64,000 nucleotides of DNA from an uncultured Methanosarcinales archaeon (GTDB taxonomy: Archaea; Nanobdellota; Nanobdellia; Woesearchaeales; JASKKU01). This document shows positions 1-64,000 of this stretch, piece by piece. The notes beneath the pieces are model-generated. The model saw only the letters and a list, made by a program, of their open reading frames with translations, had not been told where the DNA came from and made no database searches. The translations under genes and the position numbers were made by a program. The DNA lies in NCBI GenBank assembly GCA_964445165.1, contig CAYUJZ010000001.1, positions 1,591-65,590 on the forward strand, read 5' to 3'. Positions within the stretch are counted from its first letter, which is position 1. Each line of letters starts with the position of its first letter.

Positions 1-899
1 GTAATTGAGATGGCTTTCAGGCCTTTTAGGGAGTTGTGCTTTGCTGTTATTGAGATTTCCCCGAAGTCTGAGCTGATGTCAAACGCGTCCTGGATTACTC
101 TCAGGATGGCTTCTGAAACCTCTTTTTTTTCCTCTGTGAAAATGATGTGATTCTTTAGCTCAGGGAGCCTTTTTCTGAATTCTTCTTTGTTTTTTAGGTT
201 GATTGTTGGCAAGGTGCTTGTGGATTCAGTGCTAAAAGCGAGTTTTGAGTCGAACTCGTTTTTGCAGTTAACGCAGTAGCTGCCCGCAGGAACGATTTTC
301 CTGCAGGCTGGGCATATAAGCACAGTGCCTGAATCTAAGACTGTGCCTGCAACCCTTGGCAGGAAGGCAAAGGATATAGCATCCCTCAGTATTCCGTCTC
401 CTATGCCTATTCTCAGGTCGCCGAGGATTAGCCTTGATATGTAGGCTGCCTCTTTCGGGCTTGAGTTCAGGAAGAGGTTCAGGACTGAGCTGGATTTCTG
501 GTCAACCGAGCCCTTGCCTTCTAAAGAAGGGATTTTGGCAAGGGCGGAGTGAACATCTTCTATGATGAGTTTCTTTTTGAATAATGACTGCTGGGTTTTT
601 CCTGTTATCAAAGACTCTGCAACCAGACCAAGGTCACCTTTTGACGCCCAGAGCTTCTCTACGACGCCTGGGCTTTTGCCTGAGGCTTTTGAGATGATTT
701 TAATCAATAGCCCTGATGAGATGCCCAGCTCCCTCGGGTCCCAGTGAGGGAAAACCCTGCCTTGGGCAAGGTAGGAGACTCTTTTCAGACATGCGTCATC
801 CAGGTCAGAGAGGAAGCTCCCCAGAATGTATGTCTTCTCCAGGCGCTTTGTTGTTGAGCGCAGCTTCTCGTAAAGCTCAACCAGCTCTTCAAATTCCAT
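1..899 (-). CDS. lig: ATP-dependent DNA ligase, N-terminal DNA-binding domain (gene starts at 899 and runs off the window at position 1); carries an inserted CPAC...CVNC zinc-ribbon
   Basis: I translated the minus strand by hand: MEFEELVELYEKLRSTTKRLEKTYILGSFL...YLAQGRVFPHWDPRELGISSGLLIKIISKASGKSPGVVEKLWASKGDLGLVAESL...SPKEAAYISRLILGDLRIGIGDGILRDAISFAF. This is the archaeal/eukaryotic ATP-ligase N-terminal domain signature. No ORF-track entry exists because the frame is open at the window edge. Confidence 0.6.
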   Translation of the reverse strand, partial: MEFEELVELYEKLRSTTKRLEKTYILGSFLSDLDDACLKRVSYLAQGRVFPHWDPRELGISSGLLIKIISKASGKSPGVVEKLWASKGDLGLVAESLITGKTQQSLFKKKLIIEDVHSALAKIPSLEGKGSVDQKSSSVLNLFLNSSPKEAAYISRLILGDLRIGIGDGILRDAISFAFLPRVAGTVLDSGTVLICPACRKIVPAGSYCVNCKNEFDSKLAFSTESTSTLPTINLKNKEEFRKRLPELKNHIIFTEEKKEVSEAILRVIQDAFDISSDFGEISITAKHNSLKGLKAISI

Positions 900-946
900 G
901 AGGAAAAAGCAAAGTGGTTTTTTGTTTATTAAACTTTCTTTTGGGG

Positions 947-2044
947 TTATGTGCATTTCAGGCTTGAAATGTCGCAGGTGTAGCCAGAGCCGCACCCTGC
1001 TGAAGCACCGTGGTAAACTGCAAGTCCTTTCAGGTAGAAGTGGCTGTTGCTGTTCATAGAGACAAGGTAAGTTGCGCCGTTTTTTACCACAACGTCGTTG
1101 CCGGACTCGGAAGGAACGCTTGCTTCTTCCTGGATTGTGCCTGTGATATAGCAGTTGCTTGTGCTGAATGCGAACCTGTCGGTTGCGCCTTGCCTGACTA
1201 TTAAGGAATTTGAAAGCGAGCCAGGGGGTGCTGTGTTCTGGTTCATGGTGTTGCATTTGAACAAGGCATTACCGTTTTTGTCAATCAAAAGAACACCAGT
1301 GCCTGAAGTGAGTGTAATATTCAGATAAGGCGCCTCAAAGACCACGCCGCACATACCGCCGATTCTTCTCCAGTATCCGCTATCACATTGGTAGCTGCCT
1401 CTAGTAGTGCCATGATTATAGCAAGTGTTGTCATACACACACTTGTTAGCCTGGTTGCAGCAGGCATTGGTATCGCCTCCTGTACAGGAACCTGTGTCTC
1501 CTTCACAGTTAATTATATATTCGTTTGAGTCGTCTCCGCAACAGGTGTTGATATCACCACCAAGAGCCCACCTCCCAGAACCAACTGCACATGTACAAAA
1601 GTCCTGATTTGCATCCCAATTTACTGTGTAAACTGTAACACCATCGTTCGATGGGGAACCAAAATCCGGATCGTCCGAGATAACGTGCGCTGTGTAAGCA
1701 CCCTCTACATTACAGCAAGCAGAGTCGTAGCTATAGTCATCACAGGTTGCAGTTACCTCTGTTAACGAAGATGCTCCTTCTGTTGGGCAACTCGAATGGC
1801 TTACTATAGTATCCTGGTCGCTTGCAACTACTACACTGTTCGGGTTTCTTATTTCGACCCGCATGTAATAGCCTTCTGCAAACTGGGCTAGTGAAAAGAA
1901 AGAGAATAAAATTATTAAAAATATTGAAGAGGACCTGCAAAACAGTGGTTTTCTGCCTTTTAGAGGCGCTACAGCAAAAAAAAAGCAGCACCTAACAAAA
2001 AAAATAATACTTATGCCCATCAGGAAAAGCCAAAACATGCTCAA
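947..2044 (-). CDS. Cys-rich secreted/membrane-anchored protein of unknown function (about 40 Cys, repeated CCGDD / CC-N motifs, N-terminal hydrophobic segments)
   Basis: 365 aa ORF. The N-terminus has two hydrophobic stretches followed by a Cys/Gly/Asp/Asn/Thr-rich ectodomain with an N-x-T sequon. I recognise no family. Confidence 0.45.
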   Translation of the reverse strand: MSMFWLFLMGISIIFFVRCCFFFAVAPLKGRKPLFCRSSSIFLIILFSFFSLAQFAEGYYMRVEIRNPNSVVVASDQDTIVSHSSCPTEGASSLTEVTATCDDYSYDSACCNVEGAYTAHVISDDPDFGSPSNDGVTVYTVNWDANQDFCTCAVGSGRWALGGDINTCCGDDSNEYIINCEGDTGSCTGGDTNACCNQANKCVYDNTCYNHGTTRGSYQCDSGYWRRIGGMCGVVFEAPYLNITLTSGTGVLLIDKNGNALFKCNTMNQNTAPPGSLSNSLIVRQGATDRFAFSTSNCYITGTIQEEASVPSESGNDVVVKNGATYLVSMNSNSHFYLKGLAVYHGASAGCGSGYTCDISSLKCT

Positions 2045-2165
2045 TTATCATTATGGTGCGCTGCATTTATAAATCTTGCTCTCCATGTTTTGTCGGTGCC
2101 AGAAAAAATCAATAAAAAGCATTCAGCAACAGAACAATATTTAAAAGGCAAGGAAAAACAACTAA

Positions 2166-2501
2166 ATGAAAAAACCGGGGAAGAATATGAAAAGCAGGTT
2201 GTCTGAGCTAATAAAAAGCCTTAGAATAACAAAGGAGAGCAGAGATATCCTATTAATGTTTATTATAATCCTTATAGTAATGGCTCTTCTTGAAACCATC
2301 AACCCAAGAGTAATTCAAACTGAATATGAGATAATTGACCCTGAATGCAGAATTGAGATTCTTGATAAGTTTCCGGTTGGAATGCAGGATATGCTGAAAA
2401 TACAAATCGACGGAGAGCAGAAGGTGTTTTTTGTTCCTGCTGACACTATCAGAAAAATGATTTATGTTGACTGTGAAGATGGCACTCTTGAACATTATTA
2501 A
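2166..2501 (+). CDS. small membrane protein, unknown function
   Basis: 111 aa ORF with a basic N-terminus, one hydrophobic helix (LLMFIIILIVMALL) and an acidic C-terminal domain. TATA-like tttaaaa lies about 27 nt upstream of the ATG. Confidence 0.35.
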   Translation: MKKPGKNMKSRLSELIKSLRITKESRDILLMFIIILIVMALLETINPRVIQTEYEIIDPECRIEILDKFPVGMQDMLKIQIDGEQKVFFVPADTIRKMIYVDCEDGTLEHY

Positions 2502-3642
2502 TGGACTTTGGTGGGCTTGCTTTATTTATCTTGGGCTTAAAACAAGCTTAAGCGACCTAAAGGACGGGAAAATCAAGAATAAGGATATAGCTTTAATGAT
2601 TGCTGCTTCGGTTGCTTTTTGTTTTGCCTGGAGCTTCTCTGCTTCTATTGAATTCGGAATCGGGTTTTTCAGCGTATTTGCAAGGTTTTTTTACCATCAG
2701 GCTATAAGCTTTATCCTTGGGATTTTGCTTGGCGTGGCCTTCTGGTTCCTTGGGCTTTGGCCCCCTGGTGACGCTAAGCTTTTCGCAGCTTACTGCTTTC
2801 TAATTCCGGTAGGAATGGTAAGGTATGGGCAGTTCCCTTTCTTCGTTAATTTTTTTATAAACATAACCGTGATCACGGCATTTGTAATCCTGCTTAAGAA
2901 AATAAAGAGATTCAGGTTCGAGAAATCAACATTTACATGGAAAGCCATGCTTATAACTCTTACTGGTGTCTTCTCCATAACCTGGATTATCGAAATAATT
3001 TCTAGGCTCTTCCAGATTGAGCTAGGCATGGTTGGATTCGTTTTCTTTATGTTTGCAATATTTGCCATTATGAATAAAGTGCTTAAAGTGTCTGCTTCGT
3101 ACTTTTTTATTGGAATCTCGCTCTTGAGGCTTCTTCTGGACTATCCTAACTATTTTGACTGGGGCACCCTTTTCAGTCTCTTTCAGCTCTGGTTTTTCCT
3201 TGTTGTCATCAGAATGGTTCTAGTTGACTTCAACTTCATAATAAACACCAAGAAAGTCAGAATAGAAGACCTAAAAGAGAATATGCTACTTGCTCAGGTT
3301 CCTGTGAAGGTAAAAGGTAAGGTCATAATGAAGCCCCGAAAACAGTTTGCTTTTTACCAGTATCTTATGACAAAATTCAATGTCGAGGATTCAGGAAAGC
3401 CTGTTTTTGATTATGACCCCACTTTCGGGCTCACTGCTGGCCAGATAAAACAGCTAAAGTCTTTAGCTGAAAGAAAAGGAATTCAGCACATCCTTGTCTT
3501 CAGAACCATCTTTTTTGCACCCATAATTTTCTTTGCCGCCATTGCGTCTATAATTGCAAGAGGAAGCATCTTTTATTTTTTCGGCTGGCATTTTGCCTTC
3601 CTTTTAGAGGCAATTGGAAATATCCTTAGGGTTATTTTTTAA
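2464..3642 (+). CDS. polytopic membrane protein, possible A24-family (prepilin/preflagellin) aspartyl peptidase with a C-terminal extension
   Basis: 392 aa with many TM helices. The motif LSDLKDGKIKN (first-Asp loop) and PPGDAKLFAAY resemble the D...K/R..IP and GGxD(V/A)KL catalytic motifs of FlaK/PibD-type peptidases. The start may be at an internal Met, since this ORF overlaps the previous one by 38 nt. Confidence 0.4.
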   Translation: MLTVKMALLNIINGLWWACFIYLGLKTSLSDLKDGKIKNKDIALMIAASVAFCFAWSFSASIEFGIGFFSVFARFFYHQAISFILGILLGVAFWFLGLWPPGDAKLFAAYCFLIPVGMVRYGQFPFFVNFFINITVITAFVILLKKIKRFRFEKSTFTWKAMLITLTGVFSITWIIEIISRLFQIELGMVGFVFFMFAIFAIMNKVLKVSASYFFIGISLLRLLLDYPNYFDWGTLFSLFQLWFFLVVIRMVLVDFNFIINTKKVRIEDLKENMLLAQVPVKVKGKVIMKPRKQFAFYQYLMTKFNVEDSGKPVFDYDPTFGLTAGQIKQLKSLAERKGIQHILVFRTIFFAPIIFFAAIASIIARGSIFYFFGWHFAFLLEAIGNILRVIF

Positions 3643-3734
3643 AGAGTAGGTTAAATAACAGGGATGTTAATGATCTTTTTTAGCGTCTTCAAACGAAAGG
3701 AATTTAAATCTGGAGAAAATCCATAAGAAAGAAA

Positions 3735-4331
3735 TTGGAAACTCAAAACAAGGCTTCTCTTAAGGCTGAAAAGAACGGACAAAAAACTATAATTGTTTGC
3801 AGAGAGCTATTCTCGCTGGCAACCGTGCTTGCATCTGCATATGAAATGCAGGAAGAAGCCTATTTTGACTTCAGGACAAAAAAGAATCAGATTGAGGTTT
3901 CCTTGGTTCATCTTAAGAAAAAAGAGGCAGAAAAAGAAGTTGTAGAGAAGAAATTTTTCAATAACCTTGTAAAGTTTTCATGGTATGAACTGAATCTGGC
4001 TAACAAGATAGCACTAAGGTGGCTTAACAACAAACAGTACTACTACTACTTTGACTATGCGCAAAGCCCAGAAGACTTTTTTGATGAGGAATATTTAAAC
4101 GGAAGCGAGAGAACACAACAAGAAGAGCCCAAAAAAGAAGATGTTTCAAATGAACAAGATACAGATATGGCTCCTTCGAGTCAAGATATAGAAACGCAAG
4201 AATCCAACAGGTATGACGATAATGCAGAGATTGATGACGTAGATGACTTCGATAAAATAATCATAGATGACCCTTCAGGCATTTCTGTTCCATGGGAGGT
4301 GAAGCATGGTGAAACAAGAAACAAAAAATGA
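3735..4331 (+). CDS. acidic hypothetical protein
   Basis: 198 aa ORF, D/E-rich, with no recognisable motif. Confidence 0.4.
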   Translation: METQNKASLKAEKNGQKTIIVCRELFSLATVLASAYEMQEEAYFDFRTKKNQIEVSLVHLKKKEAEKEVVEKKFFNNLVKFSWYELNLANKIALRWLNNKQYYYYFDYAQSPEDFFDEEYLNGSERTQQEEPKKEDVSNEQDTDMAPSSQDIETQESNRYDDNAEIDDVDDFDKIIIDDPSGISVPWEVKHGETRNKK

Positions 4332-4824
4332 GATTAAGCAAATTGAGAGGTTTGCAAACATAAAGATAATTGAAAAGCAGGGGAATGTTGTTTCCATAAT
4401 TGATATAGACGCCACGACCTTCCCCTTAAAGGTTATTCTTGCAGCGGTCTACACCAGCATTGAAAAAGCTGGGTTCATTGTTGATAAAAAAAATAAAAGC
4501 TATGTCATTGAAATCATGAAAACTAGTGCAAAGCCAAAAGAATTGCTTCAGCTTTCAAAGGAATTCCAGAACAGGCTGATAGACCATGCTTTTTACGAAT
4601 TGCAAACGATGAGGACTGCACCGCTTAATGACCTGCTTTTGCATGCAGTTGACTTTCCTTATGATTATGCAGAACAAAGCCTCAAAGAAGAGGAAACAGA
4701 GCAAGAACTAAAGCACATCCCTGACGAGGTTGACGAGAAAGAACTCGAAGAGGCATTTGGTGTGGAAGAGCTTGAAATTCCGTGGTCTGAAGAAGAGAAA
4801 AACGAAGGAGGTGAAAAAAGATGA
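4306..4824 (+). CDS. acidic hypothetical protein
   Basis: 172 aa ORF, overlaps the upstream ORF, E-rich C-terminus. Confidence 0.4.
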   Translation: MVKQETKNEIKQIERFANIKIIEKQGNVVSIIDIDATTFPLKVILAAVYTSIEKAGFIVDKKNKSYVIEIMKTSAKPKELLQLSKEFQNRLIDHAFYELQTMRTAPLNDLLLHAVDFPYDYAEQSLKEEETEQELKHIPDEVDEKELEEAFGVEELEIPWSEEEKNEGGEKR

Positions 4825-5126
4825 TAGAATACTCGCTTAAAAAAAACGCTGCTATCATTGAGTTTGAAGATTCTGTTTATCCCTATCCGATAATACTGGA
4901 AGCTGCCCACAACTTTCTGGAAGGCTGTTGGGTTACGCTTGAAAAGAAAGGCAAAAGGTACATTCTGGGAATTGAGTCAAAAGAAGACGATGAAGCTTCT
5001 GAAATAATCTCTGCTTTTTTCAATTTCATGAATGGGCTTATCTTCAGCAAAATTTCGGAAGAAGCCAACGATGATGAAAAAAACAAAGGCGAGGATGAGT
5101 GCAGACCGGAAAAGGAGGAATGTTAA
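4821..5126 (+). CDS. small hypothetical protein ending ...GEDECRPEKEEC, immediately upstream of the rSAM-SPASM gene
   Basis: 101 aa ORF. Its start overlaps the previous stop in an ATGA arrangement, and it is followed 27 nt later by the rSAM-SPASM ORF. Confidence 0.4.
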   Translation: MIEYSLKKNAAIIEFEDSVYPYPIILEAAHNFLEGCWVTLEKKGKRYILGIESKEDDEASEIISAFFNFMNGLIFSKISEEANDDEKNKGEDECRPEKEEC

Positions 5127-5153
5127 CCAAGCCAGATAAAAAGCGGTTGTTTT

Positions 5154-6581
5154 TTGAAGATGAAAAAAAAATATATCCTTGGAAGGGACTACAAAGAAAC
5201 TTTTTGCAGAGTTAAAGACTATGGGAAAAAGGGAAAGCTCATTATAAATGAGCTTGGCAAATGGCTTCTTCTGAGCAATGACGAATACAAAAGGTTTGTT
5301 TTCAAAGACTTTGACCAGGAGCTCTTCGAAAAGCTTGAGAAGAGCCTGCTCATAAAGACAAAAGCAAACTCAAAAGACATTCTTCATTTTTCAGGAAAAA
5401 TGTTTTGGGATATTACCAACGCGACAAGCCTCCATATCCTGGTGCCAACACTCAGGTGCAACCACACCTGTACCTACTGCTATGCTTTTAGAGAGCCTGA
5501 GGAAGCCAAAGGGTATGATATGAGTGAGGATACTGCAAAAAGAATTGTTGACTTCATTTTTCAGGCGCCTGCACCCAATATAGTTATTGAGTTTACGGGC
5601 GGAGAGCCCCTGCTTAAGCCAGACATTATCAGGTTCATTGTTGAATATGCAGAAGAAAAAAACAAAAAAGCACAGAAAAAACTAAGTTTTGCTCTCGTAA
5701 CAAATGGAACCTTGCTTGATGAGGGAATGTTTAAGTTTATCAAAGAACATAAAATAGGGCTTTGCTTTTCTCTGGATGGGCCAAAAGAAGTCCACGACAA
5801 GAATAGAAAATACACAAAATTCCCGGGAAAAAGCACATACGAAGATGTATACAGGCTGGTAAAAAAATACAAGATGAAAGAATACAAAGAGAGAACCTTT
5901 GCCCTTCCAGTCATAACAAAATCAGCTCTTCCCAAATATAAAAAGATAATTGACCTCTATGTCAGCTTGGGTTTCAAAAGCTTTAGATACAAGTACCTAA
6001 CCGACTTTGGCTTTGCCACATCAAACTGGAAGAATCTTTCTTACTCGCCGGAACAGTTTGTAAAAACTTGGAAGAATGTTGTTGAATATATCCTTGAGCT
6101 GAATAAAAAGGGCATCCAGATGAGAGAAGAAATTACAAGCATCTTCATTAGAAAGCTTATTTTGGGCGAAAATCCGGGCTTTGCAGAACTCGCTGTTCCT
6201 TGCGGGGCTGTTGACGGGCAGATTATTTATGATTACGATGGCGGGATTTACACCTGTGATGAGGCAAGAACGCTGGGAGACACCTTTAAGATTGGCAATG
6301 TTCACGATATTGACTACAAAGATATGAAGAACAACAAGATTAGAAAACTTATGAAAATCAATTCTGCCTTGTTTGGGTTTACTTGTGATGACTGCCCTTG
6401 GATTCCTTTTTGTGGCATATGTCCGCTTGAAAACTATAAAAAAGAGGGCACTATGGTAGTGAATATCCCTAAAAACAGCAGGTGCTACATTCACAAAAAC
6501 ATGATTGAATACCTTTTTGAGAAGGTTTTATTTGACAAGGAAGCTTCAGAGCTATTAAGAAAATGGCCAAAGATTAACTGA
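5154..6581 (+). CDS. radical SAM enzyme with a full C-terminal SPASM domain and a ~100 aa N-terminal extension (peptide-maturase-like architecture)
   Basis: CNHTCTYC is a CxxxCxxC motif and GGEPLL follows. The C-terminus reads C..GGIYTC(GX4C)...CDDCPWIPFCGICP...C, a 7-Cys SPASM pattern. Confidence 0.85.
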   Translation: MKMKKKYILGRDYKETFCRVKDYGKKGKLIINELGKWLLLSNDEYKRFVFKDFDQELFEKLEKSLLIKTKANSKDILHFSGKMFWDITNATSLHILVPTLRCNHTCTYCYAFREPEEAKGYDMSEDTAKRIVDFIFQAPAPNIVIEFTGGEPLLKPDIIRFIVEYAEEKNKKAQKKLSFALVTNGTLLDEGMFKFIKEHKIGLCFSLDGPKEVHDKNRKYTKFPGKSTYEDVYRLVKKYKMKEYKERTFALPVITKSALPKYKKIIDLYVSLGFKSFRYKYLTDFGFATSNWKNLSYSPEQFVKTWKNVVEYILELNKKGIQMREEITSIFIRKLILGENPGFAELAVPCGAVDGQIIYDYDGGIYTCDEARTLGDTFKIGNVHDIDYKDMKNNKIRKLMKINSALFGFTCDDCPWIPFCGICPLENYKKEGTMVVNIPKNSRCYIHKNMIEYLFEKVLFDKEASELLRKWPKIN

Positions 6582-6618
6582 ACCACTGAATTCAGCACAT
6601 TTTTTATCTTGCTCCAAA

Positions 6619-7581
6619 ATGACAGAAAGAGTAGATGTCAAAACAGGGTACTACTGCAATAATTGGTGCAGGTTCTGCGTTCAGGCTCAAAACAGGAAAT
6701 ATGGTAATAGAACTACTCAGGAGATTAAGGATTCTCTTGCTGAAGCAAAGAAAGGAGGGGTAACCGGAGTAGTTTTCACAGGCGGCGAGTTCACAATAAG
6801 AAAAGATGCCCTTACCTTGATTAAATATGCGAAATCCATTGGCTATAATGATGTGATGCTACAGTCAAATGGGAGAATGTTCTCCAACAAGGATTATGTT
6901 AAAAAACTTATCTCTGCAGGTGCAAACCAATTTTCTCCTGCAATTCATGGCTCTTGCGCCGAAATACACGACTACCTTACGCGTGCCCCCGGCGCATGGA
7001 ATCAGGCAGTTAGAGGAATCAGGCTCCTCAGAAGCCTGGACCAAAATGTAATCATTAACTGTGTTGTTGTGAAGGCAAACATGAGAGACCTGCCAAACAT
7101 TGCAAAGCTGCTTGTAAGCCTGGATGTGAACCAGTTTCAGTTTGCATTTGTTCATATAATGGGAAATGCTTTTGAGAATAAGGAATCAATTGTGCCTATC
7201 GCAAGCACCACTTCTCTTTATATGAAAAAAGGGCTCATAATAGGAATAAATGCCAAGAAAAGAGTTATGGTTGAGGCAATGCCTTATTGCCTTATGAAGG
7301 GCTACGAAAGGTATGTCACTGAGCTGTACATTCCAGAGACAATGGTGAGAGAAAAGGACTTTTGGATAAAAGACTTCGAGAAAGTCAGAAGAACAGAAGG
7401 AAAAACGCTTTTCTCTCAGTGCAAAGAATGCAGGTTCAGGCTAATTTGCGAGGGTCCCTGGAGAGAATACCCTGAACTAATGGGAAAGGACGAATTCAAG
7501 CCTGTTCCCGGGGAAGTAATAAAAAACAAAAAAGAAATACTTGATAACTATGAGGATTTTCCTGTTGTTCCAACAGTGTAA
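6619..7581 (+). CDS. short radical SAM enzyme, twitch-like C-terminus (family member 1)
   Basis: CNNWCRFC motif at residues 13-20, TGGEFT, HG...H..LTR...W.QAV.GIRLL, and C-terminal CKECRFRLIC. Confidence 0.8.
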   Translation: MTERVDVKTGYYCNNWCRFCVQAQNRKYGNRTTQEIKDSLAEAKKGGVTGVVFTGGEFTIRKDALTLIKYAKSIGYNDVMLQSNGRMFSNKDYVKKLISAGANQFSPAIHGSCAEIHDYLTRAPGAWNQAVRGIRLLRSLDQNVIINCVVVKANMRDLPNIAKLLVSLDVNQFQFAFVHIMGNAFENKESIVPIASTTSLYMKKGLIIGINAKKRVMVEAMPYCLMKGYERYVTELYIPETMVREKDFWIKDFEKVRRTEGKTLFSQCKECRFRLICEGPWREYPELMGKDEFKPVPGEVIKNKKEILDNYEDFPVVPTV

Positions 7582-7595
7582 CATCAATCTTTAAC

Positions 7596-8729
7596 TTGCT
7601 AGGGGAGGAAAAAATGATACAAAAAAACGAGAATAATTCCCGGAAAGATACATCTCTGGCTATCGACAAAATAGCTCACCTGAGAAATCCCTTTCAACTG
7701 CTTTCAAGAATCGCCTTTTTAATAATAATCGCCTTAATCCTGTACATTGGCTTGAATAGAAGAAGCTTTGTGCTGATAATCATTGGGGGCGTCCTTGTTG
7801 CAACCTTCGCTCTTTTTTTGCTTAATGGCCTCATGACGAAAGTATCCTTAAGTGAACAAAAGATTTGCATCAGGACATTAACAGACAAACTGGAAATAAA
7901 AAAGAAAAACACCAGGAGAATTACAAGACTAATTCCAAAAAAAAAAAATACAAACTATAGGGAATACATTATTGAATATGAAGACGAAGAAGAAAACGAA
8001 GTAATCAAGAAGAGAATATATGGAATTTATGATTATGCAACTTTTGAAGATGCCTTGCGGGAATGGGATATTCCTATAACCAATGTTTCGAAAAGAAAAT
8101 ACAACAAAAAAACAGCTTATTTTTTTGCTGGTGCCTTTGTAATACTCTCTATCATTTTTATGCTTGCGTATTTTGGCGGAAATAATAAAAACCTCGGAGA
8201 GCCTTCTATTCCCGGCGGATTCTTAACTGATTCAGAAGATGCATCAGAGCTAAATCTTCATAAGCTGAGCGTCAGGATGCAGTCTGTAATAGAAGACTTA
8301 AATCAGGGGCATCTTTTCGAAGGGATTGAAAAACCTATTCAAGCAAGAAGAGTATTTCTAAGTTCAGATAAGCTAATGCTTTTTTCAACAGAAGAGCCTT
8401 ATCCCAGACTTGCAATCCTTTACCTATTCTCTGATACTACTCTCAACTTTTCAATCAGGCTTTGCTTTGATGAATTATGCAAGTATTATTCTGAATTTAG
8501 AATGAAGGCTTCAGACTTTAGCCATCCTCCAGCTTTCATTACTTCCGCGGATTCGCCTCTTGTAGACATTGAGCTTAAAACTTCAATAAATGATTTGAGG
8601 GGAACTGCCTTTTTATCTTTTGGGCTGGATAAAATAGAAGGACTGTGGATTGAAAGGGTTGAATTGATCGAAAACGAAGCGAGAAGAGAAGAACACGCAG
8701 CCTTTGATGTTAAGGAGGTAATAAGATGA
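7596..8729 (+). CDS. membrane protein of unknown function (3 TM); its C-terminal domain is paralogous to the next ORF
   Basis: 377 aa. The LMLFSTEE...LNFSIRLCFDELC segment resembles LFLFSSSRKED...VKLCFSESCDE in the 8726 ORF. A 12-nt poly-A tract lies in the coding sequence at 7937-7948. Confidence 0.5.
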   Translation: MLGEEKMIQKNENNSRKDTSLAIDKIAHLRNPFQLLSRIAFLIIIALILYIGLNRRSFVLIIIGGVLVATFALFLLNGLMTKVSLSEQKICIRTLTDKLEIKKKNTRRITRLIPKKKNTNYREYIIEYEDEEENEVIKKRIYGIYDYATFEDALREWDIPITNVSKRKYNKKTAYFFAGAFVILSIIFMLAYFGGNNKNLGEPSIPGGFLTDSEDASELNLHKLSVRMQSVIEDLNQGHLFEGIEKPIQARRVFLSSDKLMLFSTEEPYPRLAILYLFSDTTLNFSIRLCFDELCKYYSEFRMKASDFSHPPAFITSADSPLVDIELKTSINDLRGTAFLSFGLDKIEGLWIERVELIENEARREEHAAFDVKEVIR

Positions 8730-9217
8730 GCGAAGGTAGCCTGGAGCAAAACATCCCTGATATGGAAGAGGTAAGAGAACTCATATTGAGCAGGGCAATA
8801 TTTAAAGAGGTAAAAGAGGTTAGGCCCCTGAGGAAAGTTTACTTTTCAAACGAAAGCCTATTTTTGTTCTCATCTTCAAGAAAAGAAGACAAATTAAGCA
8901 TGATTTACAGAATTGCAAAAAATGAAGAAGCAAGTGTTAAGCTATGCTTTAGCGAAAGCTGTGATGAGAATACTACATTTATAATGAGCAGAGATGGATT
9001 ATCTGACGGGAAAGTCAAGACAAGCATTTCCTACATGAGCCCTCTAAGAGACTTCGTACTTGTGACATCTTCAGATGACGAGTTGAGGGTTTTTCTATTA
9101 AGCTTTGACAAAAAAAGCGTGGATAACAAAATGCTTTTCAAGATAATAGTTGAAGAAATAAAAGAAGATGGTGAAAAAACTAAAAAAGAGTACACTGTTG
9201 GAAAAAAAATAAAATAA
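8726..9217 (+). CDS. soluble hypothetical protein, paralogous to the C-terminal domain of the preceding ORF
   Basis: 163 aa with an ATGA overlap to the upstream ORF. Confidence 0.5.
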   Translation: MSEGSLEQNIPDMEEVRELILSRAIFKEVKEVRPLRKVYFSNESLFLFSSSRKEDKLSMIYRIAKNEEASVKLCFSESCDENTTFIMSRDGLSDGKVKTSISYMSPLRDFVLVTSSDDELRVFLLSFDKKSVDNKMLFKIIVEEIKEDGEKTKKEYTVGKKIK

Positions 9218-9226
9218 TCTCCGAAA

Positions 9227-10897
9227 ATGACTGAAGAGCTAGTTAAAGTAAAGGGAATGGTTGTGCCTAAAAGCTTTAAGGATGAGATTTGTCCCAAGAT
9301 TACAGGAAAGCCTAATGCTGATTTTGTTGTATATAAGGGAGAGTATGCTCTTCTTTACCTGGATGACGACATAAGCTTCGATAGCCTGAAAGAAAAGCTG
9401 AGAAAAGTTGACTTTTCAAAGCTTAGAGAAAAGAAGACATTTATATTTCACAGAGGAGATAAAATATTCAGGACGGAGAAATACTTAACCTACCTGATGA
9501 TCTTCCTGGCAAAGGCAGGAATTGAATTTCAGGCTGTGGGAATTCCTTCGTGTTATTTGCAGGACAGGCTTTCAAGCTCATATGAAATAAAAGCCTTTAT
9601 GAAGGAGAATGAAACAGAGTTCGAAAATTACTTTTATTTTGAAGACTGCAAGGCCTGCAGGCTAAGATGTGCCTGTCCGGGCGCCCTTCAAAAGTACGCT
9701 GACCAGGTTTTTCCGGTTTTCTCTGATAAGAGAAAAGCCTTATCAAGCATAAGCCAGGAAATTAAGGCAAAACCAAAAGTAATCCTGAGCAAAATTGAAG
9801 ATTATGATGCCGCTCTTATTGAAAAACACATCGTTGAATCATTTGAAAAACTTGGCTTGCTGAGGCAAATAGGAAGTGAAACAAAAATTCTTATAAAGCC
9901 AAACTTAGCAGAGCCCTTCTCGCCTGAGAAGGCTGCAACGACTCATCCTGCAATTGTAGAAAGCATTATAATGCTTCTGATTAAGAAATGCAATCCAGAA
10001 AATATTTTTCTCGCGGATGTATCTGCCGGAACAAACTATAAAGAAAGCGAAAAAGCCTACAGCAATACAGGAATGCAGAAAATTGCCGATAATTACGGCA
10101 TCAAAATCATTCAATCGAAAGATATGCAATTCCTTTACAAGCAGTGTACCAACTCCTATTGGCTTGATGGCACAGATTACTTAACAATAATAAATGATGT
10201 CGATTTCATAATAAATGTTCCGAAATTCAAGACACATGGAATCTCGTTTTTTACTGGTGCGGTGAAAAACATTTTTGGGACAATCCATCCTGAAGAAAGA
10301 AAATTCATACACGCAAGGGAAGATAAGGAAGAATTTTGCAAGGGGCTTGTTGACTGCTTCTCCGGCATAGCGCATAAGGTTGCTGTTAACGTAATAGATG
10401 CGATTATTGGCATGGAAGGCGACGAAGGCCCAAGCTACGGAAATCCAAAAAAAATTGGAGCGTTGATAATTTCAAGAGATCCTGTTGCTGCTGATGCAAC
10501 TGCGTGCAGGCTAGTTGGATACAACCCCGAGGCAATGCCCACAATTAAGTTAGGCAAAGAAAAGCTTCTGGGAGAATTTGAAGAAAAAGAAATTGACATC
10601 AGCAAAGACGTCAGTAGCATGCAGGTTAAGGACTTCAAGAAGAACTCGCTTTTTGATTTTATTAACAAGCACAAGAAAGAGAAGGGCTTCGGAAAGACTT
10701 TTCTTTATAATGTAAAAATTACCGAAAAATGCGTTAAATGCGGCTCCTGCTTCCATTCCTGCCCTGTGAAAGCTATCGATATTGATGAAAACGGAAAATA
10801 TTACATCAACCAGCACAACTGCATAAGGTGCTACACCTGCCATGAATGCTGCCCAAACCACGCAATAGAACTAATCAAAATAAAAAACCCTGACTAA
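9227..10897 (+). CDS. DUF362-like domain protein with two C-terminal 4Fe-4S ferredoxin motifs and an N-terminal CKACRLRCACPG cluster
   Basis: C-terminal CVKCGSCFHSCP and CIRCYTCHECCP (2x CxxCxxCxxxCP). The central region (KILIKPNLAEP...THPAIVESII) looks DUF362-like. Confidence 0.55.
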   Translation: MTEELVKVKGMVVPKSFKDEICPKITGKPNADFVVYKGEYALLYLDDDISFDSLKEKLRKVDFSKLREKKTFIFHRGDKIFRTEKYLTYLMIFLAKAGIEFQAVGIPSCYLQDRLSSSYEIKAFMKENETEFENYFYFEDCKACRLRCACPGALQKYADQVFPVFSDKRKALSSISQEIKAKPKVILSKIEDYDAALIEKHIVESFEKLGLLRQIGSETKILIKPNLAEPFSPEKAATTHPAIVESIIMLLIKKCNPENIFLADVSAGTNYKESEKAYSNTGMQKIADNYGIKIIQSKDMQFLYKQCTNSYWLDGTDYLTIINDVDFIINVPKFKTHGISFFTGAVKNIFGTIHPEERKFIHAREDKEEFCKGLVDCFSGIAHKVAVNVIDAIIGMEGDEGPSYGNPKKIGALIISRDPVAADATACRLVGYNPEAMPTIKLGKEKLLGEFEEKEIDISKDVSSMQVKDFKKNSLFDFINKHKKEKGFGKTFLYNVKITEKCVKCGSCFHSCPVKAIDIDENGKYYINQHNCIRCYTCHECCPNHAIELIKIKNPD

Positions 10898-10941
10898 ATC
10901 AATGCTCTTTCAGAAAAATACAAGGTGAAACATATTTAAAA

Positions 10942-12663
10942 ATGAATAAGGAGATGCTTTTAGGGCTCGCTTCAGCAAATGTTCTTCTAATCAGGTTTTT
11001 CTTCACACTGCTTTTTCTTTCTTGCATTATCATTATTAAAAAAAAAAGAATTCCTTCAAAGGTTTTAATTATTGCACTTATTGCCTTCTCAATTGCCTTT
11101 GCTGATGCAATGCTTCTGCCAAAAAGAGACCTTATGTACAACGACGACTTCTACTACCAGTCTATGGCTTTATCTATAAAAGAACGCGGGAATTATTTTC
11201 TTTACCACAGGCAATTTGAAAGCGGCCCTTTTCCAAAGTCAATAGGGTACCCATTCATGCTTAGCCTCATTTACTCAACGGGAAACCTTAACCCAAAGCT
11301 CTCAAATTATGCCAATGCTTTCTTTTATGGGCTTTCTTTTGCACTTTTTGCTGTTCTTTTATGGAAAATAAATAAAACCAATGCGGAGGGAAAAAGAGAT
11401 GAAAAAGAAAAGGATAAACGCAAAAAGAAGGCACTTTTAGGCAAAAGCCTGCTTTTCACCATTTCCTTCATAGCAATGCTTTTGCTCATCTGGTCAAACA
11501 TACTCTTTAAAAAGCTTTCCACAACCGGAGAAACGCATGTTTTTTCCGTTTTTGCAATTGCTCTCTTCATTTATCTTTTTGTTAATTATGTTAAAAGAAG
11601 CTTTTCGGCATGGAGCTTTTTAGCTCTTATGGCTTCTGCCTTTCTGGCAATAGTTACAAGGCCCGAGAATGTAATGATAATATTCATTCTATACCTGGCT
11701 GCTTTTTCTCTTGCTCTGATTAACAGAAAAAAAGCTTTTTGGGTTTTTTTTTCGGCTATCCTGCTAAGCATTTTATGCATTCCTAATTTTCTGGTAATTA
11801 GGTCAGAATATATTGACATTCAATGGGGTGAGGGAAGTAATTTTGGATTGGAAAAAATACCCGAGAATGTTAGGTTTTTCTCAGATACTGTTTTTGGCAA
11901 TCAGTGGGAGTCCGGAATAGTTTTTCTGGCAGGATGCGCATACTCTTTGATTTTTTGCTTCTGGTTCCTTGCTTTTAAACTTTTGCCTTATTCAATTAAT
12001 AAGCTTAGGAAAAAATCATTTATGAAACAAGGCATTAATGCGTTTAATTTATTGTCGTTTTTCGTTATGTCGGTTCTTCTTGCTTTTACTCTTGTTATTT
12101 TTGTATCTCATGTTGACTCAAACAGGGCTCCAAGAATCTATCTCACACCAGTTATGCTTTCTTATGTTGTTTTTGGCTTGCTCGCTTTTTCGATTACAAG
12201 AAACTTTAGCAGCAAAAGGGGAAAAAAACACATCATTTACGGGGTTGCTTTTTTATCAATTGTATTGTTAGCACTTTCAAGCTTTTTCTCAGGTGTGAGG
12301 TGGGAAAAGGAGTTCAGGGAGTCAAGCAACCACAGGAAGGACCAACTTGACATGAGCGAACAGATTTACTTCTTTTTTCAGGGCATGAAAGGGGAGTATT
12401 ATGTAGTCACTCAATACCCTGAAGCTATGTTTTTTCTTGGTAAACGAGCCATAAGTGTTGATGCATTTATAGAGGGATACAACGAACTTAAAGGAAAAGA
12501 AATATATGTCTGGCTTAATAACCTATTTGACAATCCGGGATTTGCAAGAGACAAAACGCTGATGTTTTATAATCATATTAAAGAGGATGCTGAAATGATA
12601 ACGGTTCTCGAATATAAGGCCGGGCCTTATGAATCTAAGCTTGAGAAGCTGGAGTTTAATTGA
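10942..12663 (+). CDS. polytopic membrane protein, GT-C-fold (PMT/ArnT-like) glycosyltransferase candidate
   Basis: 573 aa, more than 12 predicted TM helices, acidic motif YNDDFYY in the first loop after TM1, no soluble domain. Confidence 0.45.
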   Translation: MNKEMLLGLASANVLLIRFFFTLLFLSCIIIIKKKRIPSKVLIIALIAFSIAFADAMLLPKRDLMYNDDFYYQSMALSIKERGNYFLYHRQFESGPFPKSIGYPFMLSLIYSTGNLNPKLSNYANAFFYGLSFALFAVLLWKINKTNAEGKRDEKEKDKRKKKALLGKSLLFTISFIAMLLLIWSNILFKKLSTTGETHVFSVFAIALFIYLFVNYVKRSFSAWSFLALMASAFLAIVTRPENVMIIFILYLAAFSLALINRKKAFWVFFSAILLSILCIPNFLVIRSEYIDIQWGEGSNFGLEKIPENVRFFSDTVFGNQWESGIVFLAGCAYSLIFCFWFLAFKLLPYSINKLRKKSFMKQGINAFNLLSFFVMSVLLAFTLVIFVSHVDSNRAPRIYLTPVMLSYVVFGLLAFSITRNFSSKRGKKHIIYGVAFLSIVLLALSSFFSGVRWEKEFRESSNHRKDQLDMSEQIYFFFQGMKGEYYVVTQYPEAMFFLGKRAISVDAFIEGYNELKGKEIYVWLNNLFDNPGFARDKTLMFYNHIKEDAEMITVLEYKAGPYESKLEKLEFN

Positions 12664-14162
12664 CAAAAATGGAGCTAATAGACACGATAATAAGGATGTC
12701 TTACAGAATCAATTTTGAAAGCTTCTATACTATATCGTCTTTCATTGTATTCCTGATAATTGCCTTGGTTGCACTTATTACATTCAAAGGAATAAGGCAA
12801 AGCCTAAAAGGCGGGATAAAAAAGGGAAAAATACGAAAATGGTCTAAAACTGCTATTGAAGTAATTATTGTTGGAGCAGTTGTGACAACATACTTTCTTA
12901 TAATTATGCAGGGAAAGGTGTTTTTTCCATATGATGAGACTGACATCAAGTATTATCACGGTTTCCAGAACATAATTGACCACTCAAGCTTTATGCTTTT
13001 TGGCACAACTGTCGGGCTGGGGTATTTTGCTGTCCCTATAATACTAATGCAAGCTTTCGGGATAAAAGACATGTTTCAGCTTTTCCCCCTGCTCAAGGCT
13101 CTCATGCTGTCCCTGATTTTGATTTTCTCTTATTTAATTTACTTCTTTTTCAGGAAAACGTCTCGGATTAAAGCCGGCTTTGCCTTAGCTGCCTTCCTTT
13201 CTTTTCCTGCGTTCGTAATGTCTGTCAGAGAGCTAAAAGCAATTTATTTTTTCGTTTTTCTCTCAACTTTGGCTTCTTACATGTTAATGTTGAAATGCAA
13301 GGATAAGAATTGCGGGGCAGAGTACCATTTGCTTTTTTTGCTTAATTATGCGCTTGGATCGCTTACAAGGCCAGAATTTCTTTTTTTTAACTTCCCTATT
13401 CTGATAGACTATGGGATAAGCCAATACAAAAATATAAAGGAGGAAGACTCCTGGCATGCAAAAGAGTGGCTGATTTTAGTTGTTTTTTGCCTGGTCTTAA
13501 TTGTCAGCATATTTCCTTTTTCAAGAACGATACAAAGAGTCACTGAACCTGATGAGGGCGGGAATTTTTTAAGGAATTTAAATTACCTTAAGGATTCTTT
13601 TCACAATCCAAACCTCTTTTTTGGGCCTGTTGCTCTATCATTAGTTTTTATTGTCTCGCTTCTTTTTTTCAAGCAAGCATTTTACTATGGCATAATTTAT
13701 CTGATGGTGCTAATGAGGCTCATGAATTCATTCTACTTTGATTCCCAGCTGTTTGGCTTTTATTTCTCAATTGCGTTAATAATACTCTTCCACAGGCTAA
13801 GGAAAAAAAAGGCTTTTTACTTGGCTGCGGCAATAACTATTATATTCAGTTTGAGCATTGTATTCAGCAATCTGGGCACAATCTTTATGGATGATGGCTC
13901 TGAAATCGTTGAATTTTTTTCTGACTATAAAGACAAAAACATGACCTTTTACACGAGATACCCTGGCGTATTTTTTTCGTACCTATTCAGAGGAACTAAT
14001 ATAACGGTTTTTGGAATGGATGAATGGAAGAATTTAAGCAATAATGAGATTCTTTTAGACCACAACTGCAACCCTATGAATATTGGAGGAACCCTGGTTG
14101 AGTTTGAAAAGGAAAGGTATCTAGGGTCTTTTATGCATTACTGCAAGCCAAAAAATAGCTGA
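12660..14162 (+). CDS. polytopic membrane protein, GT-C-like glycosyltransferase candidate
   Basis: 500 aa, many TM helices, PYDETD motif in the first loop, start overlaps the upstream stop. Confidence 0.45.
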   Translation: MTKMELIDTIIRMSYRINFESFYTISSFIVFLIIALVALITFKGIRQSLKGGIKKGKIRKWSKTAIEVIIVGAVVTTYFLIIMQGKVFFPYDETDIKYYHGFQNIIDHSSFMLFGTTVGLGYFAVPIILMQAFGIKDMFQLFPLLKALMLSLILIFSYLIYFFFRKTSRIKAGFALAAFLSFPAFVMSVRELKAIYFFVFLSTLASYMLMLKCKDKNCGAEYHLLFLLNYALGSLTRPEFLFFNFPILIDYGISQYKNIKEEDSWHAKEWLILVVFCLVLIVSIFPFSRTIQRVTEPDEGGNFLRNLNYLKDSFHNPNLFFGPVALSLVFIVSLLFFKQAFYYGIIYLMVLMRLMNSFYFDSQLFGFYFSIALIILFHRLRKKKAFYLAAAITIIFSLSIVFSNLGTIFMDDGSEIVEFFSDYKDKNMTFYTRYPGVFFSYLFRGTNITVFGMDEWKNLSNNEILLDHNCNPMNIGGTLVEFEKERYLGSFMHYCKPKNS

Positions 14163-14179
14163 AAAAAGAGGAAAAATAC

Positions 14180-15271
14180 ATGGAAAAAATCCCTATAGCA
14201 ATGCCGGACATTGACGAGAATGATATTAAGGCTGTTTCCAGTTGCCTTAGGTCTAGACAGATTGCTGCCGGAAAAATAACCGAAGAATTCGAGAAATTGT
14301 TTGCAAAAGAGATTGGCGTAAAGTGCTGCTTGGCTGTGAACAGCGGCACTACTGCCTTGAGAATAGCTCTCAGGTCGCTTAAACTGAGTAAAGGCTCAGA
14401 GGTGATTATTCCTGACATGTCTTTTGCCGCAACCGCCCATGCTGTATCCCTTGAGGGACTTATTCCTATTTTTTGTGACATCAAGCCTGATGGAAACATT
14501 GATGAAAGCTTAATTGAAAAAAGAATCACGCCCAAAACAAAAGCGGTTCTTGTTGTTCACCTGCACGGAATTTGCGCAAAGATTGATATGATATCAGAGA
14601 TTTGCAGGAAAAACGGGCTTTTTCTTGTTGAAGACTGCGCTCAGGCCTTTGGGTCAAATATTAATGAAAACATGGCTGGCTCTTTTGGAGATGTTTCTGC
14701 ATTCAGCTTATATGCTACAAAGAACATTGCAACAGGAGAGGGGGGAGTGGTTTGCTTTAATCATGCTGAAGATGAAGGCAAGGCTCTTAGATGGGTAAAC
14801 AACGGAAGAGAGAATGGAGAGGAGATTCTTTCCTTGGGAGACAATTTAAGGCTAAGCAATATTAATGCTTCACTTGGCATATCCCAGCTAAAGAAGCATA
14901 AAAAGATGCTAAATAAGAGGAAGGTAATTGCTGAGATATACAACAGTGAATTTTCTCGGTTAAACAGCATAATTCTGCCACCTTATTCTGGAAAATACGG
15001 GAATGCCTATCATCATTATAACCTTATCTTCAAGAGAGGAGTGGATTTTAATGAAGCGCTTGAATTTTTTGGCTCTGAAGGAATTTCGATTAAAAGGTAC
15101 TACCCTTATACCCTTTCGGAATGCGCTCCTTTTAGGAGAAAGCCTCTTAAAACTTCTGGCTTTATCTCAAAAAATTCATTTTGCATCCCAATCTTTTCCT
15201 CTATGAAAGAATCTGATGCAAAAAGAGTTGCTAAAGCTGTGAAAGATTTTGTGCGGAGGCGAGAAAAGTGA
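14180..15271 (+). CDS. DegT/DnrJ/EryC1/StrS-family PLP-dependent sugar aminotransferase
   Basis: AVNSGTTALRIAL and SLYATKNIATGEGG (PLP-Lys context) at family-typical spacing. Confidence 0.85.
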   Translation: MEKIPIAMPDIDENDIKAVSSCLRSRQIAAGKITEEFEKLFAKEIGVKCCLAVNSGTTALRIALRSLKLSKGSEVIIPDMSFAATAHAVSLEGLIPIFCDIKPDGNIDESLIEKRITPKTKAVLVVHLHGICAKIDMISEICRKNGLFLVEDCAQAFGSNINENMAGSFGDVSAFSLYATKNIATGEGGVVCFNHAEDEGKALRWVNNGRENGEEILSLGDNLRLSNINASLGISQLKKHKKMLNKRKVIAEIYNSEFSRLNSIILPPYSGKYGNAYHHYNLIFKRGVDFNEALEFFGSEGISIKRYYPYTLSECAPFRRKPLKTSGFISKNSFCIPIFSSMKESDAKRVAKAVKDFVRRREK

Positions 15272-16614
15272 ATATTCTCGTTCTGAACCTTCCGTTTGGC
15301 TCAAAGATTATAAGAAGGTACAGCTGCTCTTACTATGCGAGGGGATTTCTTTATCCGCCTGAAGAGTTGCTAAGAGTTGCAACAATTATAAAGGAATATT
15401 CTGAAAACCAGGTGTTTTTTTTAGACTCTATTGCTAAAAAAAGGAGTGTTTCAGATGTTTTGAGCTTTATTAAAAGTAGGAATATTCAACTGGTTATTAC
15501 TCTTCTGGGGATAGATTTTGTGCATAAAGACTATAAAACAATCAGAAGAATGAAAAAAGCAGTGCCCGGGCTTAAGATTGCCGGAATTGGGTATATGCCT
15601 TCTCGTTTCAAGGACAGTTTTCAGGAATTAGACTTTGTCCTTGACAACTTCTTTGAGCAAAGATTATTTGATGCGCTTAAAGAAAAAGACTTTCTCAAAG
15701 GGCTTAAGAAGAGCCAAAGCAAAAGATTAGAATTCAATCCAGATATCATTAGCTCAACTAACAGGAATTTTGTTAGGGCTTCTGATTATTCTGAGCTTTT
15801 CTGCAGGGGAAAAACCGCTTTTTTGTATTACGCCTTTGGCTGCTCATTCCACTGCAGTTACTGCATCCACTCATATGACTTAAAGCCTTCTGTAAAAAGA
15901 GACAAAGGAAAGGTGCTTTCAGAGATACTTGAGATTTACAAGGCGGGTTATAAGAATATAAGATTCCTCGATGATAACATTACGCAGGACGTTGGCTTTT
16001 TGGCGGATTTAAGAGATTTTGTAAGAAGGAAAAAAATAAAGCTAAATTTTTATGGTCTTTCTAGAATTGACTTGATTAACAGCAAAACGGTTGCCCTGCT
16101 TAAGGAAATTAATTTTAAAAGGCTTTACATTGGGCTGGAAACATTTAGCCCGGAAATGCAGAAGCTCTACAAAAAAAACATTGATGTGGATTTTGCCGGC
16201 TTAAGGAAAAAATTCTCTTTGTTGAGAAAGAACGGCATTGAAACTGGCGTATGGATTCTTTACAGCCCGATGCATGAAAACAAGAATGATATTGCGGATT
16301 ATGCAAAGAGTTTGCGAAAGTTGAAGGCTTCGCTAGTAAATATAAGCATAGTTACACCTTATATCGGAACAGAGCTTTTTGAAGATGAAAGAGAATCTAT
16401 AAGGTTTAGGCTTATGCCTTTCGTTTCTGAATTCACCCAGTCAAAAGGGGTGGTGAAGGTTGAACGGTGTTTTTGGATTTCTTACCTGGCAAGCCCCTGG
16501 AGTTTTTTAAGGTATTTTTGGCTTTCACTTAAACACCCTGTTGCTGCTGTAGAAATAGCCTTGGGGTTTATAAGCTTCGGCAGAAAAGATTCTGAAAGAA
16601 AAGATTTCATCTAG
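15268..16614 (+). CDS. class-B (B12-binding domain) radical SAM enzyme
   Basis: N-terminal Rossmann-like domain, then GCSFHCSYC (CxxxCxxC) at about residue 190; overlaps the aminotransferase stop. Confidence 0.8.
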   Translation: MNILVLNLPFGSKIIRRYSCSYYARGFLYPPEELLRVATIIKEYSENQVFFLDSIAKKRSVSDVLSFIKSRNIQLVITLLGIDFVHKDYKTIRRMKKAVPGLKIAGIGYMPSRFKDSFQELDFVLDNFFEQRLFDALKEKDFLKGLKKSQSKRLEFNPDIISSTNRNFVRASDYSELFCRGKTAFLYYAFGCSFHCSYCIHSYDLKPSVKRDKGKVLSEILEIYKAGYKNIRFLDDNITQDVGFLADLRDFVRRKKIKLNFYGLSRIDLINSKTVALLKEINFKRLYIGLETFSPEMQKLYKKNIDVDFAGLRKKFSLLRKNGIETGVWILYSPMHENKNDIADYAKSLRKLKASLVNISIVTPYIGTELFEDERESIRFRLMPFVSEFTQSKGVVKVERCFWISYLASPWSFLRYFWLSLKHPVAAVEIALGFISFGRKDSERKDFI

Positions 16615-16632
16615 CTTTTTTGCCCGCCAATC

Positions 16633-18408
16633 TTATTCTGGGAAAGGCACGGGGTTGTGGTTTTCTATAACATTCAAAACGAAAGCCTCGTTTCTGTAAA
16701 CTTCTGTTTTTTTGTCAAAAGCATCTATAATTTCCTCAAGATTTTCTCTCATTTCAGCAAAATGCCCGTATAACTCAGTTTCATTGCAGAAACTCAGGAA
16801 ATAAAAGCGCTCATAAGAATTTAACCTTTCCTTTAGGTATGATTGCTCTCCCAAATCATGAATCCTAAACAAAACGAAATCTCTCTCTGTCCTAAGAAAG
16901 ATTAGCTCTATATTTGTAATATGCATAAAAACTACTGGCAGATCTTCAGTCATCCTAAGCGCAACATCATCAAAAAAACCAATACTATCAAAATATCTTT
17001 GATTATGCTGGCTAAAACTAAATATTAAACTTAAGATAATGAACACTAAAACGACCATTAAAACTGAACTTGCCTTCCTGAGGCCTCTGTATTTGAATGC
17101 GGGAAAGGATAAAGCAATAGGAATAACAAGAAAATAAAAGAATACATGCAGAAACCTTCCATCAAAGTTAGAAGTTTCAAGGTAAGAGAGAATATTAAGT
17201 ATGCAAAATGAAAATAGTAAGAAAAAGGTTATTTCTCCTAGGGTTGTCTTCTCTTCCTTCCCTGATTTGCCAATTACCTGAAAAACAAGCCGAATCATGA
17301 ATAAAACAAAGAATGCGATAAGAGAATAAGTAACAAAAGGCTTAAAATAAAACAAATAATGCAATAATTCAGGTAACCAGTATGCAAAAAGCCTATCGAG
17401 ATAGCCTGAAAGGGAATAATGGCCTAATACCTGTGTTCGACTTAGGGAGTAAATAAGAATGGCAAGAAAAAAGATAACACCTGAGAGTGCATACAACCTT
17501 TTCTTTTTATGGCTAAAAAGCAAGAATGCCAAAGATGTGGATAAATATAAAGGGAAAAGCGCAAATGCACTAATAGAAACTTCTGTTTGGCCCATAACTC
17601 TTATTTCAGATGTGAGATAGAAAAAAAAGCCAAATAAAAGAAATACTGCCAGAGTTAAAAGAATAACTTTCCTAGTGGGCTTATTTTTCAGATTCAAGTC
17701 AATATTCCTTCGCGAGATGATGTATGCAATAATAACGGGGAGCAACAAGATAGTTTCTACCCGAGTAAGAACTAGAATAGATAGAATAAATGCAAGAAAG
17801 TGAAGGTTCTTCAGCTTAACATAATCAGTAATAAAGATTATAGAGAAAAATATCATTAGGTAAAGATTTTCAGAATAAAAATTAAAAACATAAAAAAGAA
17901 AAAGAGGCATCACAAAAAGAAGAAACGACGCAAATAGAGCTATGTAAGGGCCTTTTCTCCTTGAAACGAAAAGAAAAATAAAAAATGATGAAAGAAGATT
18001 CAGAAAAAAAACAAGGCCCCGCATTCCAAGGTCATAATGCTGCTGAGGAAATATTGTCCTGATAACGGATATAGCAATAGGATAAGTTAATTCATGCTCT
18101 CCTGAGAAGAGCCAGAAAGTGCAATACTCATCAAGTTCCGGAGTTCTAAAGAAGATCCTGTCAAGAATGCATTTTGCTTGGGACTCATAGGTTAATGACT
18201 CGGATGTCATTGACCTGTCGAAGAATGGTAACGAGAAGATAAAGGTCATCAAAGCTATCAGAATTAAAAGAAAGTACCGATTTTTTGAGATAAGTTTCAG
18301 AAATTCATTTTTGCTGTCTGCAAGTATTTTGAAAAAAGAAAAGATAGCGCCAGCAATGAATATAAAATAGCCCGCCAGTATTAAGTACAGTAAAGCCATT
18401 TTTTCCAC
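16633..18408 (-). CDS. polytopic membrane protein, GT-C-like glycosyltransferase candidate
   Basis: 591 aa, more than 12 TM helices, TPELDEY in an early loop. Confidence 0.45.
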   Translation of the reverse strand: MEKMALLYLILAGYFIFIAGAIFSFFKILADSKNEFLKLISKNRYFLLILIALMTFIFSLPFFDRSMTSESLTYESQAKCILDRIFFRTPELDEYCTFWLFSGEHELTYPIAISVIRTIFPQQHYDLGMRGLVFFLNLLSSFFIFLFVSRRKGPYIALFASFLLFVMPLFLFYVFNFYSENLYLMIFFSIIFITDYVKLKNLHFLAFILSILVLTRVETILLLPVIIAYIISRRNIDLNLKNKPTRKVILLTLAVFLLFGFFFYLTSEIRVMGQTEVSISAFALFPLYLSTSLAFLLFSHKKKRLYALSGVIFFLAILIYSLSRTQVLGHYSLSGYLDRLFAYWLPELLHYLFYFKPFVTYSLIAFFVLFMIRLVFQVIGKSGKEEKTTLGEITFFLLFSFCILNILSYLETSNFDGRFLHVFFYFLVIPIALSFPAFKYRGLRKASSVLMVVLVFIILSLIFSFSQHNQRYFDSIGFFDDVALRMTEDLPVVFMHITNIELIFLRTERDFVLFRIHDLGEQSYLKERLNSYERFYFLSFCNETELYGHFAEMRENLEEIIDAFDKKTEVYRNEAFVLNVIENHNPVPFPE

Positions 18409-18433
18409 TTAATAAAAAGATAACGCGCCTTTA

Positions 18434-19879
18434 TTAGTAATGAACAATATCAAATCCATAAACATGATAATAGGTTATAAGGTACTTAAAATCCATGCCT
18501 AATGCAAGCCCTCTTAATACATACCTAAAAAAGTTAATGAGATATTTAAGGTTTTGTTTTCTGAGAATTACTCCTATTCTTCTTGGGAGAGTCTGGCTGT
18601 ATGCCTTTGCCTGAAACATCTCAACATGCCGAGATGACAAGCCAGGGTAGTCTATCACTGCATCAAAGCTTATGTTGTTTGCTGTTTTAGATTTCCTTAG
18701 GTTAATCTTTCCGCCTTCCTTTATAACCAGTTCTTTGGATTCGTCAGTGAAAGGCTTGAAAACAAAAAACACGCTCCTGTCGCTTTTAATCTCTTTTGCC
18801 AGGCTTAATGTCTGGCGGAGTGTTGCCTTTGACTCTCCTGGGGCGCCAAGGATAAAGTATGCAGTTGTGCGGATTCCGTACTTTTTTGTGAGCCTGAACA
18901 CTTCTCTTACTTTTTGGGTTGAAAGCTGCTTGTTCATGATAAGGTTTCGGATTTTCTCGTTTCCTGACTCAACACCAAGCCTCAATATTTCGCACCCCGA
19001 ATCAGACAACAGCCTTATTTTCTCTTCATCAAGGTGATCAACTCTTGAGAACATTGAATATTTCTGCTTTTTTGTGTCTGCTGCTTTCTTATACTCTTTA
19101 CAAAACTCCTTCAGCCATTCTCTGTCCATTGTAGGGATCTGGTCAAAAAGCTGTATCAGCTTAAGGCCTTTATTCTGGTACTTATTCCACTGCCAGGCAA
19201 GCTCTTCTGCCAGCCTTTTTGGTGACATTGACCTGAAGTACCTGCCCGGGATTGCCTTCTTTATCCCGCAGGACTCGCAAAAAGTGCAATTGTATGTGCA
19301 GCCTCTTGTCCCAATCTGGTAAAGCATTCCGAGGAAATAGAAGTATTTGTCCAGGTCTTTCCATAGGCTCCAGTCCAAATAAGGCAGTGAATCAAGGTCT
19401 GAAAAGAAGTGACCAGGGTTTCTGGTTTCCTTGCCTTTTGCCTTAATCCAGACTCCGCTAATCCTGGCCAATTCATCGGGAGAGTTCAGGGAATCGAGGA
19501 TTTTGCAGATGGTGTCATCTGCATCACCTACTACAAGAACATCGCAGTAGCTGAGATTAAAGAGCTCCTCAGGATGCACTGATGCATGGTAGCCTCCGTA
19601 AAGGACTTTTGTTTTTGGCGAGATTCTTTTTACTTCTTTGCTTATTTCTTTTATAAACTGCAGGTAAAGCGAGTTAACTGAAAACCCTATTGCATCTGGC
19701 CTGTGCCTGGCAATATGCTCTCTCAAAAGCCTTCTCCATTGCTTTCTTCTGAAGGTAAAGTCAAGAATGGCTGCCTTGTGTGTGCCTTTTTTATTTACAA
19801 TTGTAGCAAGGGTAGTTATCGCTATATCTAGTGCGCTAAAATCACCGCCCAGAACCGGATTCACAAAAGTTATCTTCAT
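18434..19879 (-). CDS. class-B (B12-binding) radical SAM enzyme
   Basis: N-terminal B12-binding-like domain with YGGYHASVHPEE (GGxHxS/T), then GCTYNCTFC. Confidence 0.8.
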   Translation of the reverse strand: MKITFVNPVLGGDFSALDIAITTLATIVNKKGTHKAAILDFTFRRKQWRRLLREHIARHRPDAIGFSVNSLYLQFIKEISKEVKRISPKTKVLYGGYHASVHPEELFNLSYCDVLVVGDADDTICKILDSLNSPDELARISGVWIKAKGKETRNPGHFFSDLDSLPYLDWSLWKDLDKYFYFLGMLYQIGTRGCTYNCTFCESCGIKKAIPGRYFRSMSPKRLAEELAWQWNKYQNKGLKLIQLFDQIPTMDREWLKEFCKEYKKAADTKKQKYSMFSRVDHLDEEKIRLLSDSGCEILRLGVESGNEKIRNLIMNKQLSTQKVREVFRLTKKYGIRTTAYFILGAPGESKATLRQTLSLAKEIKSDRSVFFVFKPFTDESKELVIKEGGKINLRKSKTANNISFDAVIDYPGLSSRHVEMFQAKAYSQTLPRRIGVILRKQNLKYLINFFRYVLRGLALGMDFKYLITYYHVYGFDIVHY

Positions 19880-21243
19880 TCTAAAAGCCTTTTGAGCTTG
19901 TAAAAAAAGGTTTTTCTTTTTAAGGTTTGCCTTATGGATGTGGAAATCCTTTTTGGATGGAGATAGAAAGCCATAAAGGCATAGGTTTTTAGTAGCCTGA
20001 GAAGGGGTCGGGGAATGCCTGAAAGAGAGTCTTTTGAGCTTGTATAATAGCTTGAGAACGAACTATTCTTGCTTGCACTTCCTAAATATGTTCCTGGAAG
20101 CGCTGTGAGAACGCTGAAAGTTGCAAAATCCAGGCCTAAATTAGAGATTTTATTGATTTCTCTTACAGTTTCCCTTATTCCCTTGTTAGGAAAGCCAATC
20201 ATAAAAAAGCCAAGAGTTTTTATGCCAGCTTTGTTTAGGACCCGAATTGACTCTCTAACTTCTTTATGAGGAAGTACTTTTTTCAGCAGTTCGTTCCTAT
20301 TTTTTTCATCTAATGTTTCAATCCCCAGCCTTACTTCAACACATCCTGCCTTCTTCATAAGACTGGCTAATTCTGGTTTTACCAGGTCAGCCCTTGTATT
20401 GCATATCCAAGTGAATGAGATTCTTTGGGCTTTTTTAAGCTTAATAAGAGAATTGCAGAAATCAATTACATGTTCCTCATTCACAGTGAAGGAATCATCA
20501 TGAAGCATAAAGGAGTTTATATTGTGGTGTTTTTTCAGGAATTTCAGCTCTGAAAGTATAAAACTTATTTTTTTATGTTTTAATTTCTTTCCAAAAATGT
20601 TTTCCACTGTGGGCTGGCAGAATTTGCATTGGAAAGGGCATGAGCGTGAGGATGAGAAGCTCACTCCTCTTCGTTTTTTCAGGTAATCTAGGTACGGCCA
20701 GTGCCTAATGTAATCTTCAAGGTTTGGGATTATGCCCCAGTCTATCCTTGGGATTTCAAGGTTTGGAAAAAACTCTCTTTTTGTTTTGAGGATTTTCCTG
20801 TTTTTCCTAAAGCAAAGATTGGGAAGCTGCTCAAGCCTGCGATTCTGAAAAAGGGCTGAAATAGAGCCTGAATCTGCAAAGAGTTCAATTATGCTCTTTA
20901 ATGTTAACTCTCCCTCGCCCAAAACCGCAATGTCCGCGATGGTGAGGGATTTTTCTGGCTGTATTGTTGGGCCTGGGCCCCCTATTATTCTTAAAGCACT
21001 GATTTTTGAGAAAAAATGCCTGTTTTTGTTTAGATGGTATTCCATAGAAAAACTATTTGCAGAGAAAGCTACGATCTGGAACTTTTTAGAGAGAATCTCT
21101 TTGGAGAGTCTGTCAAAGTACCAAAAAGAAAAATCCTGCTCTTTCTTAAGGTAAGAGATTAGTTCAAGCAAGCCAGCGTTCACATGGCCTGTTTTTAAAC
21201 CCTGGTTCAGATCAACAAAGGCTATTCTAGGCTTTTGCCGCAT
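19876..21243 (-). CDS. class-B (B12-binding) radical SAM enzyme
   Basis: IIGGPGPT motif, then SCPFQCKFC; its stop overlaps the start of the upstream gene. Confidence 0.8.
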   Translation of the reverse strand: MRQKPRIAFVDLNQGLKTGHVNAGLLELISYLKKEQDFSFWYFDRLSKEILSKKFQIVAFSANSFSMEYHLNKNRHFFSKISALRIIGGPGPTIQPEKSLTIADIAVLGEGELTLKSIIELFADSGSISALFQNRRLEQLPNLCFRKNRKILKTKREFFPNLEIPRIDWGIIPNLEDYIRHWPYLDYLKKRRGVSFSSSRSCPFQCKFCQPTVENIFGKKLKHKKISFILSELKFLKKHHNINSFMLHDDSFTVNEEHVIDFCNSLIKLKKAQRISFTWICNTRADLVKPELASLMKKAGCVEVRLGIETLDEKNRNELLKKVLPHKEVRESIRVLNKAGIKTLGFFMIGFPNKGIRETVREINKISNLGLDFATFSVLTALPGTYLGSASKNSSFSSYYTSSKDSLSGIPRPLLRLLKTYAFMAFYLHPKRISTSIRQTLKRKTFFYKLKRLLE

Positions 21244-21534
21244 AAAACAGCAAGTATAAAGGGGTTTTTATTTATTTTGATTTTTCTGAGCTAAAAAAGA
21301 CATTCGGAATTAACCAAAGCAAATGCCTGAAACACAGCTAACATTATTAATCTAACAAAGGCTTGAGCTCGCCATCGCCATAAACTTCTTTATATGTGAT
21401 TGCTATTCCGGGACAGGAATCCTTGTAAATGCAGGGCTTGCATTTCTCGGTTTTTATGTGCATTTTGTCATCTTCTCCTGAGCCATTGATAAAGTAGGGG
21501 TTGTATTTCATCAGCCCAGGGAATATGCAGAAGG
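20829..21534. repeat. copy 1 of a ~706 bp segmental duplication (5' end of the B12-rSAM gene + intergenic spacer + 3' end of the short rSAM gene)
   Basis: Near-identical to 22433-23138 at a constant offset of 1604 bp. The antisense ORFs 20891-21154 and 22495-22758 encode identical peptides. Confidence 0.9.
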
Positions 21535-22228
21535 GAAAAGAGCCCGCACCTTCGGTGAGACCAAAAGGAACATCCTTCTTTGCAAAGAGCCTGAAAGCAC
21601 TTTCGATAAAGCCTGCATGAGAACTCAGCCTAAAAGAAACATGCTTGAATTTGCTGGCAGGTGAGTTTATCCTAGCCAAGGCAAAACAAAACTGGTTGAC
21701 GGAAAGTCCTGGAAAATTTTTTCTTACAAAAAAGGGAATCTTGTAAAAGTGAGCAAGGTTCTGCTTCATTATCACAATTAACATGGTTATAGGAACTTTA
21801 TGCTTCTCAAGGTTTTTCAGCGCGAGAAGCGCCTGCTGGTAGCAGTCTTTTTGGGCTATCATATTGTATGCTTCTTTCTGGTGAGAATTAAATGTAAGGA
21901 AAACGGACTGCAGGCCTAGCCCAACGAGTTTTCTGCAGTATTCCTCATCACTGAATTTAAGGCTGTTTGTCTCAACTGAAAACCTAATGCCTTTATCATG
22001 AGCAAACTCGCAAACTTTGATAAATTCTGGAAGCTGAGTTGGCTCGCCTCCGCCTAAAAAGAATAATTCTCTCAAACCGGGATTCTCTTCAATACCCTTT
22101 TTAATCTCCAGAATAATCTCTTCATAGGTTTTCACATGGCCATTAAACTCCTTTAGGTACTGGTTTCTCTCGCAGTAAATGCAATCTATCTCGCACGCCT
22201 GCTCAAAGTTTATGGATAATCTGCCCAT
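21347..22228 (-). CDS. short radical SAM enzyme, twitch-like C-terminus (family member 2)
   Basis: CEIDCIYC, GGGEPT, C-terminal CKPCIYKDSCPG. Confidence 0.8.
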   Translation of the reverse strand: MGRLSINFEQACEIDCIYCERNQYLKEFNGHVKTYEEIILEIKKGIEENPGLRELFFLGGGEPTQLPEFIKVCEFAHDKGIRFSVETNSLKFSDEEYCRKLVGLGLQSVFLTFNSHQKEAYNMIAQKDCYQQALLALKNLEKHKVPITMLIVIMKQNLAHFYKIPFFVRKNFPGLSVNQFCFALARINSPASKFKHVSFRLSSHAGFIESAFRLFAKKDVPFGLTEGAGSFPFCIFPGLMKYNPYFINGSGEDDKMHIKTEKCKPCIYKDSCPGIAITYKEVYGDGELKPLLD

Positions 22229-22340
22229 GAAATCACTATTGTTAGTCTTGCTTTATTATTTATAAAGCCTTTGGATTAAAAACAGTTTATTAATGGAAAG
22301 ATATAAAACATAAACCTTACTTCACAGAAAGATGCCAAAC

Positions 22341-22847
22341 CTATTGCTCACAAACTACTGCAATCGGTCGTGCCCTTACTGCTTTGCGAAGCAGAAGGTT
22401 GACCTTGAGAAGACAGAGGGGCTTGAGGGCGAGCTCAAGCCTTCGATTTTGAAAAAGGGCTGAAATAGAGCCTGAATCTGCAAAGAGTTCAATTATGCTC
22501 TTTAATGTTAACTCTCCCTCGCCCAAAACCGCAATGTCCGCGATGGTGAGGGATTTTTCTGGCTGTATTGTTGGGCCTGGGCCCCCTATTATTCTTAAAG
22601 CACTGATTTTTGAGAAAAAATGCCTGTTTTTGTTTAGATGGTATTCCATAGAAAAACTATTTGCAGAGAAAGCTACGATCTGGAACTTTTTAGAGAGAAT
22701 CTCTTTGGAGAGTCTGTCAAAGTACCAAAAAGAAAAATCCTGCTCTTTCTTAAGGTAAGAGATTAGTTCAAGCAAGCCAGCGTTCACATGGCCTGTTTTT
22801 AAACCCTGGTTCAGATCAACAAAGGCTATTCTAGGCTTTTGCCGCAT
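22341..22847 (-). pseudogene. truncated duplicate of the N-terminal 138 aa of the B12-rSAM gene at 19876-21243
   Basis: The N-terminal 138 aa (codons inside duplication copy 2) are identical to the 19876-21243 product, then it diverges into 30 unrelated residues and stops. Confidence 0.75.
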
Positions 22848-23138
22848 AAAACAGCAAGTATAAAGGGGTTTTTATTTATTTTGATTTTTCTGAGCTAAAA
22901 AAGACATTCGGAATTAACCAAAGCAAATGCCTGAAACACAGCTAACATTATTAATCTAACAAAGGCTTGAGCTCGCCATCGCCATAAACTTCTTTATATG
23001 TGATTGCTATTCCGGGACAGGAATCCTTGTAAATGCAGGGCTTGCATTTCTCGGTTTTTATGTGCATTTTGTCATCTTCTCCTGAGCCATTGATAAAGTA
23101 AGGGTTGTATTTCATCAGCCTAGGGAATATGCAGAAAA
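22433..23138. repeat. copy 2 of the ~706 bp segmental duplication; also carries a 3' fragment (about 60 codons) of the short rSAM gene
   Basis: A handful of mismatches relative to 20829-21534, e.g. gtagggg/gtaaggg. Confidence 0.9.
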
Positions 23139-23289
23139 GGCTATGCCCGCGAGAATTATCCCGTTGTTAACTAGGCTAAAAGAACTGACACTGCCTCTTT
23201 AATCATCCAGAAAAAAAGCAATCCTCTTTTTAACTTTAGGGAGCATTTCAATCATTAAGTTGTTGAGGATTCTTAAACATTTCCCTTTT

Positions 23290-24855
23290 CTAAATGCCTA
23301 TTATCTTAAATCGGGTGTTAAAAAAGCCTCTTTTTTGGGCTTTTTCAAGCACTTTCTGGTTCTCTTTATACCCTTCCTGGAACAAAGCCAGCTCAACCAC
23401 AAAAGGGTCCAAACAGCCAAACATCTGTCTTGCCGAGGGGTCATAAACAAAACTTAGCCTGAACTTTGGCGAAACAAACGAAAGCAGGTCCAGAAAAAGC
23501 TCATCCAGGTCAATCCCTGGCTTATTGGCAAACTCATCAAAAACCTCCTTAAAGGGGTTAGCCTTAACAAGATGGTCTAAGGTATAAAGAAATCTGGGTG
23601 AGCCCTGAATAATTGAAAGGTTTATTGCCACAAAGGAGCTTTTTAAGCCAGAATTAAAGAACATGTCCTTAACAGCCCTATTAAATGGCCTGTAAAAGTG
23701 CTCTTTCTTATTCGAAAAATCAAAAACAAGCTTAGGATAATCGCGCGTAATGCATGCCCGGGTATCCTTTGAGAATTCGCTCTCATCCGCAAGAAAGAAT
23801 ATCTTTTTATTGTTAAAAAACCTCTTATTTCCCCCGAATTGATTAACCAGCTTAAGCACAGAGGAATAGGTATCTTTGGGGTTAACATTAACAAGAAAGC
23901 CGTCATCCACAAAATTGCTCTTTTCTTTGATTCTCACTGAAGCAGCAAGAGGGTCGCTAAATACCGGGTTTAGCTCTTTTACATCATAAACATTCAGGTA
24001 GCTTTGCTTTACCCCGGGGCATAATGAGGTAAAGAAGCAATTTTCACAAATCTCGGGGTTTTTGACATACTCAAACTCACCGTAAGACTGCTCTCTATCA
24101 AGAAACTTCGTCTCATAATACTCTACTCCAGACGCCCTGAGAGCCTCAGAAGAGTAATACTCGAAATCTTTAAGGTAGCAAAGAGGCACCCTTTCTATCC
24201 TAAGGGTTGTCTCATGTCTCTCAGCTTCCTTTGCGGCATTATACAAGTAAGGCTCTGCAAGGGAATACCTGGGAACAACATTCTTTCTTATGGACTTCAT
24301 AATTTCCGGGTCATTTGAAGCAGGATCAACAAAATTCATTGTCCAGGTGTTTATTTTTGAGTGCTTTGAAGCATCTTTTATAATTTGTGGCAGAACCATA
24401 TAATTCTTTTCAATAATGGTTGTGTTCATGTTAACCTCAAAGCCGTGCTTGTGTGCAAAAGCCATGTTTTGGAATACTGTGGGAAGCTCAATCTCATCAG
24501 CACCGTTTATCTCCATCTCGGCTTCAGCATCGTAATGATGTATAGAAAAGACAAACTTATCAACATACCCTTTAAGCTTAAGAATAAGCTCTTCAGTAAG
24601 CTTTGTGCCATTAGTTATCATTCTTACCTGGGCTTTTGGGGCCTTTGCTCTGAGCATCTGAGCAAGCTCAACAATTTCAGGGTGCATAGCTGGCTCCCCA
24701 CCAGTAAGCACGAACATGTCTGCACCCTTTGAAATAAACTCATCAACCTTCTTCTCAAAAAGCTCTTTTGAGATATAATCTTCTGTCTTTTCTACTGAGC
24801 AGAAAATGCACTTGTGATTACAGTCAAGGGTAACAACAATATAGCCATCCATCAC
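23290..24855 (-). CDS. radical SAM enzyme of the short-family type with a ~200 aa C-terminal extension (family member 3)
   Basis: CNHKCIFC at residues 12-19, TGGEPA, CENCFFTSLCPG near residue 300. Confidence 0.8.
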   Translation of the reverse strand: MMDGYIVVTLDCNHKCIFCSVEKTEDYISKELFEKKVDEFISKGADMFVLTGGEPAMHPEIVELAQMLRAKAPKAQVRMITNGTKLTEELILKLKGYVDKFVFSIHHYDAEAEMEINGADEIELPTVFQNMAFAHKHGFEVNMNTTIIEKNYMVLPQIIKDASKHSKINTWTMNFVDPASNDPEIMKSIRKNVVPRYSLAEPYLYNAAKEAERHETTLRIERVPLCYLKDFEYYSSEALRASGVEYYETKFLDREQSYGEFEYVKNPEICENCFFTSLCPGVKQSYLNVYDVKELNPVFSDPLAASVRIKEKSNFVDDGFLVNVNPKDTYSSVLKLVNQFGGNKRFFNNKKIFFLADESEFSKDTRACITRDYPKLVFDFSNKKEHFYRPFNRAVKDMFFNSGLKSSFVAINLSIIQGSPRFLYTLDHLVKANPFKEVFDEFANKPGIDLDELFLDLLSFVSPKFRLSFVYDPSARQMFGCLDPFVVELALFQEGYKENQKVLEKAQKRGFFNTRFKIIGI

Positions 24856-25715
24856 TCCTCGCCTCCTTCCTTAAGTGGGCTGAGTGCATGGCCCGGCTCA
24901 ATCCTGAACTCCTTAAAATATCTTTCATAAAAACCCGCACATTTTTCATTAAAACAGCACGTGCTGCAGGATTCTGCTTTTATCCTGGGCACAATGCCAA
25001 CAGGATTTTTAACTAACGCCTTGCCAAGCTGGCCTTCAGCCAGAAAGCAGAAGGGAATGTTTCTTAACTCCAGAGCCATTCCTGTCTTGCTGGCACTCTC
25101 AATTATTTCCGTTAAAGCATCCTGCAGTATTAAATGATGCGGCATAAGCATAAAAAAGTTATCTTTTCCCAAGCCTGCAGGCTCAAAAAGCATGATTTTC
25201 CATTTAGATGCCTTAAGCCTCTTAAGCAAAAAAGGCATGCTTTTCAGGTTGGAATCATTGCATTTCGTCAGCACAGTGCTCACTTTGGTATCAAAGCCGG
25301 CAGAGGCAAGGTCTAAAAGCCCCTTCACAGACTGAATCCATGAATCCTCTGTACGAGTAAGGAAGTCGTGGATGTCCCTTCTCGAGGCATGCAGGGAAAC
25401 ATTGAACACAAGCTTTTTCTGAAAAGGCTTAAACTCCTTCAAGAAGGCAGGCACTGCAAGCATCCTACCGTTTGTATTAACCTCTATCATTTCAAAGAGA
25501 GAAAAAGCCTTCTTCACCAAAATCGGCAAGCCTTTGTACAGAGTTGGCTCCCTTGCAGAAATAACTAGCCTTTGCCCCTTTGCCAGGCCCTCAGCATCCA
25601 AGGCCTCCTGAATTTGCTTTATCTCGATTGACGGGTTTTTGCAAAACCAGCAATTATTGTTGCAGGCCTCAGAAACCTGCAATTTCAAGCATTCGGAGTG
25701 CATGGCTAAAGGCAA
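24852..25715 (-). CDS. short radical SAM enzyme, twitch-like C-terminus (family member 4)
   Basis: CNNNCWFC, LHASRRDIHDFLTR, C-terminal CSTCCFNEKC; overlaps the upstream gene. Confidence 0.8.
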   Translation of the reverse strand: MPLAMHSECLKLQVSEACNNNCWFCKNPSIEIKQIQEALDAEGLAKGQRLVISAREPTLYKGLPILVKKAFSLFEMIEVNTNGRMLAVPAFLKEFKPFQKKLVFNVSLHASRRDIHDFLTRTEDSWIQSVKGLLDLASAGFDTKVSTVLTKCNDSNLKSMPFLLKRLKASKWKIMLFEPAGLGKDNFFMLMPHHLILQDALTEIIESASKTGMALELRNIPFCFLAEGQLGKALVKNPVGIVPRIKAESCSTCCFNEKCAGFYERYFKEFRIEPGHALSPLKEGGEE

Positions 25716-25782
25716 AAAACAGGATTTATAAGCTTTTTGTTAGGTTTACCGGGGTTTCTCAAAGAAGGCTGCTTCTTTCCGA

Positions 25783-27372
25783 TTAGCCAGGAATTCTAAG
25801 GATTATGAACTCCGGGCTTTCATTATAAACAAGCTCAAAGGAGATGTTAAGGCTAGCCAGCTCATCTCTAACATCAAAATCCGCCCTCTCTGCAAACACA
25901 ATCAGGGTTTCCCCAGCTTCAGGCCTGTAATCTTCAAAAGAAATAGTATGGTCAAACCGTTTTATACATCTTTCATCAGAATAGAAAGCCATTAGATTAT
26001 CAGAAAGCATATCGGAAAACGGGATATTATAAAGAGTGAATCTTGCTGAACCAATATCAGCCACGCTCTCTAGGTAAGAGCAGTTTGCAGCCTTGCTAAT
26101 AAAATCCAGGCCATGGCTTTTTTGCGTACTTACATGCCCATAAATCGAAGGGTATGCATAAAAGCCGAAAAACAAGCTTGCTCCTGCCAAAAATACCAAA
26201 AGTGAAATGAATGCCATCTTTATCAAGGATTTTCTTTTGATAAGCTCAATCGAGCCTGATTCAAAAAAGCATGCGAGCAGAACAAAAAAGAAGAACAAAA
26301 GATAGGAAAAAAAATATTTCTGATTTACAAAAGTGGATGTTTCAAAAGATGAAAACAGAATAAGGAAAAAGAAGGGAAGCAGTGCCCACCATTTCTTAAA
26401 ATAAAACACATAAAAAGCTGTGAAGACAGAAAAACCAAGAAAGATAAAAAAAGACGGAAAATACGACAGCAAGCTCTCACTGACATTCATAAAGAAATAA
26501 TAAAGAGAGAAGCCGCGATTCACATTAAAGAACAGAACGTGATAGACAAATGGGGCAGCCAAAATAAAGAAAGCAGACAGGGCAACTGCAGAAAAAGCCT
26601 TATTCTTTTTAAGAAATTTATACGAGAAAACAAAAGGAATAAGAAAAAAAATCGCTCCGTGTTCAAACTTGATATATGCCATAGCAAGAAGAATTAGAAG
26701 AAAAAGCGAGACAAGAAAATAGCGTTTAGGCTTAGGCATAAAAAGCTTTCTATTTCCTTCGAGGCTGCAAAAAACAGGCACCAGCGCCACGATCAGGAAA
26801 AGAGAGAAAAATTCCGCAACTGAATATAGCGAACCATACAATGTTATTGGATTAAAGAAAATAAAGCACAATAATGCAAAAGAAGCAAGCCTGCTCAATT
26901 TTGTAGTCTTTAAGAGAAAGTAAAGCAAAATCCCGGCAGAAACAAAAACCAGGGGATTTAACAGGCTGATTTTTCTGGCGAAGCCAGAAAAAAGAGAAAA
27001 AAGGTACAGCACAAAAGAGTAACCCATAGGGTGAGATGGGTGAACAAAAGGGAGCAGAATCATTTTTTCAGAGAAGGGAATCTCAGGGTCCCGCATTATA
27101 TCAACATGATTCAGATATGTCCAAACTTGGGCGTCATGCCCAAAAAACGGCTCGTGCCTGAAAGAGAAAGCAGAATACAAAAAAACAAAGGCAATAATGA
27201 AAGCTACCAAGAAAAATGCGTCTTTCCAGCCAAGCTTAATTCCACTAAGGTGCTTTAAAAAAAAATAAAGCAAAAAACAGAAAAGCAAAGAGAATATAAT
27301 TATTACAAAAGGATACTCGAGCCTGCCCAATGCTGATAAGCCCGGTTCAAGAAAAGACAGGAACATAGGCAC
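25783..27372 (-). CDS. polytopic membrane protein, GT-C-like glycosyltransferase candidate
   Basis: 529 aa, more than 12 TM helices, FFGHDAQ in the first loop. Confidence 0.45.
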   Translation of the reverse strand: MPMFLSFLEPGLSALGRLEYPFVIIIFSLLFCFLLYFFLKHLSGIKLGWKDAFFLVAFIIAFVFLYSAFSFRHEPFFGHDAQVWTYLNHVDIMRDPEIPFSEKMILLPFVHPSHPMGYSFVLYLFSLFSGFARKISLLNPLVFVSAGILLYFLLKTTKLSRLASFALLCFIFFNPITLYGSLYSVAEFFSLFLIVALVPVFCSLEGNRKLFMPKPKRYFLVSLFLLILLAMAYIKFEHGAIFFLIPFVFSYKFLKKNKAFSAVALSAFFILAAPFVYHVLFFNVNRGFSLYYFFMNVSESLLSYFPSFFIFLGFSVFTAFYVFYFKKWWALLPFFFLILFSSFETSTFVNQKYFFSYLLFFFFVLLACFFESGSIELIKRKSLIKMAFISLLVFLAGASLFFGFYAYPSIYGHVSTQKSHGLDFISKAANCSYLESVADIGSARFTLYNIPFSDMLSDNLMAFYSDERCIKRFDHTISFEDYRPEAGETLIVFAERADFDVRDELASLNISFELVYNESPEFIILRIPG

Positions 27373-27413
27373 AAGTAAACCGGTTTTATTATAAATTTTT
27401 CTTTTTAATAAAA

Positions 27414-28409
27414 TTACTTAGATACGCCAGGATTTACCTTTGAGAAAGCTATGTTTTTCTTAACCCTGTTATAAAGGTCTTCTGAAAGTGGGTTAAAGTG
27501 ATAATCTTTATTATTCAGCAAATGCTCTCTCAGAATACCACCGCAAATACCATCTTTTTTCAGAAAGCACTTTTCACATTGCCAAAGATATTCCTGATTC
27601 CTGTAGTCTTTTACAATATCCTTTATTCTTTTGTTAATCTCATCATCTGAAAGGTTGTAAAGGTAGAAAACATTAAAAAATCTTATCGAATTAAACCCAA
27701 GAAGATCTTCTTCAGAGAAAATGCACAGGGGAACATATTCGATTCTTATATCTTCAGCATCTAACCTGCTAATCTTAAGGACGGCCCTTCTGATATCAGA
27801 AAAAGAAACCAAAAAATCCTGAAACCTTATGTTCTTATTATCGTTATGAAGATAAGGCATTGTGAGCCGCCAGGGATATATCCCAAACTCTTTCCTGCAG
27901 AAAACAAACATATCATAAAAGTTCTCGATGTTCTGCTTAAGAAAAACAGAAGTCAGCCTAATTTCAATGCCCGAATCCAGCTCAAGAAGATTCTTAATTC
28001 CCTTGACAACCTGATTAAAGGCGCCCGGATTTCCAACTGCAGCATCGTGGTATTTTGCTTCTGAGCCATAAATAGGTATAAAAACCCTCGAGATGCCGGT
28101 CTTAGCAAACCTGCTGGCAAAACTCTTGTCAGCAAGCCTGTTTCCCGGGTCAAGAAGACTTATATCATCAAAACTTTTAGATAACCAGGAAAGAAATTCT
28201 ATGATTTTAGAGTATTTCAAAGGCTCAGAGCCAGAAACATCAATCCTTTTAAATCCGTTTTTTCTGAAGTAAAGCGCATCTTTGAGAAGCTTCTTCTCTT
28301 CTTCAAGGCCTAGGTCGTCGTTATGTAAACTCTTGTCCGGCTTACAAAACACGCAGTTATTAGAGCAACGCGGATTGATGAGAATGCTCCCAAACTTGTC
28401 TTCTTTCAT
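27414..28409 (-). CDS. short radical SAM enzyme, twitch-like C-terminus (family member 5)
   Basis: CSNNCVFC, SGSEPL, C-terminal CEKCFLKKDGIC. Confidence 0.8.
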   Translation of the reverse strand: MKEDKFGSILINPRCSNNCVFCKPDKSLHNDDLGLEEEKKLLKDALYFRKNGFKRIDVSGSEPLKYSKIIEFLSWLSKSFDDISLLDPGNRLADKSFASRFAKTGISRVFIPIYGSEAKYHDAAVGNPGAFNQVVKGIKNLLELDSGIEIRLTSVFLKQNIENFYDMFVFCRKEFGIYPWRLTMPYLHNDNKNIRFQDFLVSFSDIRRAVLKISRLDAEDIRIEYVPLCIFSEEDLLGFNSIRFFNVFYLYNLSDDEINKRIKDIVKDYRNQEYLWQCEKCFLKKDGICGGILREHLLNNKDYHFNPLSEDLYNRVKKNIAFSKVNPGVSK

Positions 28410-28497
28410 AAAAAAAGAAAAAAGTCTTTTCGTTTAAAAATATTTGCCTTGCCCTTAAATAGGCAATATTTTTAAATCCGGCAACCTCACTATTTAT

Positions 28498-29439
28498 ATG
28501 CAAAAAGAGTACTGCATCCTGAAAATAAACAACAAGTGCAACTACATATGCAACTTTTGTGCCGACTCTCTCAAGATTAAGGCTGAGGAGGAAATAGAAT
28601 TAAATGAAATTCTTTCCATAATTAAAAAAGAAAAAGATGAGGGTGCAATCAAGCTTCTTATAACAGGAGGGGAGCCAACCATATCCCCGCACCTTTTACC
28701 TGCTATTAAGAAAGGAAAAGAGCTTGGCTTTGAGAGCATTAGCCTAACAACAAATGGAAGAAAGCTTTCAGAAGATGATTTTTTCGCAGATGTTAACAGC
28801 TATATTGATGTTTACCTTATATCATTTTTCTCGGCTGACCCTTACACTTTTGACACTATCGCCGGAGTAAAAGGAGCTTTCTCAGATGTGAGTAAGGCTC
28901 TTCTTAAGATTTCAAGAGAGAAAAAAAAGAAACTTTGCATTAATTGTGTCATCTCAAGAATGAATTATAGAGAACTCAACAACATTGTTGTATATCTTGC
29001 ATCACTTGAAGCCTCTTTAATACAGTTCAGCTTTGCTAATATTGTTGGGTTTTTTAGAGATAATTTCGATAATCTTTTTGTTGATTACAATGAAATCTTG
29101 CCCTATGCTGTGAAAGCAATCCGGCTCTCTGAATACCTTAATTATAAAGGGCTTAGTTTTGAGAATTTTCCAATATGCCTTTTTTCAGGACACCTGCCTC
29201 TAAAAAAGGTTATGCCTAGGATATCTGACTTACACCATCCTGCAGGAAACAAAAAATACTATTCAAGCGGCAAGATGCATACACAAAAATGCAGGGAATG
29301 CTTCTTTCTAAACAGGTGCGAGGGCATTTACGAAGAGTACTATAGAAGAAGAGGAGACGGTGTGCTGACATCAATAAAAAAAGAAGATTTTGAAGACGAA
29401 AAAAAAGCAAATAAAAAAGAAAAAGTTAAAAATCATTAA
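28498..29439 (+). CDS. short radical SAM enzyme, twitch-like C-terminus (family member 6)
   Basis: CNYICNFC, TGGEPT, C-terminal CRECFFLNRC. Confidence 0.8.
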   Translation: MQKEYCILKINNKCNYICNFCADSLKIKAEEEIELNEILSIIKKEKDEGAIKLLITGGEPTISPHLLPAIKKGKELGFESISLTTNGRKLSEDDFFADVNSYIDVYLISFFSADPYTFDTIAGVKGAFSDVSKALLKISREKKKKLCINCVISRMNYRELNNIVVYLASLEASLIQFSFANIVGFFRDNFDNLFVDYNEILPYAVKAIRLSEYLNYKGLSFENFPICLFSGHLPLKKVMPRISDLHHPAGNKKYYSSGKMHTQKCRECFFLNRCEGIYEEYYRRRGDGVLTSIKKEDFEDEKKANKKEKVKNH

Positions 29440-29459
29440 AAAAACATGAGCGTGTTTTT
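29440..29459. terminator. hairpin AAAAACA-tgagcg-TGTTTTT flanked by T/A runs in the 22-nt gap between the convergent rSAM and rpL15 genes
   Basis: Perfect 7-bp inverted repeat with oligo-T on both strands, placed between two convergent stop codons. Confidence 0.35.
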
Positions 29460-29461
29460 GC

Positions 29462-29986
29462 TTATTTTGCTGCTCCTGCTTCTGGAGAATTATCAGGTGG
29501 CGCTTCTGCGGGCTTCCCTGGCTTGCTTTCCTGCCCTGGCTTTTTCTTAGGCTTTGCCTGAGCCAGCTCCACATCCCCGCCTGCTGCCTTGACCTTGGCT
29601 ATTGCCTTTTCTGTTGCAAATGCGACTTTAACCTTAAATGCCGCAGCAACCATGCCTTTTCCAAGGAGCTTCTGGTAGCCTTTCTCAGCTAAGTCAACAG
29701 GAATGCTCTGGCCTTTCTTAGGTTCAATGCCTGAAGAAAGCGCGAGAGCCTCAAGCTGGAAGACATTTATCGCTTTGTACTTGTTCTGCTTTGGGGGCCT
29801 GAACTTCCTGCTTGAGAAGTATTTTTTGTCCTTCCAGATGCTTGGCTTTTTCTGGTCTGCCTTCTTGCCTGTGCCTGCCATGCCTCTGCCGCCCCTGTGA
29901 CCGGCTCTCCTGCCGTACCTGTGGCCTGAGCCGCTCCACCTATTGCCTCTCTGCCTTCCTGCTTTTTTTCTCTTGTTGACAACCAT
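29462..29986 (-). CDS. rpl15: ribosomal protein L15 (uL15) with a K/A/P-rich C-terminal tail
   Basis: N-terminal RKKAGRQRGNRWSGSGHRYGRRAGHRGGRGMAGTGKK is typical of uL15; it sits last in the cluster. Confidence 0.85.
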   Translation of the reverse strand: MVVNKRKKAGRQRGNRWSGSGHRYGRRAGHRGGRGMAGTGKKADQKKPSIWKDKKYFSSRKFRPPKQNKYKAINVFQLEALALSSGIEPKKGQSIPVDLAEKGYQKLLGKGMVAAAFKVKVAFATEKAIAKVKAAGGDVELAQAKPKKKPGQESKPGKPAEAPPDNSPEAGAAK

Positions 29987-30361
29987 CTAAACCATCCTCT
30001 TGACCAGCTCGTTCATCTTGTCTTTCCTGTAGCCAAGGGCTCCGCCCCTGCTGAACGGCTTCTTGACTCCTTTTCTCTCAAATCCCTTTACCGGCGGGGA
30101 AAGGAAAAACACGCTGCTCTTGCTTCCTGAGCCGGCATTCCTGTCTTTTCTCTTTTCTGAGAGAAGCTTAAAGGTCTCTTCGCTGATCTCGCCAAAAGTC
30201 GCGTAATCCTTAACCCTTTCGAGCATTCCCATCACAGAAGGAGTCTTCTCAAAAACGGAGCATGCCATCTTCTTCCTAAGGTTTAGCTTATCCAAGGTAT
30301 CCTTTATCCTGATATCTGCCCCTATCCTTGACCTGATTAAAACAACTGCTATTCTTTCCAT
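29987..30361 (-). CDS. rpl30: ribosomal protein L30 (uL30/L7Ae-unrelated L7e type)
   Basis: MERIAVVLIRSRIGADIRIKDTL... The ORF-track start at 30445 is probably too far upstream, and I prefer the internal Met at 30361. Confidence 0.8.
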   Translation of the reverse strand: MERIAVVLIRSRIGADIRIKDTLDKLNLRKKMACSVFEKTPSVMGMLERVKDYATFGEISEETFKLLSEKRKDRNAGSGSKSSVFFLSPPVKGFERKGVKKPFSRGGALGYRKDKMNELVKRMV

Positions 30362-30362
30362 T

Positions 30363-31571
30363 TTACTCAGCCTTCGCTGCTTCTTCTGCCTGCCCTGCTT
30401 CTTCAAGCTCGGGCTGCTCGGGCTTTTCTTTTGGCACCGAGCCATCTATTATGCCGAGCGAACTGACATAAGCATAATCATTAACCTTGATTGCAGAGAG
30501 CTGGTAAAGCGCTTTCTCAACTGCCTTAACAAGGTTAAACTTGTTCCTGGCAAGGCCAGATGCATTAACCCAGATGTCTTTTATCCCGGCCTTATCGAGT
30601 ATTTTCTTCACCTCTTTCTCTGCAACAATTCCATTGCCTTTTGGCGCTGGCAGAAGCGTTACCTCTACAGAGCTGCTCTTTCCGTACACCTTAAACGGAA
30701 TCGAGTGGGGCTCCTTGCAGCCGCATTCCCATGAGCCGCAGCCCCTCTTAATTTTAATAACATTAACCTTGGCCTGCTTTGTTGCCTTTTCCCTTGCAGG
30801 CACTGTATCTTTTGACTTGCCGAATCCTATGCCGACATGGCCGTCGCTGTCACCTACAACCGCAACCGTGGCAAACCTCGGCTTGTTTCCTTCAGCAGTC
30901 TTTTTCTGTGTCTGCTTGAAAACCCTTCTCTTTCCGCCACCGAACTTTCCCTTTGCCTGCCCTGTAAGCAGAAGCTCAGAATCCAGCTCCGGCAGCAGGA
31001 TTTCCACTATCTCAGGTTCAAGGATTCTCAGGCCTTTTGAAAGGATATCATCAAGATTGGTTATCTCCTTGCTCTTTACCTTTTTCCCAAGGGTTGTCCT
31101 GGGTGTCCAGTCATCAAAAGAAGCAAGCCTGTCCCGTGGCTTGGCTTTTTCCGGCTTTGTCACTGTTTCTTCGTCTTCCTTAAATTCATCGAGGACTTCT
31201 TTTGGGAGCGGGCTTGCGTTTTCATCAGCATTGTCATCTGTCTCATCATCAGTTTTTTCTGCTGTCTCTTCCTCAGGCTCAGCTTTGTTTCCCTTTTTTT
31301 TCTTTTCTTCTTTTGCTTCTTCAGGCTTGGGCTCTGCCTCAGGCTTCTGTTCCGGCTTTTTCTCAGGCTCCGAGCCTTTTTCCTGCTTCTGCGCTTTGGG
31401 CTTGGCTGCCTTGTTTTCTTTTTCCACTTTCTTTGCCTTCTCCGCTTTCTCTTGCTTTTGAGCCTCTGCAGCTTTCTGCTGGGATTTCGGCTCTTCAGCA
31501 GCAACCGGTTCCTGCCCTGCTGCTGCCTCTGGCTGCTCCTTCTTGGCCTCTGCAGGCTTTTTTGCTAACAT
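30363..31571 (-). CDS. rps5: ribosomal protein S5 (uS5) with a ~190 aa K/E/A/P-rich N-terminal low-complexity extension and an acidic C-terminal tail
   Basis: The conserved core runs LASFDDWTPRT...GKFGGGKRRVF...VAVVGDSDGHVGIGFGKSKD...LLPAPKGNGIVA. Archaeal S5 is normally about 210-240 aa, and this one is 402 aa. Confidence 0.85.
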   Translation of the reverse strand: MLAKKPAEAKKEQPEAAAGQEPVAAEEPKSQQKAAEAQKQEKAEKAKKVEKENKAAKPKAQKQEKGSEPEKKPEQKPEAEPKPEEAKEEKKKKGNKAEPEEETAEKTDDETDDNADENASPLPKEVLDEFKEDEETVTKPEKAKPRDRLASFDDWTPRTTLGKKVKSKEITNLDDILSKGLRILEPEIVEILLPELDSELLLTGQAKGKFGGGKRRVFKQTQKKTAEGNKPRFATVAVVGDSDGHVGIGFGKSKDTVPAREKATKQAKVNVIKIKRGCGSWECGCKEPHSIPFKVYGKSSSVEVTLLPAPKGNGIVAEKEVKKILDKAGIKDIWVNASGLARNKFNLVKAVEKALYQLSAIKVNDYAYVSSLGIIDGSVPKEKPEQPELEEAGQAEEAAKAE

Positions 31572-32200
31572 TAAAGATCACCTTTTAAGATTGAGTTTTT
31601 GGCTTTTTCAAAGCCTTTTGTGATGTCTAAAGGGGAAATCTTCTTTGAAAGATATCCTGAGAACTGCTTTTTGTACTGCTCCGGGCTTTCCTTCTCGAGC
31701 TTCTGTGCATAGCTTTCTATGTGCTTTCCTGAAAGCCTGTCCTCAGGAGGGTAAACGCCTTCTCCGTGCGAAACTGAAAGCTCTGCATCAACCAGGCCTT
31801 TCAGAAACGCTGACTCAACAGAGCCCTTGAAGAATGGCCTAATGCCAAAGTCTAAAATGAACCCGTCCTTAAACTGGTTGAAGTCTTTTGCCTGCTTTAG
31901 CTTCTTTCCAAAAAACAAGCCGAAGAGATAGGCTGCTGGAATGCTGTTCTTCGAGTAATCCCAGCCAAGCTTAGGCAGGACTTTTGAGCTCATGCCATAA
32001 AGAACCTTATCTCCCTTTGCATCAAACCTTACTACCTGTGCACTAAGGCTCTTGCTTCCTCTCTTAAAAACAATCCTAGCTTTTCCTGACTTAAGGAGGT
32101 TTAGCCTCTTCCTGTAGTCAGTCTTGCCTTCCCTTTTCCTTCTAAACGGTAAAACTATTGCCATTTTAACCTTTCTTATCTGCTTTCTCTTTTTTTTCAA
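31571..32200 (-). CDS. rpl18: ribosomal protein L18 (uL18/L5e)
   Basis: RKREGKTDYRKRLNLLKSGKARIVFKRGSKSLSAQVV. Confidence 0.85.
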   Translation of the reverse strand: MKKKRKQIRKVKMAIVLPFRRKREGKTDYRKRLNLLKSGKARIVFKRGSKSLSAQVVRFDAKGDKVLYGMSSKVLPKLGWDYSKNSIPAAYLFGLFFGKKLKQAKDFNQFKDGFILDFGIRPFFKGSVESAFLKGLVDAELSVSHGEGVYPPEDRLSGKHIESYAQKLEKESPEQYKKQFSGYLSKKISPLDITKGFEKAKNSILKGDL

Positions 32201-32639
32201 AAAGCTCCTTCTCGGACATGAAGTACTTCAAGTGCCTCAGGCTCCTGAAAAACCCGCTTTTTGCCCTTCTGTACAGCTCTCGATAATTGCTATCTGAAAC
32301 AAGCTTTTTCAGCTTAACTTCTTTAAGGAACTGCCTTTGCTTCCTTATTTTTGACATCCAAGTTTCCTTCTTTGACTGCCTGGCGCCTGCTGTGCCTTTT
32401 CTAGAGCCATGGCCTTTCCTGTGGCCTTTTTTCTTTTTTTCCTGGAGCTCTTTTGACCTTGAATTTGAGATTCCCCTGGCCGGTAGCTTGATAATCGCTC
32501 CCTTATGAATAAGTATCTTGATGTCTTCTCTTGTGATTGCCTCTTTAATCTCATCCAGGGAAGCCTCATCCAGCGAAACCCTGCTCGGAGAGCACTTCAT
32601 AATGTCTGCCGCAATCCGTTTTTTGATTTTGAGATTCAT
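32166..32639 (-). CDS. rpl19e: ribosomal protein L19e (eL19)
   Basis: MNLKIKKRIAADIMKCSPSRV...KGHRKGHGSRKGTAGAR. Confidence 0.85.
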   Translation of the reverse strand: MNLKIKKRIAADIMKCSPSRVSLDEASLDEIKEAITREDIKILIHKGAIIKLPARGISNSRSKELQEKKKKGHRKGHGSRKGTAGARQSKKETWMSKIRKQRQFLKEVKLKKLVSDSNYRELYRRAKSGFFRSLRHLKYFMSEKELFEKKEKADKKG

Positions 32640-32659
32640 TTAAATCACATTACCTGCTT

Positions 32660-33316
32660 TTAGCTTCTTTTCGTAAGTATCTTTTCATACTCCCTTCTTT
32701 TCTGCTTTTCCTTCTCTTCCGGAGAGAGCTCTTTTTCCTTCTGCTTCCCTGCTTCTTTATCTTCTTTGCCGGCTTCTTTCTTTTCTTCTGGCTTCGCTGC
32801 CTTTGCCTCTTTTTCCTTCTTCTCTTTCTCCTTATCTTCTTTCTCTTTTTCTTCAACTATCTTTTCCATTGACTTCTTCTTTTTCTTTGCCTTTTCTTCC
32901 TTGGCTTTCTTCTTCCCGTAAATCTTTGACTTTGCTTCCTCAAGTGTTGCATTTACAACCAGAAGCCTGAGCTTCCTGGCTTCCTCAAGGATAGAAAGCC
33001 TTTTTCTGAGCCCAACTGTTGAGCCTATGAAAATACAATGCTTCTCCGGATTTAGCTTTGAAAGCTGTGCTGGGGACATAATAACAACAGGCAAAAGCCC
33101 TGATGGGTGATAGCCCTTAACCTCGCCTGGGCTGGAATAGCCAACCTGTGCCATCTTTGCATACCCCCTGAACTTCCTCCGGATTTTTGACTGGTGGCCT
33201 TTCGGCTTTCTCCACTTGCCCTGGTTTCTTACTCTCCGTTTTGAGCCCGGGAACTTGTAATCAGGCTTTTTCCCCTTTATTTTTTTCCTTAGCTCAAGGC
33301 TTTCTTTGATTCCCAT
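32660..33316 (-). CDS. rpl32e: ribosomal protein L32e (eL32) with a ~80 aa K/E-rich C-terminal extension
   Basis: KFPGSKRRVRNQGKWRKPKGHQSKIRRKFRGY...YSSPGEVKGYHPSGL. Confidence 0.85.
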   Translation of the reverse strand: MGIKESLELRKKIKGKKPDYKFPGSKRRVRNQGKWRKPKGHQSKIRRKFRGYAKMAQVGYSSPGEVKGYHPSGLLPVVIMSPAQLSKLNPEKHCIFIGSTVGLRKRLSILEEARKLRLLVVNATLEEAKSKIYGKKKAKEEKAKKKKKSMEKIVEEKEKEDKEKEKKEKEAKAAKPEEKKEAGKEDKEAGKQKEKELSPEEKEKQKRREYEKILTKRS

Positions 33317-33326
33317 GATTATCTCC

Positions 33327-33875
33327 TTATGATAGCTGCTTTCCGTTTTTTTCGATTATGTATATCCCGTCCTGGAAGACTCTCCTGTCCCTGTTCGAGA
33401 TTCTTGTGAGCTGCTCCAGCCTCGTGGCGCAGTTCCCCACTTTTTCAATGTCTATGCCTTTTACATCGATGATATCCCCGTTAAGCTTGACCTCAACATC
33501 CGAAGGCAGGGCAAGCTTTCTTGGGATGTTCTCTCCAAAAAGGTTTTTTACTGAAATCTCTCCTTTCTGAACAGACACCGAAACTGGAAAGTGGCTGTGG
33601 CATACCTTAAGCCTGTAAACAAAGCCTTCTGACACGCCTTTGAAAAGGTTTCTAATGTGCGCTGCATAGGTCAGCATCATCCTTTTTTCCCTTTTTGTAG
33701 CATTCTTCGCTGAGAGCAAAACTTTCTTTCCGTCTGACTCAATCTTAACCTTAGGATAGCTAAAGGCTTTCCTGGCTTCCCCAAGAGGGCCTTTTACTAA
33801 TATTGACTTGCCCTCTACTGACAGCTGGATGCCTTCAGGTATTTCTACTTCCTGTGCCAGGTTTTCTATTTTCAT
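33327..33875 (-). CDS. rpl6: ribosomal protein L6 (uL6)
   Basis: VEGKSILVKGPLGE...LTYAAHIRNLFKGVSEGFVYRLKVCHSHFP. Confidence 0.85.
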   Translation of the reverse strand: MKIENLAQEVEIPEGIQLSVEGKSILVKGPLGEARKAFSYPKVKIESDGKKVLLSAKNATKREKRMMLTYAAHIRNLFKGVSEGFVYRLKVCHSHFPVSVSVQKGEISVKNLFGENIPRKLALPSDVEVKLNGDIIDVKGIDIEKVGNCATRLEQLTRISNRDRRVFQDGIYIIEKNGKQLS

Positions 33876-33894
33876 TTTGGTTTGTTTAAAGCAG

Positions 33895-34290
33895 TCAGTA
33901 GCAGTAAGCTATCAGCCTTCCTCCGGTGTTCTTTTCCAGTGCCTCCTTGTGTGTCATAATGCCCTGGGGTGTTGAAACAACAATGATTCCAAAGCCATGC
34001 GCAGGAAGGTATCTTTTCTCAACATTCGTGTAGTCTGTGCTTCTGACAGATATTCTTGGCCTGATGGATGCGCACTTGTTAATGTGCCCGAGCAGGCTCA
34101 CTCTTATATGCCTGCCTTTAGAGGTCTGCTCGATGCCAAAGCCTCCAATGTACTTGTTATCCTGGAGGAGCTCAAGTACCTTAAGCAGCATGTTTGAAAC
34201 ATACTGAATCTCACACTCTTTCTTGTTTTCTTTCTCGTATGTGTACAATTTTGATAATGCGTTTGAAACTAAGTCTGTCATCATTAACAC
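33895..34290 (-). CDS. rps8: ribosomal protein S8 (uS8)
   Basis: TDLVSNALSKLYTYEKENKKECEI...GFGIIVVSTPQGIMTHKEA. Confidence 0.85.
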   Translation of the reverse strand: MLMMTDLVSNALSKLYTYEKENKKECEIQYVSNMLLKVLELLQDNKYIGGFGIEQTSKGRHIRVSLLGHINKCASIRPRISVRSTDYTNVEKRYLPAHGFGIIVVSTPQGIMTHKEALEKNTGGRLIAYCY

Positions 34291-34292
34291 CT

Positions 34293-34535
34293 TTATGAGT
34301 ATTTTTTGAACCCCAGCTCTGTGGCTATATCCCTAAAGCACTGCCTGCACAGGTGAAGCCCGTATTTCTGTATGTGTGCGCCATGCCTTCCGCAGTTCGC
34401 GCACTTGTATTTTGTCTTTCCGCAGCTCCTATCCTGCTTCTTGCCGTGCTTAAGAAACTTGTTAAGCTTTGCCGGCTTTGGCTTAAGCTGCTCTGCCCCT
34501 TTTCTATAGTCTGTTGCGGTCATTCTGTCAGGCAC
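34293..34535 (-). CDS. rps14: ribosomal protein S14 (uS14, Zn-binding type) with an N-terminal extension
   Basis: C-terminal [25 protein letters not shown]. Confidence 0.8.
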
Positions 34536-34536
34536 C

Positions 34537-35136
34537 TCACGATATTATGCTCGCTCCAAGCTCTTTCTTTGCGAATTCCATTGCATCCTGCTTTGAGATT
34601 GCAACCTTACTCCTGATTGGCTTCTTCAGAAGCTTTCTTCTTCTCAGCCTGAACCCGTCTCTCCTAAGGGTTACTGCTGCCTCAAACCCGAAGATTCCTA
34701 GCTTTGGGTCATATTTCAGTTCAGGAACATCAATGTACTCAGGTATGCCAAAGGAGAAGTTTCCTGCATCATCAAAGCACGACTCTTTCAAAGACAGGTT
34801 AACTGCTGCCAAGAGCCTCTTGAGAACCTCCTTTGCCTTTGGTCCTCTTAAAGTTACCTTAACTCCCAACGGGAGGCCCGGCCTTATGTCCCAGGTCGGA
34901 ATCCTTTTTGTTGTAAAGGTTTTTACTGGCTTCATTCCTGTTAGCCTTTCAAGCAGCACCAGGCCTGCATCAAGCCTGGCTGCATCCCTTCCTGCGCCAA
35001 TATTAAGCGTTACCTTCTCTATCTTCACAGCCCTGTGCGGGTTCTGGGATTTTGGCTTAGCTTTGCCCTTAGCCTTTGGCTCTTTGGCTTCCGGCTTCTT
35101 GCCTTTTGCTTCCTTCTGGACTGCTTCAGCTGCCAT
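34537..35136 (-). CDS. rpl5: ribosomal protein L5 (uL5) with a K-rich N-terminal extension
   Basis: [25 protein letters not shown]...[28 protein letters not shown]. Confidence 0.85.
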
Positions 35137-35836
35137 TTGAATCCCTCCGTATTGTTAATGCTGGCTCTTTTTTTCCAACTACAAGCAAGCTTTTAACCTC
35201 GACTTCTTTTGAATAGTCACCTATTTTAACAACAGCTTTCTTGCCTGATACTGAATCCACTATGCCAAGCTCAGCTATGTGGCTTCCTGAAGCAAAAAAC
35301 ACAACACTGCCCTTGTCAAGCTTAAAGGTTTCCAATATTTTGTTTTCCTTGAAGTCCAGCACAGCACTGTCTCCTGTTGAAATTTCCAGCTTTCCATCAT
35401 GAAGAAGGTTTGTGCCGTCACTAAAGTTAAGATGCACTTTCCCTGCCTTAAGTGTGGATTTAGATATAAGCTTGACAATCTTTTTGGTGCTTTCCTTTTC
35501 AGTTATAGGAATGCTGCCTAAGTAGCCTCCTTTGGTAAGAACTACCCTGAAATGCTGCTTTGCTTCAGGGATGGATATAACATCAAAGAGAGAAACAGGA
35601 ACCTTGTGGCTTTTTGGGGCTTTCTGGTTAACAAGCACCTTGTTATTGCGTATAAGGTAGCTTACCTCGCTTGTTGTAGAGCAGATGCCAAGCTTTTCCT
35701 TAAGCCAGGTCGAAAGCGGCATGCCAAGCCTTAGGCTGCCCCTACCCGGAAGCGGCCTTGCAATAAACACTGACGACTTCCTTGTGATTTTCCATGTCCT
35801 GGGCGCTGCCACCCTTTTAAGATGATACTTTACCAT
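35126..35836 (-). CDS. rps4e: ribosomal protein S4e (eS4)
   Basis: MVKYHLKRVAAPRTWKITRKSSVFIARPLPG. Confidence 0.85.
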   Translation of the reverse strand: MVKYHLKRVAAPRTWKITRKSSVFIARPLPGRGSLRLGMPLSTWLKEKLGICSTTSEVSYLIRNNKVLVNQKAPKSHKVPVSLFDVISIPEAKQHFRVVLTKGGYLGSIPITEKESTKKIVKLISKSTLKAGKVHLNFSDGTNLLHDGKLEISTGDSAVLDFKENKILETFKLDKGSVVFFASGSHIAELGIVDSVSGKKAVVKIGDYSKEVEVKSLLVVGKKEPALTIRRDSNGS

Positions 35837-36305
35837 TTGAACCTACCTTTTCTTTTTCTTCCTTGCCCTTTTTTTCCTTGAGCTCTTCTGCTTTAGGCTT
35901 TTCTGCCTTTTTCTTTGCCTTTGCCGGCTTTTCCGGCTTAATGTTCTTTAGCCTTCTCGGGTCTTTGAGATTCAGCTCCACAACCTGAAGGCTTGAAGCC
36001 CTGAACGGGATTGCAGCCTTGCTTCCGTCCTTCTTTTTTGTTTCGAAGCCTTCAATATAAACCACAGAAGCTTTTGTGTCCACGCGGGAAATCTTTCCTT
36101 GCTTGCCCTTGCCTGTGCCGCGCATAACCTTTACTTTGTCTCCTGTTGACGCCCTTACGCTCCTTGTTTTGTACTTGTCTCTTAGCTCTTTTGATAGATG
36201 CGAATTTAAAAAGCCCTGCTTAATATGAAGCGGAGCATTGAAGAGGTACTTCCTCTGCTTCCTTGGCTTTGTGCTTGACACCCATTTTTTTGAAAAAACC
36301 TTCAT
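35817..36305 (-). CDS. rpl24: ribosomal protein L24 (uL24) with a K/E-rich C-terminal tail
   Basis: MKVFSKKWVSSTKPRKQRKYLFNAPLHIKQ...GDKVKVMRGTGKGKQGKISRVD. The ORF-track start at 36365 is probably wrong, and I prefer the internal ATG at 36305. Confidence 0.8.
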   Translation of the reverse strand: MKVFSKKWVSSTKPRKQRKYLFNAPLHIKQGFLNSHLSKELRDKYKTRSVRASTGDKVKVMRGTGKGKQGKISRVDTKASVVYIEGFETKKKDGSKAAIPFRASSLQVVELNLKDPRRLKNIKPEKPAKAKKKAEKPKAEELKEKKGKEEKEKVGSNGKVSS

Positions 36306-36316
36306 CACAATCACTC

Positions 36317-36718
36317 TCAGTAAATTATCGACGCCAGCCTTGCTATTGCAGGCCACCTGTCGCATGCCTCTTTTGCAACCGGGCCTTTGATAACCGTGCC
36401 TTTGAGGTTTCCAAGCTCATCCTTGATTACAACAGCTGAATTGTCTTCAAACTTAACCCTTAGCCCGGATGGCCTTCTGTACTCTTTTTTCTGCCTTATT
36501 AAAACAGCCTCAATCACCTTTTTTCTCATTTCGGGATTGCCTTTGATTACGCTGGCAAGTATTATATCGCCTACTCCTGCTGCCTGAAGCCTTCCTTTTG
36601 TTGTGCCGATTTTCTTTACCGAGATTATCTTGATAATCTTGGCTCCCGAATTGTCAGCTACATTAAGGAATGCGCCCAATGGCAGCCCTCTTGTTACGCT
36701 TGATGATATGCCTTTCAT
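36317..36718 (-). CDS. rpl14: ribosomal protein L14 (uL14)
   Basis: LPLGAFLNVADNSGAKIIKIISVKK. Confidence 0.85.
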   Translation of the reverse strand: MKGISSSVTRGLPLGAFLNVADNSGAKIIKIISVKKIGTTKGRLQAAGVGDIILASVIKGNPEMRKKVIEAVLIRQKKEYRRPSGLRVKFEDNSAVVIKDELGNLKGTVIKGPVAKEACDRWPAIARLASIIY

Positions 36719-37056
36719 GACAAGTCCTCTTTTTTCTTTACAATCTCAAGCACCACAAAGCTTTTGGTTTTGCTTAATGGCCTTGTCTCTCCTATTTTGA
36801 CAAAATCCCCAACTTTAGCACTTATGCAGAGGGGATTGTGAGCCTTGTATGTTGTGAACCTTTTTGAGTACCTGTTATATTTTGGAAAATAGTAAAGCCT
36901 CTCCTTTTTCACAGTAACGGTCTTTGTCATCTTGTCTGAAGTAACAAGGCCTTCAAAAGCCCTTCCTCTTGTCTTAAGGTGCCCATGCACAGGGCATAGT
37001 GGGTCTTTGCACTCACTTTGTGCTTCCTTTGGCTTTTCTGTGGTTTTTTTTGCCAT
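36715..37056 (-). CDS. rps17: ribosomal protein S17 (uS17)
   Basis: CKDPLCPVHGHLKTRGRAFEGLVTSDKMTKTVTV. Confidence 0.8.
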   Translation of the reverse strand: MAKKTTEKPKEAQSECKDPLCPVHGHLKTRGRAFEGLVTSDKMTKTVTVKKERLYYFPKYNRYSKRFTTYKAHNPLCISAKVGDFVKIGETRPLSKTKSFVVLEIVKKKEDLS

Positions 37057-37309
37057 TTTTTATGCGACCTTTTTTGTTTGTTCTTGAATACAACTTACCT
37101 TGAAGGGCATTCCCATTGATTATAAAAAGGTTTCCCTTTTTTTCTACCCTGAAAATCCTGTTTTTCTTCAGGATAACCTTGAATTTTTTTCCTTCCCGCA
37201 GCACCAAGGAATTCTTAAGGTCAAGCACTGGTTTTCCGCTTATCCCTTTTTCAAGCGGGTTCGGTGATTCCAGCACCTCGATTCTGCAGCCTATCAGGAA
37301 CATTTTCAA
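37013..37309 (-). CDS. rnp1: RNase P protein component 1 (Rpp29/Pop4 homologue)
   Basis: LIGCRIEVLESPNPLEKGISGKPVLDLKNSLVL; sits at the conserved archaeal position between L29/SUI1 and S17. Confidence 0.7.
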   Translation of the reverse strand: MKMFLIGCRIEVLESPNPLEKGISGKPVLDLKNSLVLREGKKFKVILKKNRIFRVEKKGNLFIINGNALQGKLYSRTNKKGRIKNGKKNHRKAKGSTK

Positions 37310-37338
37310 CCTCGCAATCTTTTCGGCAAGCCTTAGGC

Positions 37339-37647
37339 TTACCTTACCTTGATTGAGCTTGGCGGGAAGCCCTGCTCCATTAAGATGTCGTAAGCCTTTT
37401 TTACATGGTGGCCCTGAAGCTCAATTTCGTTTTTGCTAAAGGTTCCGCCACAAGCAAGCTTGTTTTTAAGCACCTTCGCCAGCTCCTTGACATCTATGTT
37501 GTCTGCCTCAATCCCTTTGATTACTGTGCAGATCTTTCCGAACCTCCTCTTTTCTGTGGAGATCCGAATCTCGAGGTTTTCCTTTGCTATTGTTCCGCAA
37601 ACGCAGAGCTCTTTTGGGAGCCCGCATGTCGTGCATATCTCACTCAT
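37339..37647 (-). CDS. translation initiation factor SUI1 (aIF1/eIF1 family)
   Basis: CTTCGLPKELCVCG...GKICTVIKGIE...LACGGTFSKNEIELQGHH. Confidence 0.8.
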   Translation of the reverse strand: MSEICTTCGLPKELCVCGTIAKENLEIRISTEKRRFGKICTVIKGIEADNIDVKELAKVLKNKLACGGTFSKNEIELQGHHVKKAYDILMEQGFPPSSIKVR

Positions 37648-37853
37648 TTGCTTTTTTGTTCAACTTTCGCATTAAGCAGGCTTTTTATCCTTGCTATATC
37701 TCTTTTTGAGTTCCTTATTTCTGATGCAACCTTCGAGTTTGTTGATGAGGCTCTCTGGTTATTAAGCTTAACCAGCTCCTGCCTGAGGCTGTTTAGTGCT
37801 TTCTTAAGCTCATCCACACTCATGTCATCAAACTTTCTTGAGCGCTTGCTCAT
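37644..37853 (-). CDS. rpl29: ribosomal protein L29 (uL29)
   Basis: MSVDELKKALNSLRQELVKLNNQRASS. Confidence 0.8.
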   Translation of the reverse strand: MSKRSRKFDDMSVDELKKALNSLRQELVKLNNQRASSTNSKVASEIRNSKRDIARIKSLLNAKVEQKSK

Positions 37854-38467
37854 TTCGCTTCACCTTCTGCTTTCTGCTTAATGGAAACATCATCTGGGAG
37901 AGTTACTCCTGGCGGCAATATTTTAACAACAACCCCTACAGAGCCTGCCTTAAGGCTTGCAACGCTGATGTTTTTTCGCACCAGTGTCTGTGCCGGGTTG
38001 CCGCACTTCTTCAGGTATCCTTTTGAAACTCTCCAGGTTCTTGCCCTTGCACCAGGGATCTTGCCTGACAGGACTACTTCAACCCCGCGGGCGCCGGCTC
38101 TCATAATCTTATCAATGGTTTTATGCATTGCTGACTTGAACCCGTTTGGGCCGAACCTTTGCAGGGAAACAACAATTCCTTCTGCCATAATCTTTGCATC
38201 AAGGAACGGGTTTTCTACTTCCAGCACTTCGATTTCGGGGTTTTCCAGCCCGAACTTTTCCTTAAGCTCATCTGAAAGGGAGATTATGTTTCTTCCCTTT
38301 CTTCCAACAACGAGGCCGGGCATTGAAGATGAGATTATTACTTTTTCTCCAAGCGGAGTCCTCTTAACTTCTACTAATGATATCCCAGCATTAGGGAATT
38401 TTTTGAATATGTATGCTCTTATGCTGAACAGGTTTACATTATTTTTGATAAAGGTACGCTCAATCAT
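37850..38467 (-). CDS. rps3: ribosomal protein S3 (uS3)
   Basis: KH domain GLVVGRKGRNIISLSDELKEKFG; GARGVEVVLSGKIPGARAR. Confidence 0.85.
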   Translation of the reverse strand: MIERTFIKNNVNLFSIRAYIFKKFPNAGISLVEVKRTPLGEKVIISSSMPGLVVGRKGRNIISLSDELKEKFGLENPEIEVLEVENPFLDAKIMAEGIVVSLQRFGPNGFKSAMHKTIDKIMRAGARGVEVVLSGKIPGARARTWRVSKGYLKKCGNPAQTLVRKNISVASLKAGSVGVVVKILPPGVTLPDDVSIKQKAEGEAK

Positions 38468-39210
38468 TTTTGATCGCCTCTCCTGGCTTTATTATCATAA
38501 TCTTGCTTTGATTCTTTTTGCTCTTTTTCAGAAGGCTCTTCTGGCTTACCCGCGGGTTTCTGCCCAGGCTGCTTCTTCTGTTCTTTTTTTTGTTCTGGCT
38601 CGAGCTTCTTTTCTTCTTTTTTCTCTGGCTTAGCTCTTGGCTTTGGCTTTTCCTGCTGCTTCTCTTCAACTTTGGTTTCTTTCTTTGCTGGCTTTGGCTC
38701 GGGCTTTTCTGCTGGTTTCTCCTGCTTCTTTGCTGCCTGCGGCCTTGGCTGCTTCTTTTCTTTTCTGCTTTTTGCACTGCCTTCCTTTTCTATCAGGATA
38801 ACCTGCAAGTGCGTGCTTTTCGCTGTCCTGCCTCTTTTTCTTCCGTATTTTGGCCTTGCGGTGCCCTTGTCTGCGCAGATCAGCTTGATTGCAAGGTCTT
38901 CCTTGCTTAGGCCTTTCAGGGATGCGTTTGCCTCAGCGTTCTTAAGCAGCTTAATGAAATAGCCTGCTGTTTTCTGGGGGTATCTTCCGGAAGCCATGTT
39001 TCTCTTATGCGCAACAGCATGGCCATACCTTTTGAAAGGCACTGCTATCTCTTTCTTAACCACGCCCTCAAGGAGAGCATATGCTCTTGTGAGCGGCTTA
39101 TTTTTGATAAACCGTGCTACCTCAACGCTCTGCTTAAGCGAGACCGGGATATTATCCATCCTTGCTCTTGCAAAGCTTTCCCCTTCCTTAACTTTTATTT
39201 TGTAATTCAT
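38464..39210 (-). CDS. rpl22: ribosomal protein L22 (uL22) with a ~100 aa K/E/P-rich C-terminal extension
   Basis: The conserved core covers about residues 1-150 (AVPFKRYGHAVAHKR...ADKGTARPKYGRKRGRTAKSTHL). The remainder is a KEKPEPK repeat-like tail. Confidence 0.85.
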   Translation of the reverse strand: MNYKIKVKEGESFARARMDNIPVSLKQSVEVARFIKNKPLTRAYALLEGVVKKEIAVPFKRYGHAVAHKRNMASGRYPQKTAGYFIKLLKNAEANASLKGLSKEDLAIKLICADKGTARPKYGRKRGRTAKSTHLQVILIEKEGSAKSRKEKKQPRPQAAKKQEKPAEKPEPKPAKKETKVEEKQQEKPKPRAKPEKKEEKKLEPEQKKEQKKQPGQKPAGKPEEPSEKEQKESKQDYDNKARRGDQK

Positions 39211-39227
39211 TTAAGTGCACCGTCCAA

Positions 39228-39611
39228 TCACTTGACTGAAGCGTGGGCTGTGGATTTTGTTGCCCCTATTCCTGGTGAATTGTGCTTCACCGGCTTTCTT
39301 GTTGGAACGAACTCCCCGAGCCTGTGGCCAAGCATCTCTGATGTTACCTGGATTGAAACAAACTCTTTTCCGTTGTAAATTGCGATTTTCTTGCCTACAA
39401 AAACAGGCAGCACAATCATATCCCTGCAATGGGTTTTTATGAAGTCCTTTTTCTTTGCCTTTTCTATAAGCTTTTTTTCCGGCTCAGTAAATCCCCTGTT
39501 AATTTTTCTCCTTTCCCTTGATGACAAGAGCTGGGAAAACTCCTTGATGCTCATTGAATTTATTTCGCTAAGCTCCTTTCCCCTGAATTGAATTTCTTTT
39601 GCCATGTTCAA
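39228..39611 (-). CDS. rps19: ribosomal protein S19 (uS19)
   Basis: GKKIAIYNGKEFVSIQVTSEMLGHRLGEFVPTRK. Confidence 0.85.
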   Translation of the reverse strand: MNMAKEIQFRGKELSEINSMSIKEFSQLLSSRERRKINRGFTEPEKKLIEKAKKKDFIKTHCRDMIVLPVFVGKKIAIYNGKEFVSIQVTSEMLGHRLGEFVPTRKPVKHNSPGIGATKSTAHASVK

Positions 39612-39615
39612 TCAC

Positions 39616-40329
39616 TCACTTTTTGCCTGTTCTCTTTGCAGCAATATAGCCGGCTTTTCTTCCTGGCGGCGCATGCCTGGAGACTGGCTTGGCTCTTGAC
39701 TTCCTCAGTGACCTCTTGTTCCCGAATGGATGGTCTACTGCATTCATTGCATTGCCTGAAACCTTTGGCCAGTTCTTATGCTTGTACTTTGCGAAAAAGC
39801 CTTTTGTTCCTGCCTTAAGGAATGGCTTGTCCACCCTTCCTGAGCCTGCAACAACGCCAATGGTTGCCCTGCAGCTAAGGCTGAAGGATTTCTCCTTTTT
39901 CGATGGAAGGAGCACGACTGCATGGGTTGGGTGCTTTGCCACAAGCTTTGCGCTTGAGCCGCCTGACCTGACGAACTTTCCGCCGTCTCCCGGCCTTCCT
40001 TCAAGATTAAAAAGGCTTGTCCCTTCCGGAACCTGCTTTAGCATAAGGACATTGCCCGGCTTAAGCTGGGCCGGGTCATAATATGAAACATTATCTCCTT
40101 CTGAAATGCCCTGAGCTGCAACATGTGCAAACTTCCTGCCGTTGTGGGCTATCTTAACTAAAGGTGCAGAGTGGGACCGGTCATCAAAGATTTCCTTTAT
40201 CCTGGCTGAAAAAGGCGCTGTCCCGTGCTCAAGGGGAATGTATTTTGCCTCTTCTTTTGCCCAGAATTTAGGGTACTTGTAGAGCGACGACCCTGAACCC
40301 CTCCTCTGAGCAATTATCCTTTTTCCCAT
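39616..40329 (-). CDS. rpl2: ribosomal protein L2 (uL2)
   Basis: GKRIIAQRRGSGSS...PGDGGKFVRSGGSSAKLV. Confidence 0.9.
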   Translation of the reverse strand: MGKRIIAQRRGSGSSLYKYPKFWAKEEAKYIPLEHGTAPFSARIKEIFDDRSHSAPLVKIAHNGRKFAHVAAQGISEGDNVSYYDPAQLKPGNVLMLKQVPEGTSLFNLEGRPGDGGKFVRSGGSSAKLVAKHPTHAVVLLPSKKEKSFSLSCRATIGVVAGSGRVDKPFLKAGTKGFFAKYKHKNWPKVSGNAMNAVDHPFGNKRSLRKSRAKPVSRHAPPGRKAGYIAAKRTGKK

Positions 40330-40345
40330 TTTGCCTCACCTGTGG

Positions 40346-40603
40346 TTATACCAGCCCCAGCTTTGTTGCTATGTCAAACGCCGGGGTCTCTTTTGAGATT
40401 GAAACAACAGCCCTCTTCTTGCCTTTTGGCGTTATCATTATTTTCACACCTTCAACCTTAACCTTAAAGGCACTCTCAACCTCTGCCCTGACATCTGTCC
40501 TTGAGGCATTGAAATCTACCTCAAAGGCTATCTTGTTCTCTGTCTCAAGCAGCTTGATGTACTTTTCCGAGTTTATTGGTTTTATGAGCACCATTTTTAT
40601 CAC
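40346..40603 (-). CDS. rpl23: ribosomal protein L23 (uL23)
   Basis: VLIKPINSEKYIKLLETENKIAFEVD...KVEGVKIMITPKGKKRA. Confidence 0.85.
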   Translation of the reverse strand: MIKMVLIKPINSEKYIKLLETENKIAFEVDFNASRTDVRAEVESAFKVKVEGVKIMITPKGKKRAVVSISKETPAFDIATKLGLV

Positions 40604-41409
40604 TTAAAAAGGCCTTTCTCTTCTATGGCCCTTACTGCTGATTCTGTAAAAAGCGTGAGCCTGCCAGGCACTCCGCCTGGTGCAAGCAGCTCTACGTTTA
40701 GCTTGTCAGCCGGGACAACATCCACGCCCGGGATGTTCCTGGCGCTTTTGCTAAGGCCTGCCTCTTTATTTGAAACAACCACGAGCAGGCTCTTTTTCCT
40801 GAGGTATCTTCTTCCCCGGGATTTTCCCTTGCCTGCCCTTTGGGTCTTTGCCTTAGCCCTTTTAATGTCAGCTGAAAAGCCGAGCTTCCCAAGGGCTTCT
40901 ATTGCTTTTTTTGTCTTATCTATTGACTCAAATTTCTCTGAAATTATAAAAGGGTAATTATCCGGGACTAAATGGCCCCGTGCCTCACTTAGGCTTTTAT
41001 CTAATACAGCTGAAAGCGCTGAGCGGAGTGCCTTTTTTCTCTCTTTTGTATTAAGGTGCTTTGCCCACTGTTTCTCTGATTTTGGGGGATGTGCCCTTCT
41101 TCCGCCGACTGTGCCAGGAACCTGGGCGCCAACCCAGTACATTCTTGTCCCTCTTCTTACAAGGATTTTTCTGGGGATTCTGGAGATGCCGAAGCCATAA
41201 GAGCCCCTGTAGTGCCTTCTCCTTCTTGAAAGGTCAGGTGCATATCTCTTGCCTGCCAGAGGGGTTGCCCCATATCTCTGCCTGCTGTTTGCCCTGATGG
41301 ACTCGAATGCCCTTTTAATCAGGTCAGCCCTGAATGGCTCCTGAAACTGTAAAGGCATCTCTATTTTGCCTGCTTCCTTGCAATCCAGGTCAAAAACGCT
41401 TATTTTCAT
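40600..41409 (-). CDS. rpl4: ribosomal protein L4 (uL4/L1e)
   Basis: 269 aa, in the position and with the composition typical of archaeal L4. Confidence 0.8.
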   Translation of the reverse strand: MKISVFDLDCKEAGKIEMPLQFQEPFRADLIKRAFESIRANSRQRYGATPLAGKRYAPDLSRRRRHYRGSYGFGISRIPRKILVRRGTRMYWVGAQVPGTVGGRRAHPPKSEKQWAKHLNTKERKKALRSALSAVLDKSLSEARGHLVPDNYPFIISEKFESIDKTKKAIEALGKLGFSADIKRAKAKTQRAGKGKSRGRRYLRKKSLLVVVSNKEAGLSKSARNIPGVDVVPADKLNVELLAPGGVPGRLTLFTESAVRAIEEKGLFK

Positions 41410-41422
41410 CTTCTAAACCTTC

Positions 41423-42406
41423 CTATTGGTTTGAGCCAAGGTCAATATGCCTAAGCTCATAAGACTCTGGCTTCTTTTGCCGCAATGGCTGGGTAAGCAC
41501 AACCGGCCTTCTCTGGCTCCCAAACACTGAGCCTTTTATCAGGATGTATGGATTCCTGACCAAGCCATAATGCAGGTAGCCTCCCTTAACATTAACTTTG
41601 GCAGGGTCATCTTCAATAGCAACAATAAGCTTGTTGTGCTCTGTCCTCTGGTGAAAGCCCATCTGGCCTGCTAAAGGAACCCTATAGGAAAAATGGCCTT
41701 TAGTGCCCCATGAGCCTAGAGAGCCTGGGCCTCTTTTTGTCTTCTCTGCCTTGTGGCTTCTCAGGTCAACCCCGAACCTCTTTACCGGGCCCTGGTAGCC
41801 TTTTCCTTTAGTTACACCGCGAACATCAACAAACTTTCCCTGTGAAACAAAATCCTTAGCAGAGATTGGCTTGCCTATTACAGACTTAAGGTAGTCAATC
41901 TTTTCCTGAACAGACTTTCCTCCAACTGCAACCTCAAGAAGCTCCGGGGTTTTCTTGTTAGATGAGATAAGGTTAGGCTGTGTGTAAATAACCGCCCTGG
42001 CATCAATAACGCCCTCAAGAAGCTCTGGGGTTAGCTTGTCAAGCGAGCCTTTCTTTGAGTCAATAAAGGGCATAAGCCTTTTAAGGCTCTTGCCTGAATC
42101 GACAAAGATTTCCCAGAAAAGCTGCTTTCCATAGTATGTGTTTTTGTATAGCCTGACTGATAAAACCTTTACTGGTGGGCACTCTAATACTGTTACCGGA
42201 ATAGAGATTGCCTGGCCTTTTGTAAGCGAGTTTGCACGGTTGTCTTTTACCTGTACTGAGGTCATGCCAACCTTGTAAGCGATGAAGCCCAGAAGCTTTG
42301 GCTCGGCAACTGCCGGGAAGCTTCTTGTCCTTGCAATTAGCCTGGAAGCCCTCTTCCTGGGCCAGTACTGCATCGTGCCCCTTTTAGGGTGTCTCTTATT
42401 TGGCAT
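41423..42406 (-). CDS. rpl3: ribosomal protein L3 (uL3)
   Basis: MPNKRHPKRGTMQYWPRKRASR..., first gene of the cluster. Confidence 0.9.
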   Translation of the reverse strand: MPNKRHPKRGTMQYWPRKRASRLIARTRSFPAVAEPKLLGFIAYKVGMTSVQVKDNRANSLTKGQAISIPVTVLECPPVKVLSVRLYKNTYYGKQLFWEIFVDSGKSLKRLMPFIDSKKGSLDKLTPELLEGVIDARAVIYTQPNLISSNKKTPELLEVAVGGKSVQEKIDYLKSVIGKPISAKDFVSQGKFVDVRGVTKGKGYQGPVKRFGVDLRSHKAEKTKRGPGSLGSWGTKGHFSYRVPLAGQMGFHQRTEHNKLIVAIEDDPAKVNVKGGYLHYGLVRNPYILIKGSVFGSQRRPVVLTQPLRQKKPESYELRHIDLGSNQ

Positions 42407-42637
42407 TTCAATCGACCTCAGAGAATCCTGTACTAGAAATCCGCGTCTATAGCGGAACCCTGCAGGATTCCTTGTCAGACGGTTAATGAATATGTGCGTA
42501 GCATATCCTTTGTCCGAAGTGCAAACCAGTGGATAGGTGGTTCATTTATAAAGCTTTTTGTTTGGCTAAACGAAAAAGGCAGGCAAACATTCAGCTGAAA
42601 CAAAATTTATAAACCGCACAGAAAAGCCTAGCCCCGC

Positions 42638-42710
42638 GGGGCTGTGGGGTAGCTTGGTAGCCTCCTACCTTGGGGTGGTAGTGACCCGGATTCAAATTCC
42701 GGCAGCCCCA
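42638..42710 (+). tRNA. tRNA-Pro (anticodon GGG), no encoded CCA
   Basis: I hand-folded the cloverleaf. Acceptor GGGGCTG/CAGCCCC, anticodon stem CTACC/GGTAG with loop TTGGGGT (U33, G37), T-arm CCGGA-TTCAAAT-TCCGG, discriminator A. Confidence 0.75.
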
Positions 42711-42820
42711 TTTTTTTTAAGTTTGCAAAATAAACAAGTTTATATTCTTAATCTGAAATAATAATTCAACAAGAGGAGGTAATTGCTATGAACTCTCAGG
42801 TTGTGGAAAAGCTGGCTGCG

Positions 42821-43039
42821 CTAAATACTGCAGCCTTTGGGCTGGTTGCAGCCAGGCATGGAATGATGCGATAAGGTCTTTATTTGCAGGGCCTTGCGGA
42901 GCTGAAGGAGCCGGGCCGTTGTGCGTGCTTTCTGGCGGAGACCCGTGGGTATACCAGTGCTTGTAACAATCTTGGCAGTAATTGCAACAATCTGGATTGC
43001 CAAGGTTGCTAAGAAGCAGAAGTAAGTGGTTTTTGCCAT
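42821..43039 (-). CDS. doubtful small ORF (72 aa, hydrophobic N-terminus) in a GC-elevated spacer
   Basis: ORF track only; overlaps a second antisense ORF and an SD-preceded 28-codon plus-strand ORF at 42788-42874. Confidence 0.15.
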   Translation of the reverse strand: MAKTTYFCFLATLAIQIVAITAKIVTSTGIPTGLRQKARTTARLLQLRKALQIKTLSHHSMPGCNQPKGCSI

Positions 43040-43276
43040 TTAATTCTTTCATTTTTTAACAGACAATCATAGATTATTTTCAAATACAGAATATTATTAC
43101 TATATTATTGATAATATTGTTATACTGTTGTTTTTTTCTTAGTTGCCCGATGATTTCTTCCCTTGCTAAACTGGAAAAGGAATCCGAAAAAAAAAGGGAA
43201 CCCCTGAAAAAACAGCAAAAAGCGCTCTCGGAAACCATAAATTTTTTAAAACCCAGCCAAACTCAGGGTTCCTACA

Positions 43277-43510
43277 ATGGCATACGAAAAAGAACTAGAC
43301 AAAGAGCTGTTTAAAACTGAAAGGGAATTTTTCAACTCGAAGATTGTTGTTTCTGTAATGAGCTACAATGAGGGAACACCAAAGATTCAGATATCTAGGC
43401 TCAACAAAAATGATGACCAATGGACTTTCTCTAAGCTTGGCAGGCTTACAAGCGAAGAGTCCGCTGCCCTGGTTGAAATGATAAAGGAAGCAAGGGACCA
43501 CCTTGCTTAA
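43277..43510 (+). CDS. small protein, possibly PC4/YdbC-like ssDNA-binding fold
   Basis: 77 aa with the pattern ...IVVSVMSYNEGTPKIQISRLNKNDDQWTFSKLGRLTSEESAALVEMIKEA. The resemblance is weak. Confidence 0.3.
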   Translation: MAYEKELDKELFKTEREFFNSKIVVSVMSYNEGTPKIQISRLNKNDDQWTFSKLGRLTSEESAALVEMIKEARDHLA

Positions 43511-43577
43511 TTTTTGTTTTTTCGGTTTCTCTTGATTCTAAAGCCTTAGGATTTTTGTGTAATTAGATAAAGTAGAA

Positions 43578-43652
43578 GCCCCTCCGATGGGATTCGAACC
43601 CACAACCTTCTCCTTAGGAGGGAGACGCCCTATCCAGGTTGGGCTACGGAGG
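43578..43652 (-). tRNA. tRNA-Arg (anticodon CCT), no encoded CCA
   Basis: Folded by hand on the minus strand: acceptor CCCTCCG/CGGAGGG, D-stem GCCC/GGGC, anticodon stem TCTCC/GGAGA with loop CTCCTAA, T-arm GTGGG-TTCGAAT-CCCAT. Confidence 0.75.
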
Positions 43653-43679
43653 GATAAGCGAAGCAGGTTCTGGCCTGTT

Positions 43680-44858
43680 TTAAATGTTTTGCGGAAATTC
43701 GATTACTTTTACATCCTTTAATGTTGCTTCCACAATCCTGTTTAGGCTAATCTGCTCAGCAAGCTGGCCTATGCTTTCCGGCTTAGACTTTGTTGCCGGG
43801 GATTTTGCAAAGATTGAGCAGCAGTCTTTGTATTTTTCTATGCTTAGCTCGTAAGTCCGGATTTTTTTTGCAAGCTCTATTATCTCATGCTTGTCGTAGC
43901 CTACAAGAGGCCTGAGAATTAAAGTGTTTATTCCATGTGACTGGCTTTTTAGGTTATCGAGAGTCTGGCTTGAAACCTGGCCCAGAGAGTCTCCTGTAAC
44001 CAAGCCCGGATAGCCTTTGTTCTCGGCAAGCCTGGATGCTGTCTCAAGCAGAAACCTCTTGAAAAGCAAAACCTCAAGCCTTCCATGCTCCTTTTCAAGC
44101 CCAAGGGAAGCTTTGTAGAAATGCTTGTATGGAGCCATGTAAAGCCTGCAGTGCGGCTGGAATTTTGAAAGCCTTTCTGCCATCCTTATTATCTTTGACT
44201 CTTTTGCCTGGGAATATGCGCTTGCATAAAAATGAATAAAGTCGAGCCTGCAGCCTCTTTTCATAATAAGAAATGCTGCAACTGGCGAATCAATTCCACC
44301 TGAAAGCAGGCTTAGCACTCTGCCTTCTATGCCTACAGGAAGGCCGCCAGGGCCCTGGTGCCTTTCAGAGAAATACAGGAATCCTTTGTTGTTAACTATT
44401 ACCTCTGCTGTAAATTCAGGCGACTTAAGGCTAACTGGCTTGGAAAACCTGGATGAGACAAGGCTGCCAAGCTCATAATTCAGCTCAACAGAAGTTTTTG
44501 GGTAGCTCTTGTCAGACCTTATCGTATTTATTTTGAAAGAGCCTGCTGAAAGAAACTTATGATTCTGGCTTAGGCTCTCAATAAGCGCTTGGGCAAGCTC
44601 TTCATAGCTGCCTGCTTTCCGTGCCTGGGCAAACCATGCCACCCCAAAGGTTGATGAAAGGATATCAGCTACCTTTTCAATTTCTTTTTCAGCTAAGCCC
44701 TGCTTAAACTCCAACAGTACTCTCATGTTTGAAACTGCTGCCTTAAATGTAAGCGTAGAAGGAATCATTGCAGAAATATTCCTAATCAGCTGCTTCTCAA
44801 ACAGTGGGCGATTTTTTCCCTTAAGCCCTATCTCCGAGTAGCTTATAATGAATAGCAT
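43680..44858 (-). CDS. thiI: tRNA 4-thiouridine sulfurtransferase ThiI (THUMP + PP-loop ATPase)
   Basis: LLSGGIDSPVAAFLIMKRG is the PP-loop SGGxDS motif, with an N-terminal THUMP-like region. Confidence 0.85.
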   Translation of the reverse strand: MLFIISYSEIGLKGKNRPLFEKQLIRNISAMIPSTLTFKAAVSNMRVLLEFKQGLAEKEIEKVADILSSTFGVAWFAQARKAGSYEELAQALIESLSQNHKFLSAGSFKINTIRSDKSYPKTSVELNYELGSLVSSRFSKPVSLKSPEFTAEVIVNNKGFLYFSERHQGPGGLPVGIEGRVLSLLSGGIDSPVAAFLIMKRGCRLDFIHFYASAYSQAKESKIIRMAERLSKFQPHCRLYMAPYKHFYKASLGLEKEHGRLEVLLFKRFLLETASRLAENKGYPGLVTGDSLGQVSSQTLDNLKSQSHGINTLILRPLVGYDKHEIIELAKKIRTYELSIEKYKDCCSIFAKSPATKSKPESIGQLAEQISLNRIVEATLKDVKVIEFPQNI

Positions 44859-44922
44859 AATAAGGCATAGTGAGTTAGCTGTGCTTTTAATATTTTCTGT
44901 ACAGGAAAAGGAAGAACAAGCC

Positions 44923-47900
44923 TCAGTATTTTACTGAAAGCCTTGTTTCTGTGTCCTTGGATATGAGGAAGCAGGAGAAAGGGTACGCCCTGTTCTTCAT
45001 GTCCTGCCCCAGAATAATTATTCTCAGGTTCCTTGCCTTAGGCAGCTCAAACCCGTAAATTGTACCGCAATAGGTCTGCCTTGGGCTAAGCTCAGTTATT
45101 GTCCTGTTTATTCTTATTGCCGAGTATGACCTGCCTGAGACAAACTTCTCCGGCAGGTCAAGCCTTGTGGCTATTGAAGAGAGATTGCCAAAAAGAAGAG
45201 GAGCAAGGCTGTCTTCCAATACAACTGCATAAAGGGTATTGGGGTGGCTGGAGTATATTATATCCAGGCACAGCTCAGCCTCGTGCGCATAAGCCCTGGG
45301 AATGGATGTCAGGTTAAAGCTCAAGACTGGATAAAAGCCCAGGCCGTCTGCTCCTGAATTGGATTTCGCACAAAAGAATGACGCATTGCTGCCAAGGTCC
45401 TGGGAGCAGGTTGGGCAAAAGCTCACAAGCTCTGCTGATATGTTAGTAAAAACTACTGTCTCTGTAGGTGTTGCATTCTTGGTTATGTTCATAAAGCTGA
45501 AGCGGATAACGGAATCTTCATCAGGAACAGAAAGCTCTAATTCCATCTCAGCACACTGGCCGGTCTCTGCAATATAGCCTTCTTCATTTTCTTCAAAGAA
45601 TATATTAAAGCTCACAGCATCTTTGCTTTCTGGCTCTGGCTCATCCTGAACAGATGCAGAATCAGTTTGAAAGCCGTCCTGCTGCTCCGGCTCTGGCTCA
45701 GAGCCTGTTAAGTTGTCTGCCTGGTTATGCTGGATGGTTGAGTTTGCTTCCAGTTCAGATAGATCCGGCTCAGATGAATCTTCACCGGCTTCAGCCAAAT
45801 CTGCTGGTTGAGGCTCAGCAGAGTTAGTTAAGTTTCCGGCTCTCTCTGTTTCGTTTATAAAGATGCTTTCAGGGTCTGTCTTGCTTTCGGCGGGCTCAAC
45901 TGATACATTGTTTGCAACTGGCTCACGAAGCCCTCTGCACACAATTGCCTTAACCTCAAATTCAGATTTGTTGTGGGAAGATATAAGGAGCGTATCGTTA
46001 AACTCTGTTTCAAAACTCACATTCCATGAGCCATTAATCCAGGAGCCTGATGAGAGGGAGAAGGTATCGTATATTGAGTAGATTGAAAATGATGACACCT
46101 GATAAGGCAGAATCTCATTGAATGTAATTCTGGCTATGCTGTTTGAGGCTGTGGGCTTGGTAAAGCTTATTTCATTGGTTGGGGAAACTATCTGGTATTG
46201 GTGAGCAGGCTTTTCTTCCATCTCAATAATAAAGTCGTAATAGGTAATGTTATCAAGGTTTTTTAACCTGAACTCTTTATAATGTGTGAGGCCGGTAACT
46301 ATTGAGTAATTTGACTGTGTCCTTATTCCTCTGGTGTAATATGTTATAACTATTTCCTTTGTGGCAAAGGGGTCATAGAAATCAGTTACATGAATTATTA
46401 AAGAGTCAGGGGCTTCTGTGACTGAAAACCCTTTCTGCTGGATTTGCCCTGACTCTTTTTCAGAGCCCTGGCTAAGGTTAATTGCTGATTTGTTATGCAT
46501 TGCCTCTATCTTTGGCTGGTTTTCTAGGGAGGAATTTTCTGGTTTTTGTTGTGCTGGACTTCCTGGCTCAGTGTAATCCCGAGAATCGCTTTCGGTCTCT
46601 TCGGAATCGGGTGAATGCAACTCATGCAAAACTGCAGGCGAAATCAAAGAAAGCTTTTGCCTGTTGGAAGATACAGAGATGTTCTCTGCATGCGTGGGTA
46701 TGGACACTGAGATTGTCTTGTATTTCCAGTCTCTCTCCTGGTTGGTTACCCTGATGGCTTTTCTCCATTCTGCTGGCTGGTCAAGCTCAAGCTTGTACAG
46801 GTCTGCCAGCTTTTCATCAAAAATCTTCTCCGATATGTTGTCAGCGATGTCTTCATCTGTTATATTCATATCATCTGTTATATTAACGGAAATGTTAAGC
46901 TCCTCCGGAGAATAGGTATAATTCACATAAAATTCCAGCGAGGTAATGTTTATTGAGTCGAATGCCATTACCTTTACTCTTCTCTCTCCTTCAAAGGGTA
47001 TGCTTGCATAAAGATTAAGCTCTGACTGCTCAACAAAAGAGACTACCGGGAAGTCTGATACAGCAAGGAAAACCAATGTGTCGTTGTCTGGATCACGGAA
47101 GGTTGTATTTAAGTCGATTGAAAATGTTTCATTTTGCTTAAGCGAAAGAAATGAGATGTTTCCTATAATCTCTGGCGGGCTGTTTGGCTCTTCTGCAGTT
47201 TCTTCAACTTCTGTTTCATTTAAAAGTTGCCTAAGGGCAGCGTCTTCGACAAGGGTTATATTGAAGGCAACACTCTCTGTTTGGTTAAGGTTTGAGCAGA
47301 ATATCCTAAACCGCGAGGTGGCATTAATGTTTTTTATTGGCTCAATTATCGTTAATGAGGAGTTCTCATAAACTGAGAGAAGCGAGAAATTGTAGGCGTA
47401 TGTAAAAATAAGGGATGAATTGCTCCAGAAGTATACGCTTCGGTTTATTTCTATTTGGTCGCCAAAAGCAATCTCTATATCCGGGATTGGCTTTGAAAAA
47501 ACAGGGACAGACAGATTGTCAAGAGAGTGGTTTTCATCCAGAGGCTGATGCTCGTCGCCTATGCTTATGTTAAGTGTGGCATTATGCCGAGCAAAGACAT
47601 AGAAGATGTTTGAGTGATAGGTGTTATTATCATAATGCGCAAGCAGCTTCAGGCTGAAGTTTCCTTCTTTTTCAGGCCTATATGAAAGAAACCTGTCAGA
47701 TACAGAAGCGGTCAGGTTGTCGTAATTTATCAGCATGAATGTTGTGTTTGTGCGGTTGAATGCCGAGCTTAAGCTTAGGTATGCTGTTGTATTTGTGCGG
47801 GCTGTCTGGTTTCTCACAAAAAAGGCCAGGTTAATCTCTTCAGGAGTTTCTTCTGTAATGTTTAGCTCCGGCTTTTCAGTCTCATTAATGAACGTCTCAT

Positions 47901-48792
47901 TGTAATCTGGCTGTGTTTTGTTTATTTCCGGCTCTGTTATGTTAAGCTCTGGAGGCTCTGATTCTGTCTCGTTGATAGTTATATTCTGGATTGGCTCTGT
48001 TATGTTTATAGAAATATTGTCAGTTATGCCTTCTGAAATGTTGCCTGTTATGTTGGGAATAATTGGAGGGGTTAAGTTTAATTCTGTATCGTTAATTGAG
48101 ATGTTATCGATTTCCGGCTCGCTGATATTGCCTGTTAAATTGTCTGTGATGTTTATTAAGGAGATGTTTTCAACTATGCTGGATTCGTTTTCTGTAAGGT
48201 TTACTGTGAGGTTGTCTTCCACCGGCAGGGATATTTGCTCTTCTTCCTGATCGCGGCTTCGCCCTGGGCGGATGGTTATGCCTTCGGGCTCTTCTGTTTC
48301 CGGCTCTTCCAGCTCTTGCTCTGGCTGAGGGTGCTCTTCTGGCTCTGCAACAACTGGCTCGGCTGGCTCTGATTCTGCAACTGTTTGGTTCTGCTGGGCT
48401 AAAGAGTCTGTGAAGAGCAGGCCTGTTAAAGCGTCTGTGCCGAGATCTGAATCTGCAAGAAAAGGTATTAAAAAAGCAAACATAAGCAAAGCTGCTGCCA
48501 CTGAAACCATCTTCCGCTTCTTTTCCTGCTGGCGCAGCTCGGACTGAAGCGTGGACTTCTCAAGGGCATATTTTCTCATAAAAGAGTTGTAGTGCGCTAT
48601 TGTCTCTACCCTGTCCCTGCCTCCCAACTGCTTTCTTAGCTCTTTTTCATACTCTTCGTGTGAAATCTGCCCTTTGGCATACTTTGAAAGAAGGGAATTT
48701 GCCAGGGAATTTGCTTTGGCTTTCTCATCTTCGCACTTCTTAATCTTGCTTTTTAGCTCCTTAAGCCTTGCTCTCTTTTCTGAAATGCCCAT
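44923..48792 (-). CDS. giant (1289 aa) type-II-oriented surface protein: cytoplasmic K/E coiled N-terminus, one TM helix, acidic linker, then a large ectodomain saturated with N-x-S/T sequons
   Basis: TM segment MVSVAAALLMFAFLIPFLA at about residues 95-113. The stretch NLTVNLTENESS..NISLINITDNLTGNISEPEIDNISINDTELNLT..NITGNISEGITDNISINITEPIQNITINETE shows the sequon density; more than 100 sequons overall. Confidence 0.6.
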   Translation of the reverse strand: MGISEKRARLKELKSKIKKCEDEKAKANSLANSLLSKYAKGQISHEEYEKELRKQLGGRDRVETIAHYNSFMRKYALEKSTLQSELRQQEKKRKMVSVAAALLMFAFLIPFLADSDLGTDALTGLLFTDSLAQQNQTVAESEPAEPVVAEPEEHPQPEQELEEPETEEPEGITIRPGRSRDQEEEQISLPVEDNLTVNLTENESSIVENISLINITDNLTGNISEPEIDNISINDTELNLTPPIIPNITGNISEGITDNISINITEPIQNITINETESEPPELNITEPEINKTQPDYNETFINETEKPELNITEETPEEINLAFFVRNQTARTNTTAYLSLSSAFNRTNTTFMLINYDNLTASVSDRFLSYRPEKEGNFSLKLLAHYDNNTYHSNIFYVFARHNATLNISIGDEHQPLDENHSLDNLSVPVFSKPIPDIEIAFGDQIEINRSVYFWSNSSLIFTYAYNFSLLSVYENSSLTIIEPIKNINATSRFRIFCSNLNQTESVAFNITLVEDAALRQLLNETEVEETAEEPNSPPEIIGNISFLSLKQNETFSIDLNTTFRDPDNDTLVFLAVSDFPVVSFVEQSELNLYASIPFEGERRVKVMAFDSINITSLEFYVNYTYSPEELNISVNITDDMNITDEDIADNISEKIFDEKLADLYKLELDQPAEWRKAIRVTNQERDWKYKTISVSIPTHAENISVSSNRQKLSLISPAVLHELHSPDSEETESDSRDYTEPGSPAQQKPENSSLENQPKIEAMHNKSAINLSQGSEKESGQIQQKGFSVTEAPDSLIIHVTDFYDPFATKEIVITYYTRGIRTQSNYSIVTGLTHYKEFRLKNLDNITYYDFIIEMEEKPAHQYQIVSPTNEISFTKPTASNSIARITFNEILPYQVSSFSIYSIYDTFSLSSGSWINGSWNVSFETEFNDTLLISSHNKSEFEVKAIVCRGLREPVANNVSVEPAESKTDPESIFINETERAGNLTNSAEPQPADLAEAGEDSSEPDLSELEANSTIQHNQADNLTGSEPEPEQQDGFQTDSASVQDEPEPESKDAVSFNIFFEENEEGYIAETGQCAEMELELSVPDEDSVIRFSFMNITKNATPTETVVFTNISAELVSFCPTCSQDLGSNASFFCAKSNSGADGLGFYPVLSFNLTSIPRAYAHEAELCLDIIYSSHPNTLYAVVLEDSLAPLLFGNLSSIATRLDLPEKFVSGRSYSAIRINRTITELSPRQTYCGTIYGFELPKARNLRIIILGQDMKNRAYPFSCFLISKDTETRLSVKY

Positions 48793-48905
48793 TTCCTGCT
48801 TTTTTCTCGGGCTTTGTTTTTATAAACCTTTCTCAAAAGCTGGGTTCCTGAATGCCTGATTCTGAGAAAACCTGAAACTAGCACAATCTTTTTATACTAA
48901 CAGGA

Positions 48906-50285
48906 ATGACATGGCTAAATATGGTATTGGAAAAGCTAGGGGAATCGCTGAAGGGCACTCTCAGCAAGATTAAGAATGCTATTTTTGTTGACGAAAAGCT
49001 TATAAATGAGATTGTGAAGGAGATTCAGAGGTCTCTTATCCAGTCTGATGTAAATATTGCGCTTGTGCAGGAGATTTCCCAGAGCATTAAGAAGAAGTTC
49101 AGGGAGGAAAAGGCTATTCCGGGCCTGTCTGAGAAAGAGAGAATTATCAAGATTCTTTATGAGGAGCTTGCGGGGCTGATGGGGGGCGAGGCTGCTGGCG
49201 AGCCTAAGATTGAAAAAAGGCCTTTTAAGATAATGCTCGTAGGGCTGTTTGGCTCGGGAAAGACTACCCAGGCTGCTAAGCTTGGGAATTACTATGCCAA
49301 GAGGGGATATAAGGTTGCGCTTGTCTCTACGGATACATGGAGGCCTGCTGCTTTTGAGCAGCTTGAGCAGCTTGGCAAAAAAATCAACCTTCCTGCTTTT
49401 GGAAACAAAAAGGAAAAAAACCCGCTTAAGATTTATGAAAGCTTTGAAAAGCAGCTTAAGGAGTTCGACATTGTTATTATCGACACTGCCGGCAGGGATG
49501 CACTGAGCAAGGAGCTTATTGATGAGCTCGAAAAACTGTACAAGAAAATTTTGCCTGATGAAGTTCTTCTTGTACTGAGCGCAGACATTGGGCAGAGTGC
49601 AGAAAAGCAGGCCAGGGCTTTTCATGAAACAACTCATGTTACCGGAGTTATTATAACCAAGCTTGACGGAACTGCAAAAGGGGGAGGGGCGCTAAGCGCG
49701 TGCTCTGTTACCAATGCGAAGGTTAAGTTTATTGGCACAGGAGAGAAAATCAATGACTTTGAGAAATTCAACCCTAAGGGGTTTGTCGGCAGGATGCTCG
49801 GGCTGGGAGATATTGATGCGCTACTCGAAAAGGCTAAAGAGAGCATTGATGAGGAAAGGGCAAAAGACCTGGGGAGCAAGTTCCTGAAGGGGGAATACAA
49901 CCTTCTTGATCTGTACGAGCAGATTGAGGCAATGAAAAAGATGGGGCCGCTGAATAAGATAATCCAGATGATTCCGGGGCTGGGTGGGGCTAACCTCCCA
50001 AAGGAGATGCTTGACCTTCAGGACCAGAAGCTTGATGAGTGGAAGATTATCTTTAACTCGATGACAAAAGGAGAGCTTGAAAGCCCTGGAGAGCTGAATA
50101 TTTCAAGGATTAGGAGAATTGCTGAAGGCTCTGGCAAAAAGGAAGAGGATGTAAGGGAAATTGTCAAGTACTACAAGAAATCCAAGAAGATTATGAAGCT
50201 TTTCAAGGGAAAGAGCGAGAAGGGCCTTGAGAAGATGATGGGCAACATGGGAAATATGAAAGGGATGAAGAACATGAAATTCTGA
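48906..50285 (+). CDS. srp54: signal recognition particle protein SRP54
   Basis: GLFGSGKTT, DTWRPAAFEQL, DTAGR, TKLDGTAKGGGALS, Met-rich C-terminal M domain. Confidence 0.95.
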   Translation: MTWLNMVLEKLGESLKGTLSKIKNAIFVDEKLINEIVKEIQRSLIQSDVNIALVQEISQSIKKKFREEKAIPGLSEKERIIKILYEELAGLMGGEAAGEPKIEKRPFKIMLVGLFGSGKTTQAAKLGNYYAKRGYKVALVSTDTWRPAAFEQLEQLGKKINLPAFGNKKEKNPLKIYESFEKQLKEFDIVIIDTAGRDALSKELIDELEKLYKKILPDEVLLVLSADIGQSAEKQARAFHETTHVTGVIITKLDGTAKGGGALSACSVTNAKVKFIGTGEKINDFEKFNPKGFVGRMLGLGDIDALLEKAKESIDEERAKDLGSKFLKGEYNLLDLYEQIEAMKKMGPLNKIIQMIPGLGGANLPKEMLDLQDQKLDEWKIIFNSMTKGELESPGELNISRIRRIAEGSGKKEEDVREIVKYYKKSKKIMKLFKGKSEKGLEKMMGNMGNMKGMKNMKF

Positions 50286-50298
50286 GATTTGCCTGCCT

Positions 50299-51783
50299 TT
50301 ACTGAATCACATAGAATTCTTTTAAGAGCTTCCTGCATATTGCCTTTGCGTGACGAAGCTTTTGCTCGCTGTTTGAGTAAACTGTAAAAAGCAGCTGCCC
50401 TTTCTGGACATTTTCCTCTTCCAGCCTGTCAAGGTAGATGCCGGCCTCTGCGTCTTTTGGCGCGCCTGCTGCTCTTGCTATTGAGACAGCAATGTCGTTT
50501 TTTATTGTCTTTACCCTGCCTGACCTGTATGCCTTAACTTTGTAAGAGAGCTTGCCAAGGGGAATTGTGCCTGGCTCAATATGCTTTTTTCCCTGGGCTT
50601 TGATGATTTCCACCATCTTGTCGTATGCAAGCCCAGAGTCAAGTATCTTCCTGGCTATTGCAAGCCCATTTCTTTTTCCGGCCATCTCTATCATCTTGCC
50701 AGCCATCTGCAGGGATTTTTTCCTTAAGTCTAAAGGCTGCCTCGGGTCATTTTTCAGCACATAAAGAACATCCCTTGCTTCCAGTGCTGGGCCAATCCCT
50801 TTCCCGACTGGCTTTGAGCCTTTGCTGTACATTAAATGGATTTCTAAGCCAATCTTTTTTCCAACATACTGAAAAATGCCCCCTAGCTTTTCAGCCCTGG
50901 GCTTGGTCTTTACTTTGGCTCCTGGCCCATAGGGAATGTCTATCAGTACATGCGTGCTTGAGACTGACTTTTTCTTTCCGAGTACGCTTGCTACGAGCTG
51001 CCCATATGCATCTATTCCCAGCGGGTGCTCTACCCTGATGATGATGTCATCTGCTGGGGCCAGGGAAAGTGCGCCTCCCCAGACAATGCAGGCTCCTGTC
51101 TTTGCAACAACCTTCTTGACTTTTTCAAGCGGAATCGCAACATTGCATAAGACTTCCATTGTATCTGCTGTGCCTGCTGGGCTGGTTATGCTTCTTGACG
51201 ATGTTTTTGGAACGGTATAGCCTGCTGCTGCCACAATCGGTACTACAAGCATTGTAGTCCTGTTTCCAGCAACCCCGCCAATGCAGTGCTTGTCAAGCAC
51301 AAATTTCTTGTTTAGCTTAAGGATATCGCCAGTGCTTATCATTGCCTTTGTAAGAGATGCTGTTTCTTCATTAGAAAGCCCGTGCACATAGCAGGCAGAA
51401 ACGAAATATGTGGTCTCGATTTCGCTTAGCGCGTTTCTTGCAATGTCCCTGATGATTGGAATAAATTCTTTCTCTGAAAGCTCCTTTCCATCAAGCTTTT
51501 TCCTGATGCATGCAAGAGAATGGGATTTTTCAATAAACGCAGCATCAAGAAGCCCTGAATTGCCAAGCCTCTGGCAGAGCTCCAGGTTCAAGCCCAGGCT
51601 GCCCGGCGGAACCAGCGAATCGTCTTTTGTTGTGTCAACAATGGCAATTGCCTTTTTAGAGCCTTTCTTAAGCTCGAGCCTGTCCCCCCTATGAAGATTA
51701 TTTTCTGCAGCATCAGAAAGGCTTACAACTGCAACAAGAGGACCGCCTGAAGAAATCTGTATTCTCTTAATCCTGAATCTCAT
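50299..51783 (-). CDS. AMP phosphorylase / thymidine phosphorylase family protein
   Basis: KHCIGGVAGNRTTMLVVPIVAAAG and SITSPAGTADTME. The ~500 aa size with an N-terminal extension fits archaeal AMP phosphorylase. Confidence 0.75.
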   Translation of the reverse strand: MRFRIKRIQISSGGPLVAVVSLSDAAENNLHRGDRLELKKGSKKAIAIVDTTKDDSLVPPGSLGLNLELCQRLGNSGLLDAAFIEKSHSLACIRKKLDGKELSEKEFIPIIRDIARNALSEIETTYFVSACYVHGLSNEETASLTKAMISTGDILKLNKKFVLDKHCIGGVAGNRTTMLVVPIVAAAGYTVPKTSSRSITSPAGTADTMEVLCNVAIPLEKVKKVVAKTGACIVWGGALSLAPADDIIIRVEHPLGIDAYGQLVASVLGKKKSVSSTHVLIDIPYGPGAKVKTKPRAEKLGGIFQYVGKKIGLEIHLMYSKGSKPVGKGIGPALEARDVLYVLKNDPRQPLDLRKKSLQMAGKMIEMAGKRNGLAIARKILDSGLAYDKMVEIIKAQGKKHIEPGTIPLGKLSYKVKAYRSGRVKTIKNDIAVSIARAAGAPKDAEAGIYLDRLEEENVQKGQLLFTVYSNSEQKLRHAKAICRKLLKEFYVIQ

Positions 51784-51792
51784 CTTCTGCCC

Positions 51793-52812
51793 CTACGCTA
51801 CTTTTCTTATAAACTTTATTGTGTTTATTGTCAACCCAAGTATAATTGGCCCTACAAAGATTCCTACAAACCCGAAAGTAAACAAGCCCCCAATTACTCC
51901 GACAAAGATAAGCATCGGGTGAATCCTGGTTTTTGAGCTCACAAAATAAGCCCTTACAAAGTGGTCTATATTAGCAACGACAAGTGCCCCCCACACCAGG
52001 ATGAAAACGCCATAAAAAATCATGCTGTTCGTCTCTGTGAGCACCCCATTTGCTATTTTCATTGCAGAGAGGGGAAGCCAAATTAAGCCTGTCCCAAACA
52101 CCGGGACCAGAGAGCAGATTGCCATAAGGGTGCCCCAGATAAGGGGAGAAGCGCTGGGAATGCCAAATATAAGCGAGCCAATCAGTATACCTATCCCTCC
52201 TGAAAAGCCCTGAACCAACCCAACAAGTATCTGGCCATAAACTATCCCGTAGGTTGTCTTAACTGTTTCCTTGACAAGAAAATTTGCGTGGGTTTCCTTA
52301 ATTATTTTTAATTCAAGTATTTTCTTGGTTGCAGCCACTCCATCTGAAAGAAGGAAAAAGGTTACGCCGAGGATTACAACATACCTCAAAAGGATTCCAG
52401 GAAGTGCTAGAAAAAACTGGCTTGCTTTTGCAAATACAACTGTTTTAAGGTTTTCCAGCTCGTAAAATATTGATTCCGAAAAAGGGAGCTGCTGAATAAA
52501 TGAAACTATGGGGTTTACTTCAGCATCACTGAATGAATTGAAGAAATAAATAAGCTCAGTTGTCATTGCCCTTGTAGTAAGGTATATTGGAAAAAGGGTG
52601 AGTGCAATTATTATTGAAATGATAATCAAGGAAGATATCCACTTTATCCTTATTCTCTTATTGATAAAGCTATAAAGGGGATAAAAAATGATTGTAAGAA
52701 CTATAGCAAGCAGCAGCTCCCTGTGGAGGGGCCATAACACAAAAAGAGAAAGAACCAGCAAGGCTGCCAGAAGAGCGAACTCGCTTATCTTTTCGTATTT
52801 TGATTTCCTCAT
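51793..52812 (-). CDS. AI-2E family (UPF0118/PerM-like) transporter
   Basis: 8 TM helices; motif region GFSGGIGILIGSLIFGIPS...PVFGTGLIWLP...NIDHFVRAY...RIHPMLIFVGVIGG. Confidence 0.6.
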   Translation of the reverse strand: MRKSKYEKISEFALLAALLVLSLFVLWPLHRELLLAIVLTIIFYPLYSFINKRIRIKWISSLIIISIIIALTLFPIYLTTRAMTTELIYFFNSFSDAEVNPIVSFIQQLPFSESIFYELENLKTVVFAKASQFFLALPGILLRYVVILGVTFFLLSDGVAATKKILELKIIKETHANFLVKETVKTTYGIVYGQILVGLVQGFSGGIGILIGSLIFGIPSASPLIWGTLMAICSLVPVFGTGLIWLPLSAMKIANGVLTETNSMIFYGVFILVWGALVVANIDHFVRAYFVSSKTRIHPMLIFVGVIGGLFTFGFVGIFVGPIILGLTINTIKFIRKVA

Positions 52813-52920
52813 AAATGGCTAATAACAGCCAGACTTTATAAAACTTTTCAGGATGAAGAGAGCATTTGCACCCGACAAGAATCACAAAAATATTTAAATG
52901 TAAGGTTCATTAGGCTTAAC

Positions 52921-54273
52921 ATGCATGCAAAAAGATGCACAAAAGGCAGGGAGTATGCAGCTTTTGCAAGCTTCGGCTTTCTGGCTTTGCTTCTTGCGGC
53001 TTCTTATGGGTATGCACAGGTGAATCAGAGCATAAGGGTTAATGGATGCAGGGAAATAAACCAGTCCGGGACATACCAAATAAGCAATGACATCGCGGCT
53101 ACTGCAAAGGAAAAGGCCTGCATAACTGTAAAAGCAAGCAACGTGCTAATTGATGGAAATAACAAAAGGCTTTATGGATATAACGAGTTTGGCTCAAAAA
53201 CCATTTTTGTCTGGGGAAATTCAACAAGCAAAATAAGAAATGTAACCATCAGGAATGCTAAATTCATAGAAGACTATGCAGGAGTATATGCCATTGACTC
53301 GGAAGATGTAAGGCTGGTATCCCTTTCTTTTGACAAAAGCATTATTGGAGTGCATATTGTTAACTCTTCAGGTGTTTCTGTATCAAAAAGCAGATTCAGC
53401 ACTGAGCAGAATGCAATTGTTGGCGAAGGCAGCAAAGACATATCAATTTTTGGGTCTCAGGTAAGCTCTTACAGGGGAAACGGAATCAGGCTCAAAGGGT
53501 GCTCCGGGCTAATATTATCCGATAATTTTCTTAGAGATATTCCTGGTGTTTCCCTTGAGTTTCAGGATAGCAGGGATATTGCTGTTAAGAGGTGCGCCTT
53601 TGAGGCAAATTTAAGGGGTATTCAGGCAACCGGGTGCGAAAACATAACTATTTCTGAAAGCAGGCTCTTAAGCAACCTTGAGCATGGGCTTTCCCTTCAC
53701 TCCTCGCAGGATATTGGTGTTTCTGGAAACAGCTTTCTGGGAAACTCCGTGGGCATATTCACCCAGCAGGCATCAGGAATCACACTCTCAGACAATGCTT
53801 ACCTGGAGAATAACTTTGCTGTAATGATAAGAAACTCCAGCAGCGTGCTTGCCGGGGATATGGATATAAACAATAACACAAATGCTTATGTTGTTCACGA
53901 AACAGAGGGGTTTGAAGGATTTCTTTCCAGTTTTAACAGCAGCTTTAGGGATTTCTTCTTCAGCAGCAGCAACGGAAACATCTCTGGCACTCTGGAACAA
54001 TTTAAGAGTGCTTCTATAATTGCAGAAAGGTCAGACATAAGATTTATTGTAGAAAGCAATGGAAACATTACTATGGAAACAACCCTGGAATTTACTTTTG
54101 AGGAAGAAGAGGAAGTTCCTCTTAATGTTTCCATAAAAGAACAGCGTAGAAGAGACTTGGCAGGGTTTTTTACAGCAAGAAACCTGCTTATTTTAGGGGT
54201 TTCAGTAATCCTGATTTACCTTCTTTCATCAGAAGCAAAAAGAAAAAAAAGAAGGAATAAAAAGAATAAATAA
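52921..54273 (+). CDS. secreted right-handed parallel beta-helix (NosD/pectate-lyase-like) repeat protein with a C-terminal TM anchor and basic tail
   Basis: Signal peptide; repeated ~22-aa units (IRNVTIRNAKF.., VSVSKSRF.., IRLKGCSGLILSDNF..); C-terminal LLILGVSVILIYLL then RKKRRNKKNK. Confidence 0.6.
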   Translation: MHAKRCTKGREYAAFASFGFLALLLAASYGYAQVNQSIRVNGCREINQSGTYQISNDIAATAKEKACITVKASNVLIDGNNKRLYGYNEFGSKTIFVWGNSTSKIRNVTIRNAKFIEDYAGVYAIDSEDVRLVSLSFDKSIIGVHIVNSSGVSVSKSRFSTEQNAIVGEGSKDISIFGSQVSSYRGNGIRLKGCSGLILSDNFLRDIPGVSLEFQDSRDIAVKRCAFEANLRGIQATGCENITISESRLLSNLEHGLSLHSSQDIGVSGNSFLGNSVGIFTQQASGITLSDNAYLENNFAVMIRNSSSVLAGDMDINNNTNAYVVHETEGFEGFLSSFNSSFRDFFFSSSNGNISGTLEQFKSASIIAERSDIRFIVESNGNITMETTLEFTFEEEEEVPLNVSIKEQRRRDLAGFFTARNLLILGVSVILIYLLSSEAKRKKRRNKKNK

Positions 54274-54284
54274 TGCTTTCTCCT

Positions 54285-54686
54285 TCAGCTGGCTTTTTTG
54301 TTTTTCTCCTGCTTCTTATCCTGGGAAGGTGCTTTTTGCTTTTGCTTCTCGGGATTTGCCAGTGCCACATTTTCCACAAGCCTCGAAATCTTTGACTCCA
54401 GCTGCTCTGTTTTCAGTGCCTGCCTGATTAGCAGGTAAAACAATACAATTACCGATAGGTATAGAAGAAAGTCTGAGCCCCTCTGGATTCCAAAAAGCGA
54501 GGCTGCTGCAAAGGAAAGCTGGGGAAACAACCCAACAATTATCATAACAAGCCCGCCTGCAGAGAAAAGAAGGTAGCTTTCCTTTTTTAGCTTGTTCCAG
54601 GACAGGTTCAGCCTGGAAAAAACAATAATGAATACTCCCAATACAATCAGCAGAATGCTAAAAGGTGTCATTTTTTTATCCTCCAA
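54285..54686 (-). CDS. small 2-TM membrane protein, DUF2304-like
   Basis: 133 aa with two TM helices, FPQL motif and a C-terminal coiled segment; overlaps the GT2 gene by 11 nt. Confidence 0.45.
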   Translation of the reverse strand: MEDKKMTPFSILLIVLGVFIIVFSRLNLSWNKLKKESYLLFSAGGLVMIIVGLFPQLSFAAASLFGIQRGSDFLLYLSVIVLFYLLIRQALKTEQLESKISRLVENVALANPEKQKQKAPSQDKKQEKNKKAS

Positions 54687-55368
54687 ATATTTTTTTGTTT
54701 ATCATTCTGATAACAATCTTCAGGGCGTTTGATGTTTTTTGGCCTTTGCTCAAACTTTCCTCTGAGTAGGTAATGGTTACCGGAACCTCAACAAACCTGA
54801 TTCCTTTTTTATGGATTTCGTCAAGTATCTCTGATGCGTGCGCCATGTCATTTATCTTTATCTCTATCTTTGAGGCTGCTTTTCTTGACAGCGCCCTGAA
54901 GCCGTTGTGGGTGTCAGTAACCTTTATTCTGGATATTAACCTTGTGAAAACAACACCTGCCTTGAGGAAAAGCTTTCTTGAGCGCGGTATATTCACAGCA
55001 GCGCCTTTGCTGATAAACCTTGACCCAAGCGCTGCATCTGCCTTGCCTTCAATTATTGGCTTAATCAGCCTGGAGATTTCACCTGCCTGATGCTGGCCAT
55101 CCCCGTCAAAAGTAACAATGATGCCTGCCCCTGCTTTCAGGGCGTAACGAATTCCTGTCCTGAGGGCTGCACCTTGGCCTAAGTTTACCGGATGGGTTAG
55201 CACAGTCGCCCCTGAAGCGAGCGCAGCTTCTTTTGTCCTGTCTCTGGAGCCATCGTTAACTACAACAATATTCTGATAGCCATGGCTTTTCAGGTCCGAA
55301 ATGGCTTTACTGATTCTCTTATCCTCGTTGTATGCTGCAACAACCACAAAGATTTCTGGGGATTTCAT
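54676..55368 (-). CDS. family 2 glycosyltransferase (dolichyl-phosphate sugar synthase-like)
   Basis: VVVAAYNEDKRI, VVVNDGSRDRT, TFDGDGQH (DxD region). Confidence 0.85.
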   Translation of the reverse strand: MKSPEIFVVVAAYNEDKRISKAISDLKSHGYQNIVVVNDGSRDRTKEAALASGATVLTHPVNLGQGAALRTGIRYALKAGAGIIVTFDGDGQHQAGEISRLIKPIIEGKADAALGSRFISKGAAVNIPRSRKLFLKAGVVFTRLISRIKVTDTHNGFRALSRKAASKIEIKINDMAHASEILDEIHKKGIRFVEVPVTITYSEESLSKGQKTSNALKIVIRMINKKIFGG

Positions 55369-55526
55369 TGGGCTTCTGTCAGAATCTTTTCCTTATCGTT
55401 TCCAAGCTTCTTCTGGCAGGATGAGCACACCGCAACCTGCTTTCCTTTTTTATCTTTGATGTATGTTCCAAGGATTTTGTTCAGGAAGATTGTCTTTATC
55501 TTTTCTCCACATATTTTGCATTTCAT
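55365..55526 (-). CDS. small (53 aa) Zn-ribbon protein (CxxC...CxxC), translationally coupled on both sides
   Basis: My hand translation gives MKCKICGEKIKTIFLNKILGTYIKDKKGKQVAVCSSCQKKLGNDKEKILTEAQ. Its ATG overlaps the Kae1 stop (ATGA), and its TGA overlaps the GT2 ATG. It is below the ORF-track size cutoff. Confidence 0.4.
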   Translation of the reverse strand: MKCKICGEKIKTIFLNKILGTYIKDKKGKQVAVCSSCQKKLGNDKEKILTEAQ

Positions 55527-56494
55527 GGTTGCACCTCGTCTGTCCTCCAGTAGGGTAGAATAAATGTTTTATCAATCTTTTCAAAGTTTCGCTTTTTTGC
55601 CTCAACCAGGCCAAGCCAGGCTATCATTGCCCCATTGTCTGTGTTGAACTGGTTCTCTAAGGTAAAGCACTTTGCACTTCTCTCTGAGCACATGGTTCTG
55701 GCCATTTCCTGAAGGCGCTTGTTGCACGCAACCCCACCGCCTAAGAGAAGTTCTTTTTTTCCTGTGTGAGCCATTGCCCTTTCGCTTGCCTCGAGCAGCA
55801 TAGCAAAGGATGTTTCCTGAAGCGAGAAGCATAGGTCTTTAACAGAGTGCTCTTTTAGCATTTTTTTAATAGCTGTAAGAATACCGCCAAAGGAGAAATC
55901 CATTCCCTTTACTACATAAGGCAGCTCGATATACTTTCCTGAGGCTTTTTTAGCAAGCTTCTCTACAGGTGGCCCGCCCGGAAACCCAAGCCCTGCCTCT
56001 CTTGCAAAAGCATCTATAAAATTGCCCATGCCAATGTCAAGCGTTTCCCCAAAGATTCGGTATTTTCCCTTCTCAAAGGCTACTATTTGGGTGTTTGCGC
56101 CTGAAACATAAAGAAAAACCGGGTCTGTGCAATCTGAAAGAAGCTTCCCTATCTCAAGATGGGCTATGCAATGGTTAACCCCGACTATTGGCTTTTTCAG
56201 AAGAAGTGCAAGTGAGCGTGCAAGCGCAGAGCCTATCCTTAGCGAATGCCCTATACCCGGGCCTTTTGAGTATGCAATCAAGTCAACCTGGCTAAGGCTT
56301 ATGCCTGCATCATCAAGCGCTCCTATAAGCACCTCTTCAAAGTTGTCCAGGTGGTGCTCTGAAACCTTTGCTGGAATCATGCCGCCTTTTTTTGTTGCAT
56401 AAACGCTTTTCCTGTTTGCAAGAATCCTTCCTTTGCTGCCTGCAATCCCTATCCCGAAGGTATGGGCTGTGCTTTCTATACCTAAAGATATCAT
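55523..56494 (-). CDS. kae1: Kae1/TsaD tRNA N6-threonylcarbamoyladenosine synthase
   Basis: MISLGIESTAHTFGIGIA, HCIAHLE, ASGGH-like ASKKH fold motifs. Confidence 0.9.
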   Translation of the reverse strand: MISLGIESTAHTFGIGIAGSKGRILANRKSVYATKKGGMIPAKVSEHHLDNFEEVLIGALDDAGISLSQVDLIAYSKGPGIGHSLRIGSALARSLALLLKKPIVGVNHCIAHLEIGKLLSDCTDPVFLYVSGANTQIVAFEKGKYRIFGETLDIGMGNFIDAFAREAGLGFPGGPPVEKLAKKASGKYIELPYVVKGMDFSFGGILTAIKKMLKEHSVKDLCFSLQETSFAMLLEASERAMAHTGKKELLLGGGVACNKRLQEMARTMCSERSAKCFTLENQFNTDNGAMIAWLGLVEAKKRNFEKIDKTFILPYWRTDEVQP

Positions 56495-56537
56495 TTTTTA
56501 TCAGGCGGCTGAAAAGAGAGGCTACTGAAAAAGCCAA

Positions 56538-58532
<1,995 letters not shown>

Positions 58533-58594
58533 TTAAAAACCGGGTTTTCATTTAAAAAGGAAAAAATGTCCAGAAAATGCTTTATTTTCTGCCA

Positions 58595-59905
58595 TTATAT
58601 TAGGAAATATTCTACCGACGACTCCTTTCCGTGTTCAGTTTCAATAAAAGCGGTAACAAATGGTTGCTTAAGGCCAGGAGTGCCTTGAGGGAAGTGGCAA
58701 TTGCTCTCATCTATATTATCTGCTACATTTAAATTATGCCCGTCAGGGTCTGTTGCTGCAACAATCCCTGTCTCATAAAAAAGGGTTCTCAGGCTTTCCC
58801 TTAAAAGGTCTAGATCACAAGCAGGCTGAGAATAATTTTCATATATGTATGTTGCAGCCTGCTCAAATTGCGAGTTTGAAGAACTCAAGTACAATGATAT
58901 GTTTACTATATTTACAACATTTCCTGAAGGATCTTGAAGCTTAGGCATTGCATGAACAATAGGCTCCCTGTTTCTCCTTGCAACCTGGAATACGAACTCT
59001 TCTCCTGCCACATAATGCCTGGAGTCTTTTACGAAGATGATGTCATCGCCAGGGTTTGAGCTTGGCATGGGATTCCTGATTAAGCCAACTATCATTTCAT
59101 CCCTAGAGCCTCCTGGCTCAAAAGTGGCAATTGAAGAATCATTGTAAATGTGCTCTTCAAGGAAATCCAGCATCTCGTAAAGCCTTAGCGGAACAAAAGA
59201 CTCAAACCCTGTCAGTGTCCTTGTTTCTCCAGTGCCAACTCTTCTCAGGGTAACCTCATAATCCAGCCTTGCCAGCATTCCGGATTCTGAAAGAAAAACC
59301 TCAACTCTGGGCTCGGAAGACTCCAGGATTTCAAAATCTTCGCTTACTAAGCCAACATTCTCGGATGGCAGGCAGAACTCAACGCCACTTTCACCGTTCA
59401 GGAAAGCCTTAATGTTTCTGGCCATTATCGTTGCCCTTAACCCTCTTAAAGGTGGGAGATACCTGATTTGCGTTGAAAAAGAGTAATCCTTATCGCAATT
59501 AGCTTGTTCATAAAGATGTGGTATTGTATCAGTACCATAAGGATTCTCGCAATCAAAAGGGAACATATCTGAAAAATAAACCGTTTCATCTGTTATAAAA
59601 GGCACATAATACTGCGAGCCTGGTGATTCCTGAAGAAAGTGATGCTGGGATAGCTGTGTAATGCCGCCCTGGGCTGAGAAGATTATCCCACCCTGTCTTG
59701 CTGACATAGAGATTGCCTGCTCAAAGCTGCTTTCAAGGCAGTTAAGAACCTCTGCCCTGACTGGCTCAAAAGACCCTACGCTTCCTATTGTTTCCGTATC
59801 ATCTGCCTGAATAACAAGAAGTATCACAACAAAAACAACCATCAAAATTAGGACTGCCAGAATAAGTATTACAGAGAGCTGGGCTTTCTTTGGCTTAACC
59901 TGCAT
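58595..59905 (-). CDS. N-terminally membrane-anchored extracellular protein of unknown function
   Basis: 436 aa with a single N-terminal TM helix and no recognised motifs. Confidence 0.45.
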   Translation of the reverse strand: MQVKPKKAQLSVILILAVLILMVVFVVILLVIQADDTETIGSVGSFEPVRAEVLNCLESSFEQAISMSARQGGIIFSAQGGITQLSQHHFLQESPGSQYYVPFITDETVYFSDMFPFDCENPYGTDTIPHLYEQANCDKDYSFSTQIRYLPPLRGLRATIMARNIKAFLNGESGVEFCLPSENVGLVSEDFEILESSEPRVEVFLSESGMLARLDYEVTLRRVGTGETRTLTGFESFVPLRLYEMLDFLEEHIYNDSSIATFEPGGSRDEMIVGLIRNPMPSSNPGDDIIFVKDSRHYVAGEEFVFQVARRNREPIVHAMPKLQDPSGNVVNIVNISLYLSSSNSQFEQAATYIYENYSQPACDLDLLRESLRTLFYETGIVAATDPDGHNLNVADNIDESNCHFPQGTPGLKQPFVTAFIETEHGKESSVEYFLI

Positions 59906-59953
59906 AGCAAGCCTTTTTTACTCATCATTTAAAAAATTTTTTAAATTTGGGCA

Positions 59954-60652
59954 GTGAATACACTTAAAATGGAGCTTTTTGGAAGATTTGTTATAAAGGG
60001 AACCTGCCTCATTATAAAAAACTCAGCGACAGCTGTTGTGTCTGACCTGCACCTCGGCTTTTCGGATTATCTTAATGAAAGGGGCATTCTTTCTTACTTT
60101 GATGAAAGCAAAGGCCTGAAATGGCTGCTTAGTGCCTGCGAGGAAAACGGGATAAAAAGGCTTATCCTTAACGGGGATATTCTGCATGACTTTTCAAAGC
60201 TAAGGCAAAGGGTGGAAAAAAGGCTTGACTGGCTTATTAGTAGCCTTGATGAAAAAGGCATTAAATGTGACTTGGTTGAGGGAAACCACGACAACCTACT
60301 TAGGTTTTTTCTTGACAAAAGGGGAATTAAGGCAAAAAAGAAAATTCTCGCAGGAGATGTTTTTATCACTCACGGAGATAAGCTATTCAGGGTTCCTGAA
60401 AAGGCAAAGTACATTGTAATAGGGCACGAGCACCCTGCGGTTGAGGTTGAAGAGAAAAGATTTAAGGCTTACCTGGTCTCGGAGTATGAAAAAAGGCACT
60501 TAATTGTAATGCCGTCGTTCTTTGGCTTCAGGGAGGGAAGCGAAAATAAAGGAAATCCGGAGAAGCCCTGGAGCCCGTTTATTAAAGGCAGGATTAAGAA
60601 AAGAATAATTGTTGAAAAGGCGGGCTCAGAACATATTGCAGTGCCTTTTTAG
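59954..60652 (+). CDS. calcineurin-like metallophosphoesterase
   Basis: VSDLHLG, LNGDILHD, VEGNHDN, ITHGDK, GHEHP. Confidence 0.7.
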   Translation: MNTLKMELFGRFVIKGTCLIIKNSATAVVSDLHLGFSDYLNERGILSYFDESKGLKWLLSACEENGIKRLILNGDILHDFSKLRQRVEKRLDWLISSLDEKGIKCDLVEGNHDNLLRFFLDKRGIKAKKKILAGDVFITHGDKLFRVPEKAKYIVIGHEHPAVEVEEKRFKAYLVSEYEKRHLIVMPSFFGFREGSENKGNPEKPWSPFIKGRIKKRIIVEKAGSEHIAVPF

Positions 60653-60680
60653 AGGGAAGATGCTTAATGGATTCAAAAGC

Positions 60681-60690
60681 TTTTTATATT
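60681..60690 (+). promoter_or_regulatory. candidate TATA box (tttttatatt) for albA; AGGAGG Shine-Dalgarno at 60718-60723, 8 nt before the ATG
   Basis: The AT-rich box lies about 42-52 nt upstream of the start, and the GGAGG spacing is canonical. Confidence 0.3.
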
Positions 60691-60731
60691 AACCAGACAA
60701 CCACATATAAAAACTCTAGGAGGTTACAAGA

Positions 60732-61016
60732 ATGGCAGCAGATAACGCAATATATATCGGGAACAAGCCCTTTATGAACTATGTGACGGCAGTTGTAATG
60801 CAGTTTACAACTCAGGGAGCTGAAGAAGTGACAATAAAAGCAAGAGGAAAATTCATATCCAGGGGTGTAGACATTGCAGAGATTTCTGCAAAGAGGTTCT
60901 TGGTAGACCAGGTTTATGTGAAGGATATCAAGATAGACTCTGAAGAGTTCAAAAACAAGGAAGACAGGCAGGTAAGGGTTTCTACAATAGAAATAACCCT
61001 GGCAAAGAAAGAATAA
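60732..61016 (+). CDS. albA: Alba DNA/RNA-binding protein
   Basis: 94 aa, IYIGNKPFMNYVTAVVMQF...VTIKARGKFISRGVDIAEI. Confidence 0.85.
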   Translation: MAADNAIYIGNKPFMNYVTAVVMQFTTQGAEEVTIKARGKFISRGVDIAEISAKRFLVDQVYVKDIKIDSEEFKNKEDRQVRVSTIEITLAKKE

Positions 61017-61079
61017 GCCTGCTGGCTTTTTTTCTGGTTTTTTATAATATTTATTTTTTTATTTTCTAACGCGCAAGCC

Positions 61080-62003
61080 ATGCAAAAAAGGAAAAGATTA
61101 ATTAAAAGAGCGAAAAACCAACAACGCATGGCAGTGGTTTACAGGCATATTACGGGCAATTATTATATTGGGAATGAGAACGAAGAGGATGTTTCTGAGA
61201 TAACGCCTGATTCCCTGAACATGGAGCTTTTTGAGAGGCTTTCCAGAAAAGCAATTAAAAGCAGGGAAGAACTCGTAAGGAAGTCTATTGAGATTGCAAA
61301 GGAAAAGATTTCAAAGAAAGACTATTCTGAAGACCTGATAATTCAGGCTGCCGGGCTTGTTGATGAAACAGATAAAACGGTAAACCTGTTATCAAGAAGA
61401 TTAAGGAGGCTTGCCCTGACTGTTTACCCTGAACTATGCTTAAGGGTTGATGATAATAAAAAGATTGTTGAGATTCTCTCTTCAAAAGAAAAAGCAGGCA
61501 TACTTGCATTCTTGGGGATTCAGAAAAGCATGGGCTTTGAATGCAAAAAAGAAGACGCGGAATTTATAAAAGAGATGGCGGGTAGGACAAAAGGCCTGTT
61601 TTCAACAAGGGAGCAGGCTTCGGAGTTTATTGAGCAAAAGGAAAAGAAGATTATGCCTAATTTTTCTGCTGTTGCTGGCCCGAGCATTGCTGCAAAGCTG
61701 CTTTCTCATGCCGGGAGCTTAAGGAGCCTTGCTATGATGCCGGCGTCCACTATTCAGCTTCTTGGTGCAGAAAAAGCCCTGTTTCGGCACATTACAAGAG
61801 GGTCAAGATGCCCAAAATACGGGATTCTGTTTCAGCACCCGGAAGTTCAGGCTGCGCCAAAGAAAGCCAGGGGAAAGGTTGCAAGAATAATTGCCGACAA
61901 GCTTTCAATAGCAGCAAAGATCGACTTCTTCAGCAGGGAAGACAAAAGCCCGGAGCTGCTTGAAGAAATGGAGAGAAGGATAAAGGATGCAAAAAGAAAA
62001 TAG
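61080..62003 (+). CDS. nop5: Nop5 (Nop56/58) C/D box snoRNP protein, short form
   Basis: Nop domain AGPSIAAKLLSHAGSLRSLAMMPASTIQLLGAEKALFRH...KYGILFQHP. Confidence 0.8.
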   Translation: MQKRKRLIKRAKNQQRMAVVYRHITGNYYIGNENEEDVSEITPDSLNMELFERLSRKAIKSREELVRKSIEIAKEKISKKDYSEDLIIQAAGLVDETDKTVNLLSRRLRRLALTVYPELCLRVDDNKKIVEILSSKEKAGILAFLGIQKSMGFECKKEDAEFIKEMAGRTKGLFSTREQASEFIEQKEKKIMPNFSAVAGPSIAAKLLSHAGSLRSLAMMPASTIQLLGAEKALFRHITRGSRCPKYGILFQHPEVQAAPKKARGKVARIIADKLSIAAKIDFFSREDKSPELLEEMERRIKDAKRK

Positions 62004-62658
62004 CCAGAGGGTGAGAATTATCAGGCTGAAAGGCAAAAAAGCCATTGTTACTGAGAGCCTTGCCCCGGGAAGGAGTGTTTATGGGGAAAGCCTAACCAAC
62101 ATAGATGGAAAAGAGTACAGGGAATGGGTGCCTTTCAGGTCAAAGATTGCTGCCGGGATAATGAAGGGGCTTAATATGCCTGAGCTTAAAGCTAATGCGG
62201 TCGTCCTTTACCTTGGCGCTGCATCAGGAACCACAGTCAGCCATATTTCAGACATTGTTAAAGAAGGCCTAGTGTTTGCTGTTGAGATGAGCCCGTTTGT
62301 AGTGTACTCGCTGATCGGCCTTGCTGAGGCCAGGGGAAACATTGTGCCAATCCTTGAAGATGCAAACAAGCCTGGGCAATACTTTAACACTGTTGTTGCG
62401 TGCGATTTTGTTTTTCAGGATATTGCACAGAAGAACCAGGTGGAAATTTTCCTTAAGAACTGCAGGCTGTTTCTTAAAGGCTCAGGCTCTGCAATGATTT
62501 CAATAAAAGCAAGAAGCATAGACATATCAAGAAAGCCAAGGGCCATCTTTGATGATGTCAAAAGAGAATTAAGCCAGAATTTTAATGATGTTAAGCTTTT
62601 AACCCTGGAGCCTTTCCAGAAAGACCACTGCCTATTTCTTTGCCTGGGAAGAAAGTGA
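61987..62658 (+). CDS. flpA: fibrillarin rRNA/tRNA 2'-O-methyltransferase
   Basis: VLYLGAASGTTVSHISDIV, AVEMSP, EDANKP; overlaps the nop5 stop. Confidence 0.9.
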   Translation: MQKENSQRVRIIRLKGKKAIVTESLAPGRSVYGESLTNIDGKEYREWVPFRSKIAAGIMKGLNMPELKANAVVLYLGAASGTTVSHISDIVKEGLVFAVEMSPFVVYSLIGLAEARGNIVPILEDANKPGQYFNTVVACDFVFQDIAQKNQVEIFLKNCRLFLKGSGSAMISIKARSIDISRKPRAIFDDVKRELSQNFNDVKLLTLEPFQKDHCLFLCLGRK

Positions 62659-63054
62659 GAAGTTCTTGAAAGTCTCACCGAGGTCAATGTAATACTTGCC
62701 CTCGCTGATTTTGTATACCAGGGGCTGCTTGTTGAATATGCTCACCAGGTCCAGGAGGTAGGTTCCCTGCTTGTCAATCCTTACTGACTCTAGGTCAAGC
62801 ACAATAGGCTTCTCCCTGTCAACTTCCTCTCCAATCATTTCCCTTACGTCCTGCTCAATTCTTGTAATCTCGTCGTCGCTAAGTTTCCTCTGGATTTTCT
62901 TAAGGTGCTCAAGCCTTTCTTTCCTTATGAAGAAAAAAAGCCTGGACTGGCACTTGCTGCAGCCTTCGATGATTTCTTTTGCATTGTCATCGTACAGCTC
63001 TCCGCAGTGAACACATTGGTGCGGCATTTTACTTTTTTCTCCTCTTGGACACAT
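62632..63054 (-). CDS. Zn-ribbon protein (DUF2072-like) of the GTPase-associated trio
   Basis: N-terminal CVHCG...CSKCQ; conserved neighbourhood with the next two genes. Confidence 0.45.
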   Translation of the reverse strand: MCPRGEKSKMPHQCVHCGELYDDNAKEIIEGCSKCQSRLFFFIRKERLEHLKKIQRKLSDDEITRIEQDVREMIGEEVDREKPIVLDLESVRIDKQGTYLLDLVSIFNKQPLVYKISEGKYYIDLGETFKNFSLSSQAKK

Positions 63055-63421
63055 TCAGGTCAAGCAGCAGCTGCATCTTCTCTGGGTCTCTCTTGATTTC
63101 CTTGATGAGGTTTGCAGGCCCAACAAGGGTAATGCCCTGCCTGTCGGAAAGCAGCATATTGATGAACTTCTCTTTCAGGTATCTCATAAAGTTGCCTGAG
63201 TTCTTAATTTCAGGAGAGAAAATTGCAGGCTCAATCCCATGAAACTTCTCATTTACCATGGACATTGTAAGCTTTATTAGCTCTGTCTCCTCATCTTTTT
63301 TAAGCTTTCCCTGAATCAGGACTATCTTGTCAGACTTGACAGCCTTAAGAATCTTTTTTATTTTCTGCTCTGTATTAAGGCCGGAAATCTGCGAGAACGG
63401 AATAAACTCAATGGTAATCAT
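63029..63421 (-). CDS. DUF2073-like hypothetical protein
   Basis: 130 aa; overlaps both neighbours. Confidence 0.4.
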   Translation of the reverse strand: MITIEFIPFSQISGLNTEQKIKKILKAVKSDKIVLIQGKLKKDEETELIKLTMSMVNEKFHGIEPAIFSPEIKNSGNFMRYLKEKFINMLLSDRQGITLVGPANLIKEIKRDPEKMQLLLDLNVSKRRKK

Positions 63422-63987
63422 GGTTTCACCAAGTTAAAGAGCTCTTTGTAAAAGTCCTCTATTGAGGTTCCGTACTTAGCTGAAATCCCTACTACATTAT
63501 ACTGTGGAAAGGTCTTTTCTATTTTCTTTAGGTCTGCACGCTTAAGGTCGATCTTGTTTCCAACAACCAGGACAGGGATTTTTTTTGCCTGAAGGTTTCC
63601 CAGAATCGTTATGTTTACTTGGTTTAAGGGATCTTTCGTTGCATCCAGGACAACAACAACAGCGTCCACCGAGTCTAGCCACTTTATTGAGTCTATAACA
63701 CCTTTTGTGGCTTCTTTAGCCCTGGTTTTTGCCTCTTCCTCATCAAGGCCTGCCTTGACAAAGTCCTCGTAGTCTATCCTGGTGGCTATTCCCGGAGTAT
63801 CCACTAGGTTAAATGTGAGCTGCTTATTGCCTGACTTTATAAGAATCTGCTCCTTAATTTTGATTTCCCTGGTCTCGTGAGGAATGTTCGAAACTGTGCC
63901 CATCTCCTCGCCAAGCCAGTCCTTGCATATCTTATTCGCAAGGGTAGTCTTGCCTCCGTTGGGCGGGCCGTAAAGGCCAAGCTTCAT
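63418..63987 (-). CDS. small Ras/Arf-like GTP-binding protein
   Basis: GPPNGGKTT (P-loop), DTPG, GNKID (NKxD). Confidence 0.8.
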   Translation of the reverse strand: MKLGLYGPPNGGKTTLANKICKDWLGEEMGTVSNIPHETREIKIKEQILIKSGNKQLTFNLVDTPGIATRIDYEDFVKAGLDEEEAKTRAKEATKGVIDSIKWLDSVDAVVVVLDATKDPLNQVNITILGNLQAKKIPVLVVGNKIDLKRADLKKIEKTFPQYNVVGISAKYGTSIEDFYKELFNLVKP

Positions 63988-64000
63988 CTGCTTCTTCTTC

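What the first reader, a model, noticed from the sequence alone, without database searches (positions are those of the whole stretch)
4821..6581. rSAM-SPASM enzyme with a ~100 aa N-terminal extension, preceded by a small protein ending in ...DECRPEKEEC
The 5154 ORF has a complete 7-Cys SPASM signature (C..GX4C...CX2CX5CX2C...C). It also has about 100 residues ahead of the CxxxCxxC motif, which is where RiPP maturases carry a peptide-recognition (RRE) domain. The gene 27 nt upstream encodes a 101 aa protein whose last 10 residues contain two Cys, a possible thioether or sactionine substrate site. The three acidic ORFs at 3735-5126 are translationally linked.
Basis: inference. Interest (0 to 1): 0.5.

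Follow-up and report, generated by a model that had tools for sequence, protein, structure and literature searches.

The report
Archaeal Hxs radical-SAM cassette lacking HxsA
This is a variant, in a tiny DPANN archaeon, of the known His-Xaa-Ser (Hxs) radical-SAM protein-maturation system: the "small precursor" is really an HxsD-family helper protein with an unusual cysteine-bearing acidic tail, and the usual His-Xaa-Ser substrate is missing.

Summary

The 101 aa upstream protein is not a free-standing precursor peptide. It is the short HxsD-like subunit (NF038315-type). Residues 1-85 form a confidently folded alpha/beta core and the last ~16 residues are poorly modelled (pLDDT 52-70). The two ORFs before it are long HxsD paralogs.

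The cysteine-bearing acidic tail occurs only in the four closest orthologs. 92 of 99 short HxsD proteins elsewhere have no tail of 15 aa or more.

The window lies in a Woesearchaeota-type HxsB subclade. In that subclade:
- a short HxsC-like radical SAM enzyme follows HxsB;
- HxsA, the His-Xaa-Ser repeat substrate, is usually absent nearby and is absent from all 64 kb here;
- cysteine clusters recur in HxsD-family acidic tails.

The substrate and the chemistry remain unknown. I class this as a new variant of a known kind, of moderate interest.

The parts
2166..2501 (+). Small membrane protein 'p111' (111 aa). It has a charged N-terminus, one TM helix, and a ~70 aa C-terminal domain with two conserved Cys. 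Its gene overlaps the next gene by 38 nt. It is a speculative candidate substrate of the peptidase.
   Evidence: Orthologs occur only in L001-L003. The HxsA-leader HMM gives no match.
2464..3642 (+). Divergent A24-type (prepilin/preflagellin-like) membrane aspartic peptidase.
   Evidence: Weak Pfam Arc_PepC hit. 43 HxsB-linked homologs keep D31, N39, G102-D103-x-K105 and P115 in 91-98% of sequences, and the gene usually lies directly upstream of HxsD. Precomputed Peptidase_A24 hits exist in relatives.
3735..4331 (+). HxsD paralog 1 (long form, 198 aa). It has an HxsD core, an acidic linker and a C-terminal docking-like motif, DDPSGISVPWEVKHG.
   Evidence: TIGR03976 E 5.8e-8, sub-threshold. Pfam HxsD weak hit. 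Tail motif shared with 60 long HxsD proteins.
4306..4824 (+). HxsD paralog 2 (long form, 172 aa). It has an HxsD core and an acidic tail with a degenerate motif, ELEIPWSEEEK.
   Evidence: TIGR03976 E 5.7e-8. Pfam PF27806 HxsD..
4821..5126 (+). Short HxsD-like subunit (HxsD_rel, 101 aa). It has a folded beta-beta-alpha-beta-beta-alpha core (residues 1-85) and a clade-specific acidic tail.
   Evidence: NF038315 E 1.5e-7. AF2 pLDDT 88, with the core above 90. Alignment with 95 short HxsD proteins.
5061..5123 (+). Acidic tail of the short HxsD (residues 81-101, EANDDEKNKGEDECRPEKEEC), modelled at low confidence from about residue 86, with C94 and C101.
   Evidence: pLDDT 52-70. The tail is present only in WIN/L001, P0122, L002 and L003.
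5154..6581 (+). HxsB, a radical SAM/SPASM maturase. The likely start is the ATG at 5160.
   Evidence: TIGR03978 426 bits, cutoff 370. CteB 5wgg E 3e-46. 1464 homologs, many named HxsB in DPANN archaea.
5154..5444 (+). RRE-like N-terminal domain of HxsB (residues 1-97).
5457..5480 (+). CX3CX2C radical SAM cluster motif (C102, C106, C109).
   Evidence: Invariant in 42/42 homologs.
6201..6485 (+). SPASM region with 7 Cys (C350, C368, C411, C414, C420, C423, C444).
   Evidence: Pfam SPASM hit is sub-threshold, E 0.0035.
6619..7581 (+). Short HxsC-like radical SAM enzyme (320 aa). CX3CX2C sits at residues 13-20, so there is no N-terminal domain. The C-terminus carries a CX2CX5C-x-G motif.
   Evidence: The best NCBIfam hits are HxsC4 (135 bits, cutoff 500) and HxsC (91.6, cutoff 268), both below cutoff. 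The gene is conserved directly after HxsB in 10 of 12 subclade members.
7596..8729 (+). Polytopic or anchored membrane protein (377 aa) at the position where HxsA sits in canonical systems. The C-terminal domain carries LCFDELC.
   Evidence: Positional equivalents of 348-376 aa occur in L163 and L165 but are not detectably homologous.
8726..9217 (+). Soluble paralog (163 aa) of the C-terminal domain of the preceding protein.
   Evidence: BLASTP E 1e-9, 29% identity. jackhmmer.
9227..10897 (+). DUF362 protein with a 2x[4Fe-4S] ferredoxin domain. It is a probable electron-transfer partner. Its N-terminus shares the CX2CX5C-x-G motif with the HxsC-like C-terminus.
   Evidence: Pfam DUF362 E 3e-47 plus Fer4 families. 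Syntenic in L002, L003, L163 and L165. Motif similarity E 7e-5. A radical SAM-DUF362 fusion occurs in L168.

Best explanation
The region is a chromosomal, Woesearchaeota-type variant of the His-Xaa-Ser (Hxs) radical-SAM protein-maturation cassette.

Gene order: small membrane protein, A24-like aspartic peptidase, HxsD (long), HxsD (long), HxsD-like (short), HxsB, short HxsC-like radical SAM enzyme, membrane protein, its soluble paralog, DUF362-ferredoxin.

Shown:
- The family assignments.
- The RRE-rSAM-SPASM architecture of HxsB.
- The folded HxsD core of the 101 aa protein.
- The absence of any His-Xaa-Ser repeat protein in the 64 kb window.
- Conservation of this gene order in relatives.

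Inferred mechanism:
- The HxsD-family proteins act as adaptors or chaperones. In E. coli, HxsD binds HxsC and is needed for HxsA processing. Here they probably form long/short heteromers, and their acidic tails and PWE-K-G end motifs probably dock to the enzymes.
- HxsB uses its RRE-like domain to hold a peptide segment. Together with the HxsC-like enzyme it carries out radical chemistry on a protein substrate. Electrons would come from the DUF362-ferredoxin protein.
- The A24-like peptidase removes an N-terminal leader from a membrane-anchored product.

On this reading the 101 aa protein is an accessory subunit. Its Cys-bearing tail is a lineage-specific add-on of unresolved role. The true substrate is either encoded elsewhere in the genome (an HxsA-type protein) or is one of the neighbouring membrane proteins.
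For: - HxsB assignment: TIGR03978 426 bits against a cutoff of 370, aligned over residues 25-471. Homologs in DPANN archaea are named HxsB.
- HxsD assignment: all three upstream ORFs hit HxsD or HxsD_rel models and Pfam HxsD.
- Typical layout: 150 of 167 HxsB loci have HxsD-like ORFs upstream. The usual pattern is one long form (~150 aa) plus one short form (~78 aa).
- D3 aligns end to end with 95 short HxsD proteins, which end right after the last helix.
- The HxsB N-terminus is RRE-like.
- Gene order is conserved in L002 and L003 (65% HxsB identity), in L163 and L165 (52-55%), and in its core (HxsD, short HxsD, HxsB, HxsC-like) in L167-L172 (43-48%).
- The A24-like catalytic motifs are conserved.
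- A radical SAM-DUF362 fusion in L168 links DUF362 to the system.
- PMC13128918 reports that HxsB, HxsC and HxsD are all required for HxsA maturation in E. coli, and that HxsC binds HxsD.
Against: - No substrate is identified. There is no HxS repeat in any frame of the window. The HxsA-leader HMM finds nothing in the first 20 kb of the window, in L001-L003, L163, L165 or L166.
- The HxsC-like enzyme and the three HxsD-like proteins all score below NCBIfam's curated cutoffs. They are divergent members at best.
- The roles of adaptor, electron donor and leader peptidase are inferred from family context only.
- The tail Cys are retained in four orthologs. Similar Cys clusters recur in HxsD tails across the subclade. 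This argues that the tail is not a neutral appendage and could be more than an accessory feature.
Confidence: 0.65

Rival explanations
1. Substrate in cis. In this HxsA-poor subclade the Cys-bearing acidic tail of an HxsD-family protein is itself the substrate. Here that is the 101 aa protein. The folded HxsD core would serve as a built-in recognition scaffold. HxsB and/or the HxsC-like enzyme would install a thioether or similar cross-link between a Cys and a neighbouring Asp, Glu or other residue.
For: - The tail Cys are kept in all four close orthologs: EDECRPEKEEC, EDDCECEDESKKEC, DPECNCDDC...GCSQ and DPNCDCEDC...GCM.
- Elsewhere in the same HxsB subclade, Cys clusters sit in the acidic linker of the long HxsD instead: CDC..CC, CDC...C, CEC, CEEC, CPTC, CETC.
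- 9 of 12 subclade members have such Cys, and 10 of 12 lack HxsA within the fetched flanks.
- Across all loci, a Cys cluster is found in 8 of 14 loci with the HxsC-like gene directly after HxsB, against 3 of 106 others.
- HxsB's nearest characterised relatives by sequence are thioether-forming enzymes: CteB E 3e-46, and the PapB family as second-best NCBIfam hit.
Against: - The association reflects essentially one clade. It is not significant within that clade (p 0.19).
- L168 has both a Cys cluster and two genuine HxsA genes 4 kb away, so the cluster is not simply a replacement for HxsA.
- L169, L004 and L083 have neither a cluster nor HxsA nearby.
- The window tail has only two Cys, spaced differently (C-x6-C) from its orthologs.
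- No modification was or could be observed here.
- The chemistry of HxsB is unknown even in E. coli.
Confidence: 0.15
2. The tail Cys form a metal site (Zn or Fe/Fe-S knuckle). This site would stabilise HxsD oligomers or contact the short HxsC-like enzyme. It would not be a site of radical chemistry.
For: - Several subclade tails carry classic knuckle-like motifs: CPTCG in L170, CIPCG in L012, CPTC in L025, CETC in L172. L007 carries a full zinc-ribbon-like insert, CTDCGC...CKDC...CPSC.
- L002 and L003 tails have four Cys, enough for a Cys4 site.
- The Cys clusters track the short HxsC-like gene (8/14 vs 3/106) more closely than they track the absence of HxsA (8/35 vs 3/85).
- The HxsD core resembles dimerisation modules.
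Against: - The window protein has only two tail Cys and P0122 has three, so a site would need to form across subunits.
- The tails are extremely acidic and are modelled at low confidence, which suggests disorder.
- There is no metal-binding family hit.
Confidence: 0.25
3. The substrate is one of the adjacent membrane proteins. One candidate is the 377 aa protein at the HxsA position, with its 163 aa paralog. The other is the 111 aa protein whose gene is coupled to the A24-like peptidase gene.
For: - The 377 aa protein occupies the slot after HxsC where HxsA lies in the canonical D-B-C-A order.
- Proteins of similar size and topology follow the HxsC-like gene in L163 and L165.
- p111 has a charged N-terminus followed by a TM helix, like DPANN HxsA. 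Its gene overlaps the peptidase gene in the window, L002 and L003.
Against: - Neither matches the HxsA leader profile; scores are about 0 bits.
- Both are restricted to the closest relatives.
- L167 and L170 have the D-D-B-C core with no such neighbours.
- The Cys in the 163 aa paralog are not conserved in its orthologs.
Confidence: 0.2

Closest known systems
E. coli HXS antiphage system, HxsD-HxsB-HxsC-HxsA (PMC13128918; NCBIfam TIGR03976-03979)
   Same: - HxsB is a member of the same equivalog family, scoring above the cutoff.
- One or more HxsD-family small proteins lie directly upstream.
- A second radical SAM enzyme lies directly downstream.
- The gene order is D-B-C.
   Different: - The host is an archaeon (DPANN).
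- There are three HxsD-family genes, with long acidic tails.
- The second radical SAM enzyme is short. Its cluster motif is at residue 13 rather than about 105, and it scores far below the HxsC cutoff.
- There is no HxsA, and no peptidoglycan-binding effector.
- An A24-like peptidase and a DUF362-ferredoxin are added.
- No evidence for or against an antiviral role was obtained here.
DPANN/CPR/Myxococcota-type Hxs loci (NCBIfam HxsD_rel NF038315, HxsA3/HxsA4 NF038309/NF038313, HxsC4 NF038332)
   Same: - An A24-like peptidase in many loci.
- A long HxsD with a DDPxGIAVPWEEKYGK end motif.
- A short HxsD-like protein.
- HxsB with the same RRE-like N-terminus.
   Different: - Those loci usually carry a membrane-anchored HxsA (conserved leader, TM helix, HxS repeats) next to HxsB. 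That was seen in 89 of 167 loci. The window has none.
- The long HxsD is duplicated here.
- The short HxsD carries a Cys-bearing tail, which is otherwise absent.
SCIFF/ranthipeptide and sactipeptide maturases (CteB, PapB, TigE, SuiB)
   Same: - RRE, radical SAM and SPASM domain order.
- Best solved-structure match by sequence is CteB (E 3e-46).
- The N-terminal model superposes on RRE domains of this class.
   Different: - Those enzymes act on short leader-core peptides encoded nearby.
- Here the adjacent small protein is a folded 85-residue domain of another family.
- NCBIfam scores to PapB, CteB and SCIFF models are far below cutoffs (170 vs 340; 111 vs 425).

Membership tests
His-Xaa-Ser (Hxs) system | HxsB radical SAM/SPASM maturase (TIGR03978) | tested here: met
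   426.1 bits against a cutoff of 370, E 1.7e-127, full-length alignment.
His-Xaa-Ser (Hxs) system | HxsD small protein (TIGR03976 / NF038315 / Pfam PF27806) adjacent to HxsB | tested here: inconclusive
   All three upstream ORFs hit the models at E 1e-7 to 4e-4, but below the curated cutoffs (33 vs 50; 31.5 vs 41). Precomputed Pfam HxsD hits exist for the 172 aa ORF, a weak one for the 198 aa ORF, and one for the D3 ortholog P0122. jackhmmer unites them with about 250 HxsB-adjacent ORFs. They are most likely true but divergent members.
His-Xaa-Ser (Hxs) system | HxsC, the paired second radical SAM enzyme (TIGR03977 or HxsC4 NF038332) | tested here: not met
   91.6 bits against a cutoff of 267.9, and 135 bits against a cutoff of 500. 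The enzyme is related, in the right position, but lacks the N-terminal domain.
His-Xaa-Ser (Hxs) system | HxsA substrate with His-Xaa-Ser repeats | tested here: not met
   No ORF segment in any of six frames of the 64 kb window has a convincing HxS cluster; the single segment with 3 HxS in 40 aa is spurious. The leader HMM, built from 97 HxsA-like proteins, has no hit in the first 20 kb of the window or in the closest relatives. The rest of the genome was not available.
RRE-dependent radical SAM/SPASM RiPP maturases | CX3CX2C motif plus a 7-Cys SPASM auxiliary-cluster motif | tested here: met
   Positions 102-109 and 350-444, conserved in homologs.
RRE-dependent radical SAM/SPASM RiPP maturases | N-terminal PqqD-like RRE (beta-sheet followed by three helices) | tested here: met
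   - AF2 pLDDT 82, with strands at 11-40 and helices at 42-49, 55-63 and 73-89.
- Sequence profiles alone give no hit: Pfam PqqD is absent, and the PDB profile search gives E > 0.2.
- This is fold-level evidence from a model only.
RRE-dependent radical SAM/SPASM RiPP maturases | Adjacent short precursor peptide with a leader and a variable Cys-containing core | tested here: not met
   The 101 aa protein is a folded HxsD-family domain plus a 16-20 residue tail. No other small Cys-rich ORF was seen next to the enzyme.
A24 aspartic peptidases (prepilin/preflagellin peptidase type) | Two catalytic Asp, the second in a G-x-G-D-like motif, in a polytopic membrane protein | tested here: inconclusive
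   D31 and G102-D103-x-K105 are 91-98% conserved in 43 homologs. Arc_PepC scores 22.7 bits against a cutoff of 23.4, and there is no Peptidase_A24 hit for the window protein. Weak Peptidase_A24 hits exist for relatives.

The most novel reading that the evidence does not exclude
In a Woesearchaeota subclade of Hxs systems, the substrate may have moved onto the helper protein. On this reading a Cys-rich acidic tail fused to an HxsD-family scaffold is cross-linked by HxsB and/or the short HxsC-like enzyme. That would be a scaffold-tethered, RiPP-like modification that does not need a separate HxsA precursor.
Probability: 0.15. Interest if true: 0.75.

Novelty: new variant of a known kind. Interest (0 to 1): 0.45.

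Why it matters
The Hxs system was only recently shown to be an antiphage defence in E. coli, and its radical chemistry is still unknown. That study surveyed bacteria only and found the system almost entirely in Pseudomonadota.

The data here add three things:
- HxsB systems are widespread in DPANN archaea and CPR bacteria, with a different layout: an A24-like peptidase, two HxsD paralogs and a membrane-anchored HxsA.
- One Woesearchaeota subclade, which includes this window, pairs HxsB with a short HxsC-like enzyme and a DUF362-ferredoxin, and usually has no HxsA nearby.
- In that subclade the HxsD-family tails carry cysteine clusters.

This gives a concrete, testable lead on what HxsD proteins do and what HxsB recognises. 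It also points to radical-SAM-rich islands in organisms with very small genomes.

It does not overturn any current view. The core enzyme would be named correctly by standard annotation.

Tried and rejected
1. Exact-sequence lookup of the window HxsB (starts at 5154 and 5160) found nothing. The 100% identical P0001 then gave contig L001.
2. A single-sequence scan of genome contigs found no relatives. The alignment-based scan did.
3. I tested whether p111 or the 377 aa protein carry a diverged HxsA leader, which had looked plausible by eye. Two profile searches gave scores near 0 bits. Rejected.
It was redone with database hits.
6. The PADLOC library has no Hxs models. It gave only generic radical SAM (viperin) and ferredoxin (BrxP) cross-hits, so the defence role could not be assessed.
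7. Rfam found only a tRNA.
8. The global association between Cys clusters and absence of HxsA (p 6e-4; p 0.002) turned out to be largely one clade. It is contradicted by L168, which has both. I do not treat it as independent evidence.
9. The 1.84-billion representative search was not used. No remaining question seemed answerable by it.
Full report
**Observation**

The + strand from 2166 to about 16600 carries a tight gene array.
- ORF 5154-6581 (475 aa) has CX3CX2C at residues 102-109. It also has seven SPASM cysteines (C350, C368, C411, C414, C420, C423, C444). Six of these are conserved in 41-42 of 42 homologs and the last in 34 of 42.
- ORF 4821-5126 encodes 101 aa ending EDECRPEKEEC.
- The three ORFs at 3735-5126 overlap by 26 and 4 nt and are acidic, with pI 4.4-4.7.
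- Public gene calls on an identical ENA contig give the same genes, with HxsB starting at the ATG at 5160.

**What the genes are**

- NCBIfam places the enzyme in HxsB, the His-Xaa-Ser system radical SAM maturase. TIGR03978 scores 426 bits against a cutoff of 370, aligned over residues 25-471, so the N-terminal extension is part of the family.
- The three acidic ORFs all hit HxsD (TIGR03976) or HxsD-like (NF038315) models at E 1e-7 to 4e-4, below the curated cutoffs.
- Precomputed Pfam PF27806 (HxsD) hits exist for the 172 aa ORF, weakly for the 198 aa ORF, and for the closest ortholog of the 101 aa ORF.
- The next gene, 6619-7581, is a 320 aa radical SAM enzyme. Its best matches are HxsC4 (135 bits, cutoff 500) and HxsC (92 bits, cutoff 268).
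- After it come a 377 aa membrane protein, then a 163 aa paralog of that protein's C-terminal domain, then a DUF362 protein with a two-cluster ferredoxin domain.
- Upstream lie a 111 aa single-TM protein and a divergent A24-type membrane peptidase.
- Homologs of the enzyme are named HxsB in Woesearchaeota, Pacearchaeota, Aenigmarchaeota and Iainarchaeota. The 86% identical one is from a Woesearchaeota MAG.
- The rest of the window carries a ribosomal protein operon, tRNAs, ThiI and SRP54, which is chromosomal core.

**The known system**

In E. coli the HXS system (order HxsD-HxsB-HxsC-HxsA) is an antiphage defence. HxsB, HxsC and HxsD are all needed to process HxsA, which carries HxS repeats, and to modify it by +8 Da. 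HxsC binds HxsD. The chemistry is unresolved. The authors' survey covered bacteria only and was 99.7% Pseudomonadota (PMC13128918).

**Comparative survey**

I fetched 172 loci in all, most around HxsB relatives from genomes and metagenomes, and the rest by exact-protein lookups of closer relatives. The counts in this section cover the 167 sequences held at the time: 166 loci plus the first 20 kb of the window.
- The common layout in DPANN, CPR, Myxococcota and other lineages starts with an A24-like peptidase, although this is not present in every locus.
- Next comes a long HxsD of about 150 aa. It has a core, an acidic linker and a strongly conserved end motif, DDP[LE]GIA[VI]PWEEKYGK.
- Next comes a short HxsD-like protein of about 78 aa, followed by HxsB.
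- Last comes HxsA. It has a conserved leader (LPKIKKxIxxFLxxEEGxISK), a TM helix and HxS repeats.
- One DPANN HxsA scores above the NCBIfam HxsA4 cutoff.
- 89 of the 167 sequences have an HxS-repeat protein.
- The A24-like proteins keep D31, N39, G102-D103-x-K105 and P115 in 91-98% of 43 sequences.

**The 101 aa protein**

- It aligns over its first ~80 residues with 95 short HxsD proteins. Those proteins nearly all stop right after the last helix: 92 of 99 have no tail of 15 aa or more.
- A database search with the family profile found 248 members. The listed ones are almost all 65-80 aa, and several are named HxsD-like protein by NCBI.
- AF2 gives a beta-beta-alpha-beta-beta-alpha core with pLDDT above 90, and a low-confidence tail (pLDDT 52-70).
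- It is therefore the short HxsD subunit, not a leader-core peptide.

Its tail is found only in the four closest orthologs:
- window: EDECRPEKEEC
- P0122: EDDCECEDESKKEC
- L002: DPECNCDDCKKERERREREGCSQ
- L003: DPNCDCEDCQNERKRRELSGCM

The first Cys and a near-terminal Cys persist. The number of Cys and the rest of the sequence vary.

**The N-terminal extension of HxsB**

- It is conserved across 42 homologs (G35, W37, L40, L57, L61, T69, N72).
- Pfam PqqD does not hit it, and a PDB profile search with the domain alone is not significant.
- The full-length profile aligns to CteB from residue 42 onward, which reaches into CteB's N-terminal domain.
- An AF2 model of residues 1-97 (pLDDT 82) has a small sheet followed by three helices.
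- The RRE reading is supported at fold level, from a model.

**The missing substrate and the Cys clusters**

- The window has no convincing HxS cluster in any frame.
- The HxsA leader profile finds nothing in the first 20 kb of the window or in L001-L003, L163, L165 and L166. The same profile finds none in L167, L169 or L170. L172 gives only a weak low-complexity match (E 7e-4) that I discount.
- Neither p111 nor the 377 aa protein resembles the leader.
- In an NJ tree of HxsB, the window falls in a monophyletic 12-member subclade with 43-65% identity to it.
- In that subclade, 10 of 12 members have the short HxsC-like gene directly after HxsB.
- 10 of 12 lack HxsA in the fetched flanks.
- 9 of 12 have a Cys pair or cluster in an HxsD-family tail. 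These are in the short HxsD for the window's closest relatives, and in the long HxsD linker elsewhere: TCDCVSEDECCE, PCDCEIQNCDED, SCEEKSSCEC, ECEEC, KCPTCG, ECETC.
- Across all loci, Cys clusters occur in 8 of 14 loci with the HxsC-like gene directly downstream, against 3 of 106 others (p 5e-7). This mostly reflects one clade.
- Within the clade, the link to HxsA absence is not significant (p 0.19).
- L168 has a Cys cluster and also two genuine HxsA genes 4 kb upstream. L171 has an HxsA 1.6 kb downstream. A trans-encoded HxsA in the window's genome therefore cannot be excluded.
- Some clusters look like zinc knuckles: CPTCG, CIPCG, and a ribbon-like insert in L007.

**Most likely mechanism**

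- The cassette is an Hxs-type protein-maturation machine.
- The HxsD paralogs act as adaptors, probably as heteromers with docking tails.
- HxsB uses its RRE-like domain and its SPASM clusters, and works together with the HxsC-like enzyme.
- The DUF362-ferredoxin supplies electrons. It is syntenic in five relatives, it shares a CX2CX5C-x-G motif with the HxsC-like C-terminus, and it is fused to a radical SAM domain in L168.
- The A24-like peptidase processes a membrane-anchored product.

Family identities and architecture are shown. All functional roles are inferred. Three points stay open: whether the Cys tail is a substrate (about 0.15), a metal site (about 0.25), or neither.

**Verdict**

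The upstream "precursor" is in fact an HxsD-family subunit of a named system. This is a new variant of a known kind: archaeal, HxsA-less locally, with three HxsD genes, a Cys-bearing tail, a short HxsC-like enzyme and a DUF362-ferredoxin. It is of moderate interest.

Noticed in passing
window 5154-29439: This is a radical-SAM island. Ten ORFs have Pfam Radical_SAM hits: 5154, 6619, 15268, 18434(-, B12), 19876(-, B12), 21347(-), 23290(-), 24852(-), 27414(-) and 28498. They are interspersed with four large polytopic membrane proteins that have no Pfam hit and with a DegT aminotransferase (14180-15271). Relatives also carry PMT_2, GT2, carbamoyltransferase and further radical SAM genes beside the HxsB module. 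This is striking for a small-genome DPANN archaeon.
   Followed up: partly
window 4230-4331 and 4750-4824; loci L006-L166: Long HxsD proteins from archaea, CPR and Myxococcota end in a strongly conserved short motif, DDP[LE]GIA[VI]PWEEKYGK, after an acidic linker. 60 of 154 tails contain PW. In the window the motif is DDPSGISVPWEVKHG in one paralog and ELEIPWSEEEK in the other. It looks like a docking peptide, and may be the ligand of the HxsB RRE.
   Followed up: partly
window 2464-3642 and 43 related loci: A divergent A24-like membrane peptidase with conserved D...GD-x-K motifs sits directly upstream of HxsD in many archaeal loci and in some Clostridia loci. It is a candidate for the unidentified protease that removes the HxsA leader.
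   Followed up: partly
L084 4495-5004; L049, L069, L071, L080; L022, L039, L076, L077, L082: HxsA proteins vary. One has C-T-H-S-S-C repeats in place of plain HxS. Many end in GGWC or in HSSY. Some have only one or two HxS units after the conserved leader.
   Followed up: no
window 9227-9800 vs 7330-7500; L168 3270-5063: The N-terminal part of the DUF362-ferredoxin protein shares a CX2CX5C-x-G segment with the C-terminus of the HxsC-like enzyme (E 7e-5). In L168 a radical SAM domain is fused to DUF362.
   Followed up: partly
window 947-2044 (-): A 365 aa Cys-rich ORF with an N-terminal hydrophobic segment and no Pfam hit. It is possibly a secreted or surface protein.
   Followed up: no
window 44923-48792 (-): A 1289 aa ORF with no Pfam match.
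   Followed up: no
window 30000-42500: The strong negative GC and AT skew and higher G+C here coincide with a minus-strand ribosomal protein operon (S5, L3). This is not a foreign element.
   Followed up: yes
window 42638-42710: ARAGORN calls a tRNA-Pro(GGG) here that did not reach the Rfam tRNA gathering score. Only the tRNA-Arg at 43579-43653 did.
   Followed up: no

What the first reader, a model, noticed from the sequence alone, without database searches (positions are those of the whole stretch)
5154..29439. Island of ten radical SAM enzymes with GT-C-like membrane proteins, an amino-sugar aminotransferase and a ferredoxin-domain protein; product unknown
Within 24 kb there are 10 rSAM genes: six short paralogues, three class-B B12-binding rSAMs and one rSAM-SPASM. 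They are interleaved with four 500-590 aa polytopic membrane proteins that have acidic first-loop motifs (DD/DE), a DegT aminotransferase and a DUF362+2x[4Fe-4S] protein. The genes sit on both strands with tight overlaps. I know of no characterised archaeal pathway (archaeosine, wyosine, F0/F420, methanopterin, Tes/Grs lipid enzymes, diphthamide) with this composition. The pairing of amino-sugar chemistry and GT-C transferases with many radical enzymes suggests a heavily tailored, possibly C-methylated or cross-linked, glycan or glycolipid, or a glycosylated peptide product. That reading is inference.
Basis: partly seen in the sequence, partly recalled or inferred. Interest (0 to 1): 0.85.

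Follow-up and report, generated by a model that had tools for sequence, protein, structure and literature searches.

The report
Archaeal His-Xaa-Ser radical-SAM maturation island
This 27-kb island from a tiny DPANN archaeon is a much-enlarged, previously undescribed archaeal version of the bacterial "HXS" radical-SAM protein-maturation system, joined to its own leader peptidase and a sugar-attachment module, so it most likely builds a heavily modified, glycosylated surface protein whose target is not yet identified.

Summary
There are ten intact radical SAM (rSAM) genes, four 500-591 aa polytopic membrane proteins, a DegT aminotransferase and a DUF362+ferredoxin protein at the stated coordinates.

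The rSAM/SPASM gene is HxsB (TIGR03978, 426 bits, cutoff 370). The six "short paralogues" belong to the HxsC family. Three HxsD-like genes and an A24-type leader peptidase lie just upstream (2464-5126), so the island starts near 2166.

HxsB is common in DPANN archaea. In 17 of 29 archaeal loci it sits beside this A24 peptidase, against 1 of 54 bacterial loci. It is usually followed by a small membrane-anchored (HxS)n-repeat precursor (NCBIfam HxsA3/A4). This window has only a decayed leader remnant of such a precursor (23140-23270, in-frame stop, cut by a 704-bp duplication).

A related Woesearchaeota genome keeps the same gene order for the left and central parts, with two extra GT2 glycosyltransferases. 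Two of the membrane proteins give low-confidence models whose significant PDB matches are all GT-C enzymes (ArnT, STT3, AglB, PglB).

Best reading: an HXS-type protein-maturation system coupled to leader cleavage and glycosylation. The substrate and biological role are unknown. It is a new variant of a known kind.

The parts
947..2044 (-). Cys-rich secreted or membrane-anchored protein (365 aa), divergent from the island. Membership is uncertain.
   Evidence: No Pfam or NCBIfam hit. Homologues of 875-1026 aa lie divergently beside the A24/Hxs genes in L001 and L020.
2166..2501 (+). s111: small single-pass membrane protein (111 aa) overlapping the A24 gene start. Speculative alternative substrate.
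   Evidence: Found only in the window's clade (L089, L001, L006), always directly upstream of the A24 gene. It has two invariant Cys next to acidic residues. Profile comparison with HxS-precursor leaders gives no support (probability 0.35%).
2464..3642 (+). A24-family (type IV prepilin/preflagellin-like) aspartic leader peptidase with an archaeal C-terminal domain.
   Evidence: Arc_PepC 22.7 bits, cutoff 23.4. In an alignment of 19 Hxs-linked homologues, D31 and D103 (GD[AG]KL) are invariant. 14 of 19 hit Peptidase_A24 (best 1.4e-11) and 18 of 19 hit Arc_PepC. Present in 17 of 29 archaeal HxsB loci against 1 of 54 bacterial.
3735..4331 (+). HxsD-like protein 1 (198 aa, acidic tail).
   Evidence: TIGR03976 HxsD E=5.8e-8, 33 bits, cutoff 50. 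The orthologue in L089 carries Pfam PF27806 HxsD (weak). Shares the F-x-N ... YEL core with Klebsiella HxsD.
4306..4824 (+). HxsD-like protein 2 (172 aa).
   Evidence: TIGR03976 E=5.7e-8, 33 bits. Paralogous to HxsD1 and HxsD3.
4821..5126 (+). HxsD-like protein 3 (101 aa).
   Evidence: NF038315 HxsD_rel E=1.5e-7, 31.5 bits, cutoff 41.
5154..6581 (+). HxsB: rSAM/SPASM maturase.
   Evidence: TIGR03978 426.1 bits, above the cutoff of 370. 29.6% identical to Klebsiella HxsB, E=1.6e-54. CX3CX2C at 102 plus C-terminal SPASM cysteines.
6619..7581 (+). HxsC_a: the conserved HxsC-family rSAM partner of HxsB.
   Evidence: Best NCBIfam hits are HxsC4 (135 bits) and HxsC (91.6 bits), both below cutoff. 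Orthologues lie next to HxsB in archaeal and bacterial loci (190-478 bits). Klebsiella HxsC E=1.3e-10.
7596..8729 (+). X377: three-TM membrane protein occupying the position that hxsA holds in bacteria. Function unknown.
   Evidence: No family hit. Conserved in L088, L001 and L006. Its C-terminal domain is paralogous to X163.
8726..9217 (+). X163: soluble paralogue of the X377 C-terminal domain, with an invariant C-F-[DS]-E-x-C motif.
   Evidence: No relation to HxsD.
9227..10897 (+). DUF362 + 2x[4Fe-4S] ferredoxin protein whose N-terminal region resembles the Cys-rich C-terminus of HxsC.
   Evidence: Pfam DUF362 161.8 bits plus Fer4 families. Residues 106-193 resemble the HxsC_a and rSAM521 C-termini. 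Orthologues are in L001, L002, L006, L009, L029 and L088, and an rSAM-DUF362 fusion is in L004.
10942..12663 (+). Mem573: GT-C-like polytopic membrane protein.
   Evidence: No Pfam hit. Model pLDDT 57.7; the top 7 PDB matches are AglB, ArnT and PglB, E 4e-3 to 2e-2. First-loop DDFYY and TRPE motifs. Orthologues in L088, L001 and L006.
12660..14162 (+). Mem500: GT-C-like polytopic membrane protein (inferred).
   Evidence: hhalign to the Mem591 family E=1.4e-3. DETDIKYY and TRPE motifs. Orthologue in L088.
14180..15271 (+). DegT/DnrJ/EryC1-family sugar aminotransferase.
   Evidence: Pfam 294.9 bits. Best NCBIfam hit is PseC at 220 bits, below the cutoff of 423. A lysine sits in YATKNIATGEGG, read by eye. 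63% orthologue in L086/L088.
15268..16614 (+). rSAM448: rSAM with class-B-like architecture and no detectable B12 domain.
   Evidence: Radical_SAM 55.5 bits at residues 190-347. Weak HpnJ, HpnR and PhpK alignments.
16633..18408 (-). Mem591: GT-C glycosyltransferase-like membrane protein.
   Evidence: PMT_2 E=0.0017, below cutoff. Homologues hit PMT_2 at 6.3e-13 and STT3 at 1.2e-4. Model pLDDT 58.9, pTM 0.57. The top 13 PDB matches are all GT-C (ArnT 5ezm E=6e-5, STT3, DPY19, PglB).
18434..19879 (-). B12_481: class-B (B12-binding) rSAM.
   Evidence: B12-binding 58.2 bits plus Radical_SAM 76.8 bits. No NCBIfam equivalog is reached.
19876..21243 (-). B12_455: class-B-like rSAM.
   Evidence: Radical_SAM 61.7 bits. 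B12-binding 22.3 bits, below cutoff.
21347..22228 (-). HxsC-family paralogue (293 aa).
   Evidence: HxsC4 and HxsC are among the top NCBIfam hits, sub-cutoff. Klebsiella HxsC E=1.3e-4.
22334..23270 (.). Scrambled zone with three pieces. (1) A + strand rSAM N-terminal stub (22334-22433). (2) A 704-bp duplicate (22433-23136) of 20829-21532. (3) A minus-strand remnant of an HxsA3-type precursor leader (23270 to 23140) with an in-frame TAA.
   Evidence: blastn 99.4% over 704 bp. Translations. A leader HMM built from 16 precursors hits the remnant at E=9.5e-4. NCBIfam HxsA3 is the only hit, E=0.013, with the stop read as Glu.
23290..24855 (-). rSAM521: HxsC-family rSAM with an extra unknown C-terminal domain of about 220 aa.
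   Evidence: 75% orthologue in L090 and 42% in L091/L092, each next to an HxsC_c-like gene.
24852..25715 (-). HxsC-family paralogue (287 aa).
   Evidence: TIGR03977 HxsC 107.8 bits, cutoff 267.9. Klebsiella HxsC E=1.1e-21.
25783..27372 (-). Mem529: GT-C-like polytopic membrane protein (inferred).
   Evidence: hhalign to the Mem591 family E=1.4e-3 over 200 columns. First-loop HDAQVWTY. 46% orthologue in L090.
27414..28409 (-). HxsC-family paralogue (331 aa).
   Evidence: TIGR03977 89.3 bits. Klebsiella HxsC E=1.7e-17.
28498..29439 (+). HxsC-family paralogue (313 aa). Last gene before the ribosomal-protein operon.
   Evidence: TIGR03977 90.8 bits. Klebsiella HxsC E=1.5e-14. Ribosomal L15 starts at 29462.

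Best explanation
The island (about 2166-29439) is a DPANN-archaeal, greatly expanded variant of the His-Xaa-Ser (HXS) radical-SAM protein-maturation system.

Shown:
- It encodes HxsB, a conserved HxsC partner, five more HxsC-family paralogues, three HxsD-like proteins and an A24-type leader peptidase.
- This A24-HxsD-HxsB core recurs across DPANN lineages.
- In those lineages it is normally followed by a small precursor with a conserved N-terminal leader (PKIKKKISSFLxxEEGxISK), one transmembrane helix and a C-terminal (HxS)n repeat.

Inferred mechanism:
- HxsD-like adaptors present the precursor to HxsB and the HxsC-type rSAMs, which install covalent modifications in the cytoplasm.
- The membrane A24 peptidase removes the leader, leaving the modified repeat region anchored on the cell surface.
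- There the PMT/ArnT/STT3-like GT-C enzymes glycosylate it from polyprenyl-phosphate-linked donors. The serine-rich repeat is an obvious O-glycosylation target.
- The donor sugar is made or tailored by the DegT aminotransferase and the class-B-like rSAMs (C-methylation or similar).

In this genome the canonical HxS precursor survives only as a broken remnant. The substrate is therefore either encoded outside the window or has been replaced, for example by s111 or the X377/X163 family. The biological role (surface fibre, host or virus interaction, defence) is not established.
For: - HxsB passes its curated equivalog cutoff (426 against 370 bits).
- Klebsiella HxsC hits all six short rSAMs full-length, including the C-terminal Cys motif (E 1e-21 to 1e-4).
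- The three upstream ORFs have HxsD or HxsD_rel as their only NCBIfam hits, and their orthologues carry Pfam HxsD.
- Gene order D-B-C matches the bacterial system.
- A24 peptidase: invariant catalytic Asp pair, with Pfam A24 and Arc_PepC hits in 14 and 18 of 19 homologues. It is linked to HxsB in 17 of 29 archaeal loci against 1 of 54 bacterial.
- (HxS)n precursors lie next to HxsB in 11 archaeal and 30 bacterial loci and match NCBIfam HxsA3/HxsA4.
- A leader remnant is present in the window.
- Synteny of 2166-21243 with a related Woesearchaeota genome that carries two extra GT2 genes and an FAD oxidoreductase inside the sugar module.
- GT-C evidence. GT-C-like proteins recur in other Hxs loci (L012 1e-13, L091/92 4e-8, L016 4e-7, L072 1.5e-6).
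- In bacteria, HxsB/C/D mature and process an exported HxS-repeat effector (PMC13128918).
Against: - There is no intact HxS-repeat protein anywhere in the 64 kb, so the defining substrate is missing.
- The remnant's assignment is weak (E about 1e-3 and 0.013).
- HxsC and HxsD hits are all below curated cutoffs.
- The A24 peptidase could be the cell's general prepilin peptidase. The precursor has Glu rather than Lys/Arg at the -2 position of the presumed cleavage site (read by eye).
- Orthologues of the DegT / class-B rSAM / Mem500 / Mem591 module were found only in the sister genome, not near HxsB in the more distant loci.
- The GT-C models are low-confidence, and the Mem573 alignment borrowed Mem591-family sequences.
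- Duplication and pseudogene traces suggest partial decay.
Confidence: 0.6

Rival explanations
1. Two unrelated gene sets merely lie side by side. One is an HXS-type maturation cluster (2166-10897 plus the right-hand HxsC paralogues). The other is an independent cell-envelope glycan or glycolipid pathway (10942-21243: GT-C enzymes, DegT, class-B rSAMs) that decorates lipids or S-layer proteins in general.
For: Orthologues of DegT, rSAM448, B12_481, B12_455, Mem500 and Mem591 were found only in the sister genome and not beside HxsB in the 80 other loci. In the sister genome this module carries GT2 genes typical of general glycan assembly. Surface-glycan genes often cluster in variable islands (general knowledge).
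Against: The modules are contiguous and co-oriented with 4-base overlaps across the boundary region. The order is kept in the sister genome. Mem529 is embedded among HxsC paralogues, and that arrangement is conserved in L090. GT-C-like proteins recur in several other Hxs loci. Mem573 follows the DUF362 gene in L001 and L006.
Confidence: 0.2
2. The island is an antiviral defence system like bacterial HXS. It would produce a modified, positively charged surface or pseudo-periplasmic protein that blocks entry of viral DNA.
For: Homology of the B, C and D components to a system with demonstrated antiphage activity (PMC13128918). The island has lower GC than its flanks. Its content varies between close relatives and it carries duplication and pseudogene scars. 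Bacterial HxsB genes sit on plasmids and IMG/VR contigs.
Against: There is no HxsA and no peptidoglycan-binding domain. PADLOC models give only generic rSAM (viperin-like) hits. Archaeal precursors are membrane-anchored and differ from HxsA. The role of the system has only been shown in E. coli. This rival concerns the biological role and is compatible with the mechanism proposed above.
Confidence: 0.2
3. The rSAMs act on a non-peptide substrate, such as a sugar, lipid or cofactor. This is the first reader's 'tailored glycan/glycolipid', and the HxsB/C/D homology would reflect enzyme recruitment rather than peptide maturation.
For: No intact precursor is present in the window. Class-B rSAMs and DegT are typical of sugar and aminoglycoside tailoring (NCBIfam neighbours AprD4, PhpK and HpnJ/R, all far below cutoff). 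DUF362 belongs to the LarA clan of 2-hydroxy-acid epimerases.
Against: HxsB scores as a true equivalog of a peptide or protein maturase, and its next-best hits are all RiPP or protein maturases (PapB, QhpD, SCIFF). HxsD-type adaptors and a leader peptidase are protein-handling parts. Close and distant relatives encode ribosomal precursors, and a precursor remnant is present here.
Confidence: 0.1
4. The island is decaying or partly mis-assembled and no longer makes a defined product.
For: A nonsense codon and truncation in the precursor remnant, a 704-bp near-identical duplication, a truncated B12-rSAM copy and an orphan rSAM N-terminal stub with 53% GC.
Against: All 10 rSAMs, 4 membrane proteins, the A24 peptidase, DegT and DUF362 are full-length ORFs with intact motifs. 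Orthologues at 40-86% identity in the sister genome imply purifying selection. The damage is confined to about 1 kb.
Confidence: 0.07

Closest known systems
Bacterial HXS system (HxsD-HxsB-HxsC-HxsA; Haft & Basu 2011; Li et al., Nat Commun 2026, PMC13128918)
   Same: An HxsB equivalog. An HxsC-family rSAM directly downstream. HxsD-like small proteins directly upstream, in the order D-B-C. In relatives, an exported His-x-Ser repeat substrate that is N-terminally processed.
   Different: Archaeal host. No HxsA and no peptidoglycan-binding domain. Three HxsD-like and six HxsC-like genes instead of one each. HxsC lacks the roughly 95-aa N-terminal extension of Klebsiella HxsC. A dedicated A24 peptidase, a DUF362-ferredoxin, GT-C-like transferases, DegT and class-B rSAMs are added. 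About 27 kb instead of about 3.4 kb.
HxsA3 / HxsA4 / HxsC4 variant HXS systems (NCBIfam NF038309, NF038313, NF038332; annotation-level only)
   Same: Precursors in DPANN, CPR and Myxococcota loci beside HxsB match these models. The window's HxsC_a has HxsC4 as its best hit. The leader remnant's only hit is HxsA3.
   Different: All window scores are far below cutoff (HxsC4 135 against 500; HxsA3 15 against 65). There is no intact repeat precursor. I found no publication describing the archaeal loci, their A24 peptidase or their glycosylation genes.
rSAM/SPASM RiPP and protein maturases forming thioether or C-C cross-links (PapB ranthipeptide, QhpD, SCIFF, anSME)
   Same: These are HxsB's next-best NCBIfam neighbours (170 to 110 bits). 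They share the SPASM cysteine pattern and a leader- or adaptor-dependent logic.
   Different: None reaches its cutoff. The chemistry of HxsB/HxsC is unsolved even in bacteria, where a +8 Da change on SHRSS has been reported.
GT-C glycosyltransferases using polyprenyl-phosphate donors (ArnT/GT83 with the ArnB aminotransferase; PMT/GT39; AglB/STT3)
   Same: 10-13 TM helices plus a C-terminal soluble domain. An acidic motif followed by Tyr in the first external loop. Fold matches to ArnT, STT3, AglB and PglB. A DegT-family aminotransferase is encoded beside them, as ArnB is beside ArnT.
   Different: No window protein reaches a Pfam cutoff. The sequence families are nearly orphan, with 5 homologues in 1.8 billion representatives. 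No nucleotide-sugar dehydratase, formyltransferase or GT2 is present inside this island. The acceptor is unknown.
Archaeal type IV prepilin/preflagellin peptidases (PibD, FlaK, EppA; MEROPS A24)
   Same: Two invariant Asp residues in the D-x-K-x-G-K-I-x-N and GD(A/G)KL contexts. Arc_PepC C-terminal domain. Polytopic membrane protein.
   Different: Genomically dedicated to Hxs loci rather than to pilus or archaellum operons. The presumed substrate leader is about 26 aa long, with Glu-Glu-Gly before the hydrophobic segment rather than the canonical Lys/Arg-Gly.

Membership tests
HXS (His-Xaa-Ser) system | HxsB rSAM/SPASM maturase scoring above the TIGR03978 equivalog cutoff | tested here: met
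   426.1 bits against a cutoff of 370, full-length alignment. 29.6% identity to Klebsiella HxsB, E=1.6e-54.
HXS (His-Xaa-Ser) system | HxsC rSAM encoded next to HxsB (TIGR03977 cutoff 267.9) | tested here: inconclusive
   The adjacent gene 6619-7581 and five paralogues have HxsC or HxsC4 among their top hits, but the best score is 107.8 bits (HxsC) or 135 bits (HxsC4, cutoff 500). Homology to Klebsiella HxsC is clear (E 1e-21 to 1e-4). This is family-level membership, not the equivalog.
HXS (His-Xaa-Ser) system | HxsD small protein upstream of HxsB (TIGR03976 cutoff 50) | tested here: inconclusive
   Three ORFs score 33, 33 and 20.8 bits, and the third scores 31.5 on HxsD_rel (cutoff 41). These are their only hits. 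Orthologues carry Pfam PF27806 HxsD. They share the F-x-N core with Klebsiella HxsD.
HXS (His-Xaa-Ser) system | HxsA-type substrate with tandem His-x-Ser repeats encoded in the locus | tested here: not met
   No ORF of at least 40 aa in the 64 kb has 4 or more HxS motifs within 80 residues. There is only a leader remnant with an in-frame stop. The same holds for the nearest relatives L001, L002 and L006.
HXS (His-Xaa-Ser) system | Antiphage activity by blocking DNA entry | not testable with these tools
   Shown only for an E. coli-expressed system (PMC13128918). PADLOC gives no specific hit.
HxsA3/HxsA4-type variant HXS loci (NCBIfam) | Precursor matching NF038309 or NF038313 above cutoff (65 / 55 bits) | tested here: not met
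   The window remnant scores 15.3 bits, E=0.013, and only when the stop is read as Glu. Precursors in related DPANN, CPR and Myxococcota loci score 40-105 bits.
GT-C glycosyltransferases | GT-C fold: multi-TM N-terminal module with an extracytoplasmic C-terminal domain | tested here: inconclusive
   Mem591 model: all 13 best PDB matches are GT-C (ArnT E=6e-5, probability 1.00), but TM is 0.28-0.40 and pLDDT 58.9. Mem573 model: the top 7 are AglB, ArnT and PglB, E 4e-3 to 2e-2, pLDDT 57.7. Mem500 and Mem529 were not modelled. Their only link is hhalign E about 1e-3 to the Mem591 family.
GT-C glycosyltransferases | Acidic catalytic motif in the first extracytoplasmic loop | tested here: met
   DDFYY (Mem573), DETDIKYY (Mem500), SESLTY (Mem591) and HDAQVWTY (Mem529). 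The Tyr is the only invariant column across the four proteins plus six homologues. Loop topology is inferred, not shown.
GT-C glycosyltransferases | Pfam family hit above the gathering cutoff (PMT_2, STT3 and similar) | tested here: not met
   Mem591 scores 19 bits on PMT_2 against a cutoff of 26.1. The other three have no hit. One distant homologue hits PMT_2 at 6.3e-13 and another hits STT3 at 1.2e-4.
Peptidase A24 (type IV leader peptidase) | Two catalytic aspartates in conserved motifs within a polytopic membrane protein | tested here: met
   D31 and D103 are invariant in 19 homologues, along with N39 and K105. 14 of 19 hit Peptidase_A24 (best 1.4e-11) and 18 of 19 hit Arc_PepC. The window protein itself has only Arc_PepC at 22.7 bits against 23.4. 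A profile search gave no PDB sequence hit to FlaK.
Peptidase A24 (type IV leader peptidase) | Cleaves a class III signal peptide of the linked precursor | not testable with these tools
   The precursors have a charged N-terminal leader followed by a hydrophobic helix, but the -2 residue is Glu rather than Lys/Arg. Cleavage is inferred from gene linkage only.
Class B (cobalamin-binding) radical SAM enzymes | N-terminal B12-binding domain plus an rSAM core | tested here: inconclusive
   Met for 18434-19879 (B12-binding 58.2 bits). Sub-cutoff for 19876-21243 (22.3 bits). Not detected for 15268-16614. No NCBIfam equivalog is reached.
DegT/DnrJ/EryC1 sugar aminotransferases | Pfam PF01041 above cutoff with the PLP-binding lysine | tested here: met
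   294.9 bits against a cutoff of 19.8. A lysine is present in YATKNIATGEGG, read from the sequence. No specific equivalog is reached (PseC 220 bits against 423).

The most novel reading that the evidence does not exclude
DPANN archaea (and, without the peptidase, CPR bacteria and Myxococcota) use HXS-type rSAM enzymes to build a class of membrane-anchored surface fibres. A dedicated A24 peptidase cleaves the leader, and PMT-like GT-C enzymes O-glycosylate the fibres with a radical-tailored amino sugar. In the lineage of this window the His-x-Ser repeat substrate was lost and the whole machinery was retargeted to new Cys/acid-motif substrates (s111 or the X377/X163 family). That would make this a natural example of substrate switching in an rSAM maturation system.
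Probability: 0.2. Interest if true: 0.8.

Novelty: new variant of a known kind. Interest (0 to 1): 0.62.

Why it matters
HXS was only recently shown to be a protein-maturing antiphage system. Its survey searched bacteria only, via HxsA, and placed 99.7% of the systems found in Pseudomonadota.

The data here show that the HxsB/C/D machinery is widespread in DPANN archaea, CPR bacteria and Myxococcota. There it acts on different, membrane-anchored (HxS)n precursors.

In archaea it is linked to a dedicated A24 leader peptidase. That gives a concrete candidate for the N-terminal processing step, which is unexplained in the bacterial work.

DPANN cells have very small genomes, and this island spends about 27 kb on ten radical enzymes and four GT-C-like transferases. 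That points to an important surface structure, possibly relevant to attachment to hosts or resistance to viruses.

The island also offers testable enzyme-substrate pairs for unknown rSAM chemistry, and a possible case of rSAM modification coupled to glycosylation of a single protein.

Tried and rejected
- A single-protein scan of genome contigs with HxsB found nothing. The alignment-based scan worked.
- s111 as a diverged HxS-precursor leader: it resembles the leader by eye but has no statistical support. It was absent from leader-HMM hits at E<10, hhalign probability was 0.35%, and there was no NCBIfam hit. It is kept only as a positional candidate.
- X163/X377 C-terminal domain as an HxsD-like domain: rejected (hhalign probability 0.13%).
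- The 376-aa protein after HxsC in L002 as an X377 homologue: rejected.
- PDB sequence searches were uninformative for Mem591 and for the A24 profile, which gave only spurious Sec61-gamma hits.
- PADLOC defence models gave only generic viperin-type rSAM matches.
- Word-index homologue searches for Mem591 and Mem573 returned only self plus one sister-genome orthologue. The exhaustive HMMER search found only 5 homologues for Mem591, so the structure models had very shallow alignments.
- A search for an intact precursor next to rSAM521 in relatives failed. L090 ends right after the gene, and L091/L092 have none.
- Housekeeping assignments (MoaA, QueE, TYW1, PflA, Tes, archaeosine RaSEA) appear only as weak generic rSAM hits far below cutoff.
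- A weak leader-like hit at 59262-59486 (E=0.11) was dismissed as noise.

Full report
**1. What is there**

Between 5154 and 29439 there are ten full-length radical SAM (rSAM) genes, each with one CX3CX2C motif. There are also four polytopic membrane proteins of 573, 500, 591 and 529 aa, a DegT-family aminotransferase (295 bits) and a DUF362 protein with a C-terminal 2x[4Fe-4S] ferredoxin domain.

Genes are tightly packed, with six 4-base overlaps. GC is 0.34-0.42 inside the island. It is 0.43-0.48 in the flanks, which hold a ribosomal-protein operon (L15, L30, S5, L18, L19e from 29462) and other housekeeping genes (ThiI, SRP54, Kae1, GyrB).

Small corrections:
- A B12-binding domain passes the Pfam cutoff in only one of the three 'class-B' genes.
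- One 'short' paralogue is 521 aa.

**2.

The rSAM/SPASM protein (5154-6581) scores 426 bits on TIGR03978, 'His-Xaa-Ser system radical SAM maturase HxsB', above the curated cutoff of 370.

The adjacent 320-aa rSAM and the other short rSAMs have HxsC or HxsC4 as best or near-best hits, all below cutoff. The HxsC protein of a canonical Klebsiella plasmid locus (hxsD-hxsB-hxsC-hxsA) aligns full-length to all six, with E from 1e-21 to 1e-4.

Their only NCBIfam hits are HxsD and HxsD_rel, sub-cutoff. Upstream of those is a polytopic membrane protein (2464-3642).

The bacterial HXS system was shown in 2026 to be an antiphage system. In it, HxsB, HxsC and HxsD mature and N-terminally process the exported His-x-Ser repeat effector HxsA, and HxsC binds HxsD (PMC13128918). 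That survey searched bacteria only, via HxsA, and placed 99.7% of systems in Pseudomonadota. The paper does not mention archaea.

**3. Relatives**

HxsB homologues are abundant in DPANN archaea: Woese-, Aenigm-, Pace-, Nanohalo-, Iain- and Nanoarchaeota. The closest named ones (86%, 55% and 46% identity) are Woesearchaeota. An alignment-based scan of one genome per species returned 80 loci from DPANN, CPR bacteria, Myxococcota and Elusimicrobia.

Mapping the window's proteins onto these loci and scanning for repeats gave three results.

(a) In most loci a small ORF right after HxsB encodes (HxS)n repeats. Examples are ...SHSSHSSHSSHGSHNSW in DPANN and long (HGS)n runs ending in Trp in Myxococcota. 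The DPANN and CPR versions share an N-terminal leader, PKIKKKISSFLxxEEG(K/R)ISK, followed by one hydrophobic helix. These match NCBIfam HxsA3 and HxsA4, so variant HXS systems are already curated at annotation level.

(b) The 392-aa membrane protein upstream of HxsD is conserved next to HxsD/HxsB in 17 of 29 archaeal loci, against 1 of 54 bacterial loci. An alignment of 19 of these proteins has two invariant aspartates, in D-x-K-x-G-K-I-x-N and GD(A/G)KL contexts. 14 of the 19 hit Pfam Peptidase_A24 (best 1.4e-11) and 18 hit Arc_PepC. It is therefore an archaeal type IV leader peptidase dedicated to these loci.

(c) Multiple extra HxsC-like rSAMs are common. Five or more rSAMs occur in 5 archaeal and 15 bacterial loci. 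The 'swarm' of paralogues is a family trait, not a peculiarity of this window.

**4. This clade lacks the repeat substrate**

No ORF in the 64-kb window has an HxS repeat run, and none does in the nearest relatives L001, L002 and L006. An HMM built from 16 precursor leaders does, however, hit one place in the window at E=9.5e-4. This is the minus strand from 23270 to 23140, reading MIEMLPKVKKRIAFFLDD*RGSVSSFSLVNNGIILAGIAFSAYSLG**. When the TAA is read as Glu, the only NCBIfam hit among 18,950 models is HxsA3 (E=0.013).

The remnant stops where a 704-bp, 99.4%-identical duplicate of 20829-21532 begins, at 22433-23136. That duplicate creates the truncated 168-aa B12-domain ORF (22341-22847). It abuts an orphan + strand rSAM start, MPNLLLTNYCNRSCPYCFAKQK..., with 53% GC.

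So a canonical precursor gene once lay here and has been destroyed, unless this is an assembly artefact. The support for that assignment is modest.

The same clade uniquely has a 104-111 aa single-pass membrane protein overlapping the start of the A24 gene (s111). It also has a 3-TM protein (X377) with a soluble paralogue (X163) in the position that hxsA occupies in bacteria. Both families have two invariant cysteines next to acidic residues. They are positional candidates for a replacement substrate, but profile comparisons give no homology to the leader or to HxsD.

**5. The sugar module**

Three short contigs of a related Woesearchaeota MAG (L089, L088, L086) reproduce the order:

s111 - A24 - HxsD x3 - HxsB - HxsC / X377 - X163 - DUF362Fd - Mem573 - Mem500 - [GT2] - DegT - rSAM448 - [GT2 - FAD oxidoreductase] - Mem591 - B12_481 - B12_455

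Protein identity is 40-86%. The bracketed genes are extra in the relative and add conventional glycosyltransferases to this stretch.

The block Mem529 - HxsC_c - rSAM521 is conserved in L090. An rSAM521/HxsC_c pair with class-B rSAMs and a GT-C-like protein is conserved in L091 and L092.

Mem591 is nearly an orphan, with 5 homologues among 1.8 billion representatives. One homologue hits PMT_2 at 6.3e-13 and another hits STT3 at 1.2e-4.

- The Mem591 AlphaFold model is poor (pLDDT 58.9, pTM 0.57). Even so, its 13 best PDB matches are all GT-C enzymes: ArnT at E=6e-5, then STT3, DPY19 and PglB, with TM 0.28-0.40.
- A model of Mem573, built on an alignment that includes the Mem591 family, gives AglB, ArnT and PglB as its top 7 matches.

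All four proteins share an acidic motif followed by an invariant Tyr after the first helices, and three of them (Mem573, Mem500, Mem591) also share a T-R-x-E motif. An HMM of this family also detects polytopic proteins in other Hxs loci: L012 at 1e-13, L016 at 4e-7 and L072 at 1.5e-6.

I therefore accept 'GT-C-like' as probable for Mem591 and Mem573, and as inferred for the other two.

**6. Mechanism proposed**

Shown:
- the parts list
- the D-B-C order
- the archaeal A24 linkage
- precursors in relatives
- synteny with the related genome

Established for the bacterial system:
- HxsB/C/D-dependent covalent modification and N-terminal processing of an exported HxS-repeat protein
- an HxsC-HxsD complex

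Inferred here:
- HxsD-like adaptors deliver a leader-bearing, membrane-anchored precursor to HxsB and the HxsC paralogues.
- The A24 peptidase removes the leader at the membrane.
- The exposed, serine-rich product is glycosylated by the GT-C-like enzymes.
- The sugar is made or tailored by DegT and the class-B-like rSAMs.
- The DUF362-ferredoxin protein may supply electrons or act as an epimerase-like enzyme. DUF362 is in the LarA clan, and in L004 it is fused to an rSAM.

One DPANN precursor (L016) is fused to a domain resembling the intramolecular chaperone of a phage tail fibre (PDB 6f45, E=3e-7). This hints that these repeat proteins form trimeric surface fibres.

**7. Rivals**

- The sugar module may be an independent envelope-glycan cluster lying next to an HXS cluster. 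Orthologues of its specific genes were found only in the sister genome.
- The biological role may be antiviral, as in bacteria. PADLOC is uninformative on this.
- The rSAMs could act on a non-peptide substrate.
- The island may be decaying.

I weight these at 0.2, 0.2, 0.1 and 0.07. The defence role is compatible with the main mechanism.

**8. Novelty and score**

This is not a categorically new kind of system. The core belongs to the HXS family, and HxsB is already so annotated in public DPANN MAGs.

It is a new variant in these respects:
- an archaeal host
- a dedicated A24 peptidase
- threefold HxsD and sixfold HxsC
- a DUF362-ferredoxin
- GT-C, DegT and class-B rSAM genes
- loss of the defining repeat substrate

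I found no publication describing any of this. Interest is 0.62. It remains substantial because the archaeal system, its peptidase link and its glycosylation coupling are undescribed and directly testable.

Noticed in passing
window 22334-23270: A scrambled zone of about 1 kb. It holds a 704-bp direct repeat (20829-21532 and 22433-23136, 99.4% identical) that creates a truncated 168-aa copy of the B12-rSAM N-terminus. It also holds an orphan + strand rSAM start (MPNLLLTNYCNRSCPYCFAKQK..., 53% GC) and a nonsense-interrupted HxsA3-type leader remnant. It is either a real rearrangement or a metagenome mis-assembly.
   Followed up: partly
L016 6850-7422: A Woesearchaeota HxS-repeat precursor is fused to a C-terminal domain resembling the self-cleaving intramolecular chaperone of the phage T5 long tail fibre (PDB 6f45, E=3e-7). 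This suggests that HxS-repeat proteins may be trimeric fibres.
   Followed up: partly
L026, L034-L036, L043, L070, L082 and others, just downstream of HxsB (about 11400-12300 in locus coordinates): Myxococcota and CPR precursors are pure (His-Gly-Ser)n runs of up to more than 60 repeats ending in Trp or Tyr. These are formally Gly-X-Y repeats, and they cross-hit collagen-like adhesin models. Whether they form collagen-like helices is unknown.
   Followed up: no
window 947-2044 (-): A Cys-rich secreted or anchored protein (365 aa, no family hit). Homologues of 875-1026 aa with internal repeats lie divergently beside the A24/Hxs genes in L001 and L020. It may be a co-functioning surface protein or a substrate.
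   Followed up: partly
L093-L116 (IMG/VR contigs); Klebsiella plasmids such as L131: HxsB homologues (26-34% identity) occur on about 24 IMG/VR viral or proviral contigs and on 434 plasmid records, 315 of them Klebsiella and mostly conjugative. This is consistent with bacterial HXS being a mobile defence system. None is close to the archaeal clade.
   Followed up: no
L130 (Methylobacter plasmid) 3334-7304: A bacterial hxsB-hxsC pair is followed by a thermonuclease-family gene instead of hxsA. This is another non-canonical HXS arrangement.
   Followed up: no
L004 1400-8063 and 14987-21455: A Woesearchaeota locus with two tandem HxS precursors, an rSAM-DUF362 fusion, an rSAM-methyltransferase fusion (743 aa) and a protein of more than 2205 aa downstream. 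A 563-aa ORF (12874-14565) with 12 hydrophobic segments lies there too; the 365-aa gene called within it (13468-14565) weakly hits a putative glycosyltransferase family (LA_3751/2, E=9e-9).
   Followed up: no
window 30363-31571 (-) and 29987-30445 (-): The ribosomal protein S5 ORF is 402 aa, with the S5 domains only at residues 218-361. The L30 ORF also has an N-terminal extension of about 30 aa rich in Lys, Arg and Ser. These may be mis-called starts or DPANN-specific extensions.
   Followed up: no
window 44923-48792 (-) and 58595-59905 (-): A 1289-aa ORF and a 436-aa ORF among housekeeping genes have no Pfam hit at E<=1e-4.
   Followed up: no
window 54676-55368 (-): A 230-aa GT2 glycosyltransferase, 26% identical to the GT2 found inside the sister genome's sugar module. 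It has the size of a polyprenyl-phosphate sugar synthase and lies 25 kb from the island, so it could supply the GT-C donors.
   Followed up: no
window 9227-9800: The N-terminal 190 residues or so of the DUF362-ferredoxin protein resemble the Cys-rich C-terminal part of HxsC-family rSAMs but lack CX3CX2C. This looks like a decayed rSAM-DUF362 fusion of the kind that is intact in L004.
   Followed up: partly

Follow-up and report, generated by a model that had tools for sequence, protein, structure and literature searches.

Why does a single 27-kb locus of a DPANN-type archaeon hold six radical SAM (rSAM) ORFs, and on what might the six enzymes act? We addressed this question in a 64-kb window, by which we mean the whole stretch of DNA that was analysed, and in related loci elsewhere (L numbers below).

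Relatedness of the six ORFs

All six ORFs were confirmed at these coordinates:

6619..7581, + strand: HxsC-like rSAM of the widely conserved 'ICEGPW' subtype, 320 aa; PF04055 at 1.9e-22; CNNWCRFC at aa 13-20, P222-x-C224, C268-x2-C271-x5-C277-x-G
21347..22228, - strand: HxsC-like rSAM, 293 aa; C12-x3-C-x2-C, P232-x-C234, C263-x2-C-x5-C-x-G
23290..24855, - strand: long HxsC-like rSAM, 521 aa (520 from the ATG at 24852); P224-x-C226, C270-x2-C-x5-C-x-G
24852..25715, - strand: HxsC-like rSAM, 287 aa; 4-nt overlap with 23290; AREP instead of GGEP
27414..28409, - strand: HxsC-like rSAM, 331 aa; C15-x3-C-x2-C, P227-x-C229, C278-x2-C-x7-C-x-G
28498..29439, + strand: HxsC-like rSAM, divergent from 27414, 313 aa; P225-x-C227, C265-x2-C-x5-C-x-G

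A Pfam search found PF04055 in all six (E 2e-11 to 2e-22), and pairwise BLASTP in a 10-sequence database aligned them over nearly their full length at 19-27% identity (E 8e-27 to 2e-3). With the four remaining rSAMs of the window (5154, 15268, 18434 and 19876), BLASTP aligned none of them past the rSAM core. The invariant columns of the six-way alignment were C13, C17, C20, E57, N154, P222, C224, C268, C271, C277 and G279 (6619 numbering). As a preliminary description had claimed, CxxxCxxC falls in the first 25 residues of every member (within residues 12-25, starting at 12-18). Four further cysteines are invariant: one in a post-barrel P-x-C, located 27-49 residues upstream of CxxC, and three in a C-terminal C-x2-C-x5-C-x-G (x7 in 27414). 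The earlier motif list had omitted the first of these, and its C-terminal CxxCx4-6C fits five members but not 27414. Its GGEP is literal in 21347, 23290 and 28498; 6619 has GGEF, 24852 AREP and 27414 GSEP, leaving only the Glu invariant. Likewise, the block given as H..(L/F)T(R/G)...(W/F).Q.V.G is clear in 6619, 24852 and 27414 but degenerate in 21347, 23290 and 28498.

Results of the NCBIfam search showed that the top match was HxsC or HxsC4 for five of the six ORFs: HxsC4 for 6619 (135 bits, cut-off 500; HxsC 91.6 bits, cut-off 267.9) and 21347 (70.5 bits), and HxsC for 24852, 27414 (89.3 bits) and 28498 (90.8 bits, model positions 29-290 of 292). The highest HxsC score belonged to 24852 (TIGR03977, 107.8 bits, model positions 28-290 of 292), which tblastn aligned with an annotated hxsC at 24.8% identity over 95% of the query (E 1e-17). 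All six scored far below the cut-offs (51.6-108 bits vs 267.9 for HxsC; 41-135 bits over both models vs 267.9 and 500; the HxsC4 scores, NF038332, were given as 41-165 bits vs 500), and the ~90-aa N-terminal extension of canonical HxsC was missing in 6/6. The module P-x-C...C-x2-C-x5-C-x-G was also present in annotated Klebsiella and Agrobacterium HxsC, and its four Cys columns hold Cys in 191-202 of 204 HxsC-like proteins from ~90 loci. In a rough neighbour-joining tree the six joined canonical HxsC and stood away from HxsB/SPASM and MoaA; each of them had a different subclade, which indicates old paralogues and not a recent local expansion. We concluded that the six ORFs are, with high probability, anciently diverged paralogues of the radical SAM HxsC branch, and the proposal of one paralogous family with motifs beyond the generic rSAM core was thus upheld by end-to-end alignment, layout and tree. 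In the description 'diverged tandem paralogues' the word 'tandem' did not hold in detail: one gene lies 14 kb from the other five, both strands are used and other genes intervene.

The same evidence bears on the idea that these are generic rSAMs from unrelated subfamilies (MoaA-like, viperin-like, SPASM maturases) with only the core in common. Each protein does match many NCBIfam rSAM families at E 1e-10 to 1e-24, MoaA is the top match of 23290, and PADLOC pVip matches reach 78 bits. These matches are core-only and below cut-off, however (viperin_w_prok at most 69 vs 180, MoaA at most 65.5 vs 284), and the Pfam search found neither SPASM (PF13186) nor Mob_synth_C in any of the six. The shared C-terminal cysteines (seven invariant Cys in all, in an alignment that runs through the C-terminus) and the tree contradict this idea, and we consider it very improbable.

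The C-terminal cysteine module

The AF2 model of 6619 (pLDDT 97) has, after the last barrel strand, the order P-x-C, short beta pair, helix, CxxC, which is that of twitch and SPASM domains. Beyond the SAM-cluster ligands only four cysteines are conserved, a number sufficient for one auxiliary cluster, and the alignment that had been proposed as a check found all four in 6/6. Most likely, judging from the cysteine pattern and the model, each ORF would carry a short SPASM-derived ('twitch-like') C-terminal domain whose four Cys hold one auxiliary [4Fe-4S] cluster. The twitch-like C-terminus first suggested is therefore plausible on cysteines and AF2 order, but it has no Pfam SPASM match; a PDB profile search likewise matched none of the solved twitch or SPASM domains and returned no solved HxsC structure.

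Two further copies of the module lie in the window:

9227..10897, + strand: DUF362 + 2x[4Fe-4S] ferredoxin protein; PF04015 at 2.8e-47 plus Fer4 families
22951..23136, - strand: remnant of a 21347-like gene, its last 61 aa including CxxCx5C, one residue different

At the N-terminus of the first (aa ~84-182, nt ~9476-9772), the C-terminal Cys module of HxsC is present as a copy on its own (hhalign against the HxsC-like profile: probability 92.5%, E 5e-7). In locus L094 a DUF362-ferredoxin is fused to a whole HxsC-like rSAM, and we regard the window's protein as a candidate redox partner on these sequence grounds. The remnant belongs to a 704-bp duplication, a direct repeat whose second copy contains it. 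Member 23290 has a tail of ~220 aa after the Cys motif, close to the ~200 aa first reported. Its orthologues (520-524 aa) are 43-75% identical over the full length, so the tail is conserved; no Pfam or PDB match for it was found, and AF2 modelled 23290 with low confidence (pLDDT 46).

An Hxs-type cassette at 2.4-7.6 kb

Upstream of 6619 lie the following genes:

2464..3642, + strand: A24 (prepilin-peptidase)-like polytopic membrane protein; PF06819, 22.7 bits (cut-off 23.4)
3735-4331, 4306-4824 and 4821-5126, + strand: three consecutive HxsD-like genes; TIGR03976, 33, 33 and 20.8 bits (cut-off 50)
5154..6581, + strand: HxsB, SPASM-type rSAM maturase; TIGR03978, 426.1 bits, above the cut-off of 370

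HxsB (Pfam: Radical_SAM, Fer4_12 and a weak SPASM match) is directly upstream of 6619, which fills the HxsC position. The whole order (A24-like, three HxsD-like, HxsB, 6619) recurs in loci L002 and L019, and we concluded that 6619 belongs to a real Hxs-type cassette. The A24-like protein carries D-x3-G-K-I-K-N and W-x2-G-D-A-K-L-F, both Asp motifs being conserved among its homologues; these occur in 26 related loci, making it a recurrent partner of such cassettes, and the PF01478 match is weak in those of L044 and L086. The top match of 4821-5126 was HxsD_rel (NF038315, 31.5 bits, cut-off 41). The other two HxsD-like proteins have acidic tails ending in a conserved ...(I/V)PWxE.. motif, and a tail motif DPLGIAxPWEEKYG is kept across phyla. 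No HxsA-like peptide or His-Xaa-Ser repeat is encoded in the whole 64-kb window.

Genes around the five distal paralogues

The other five members, which are rare and anciently diverged, start 14 kb from the cassette, on both strands and interspersed with other genes. Their neighbours are:

10942-12663 (+), 12660-14162 (+) and 16633-18408 (-): three large membrane proteins between 6619 and the distal five
14180-15271, + strand: DegT sugar aminotransferase, 294.9 bits
15268-16614, + strand: rSAM without a Pfam B12 match
18434-19879 and 19876-21243, - strand: two B12-rSAMs (Pfam)
25783..27372, - strand: fourth large polytopic membrane protein, 529 aa, between 24852 and 27414

Among the first three membrane proteins only 16633 has a PMT_2 match, and that a weak one (E 0.0017). 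Close relatives encode a 465-530-aa membrane protein in the position of the fourth, beside the 24852/23290 pair; this pair is kept in L004-L006, L098 and L099. Orthologues of 28498 were P0124 (67%), P0125 (46%) and P0127 (44%), and no clear orthologue of 21347 was found elsewhere.

Such surroundings could mean that two unrelated modules adjoin. Only 6619 would then be Hxs-type, and the distal five (21347-29439) would form a sugar/glycan tailoring, cell-envelope glycosylation cluster, in which DegT, B12-rSAM methylases and GT-C-like membrane transferases accompany radical epimerisation, dehydration, decarboxylation or oxidation of nucleotide- or lipid-linked sugars. The relatives are suggestive here: the closest syntenic loci (L004-L006, L098, L100) carry DegT, GT2 and PMT_2 genes with no HxsB or HxsD within reach, the pair in L004-L006 standing with PMT_2, DegT, two GT2 and a B12-rSAM, and the orthologous module L100 adding a DAO oxidoreductase to DegT and two GT2 glycosyltransferases. 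In addition, P0127 adjoins an NAD-dependent sugar epimerase/dehydratase, a Clostridium perfringens plasmid homologue adjoins a sugar-phosphate nucleotidyltransferase, and in a complete Aenigmatarchaeota genome the 6619 orthologue lacks an HxsB and has a GT1, a carbamoyltransferase and a B12-rSAM as its neighbours. The ORF list contains no precursor-sized ORFs among the distal five, and the gaps between these genes are too short for small precursors. BlsE, the solved protein nearest in sequence, is a sugar-nucleotide decarboxylase (98 bits, core only). Yet that similarity ends with the rSAM core (position 179; TIGR04466 69 vs a cut-off of 400), the family signature is that of HxsC, a protein-modifying enzyme, and for the four membrane proteins of the window a GT-C identity comes down to one sub-threshold match. 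Loci that encode HxsA, L080 for example, can also contain PMT_2-type proteins; glycan and peptide chemistry may therefore belong to one pathway. On balance, we judged the separation into two modules rather unlikely.

Arrays and fusions in other microbes

The cassette member 6619 has more than 100 orthologues (46-85% identity). In DPANN, CPR, Elusimicrobia and Omnitrophota, these are commonly surrounded by arrays of 2-9 HxsC-like genes. Where at least 15 kb surrounded the orthologue (37 loci), at least two HxsC-like genes were present in 29 and at least four in 17. Such loci repeatedly contain A24-like, HxsD-like, HxsB-like and B12-rSAM families, and those of DPANN and CPR also PMT_2-type membrane proteins. 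Among the 89 loci scanned (L001-L089), at least 24 encode an HxsA-type (SHG)n peptide resembling HxsA4 (NF038313, 49.2 bits vs a cut-off of 55). By motif count, fusions of 2-4 complete HxsC-like units made up most of 146 new representatives, drawn from the best 150 of 1,917 with E <= 1e-30. Stacks of HxsC-like enzymes, both as arrays and as fusions, are common in poorly studied microbes; the literature searched did not describe such arrays of paralogues or fusions. The suggestion of stepwise tailoring, or of substrate-specialised copies, draws its support only from this comparison with arrays and fusions elsewhere.

We propose that 2.4-29.4 kb may be one expanded archaeal Hxs-type maturation locus. 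Besides 6619, which takes the HxsC position, and five more specialised HxsC-like enzymes, it would comprise the A24-like peptidase, three HxsD-like chaperones, HxsB, large membrane proteins and three further rSAMs, of which two have a B12-binding domain. Each HxsC-like enzyme would bind the SAM-cleaving [4Fe-4S] cluster at its N-terminal CxxxCxxC and cleave SAM reductively; the 5'-deoxyadenosyl radical would take hydrogen from the substrate, and the auxiliary cluster would transfer the electron that completes an oxidation or cross-link, with the DUF362-ferredoxin, bearing the same Cys module, as likely electron partner. One exported, ribosomally synthesised product, which the window does not encode and which may also be glycosylated, would receive different or successive modifications from the paralogues. 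We give this single system, with paralogues tailoring one exported product, close to an even chance. Against it stand the sub-cut-off HxsC/HxsC4 scores and missing N-terminal extension of all six, the lack of an HxsA-like peptide in the window and of space for small precursors among the distal five, the 14-kb distance of these five, syntenic relatives without HxsB/HxsD within reach, and the presence of an HxsB-like gene in only 17 of the 37 large loci. HxsC paralogues in one expanded Hxs-type locus form our best explanation as a whole, held with evenly balanced confidence. The six are most likely specialised tailoring enzymes, predicted from motifs and model to hold one auxiliary cluster each and to act on one exported product, peptide or glycan.

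Comparison with known systems

One known case is the rSAM gene arrays beside group VI nitrogenase-like (NFL) paralogues of groundwater Elusimicrobia (Meheust et al. 2020). In Elusimicrobia loci that we fetched with the 6619 profile, the rSAMs neighbouring Oxidored_nitro and NifH-like genes include HxsC-like ones. The paralogues might by analogy build a peptide-derived or small-molecule cofactor or a metallocofactor, as PqqE and MftC do, tied to group VI proteins. In L096, L097 and seven of the Elusimicrobia loci, Oxidored_nitro and NifH-like genes have HxsC-like genes at their flanks, and up to 13 rSAM genes, given no family assignment, lie by group VI paralogues, for which a new cofactor was proposed (Meheust et al. 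2020, 10.1101/765248). The cross-phylum HxsD-like tail motif would suit a cofactor precursor, and a dedicated DUF362-ferredoxin is present. However, bacterial loci with the motif also encode separate HxsA peptides, which means that it does not have to be a precursor, and the window differs from the Elusimicrobia arrays in that its ORFs scanned at 1-30.4 kb have no nitrogenase-family Pfam match. DPANN genomes, to our knowledge, have little redox metabolism to use a new cofactor, which we also counted against this explanation; we consider it improbable.

The six resemble twitch rSAMs (SkfB, BtrN, MoaA) and SPASM proteins (anSME, SuiB) in having a Cys-rich C-terminal extension after a partial TIM barrel and, in the 6619 model, the order Cys, beta pair, helix, CxxC. 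The SPASM motif includes the string C-x2-C-x5-C (Grell, Goldman and Drennan 2015). SPASM domains have seven Cys, whereas the six have only four, and their pattern of one upstream Cys plus C-x2-C-x5-C differs from C...C...CxxC in BtrN and C-x2-C-x13-C in MoaA. The solved protein closest to the six, by profile (98 bits, E 4e-27) and also by Foldseek, is the cytosylglucuronate decarboxylase BlsE (PDB 7vob); its substrate is a sugar nucleoside, in keeping with the DegT/GT context, but in the alignment it has no counterpart of their C-terminal Cys module.

The closest named kind is the HxsC type, the second radical SAM maturase (TIGR03977) of the bacterial His-Xaa-Ser (HXS) anti-phage protein-maturation system (Haft and Basu 2011; Li et al. 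2026, PMC13128918). The window differs in having six copies instead of one, five of them not beside HxsB, in its archaeal host, in the absence of HxsA, and in its partners, among them an A24-like peptidase, B12-rSAMs, DegT and large membrane proteins; the NCBIfam 'rare' Hxs models (HxsC4, HxsA4, HxsD_rel) name single proteins, not arrays. Shared with HxsC are the rSAM core with the C-terminal P-x-C...C-x2-C-x5-C-x-G module, the best-scoring named families (HxsC or HxsC4 for all but 23290) and, for 6619, the place behind HxsB and HxsD-like genes. In E. coli, HxsA maturation needs HxsB, HxsC and HxsD, HxsC binds HxsD, and the HxsC double mutant C342A/C345A lowered HxsA processing and abolished defence (PMC13128918); C342 and C345 lie within the same cysteine layout that the six proteins share.

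Six HxsC-like radical SAM genes

A preliminary description had proposed that six short radical SAM (rSAM) ORFs of the window form one paralogous family. All six were recovered in an ORF listing, and each matched the Pfam family Radical_SAM (E 2e-11 to 2e-22). They are listed below with their scores for TIGR03977, the NCBIfam model of HxsC. HxsB and HxsC are the rSAM maturases of the bacterial His-Xaa-Ser (HXS) anti-phage system, in which HxsA is the substrate and HxsD a partner.

HxsC-like rSAM ORFs and their TIGR03977 scores
6619, + strand, 91.6 bits
21347, − strand, 59.5 bits
23290, − strand, 51.6 bits
24852, − strand, 107.8 bits
27414, − strand, 89.3 bits
28498, + strand, 90.8 bits

HxsC (TIGR03977) or HxsC4 (NF038332) was the first-ranked NCBIfam model for five of the ORFs and ranked sixth for 23290. 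Scores for the two models were 41–135 bits, far under the cut-offs of 267.9 and 500, and none of the six reached the curated HxsC cut-off of 267.9 bits. A tblastn search of plasmids with 24852 found annotated hxsC genes (95% of the query, 24.8% identity, E 1e-17).

We compared the window's ten rSAM proteins all against all by BLASTP. The six aligned with one another over nearly their full length at 19–27% identity (E 8e-27 to 2e-3, values that come from the small database of these ten proteins). With the other four (a SPASM enzyme at 5154 and B12-type enzymes at 15268, 18434 and 19876) they matched in the core only or not at all. Twelve columns of the six-way alignment were invariant, the start Met included; the informative ones, in 6619 numbering, were C13, C17, C20, E57, N154, P222, C224, C268, C271, C277 and G279. 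The predicted auxiliary-cluster cysteines, in the arrangement P-x-C plus C-x2-C-x5-C-x-G, were present in all six. The CxxCx4-6C motif of the preliminary description had the x5 spacing in five proteins but x7 in 27414, and a fourth invariant cysteine (that of P-x-C, 27–49 residues upstream of CxxC) had been overlooked. Two other motifs were less general than claimed: GGEP is literal in three of the proteins but not in the other three, and the H..LTR...W.Q.V.G block is clear in three but not in the rest. The idea that only a generic rSAM core is shared was contradicted, because the six align through the C-terminus with a common cysteine module. Likewise, the NCBIfam scores, the alignment, the neighbor-joining tree and the core-only PADLOC matches all contradict a reading of the six as unrelated generic rSAMs.

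The same four C-terminal columns hold cysteine in 191–202 of the 204 HxsC-like proteins that we collected. In a rough neighbor-joining tree without support values, all HxsC-like sequences grouped together, apart from HxsB/SPASM and MoaA. Judged by sequence, we concluded that the six belong to the HxsC family, with the catalytic and the predicted auxiliary cysteines all conserved. The six were spread over six subclades of the same unsupported tree, suggesting that they are old paralogues rather than a recent local expansion. Recent tandem duplication was rejected on the basis of the six subclades and the 19–27% identity; only a 704-bp repeat is recent. This direct repeat (20829–21532 and 22433–23136, 99.4% identity) carries in its second copy a truncated B12-rSAM ORF (22341–22847), whose first ~137 amino acids are identical to the product of 19876–21243, and a 61-codon C-terminal remnant of a 21347-like gene (22951–23136). 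It is a recent segmental duplication that left pseudogene fragments, or possibly an assembly artefact.

Other family assignments were rejected. The best score for viperin/pVip (NF038283) was 69.1 bits, for 28498, against a cut-off of 180, and PADLOC matches to pVip covered the core only. For MoaA, Mob_synth_C (PF06463) was absent from the six, the best TIGR02666 score was 65.5 bits against 284, and MoaA was the outgroup in the tree; 23290, considered separately, lacks Mob_synth_C but has the HxsC-type cysteine module. The extra tail reported for this protein is real, at ~220 amino acids, and its orthologues keep it (43–75% identity across the full length). The tail alone had no Pfam or PDB match, and an AF2 model of 23290 from a five-sequence alignment (pLDDT 46) was unusable for it.

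The C-terminal cysteine domain

The C-terminus had been described as twitch-like. A twitch domain is a truncated SPASM domain in which a short C-terminal beta-hairpin/helix domain holds one auxiliary Fe-S cluster. Full SPASM domains have seven cysteines (CX9-15GX4C...CX2CX5CX3C...C) and two auxiliary clusters, whereas the six have only four conserved cysteines outside the SAM site, which is enough for one cluster. No Pfam match to SPASM (PF13186) was found in any of the six at E ≤ 0.01. By sequence, the C-terminal region matched no solved protein, the best PDB match, BlsE, ending at core position 179.

The AF2 model of 6619 was very confident (pLDDT 97). Past the last barrel strand it places P-x-C224, a short beta pair (241–250), a helix (253–261) and C268-x2-C271-x5-C277 in that order. 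Twitch and SPASM domains have the same order of cysteine, beta pair, helix and CxxC. Two SPASM enzymes, anSME (264 residues) and SuiB (255 residues), gave the longest alignments. From sequence and model, the best inference is that the C-terminus is a SPASM-type domain in truncated form that would hold a single auxiliary cluster.

The Hxs-type cassette and the search for HxsA

ORF 6619 is the final gene of a cassette whose gene order is identical in two homologous loci from other genomes (L002 and L019). Its preceding genes are:

2464–3642, membrane protein resembling A24 (prepilin) peptidases, both Asp motifs present
3735–5126, three HxsD-like genes, all under their cut-offs
5154–6581, HxsB (426 bits against a cut-off of 370), ending 38 nt upstream of 6619

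The HxsD-like ORFs scored 20.8–33 bits against a cut-off of 50, and 31.5 against 41 for HxsD_rel. We concluded that 6619 sits in a real Hxs-type cassette. It alone has an HxsB neighbor; none stands beside the other five ORFs (the distal five), which lie ~14 kb away.

A substrate gene was not detected. A regular-expression search of all six reading frames of the window found no (HxS)n string, a His-rich scan of the window for an HxsA-like peptide was negative, and an HMM made with 16 HxsA-like peptides from related loci found nothing in the window with E < 1.9. The adjacent genes 7596–8729 and 8726–9217 stand where hxsA follows HxsC in bacterial systems, yet they lack His-Xaa-Ser repeats. These two paralogues share a domain of ~125 amino acids (29% identity, E 1e-9), to which the first adds transmembrane segments at its N-terminus. 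Immediately before the cassette, 947–2044 (− strand) encodes a Cys-rich protein of 365 amino acids whose N-terminal part includes a hydrophobic segment. It matched nothing in Pfam or NCBIfam and may be secreted or lie at the cell surface.

The HxsD-like proteins of 3735–4331 and 4306–4824 have an acidic tail, ending in DDPSGISVPWEVKHGE and EELEIPWSEEEK. The tail motif, DPLGIAxPWEEKYG, is conserved across DPANN, Planctomycetia, Omnitrophota and CPR (loci L014, L019, L020, L031, L037, L044, L046, L048, L073, L086 and others), and could serve for docking or be a target of modification. Its spread across phyla would also fit a reading in which the paralogues make a cofactor, which we consider improbable.

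Other genes of the window

Downstream of the cassette lie, besides 7596 and 8726, a gene for a DUF362 protein with two [4Fe-4S] motifs, four genes for large polytopic membrane proteins, a DegT sugar aminotransferase gene, three rSAM genes and the distal five. Pfam recognizes a B12-binding domain in two of the three rSAMs; that of 15268 is homologous to them and has no Pfam B12 match.

The N-terminus of the DUF362-ferredoxin (9227–10897) copies the HxsC cysteine module (hhalign probability 92.5%, E 5e-7), in a stand-alone form that reads IPSC...CKACRLRCACPG. In another genome, a complete HxsC-like rSAM is fused to a DUF362-ferredoxin (L094, 364–2361). The module copy and the fusion make this protein a candidate redox partner, and the sequences suggest that it is dedicated to the HxsC-like enzymes. 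A DUF362-like tail in 23290 found no support: when the 9227 protein was aligned with the 23290 family by hhalign, only the cysteine module and ~40 residues were covered (probability 63%).

The four membrane proteins gave one sub-threshold PMT_2 match in Pfam at E ≤ 1 and nothing in a PDB profile search, and, apart from the query, the last homologue search returned only one Woesearchaeota orthologue, which has no domains. ‘GT-C-like’ is thus a weak label for them.

Archaeal ribosomal-protein genes (L15, L30, S5, L18, L19e, L32e and L6; 29462–33875, − strand) abut the last paralogue. Together with the nearest relatives, this operon points to a DPANN archaeon of the Woesearchaeota type. Several of their products have long low-complexity extensions rich in Lys, Glu and Ala, among them S5 (402 amino acids, ~180 of them N-terminal extension) and L32e (~90 amino acids, C-terminal). 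At the Rfam gathering score, the window held no RNA family besides two tRNAs:

42638–42710, + strand, tRNA Pro-GGG
43578–43653, − strand, tRNA Arg-CCT

Related loci in other genomes

The 6619 subtype (signature CNNxCxFC and ICEGPWxEY) has more than 100 orthologues at 46–85% identity, found in DPANN and in bacteria that include Elusimicrobia, Omnitrophota, CPR, Myxococcota, Planctomycetia and Bdellovibrio. The distal five are rare: of 5.8 billion proteins searched with their profile, only ~25 scored above 120 bits. Among them, counterparts in other arrays were recognizable only for the 23290 type (21 loci), and the pair 24852 and 23290 is kept as a unit with an upstream membrane protein in L004–L006, L098 and L099.

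We counted HxsC-like genes in the 37 loci that had at least 15 kb of sequence around a 6619 orthologue. At least two were present in 29 of them and at least four, up to nine, in 17; the same loci held an HxsB-like gene in 17 cases and an HxsA-like peptide in 15. Across 89 fetched loci, the recurring partners were A24-like (26), HxsD-like (23) and B12-rSAM (16) proteins. An exhaustive HMM search gave 1,917 cluster representatives at E ≤ 1e-30, and by a paired-motif count the best 150 of these were mostly fusions in which two to four HxsC-like units, each complete, are joined. The fusion polypeptides (among P0241–P0386) are 580–1400 amino acids long, with one CxxxCxxC and one CxxCx5C per unit. 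The arrays of genes and the fused domains alike point to a single pathway that employs several HxsC-like units.

In related loci, the HxsA-like peptides are 79–291 amino acids long. Their N-terminus is conserved (KKxIKxFLxSEEGK), and they have a hydrophobic segment and an HSNYF motif; a run of five to more than 40 Ser-His-Gly repeats, (SHG)n, follows and ends in GQW, GSY or GGWC. They resemble NCBIfam HxsA4 and score just under its cut-off. Such peptides occur in ~18 more loci and in the following:

L007, 3092–3439
L020, 4425–4688
L031, 6344–6718
L044, 4323–4604
L048, 5922–6797
L086, 8717–8998

In loci of the Elusimicrobia type (L096, L097, L022, L024, L025, L053, L064, L081 and L083), HxsC-like rSAM genes adjoin Oxidored_nitro and NifH-like genes; other Elusimicrobia loci of this set hold HxsA-like, HxsB, HxsD-like and A24-like genes. 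The former resemble clusters in which group VI NFL genes stand with many rSAM genes (Meheust et al. 2020; 10.1101/765248). The unexplained rSAM arrays beside group VI nitrogenase-like genes are now tied to the Hxs family, and one may ask whether an Hxs-type pathway makes use of group VI NFL proteins. The nitrogenase-like neighbors (10.1101/765248) are a further point in favor of the cofactor reading.

Proposed function of the locus

We give nearly an even chance to the reading that 2.4–29.4 kb is one expanded Hxs-type locus whose paralogues tailor a single exported, ribosomally made product. Each of the six would generate a 5'-deoxyadenosyl radical and use one auxiliary cluster for electron transfer, and the copies may be specialised. 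The exported product would be processed by the A24-like peptidase and perhaps glycosylated as well. Membrane proteins of the PMT_2 type are recurrent in DPANN and CPR versions of the locus, one that bears HxsA among them.

The main rival is that the distal five act apart from the cassette, as tailoring enzymes for sugars or glycans, which we regard as possible but rather unlikely. Consistent with it are the DegT gene of the window, the lack of precursor-sized ORFs among the distal five, and BlsE as the nearest solved sequence. In relatives, syntenic modules carry GT2, PMT_2 and DAO genes without HxsB or HxsD, a sugar epimerase/dehydratase gene adjoins a 28498 orthologue, and a sugar nucleotidyltransferase gene adjoins a Clostridium homologue.

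The window may be one case of a widespread pathway in which 2–9 HxsC-like units, as separate genes or fused, heavily modify an exported product, a proposal that we consider possible but less likely than not. Its hosts would be DPANN, CPR, Elusimicrobia, Omnitrophota, Planctomycetia and Myxococcota, and its partners HxsB, tailed HxsD-like proteins, the A24-like intramembrane peptidase and B12-rSAMs, often with GT-C transferases or nitrogenase-like reductases. The substrate would be an (SHG)n-repeat peptide in many loci and something else in HxsA-less loci like the window. If true, the pathway would make a new class of cofactor or polymer, the latter for the cell surface or for defence, by rSAM chemistry of a kind that has not been seen before.

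These comparisons make it testable whether the enzymes multiplied for repeated sites on one peptide, by division of labor or through recruitment to glycans. The window is not the best locus for such experiments because the substrate gene is absent from it, and the family-wide pattern is of greater interest. In small-genome symbionts (DPANN, CPR), Elusimicrobia and Omnitrophota, the HxsC fold has proliferated to many copies, which take up a large share of a small genome.

Comparison with known HXS systems

The literature that we searched on HXS described only the four-gene bacterial defence system, with brief mentions of HxsB and HxsC, and contained no account of multi-HxsC arrays, fusions, an A24-like partner or archaeal versions. 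NCBIfam has models for HxsA4, HxsC4 and HxsD_rel, which shows that its curators have met a rare variant. In an Agrobacterium pAt plasmid (L091, CP048549.1), a canonical hxsB-hxsC-hxsA cluster (7103–8801) lies ~2 kb from an annotated prepilin peptidase gene, an arrangement reminiscent of the A24-like partner in the expanded systems.

The only functional study of HXS, made in E. coli in 2026, reported a +8 Da change, and the reaction was not reconstituted (PMC13128918). There HxsC bound HxsD, and with the C342A/C345A mutant of HxsC the processing of HxsA was reduced and defence against phage was lost (PMC13128918). In Klebsiella HxsC, the numbering of C105/C108 and C342/C345 is that of the residues mutated in E. 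coli.

HxsC of Klebsiella and Agrobacterium resembles the six in having CxxxCxxC, then P-x-C, then C-x2-C-x5-C-x-G. Canonical HxsC differs in having ~90 extra N-terminal residues, so that CxxxCxxC starts at 101 in Klebsiella but at 12–18 in the six. Although they share the HxsC signature and presumably work as HxsC does, the six score below the HMM cut-off, do not have the N-terminal extension and have no HxsA substrate in the locus, and five of them are also not adjacent to HxsB; for these reasons we call them HxsC-like rather than HxsC. The HxsC-like family can now be recognized by its N-terminal CxxxCxxC together with P-x-C...C-x2-C-x5-C-x-G, and its recurrent partners, a candidate dedicated ferredoxin included, can be named.
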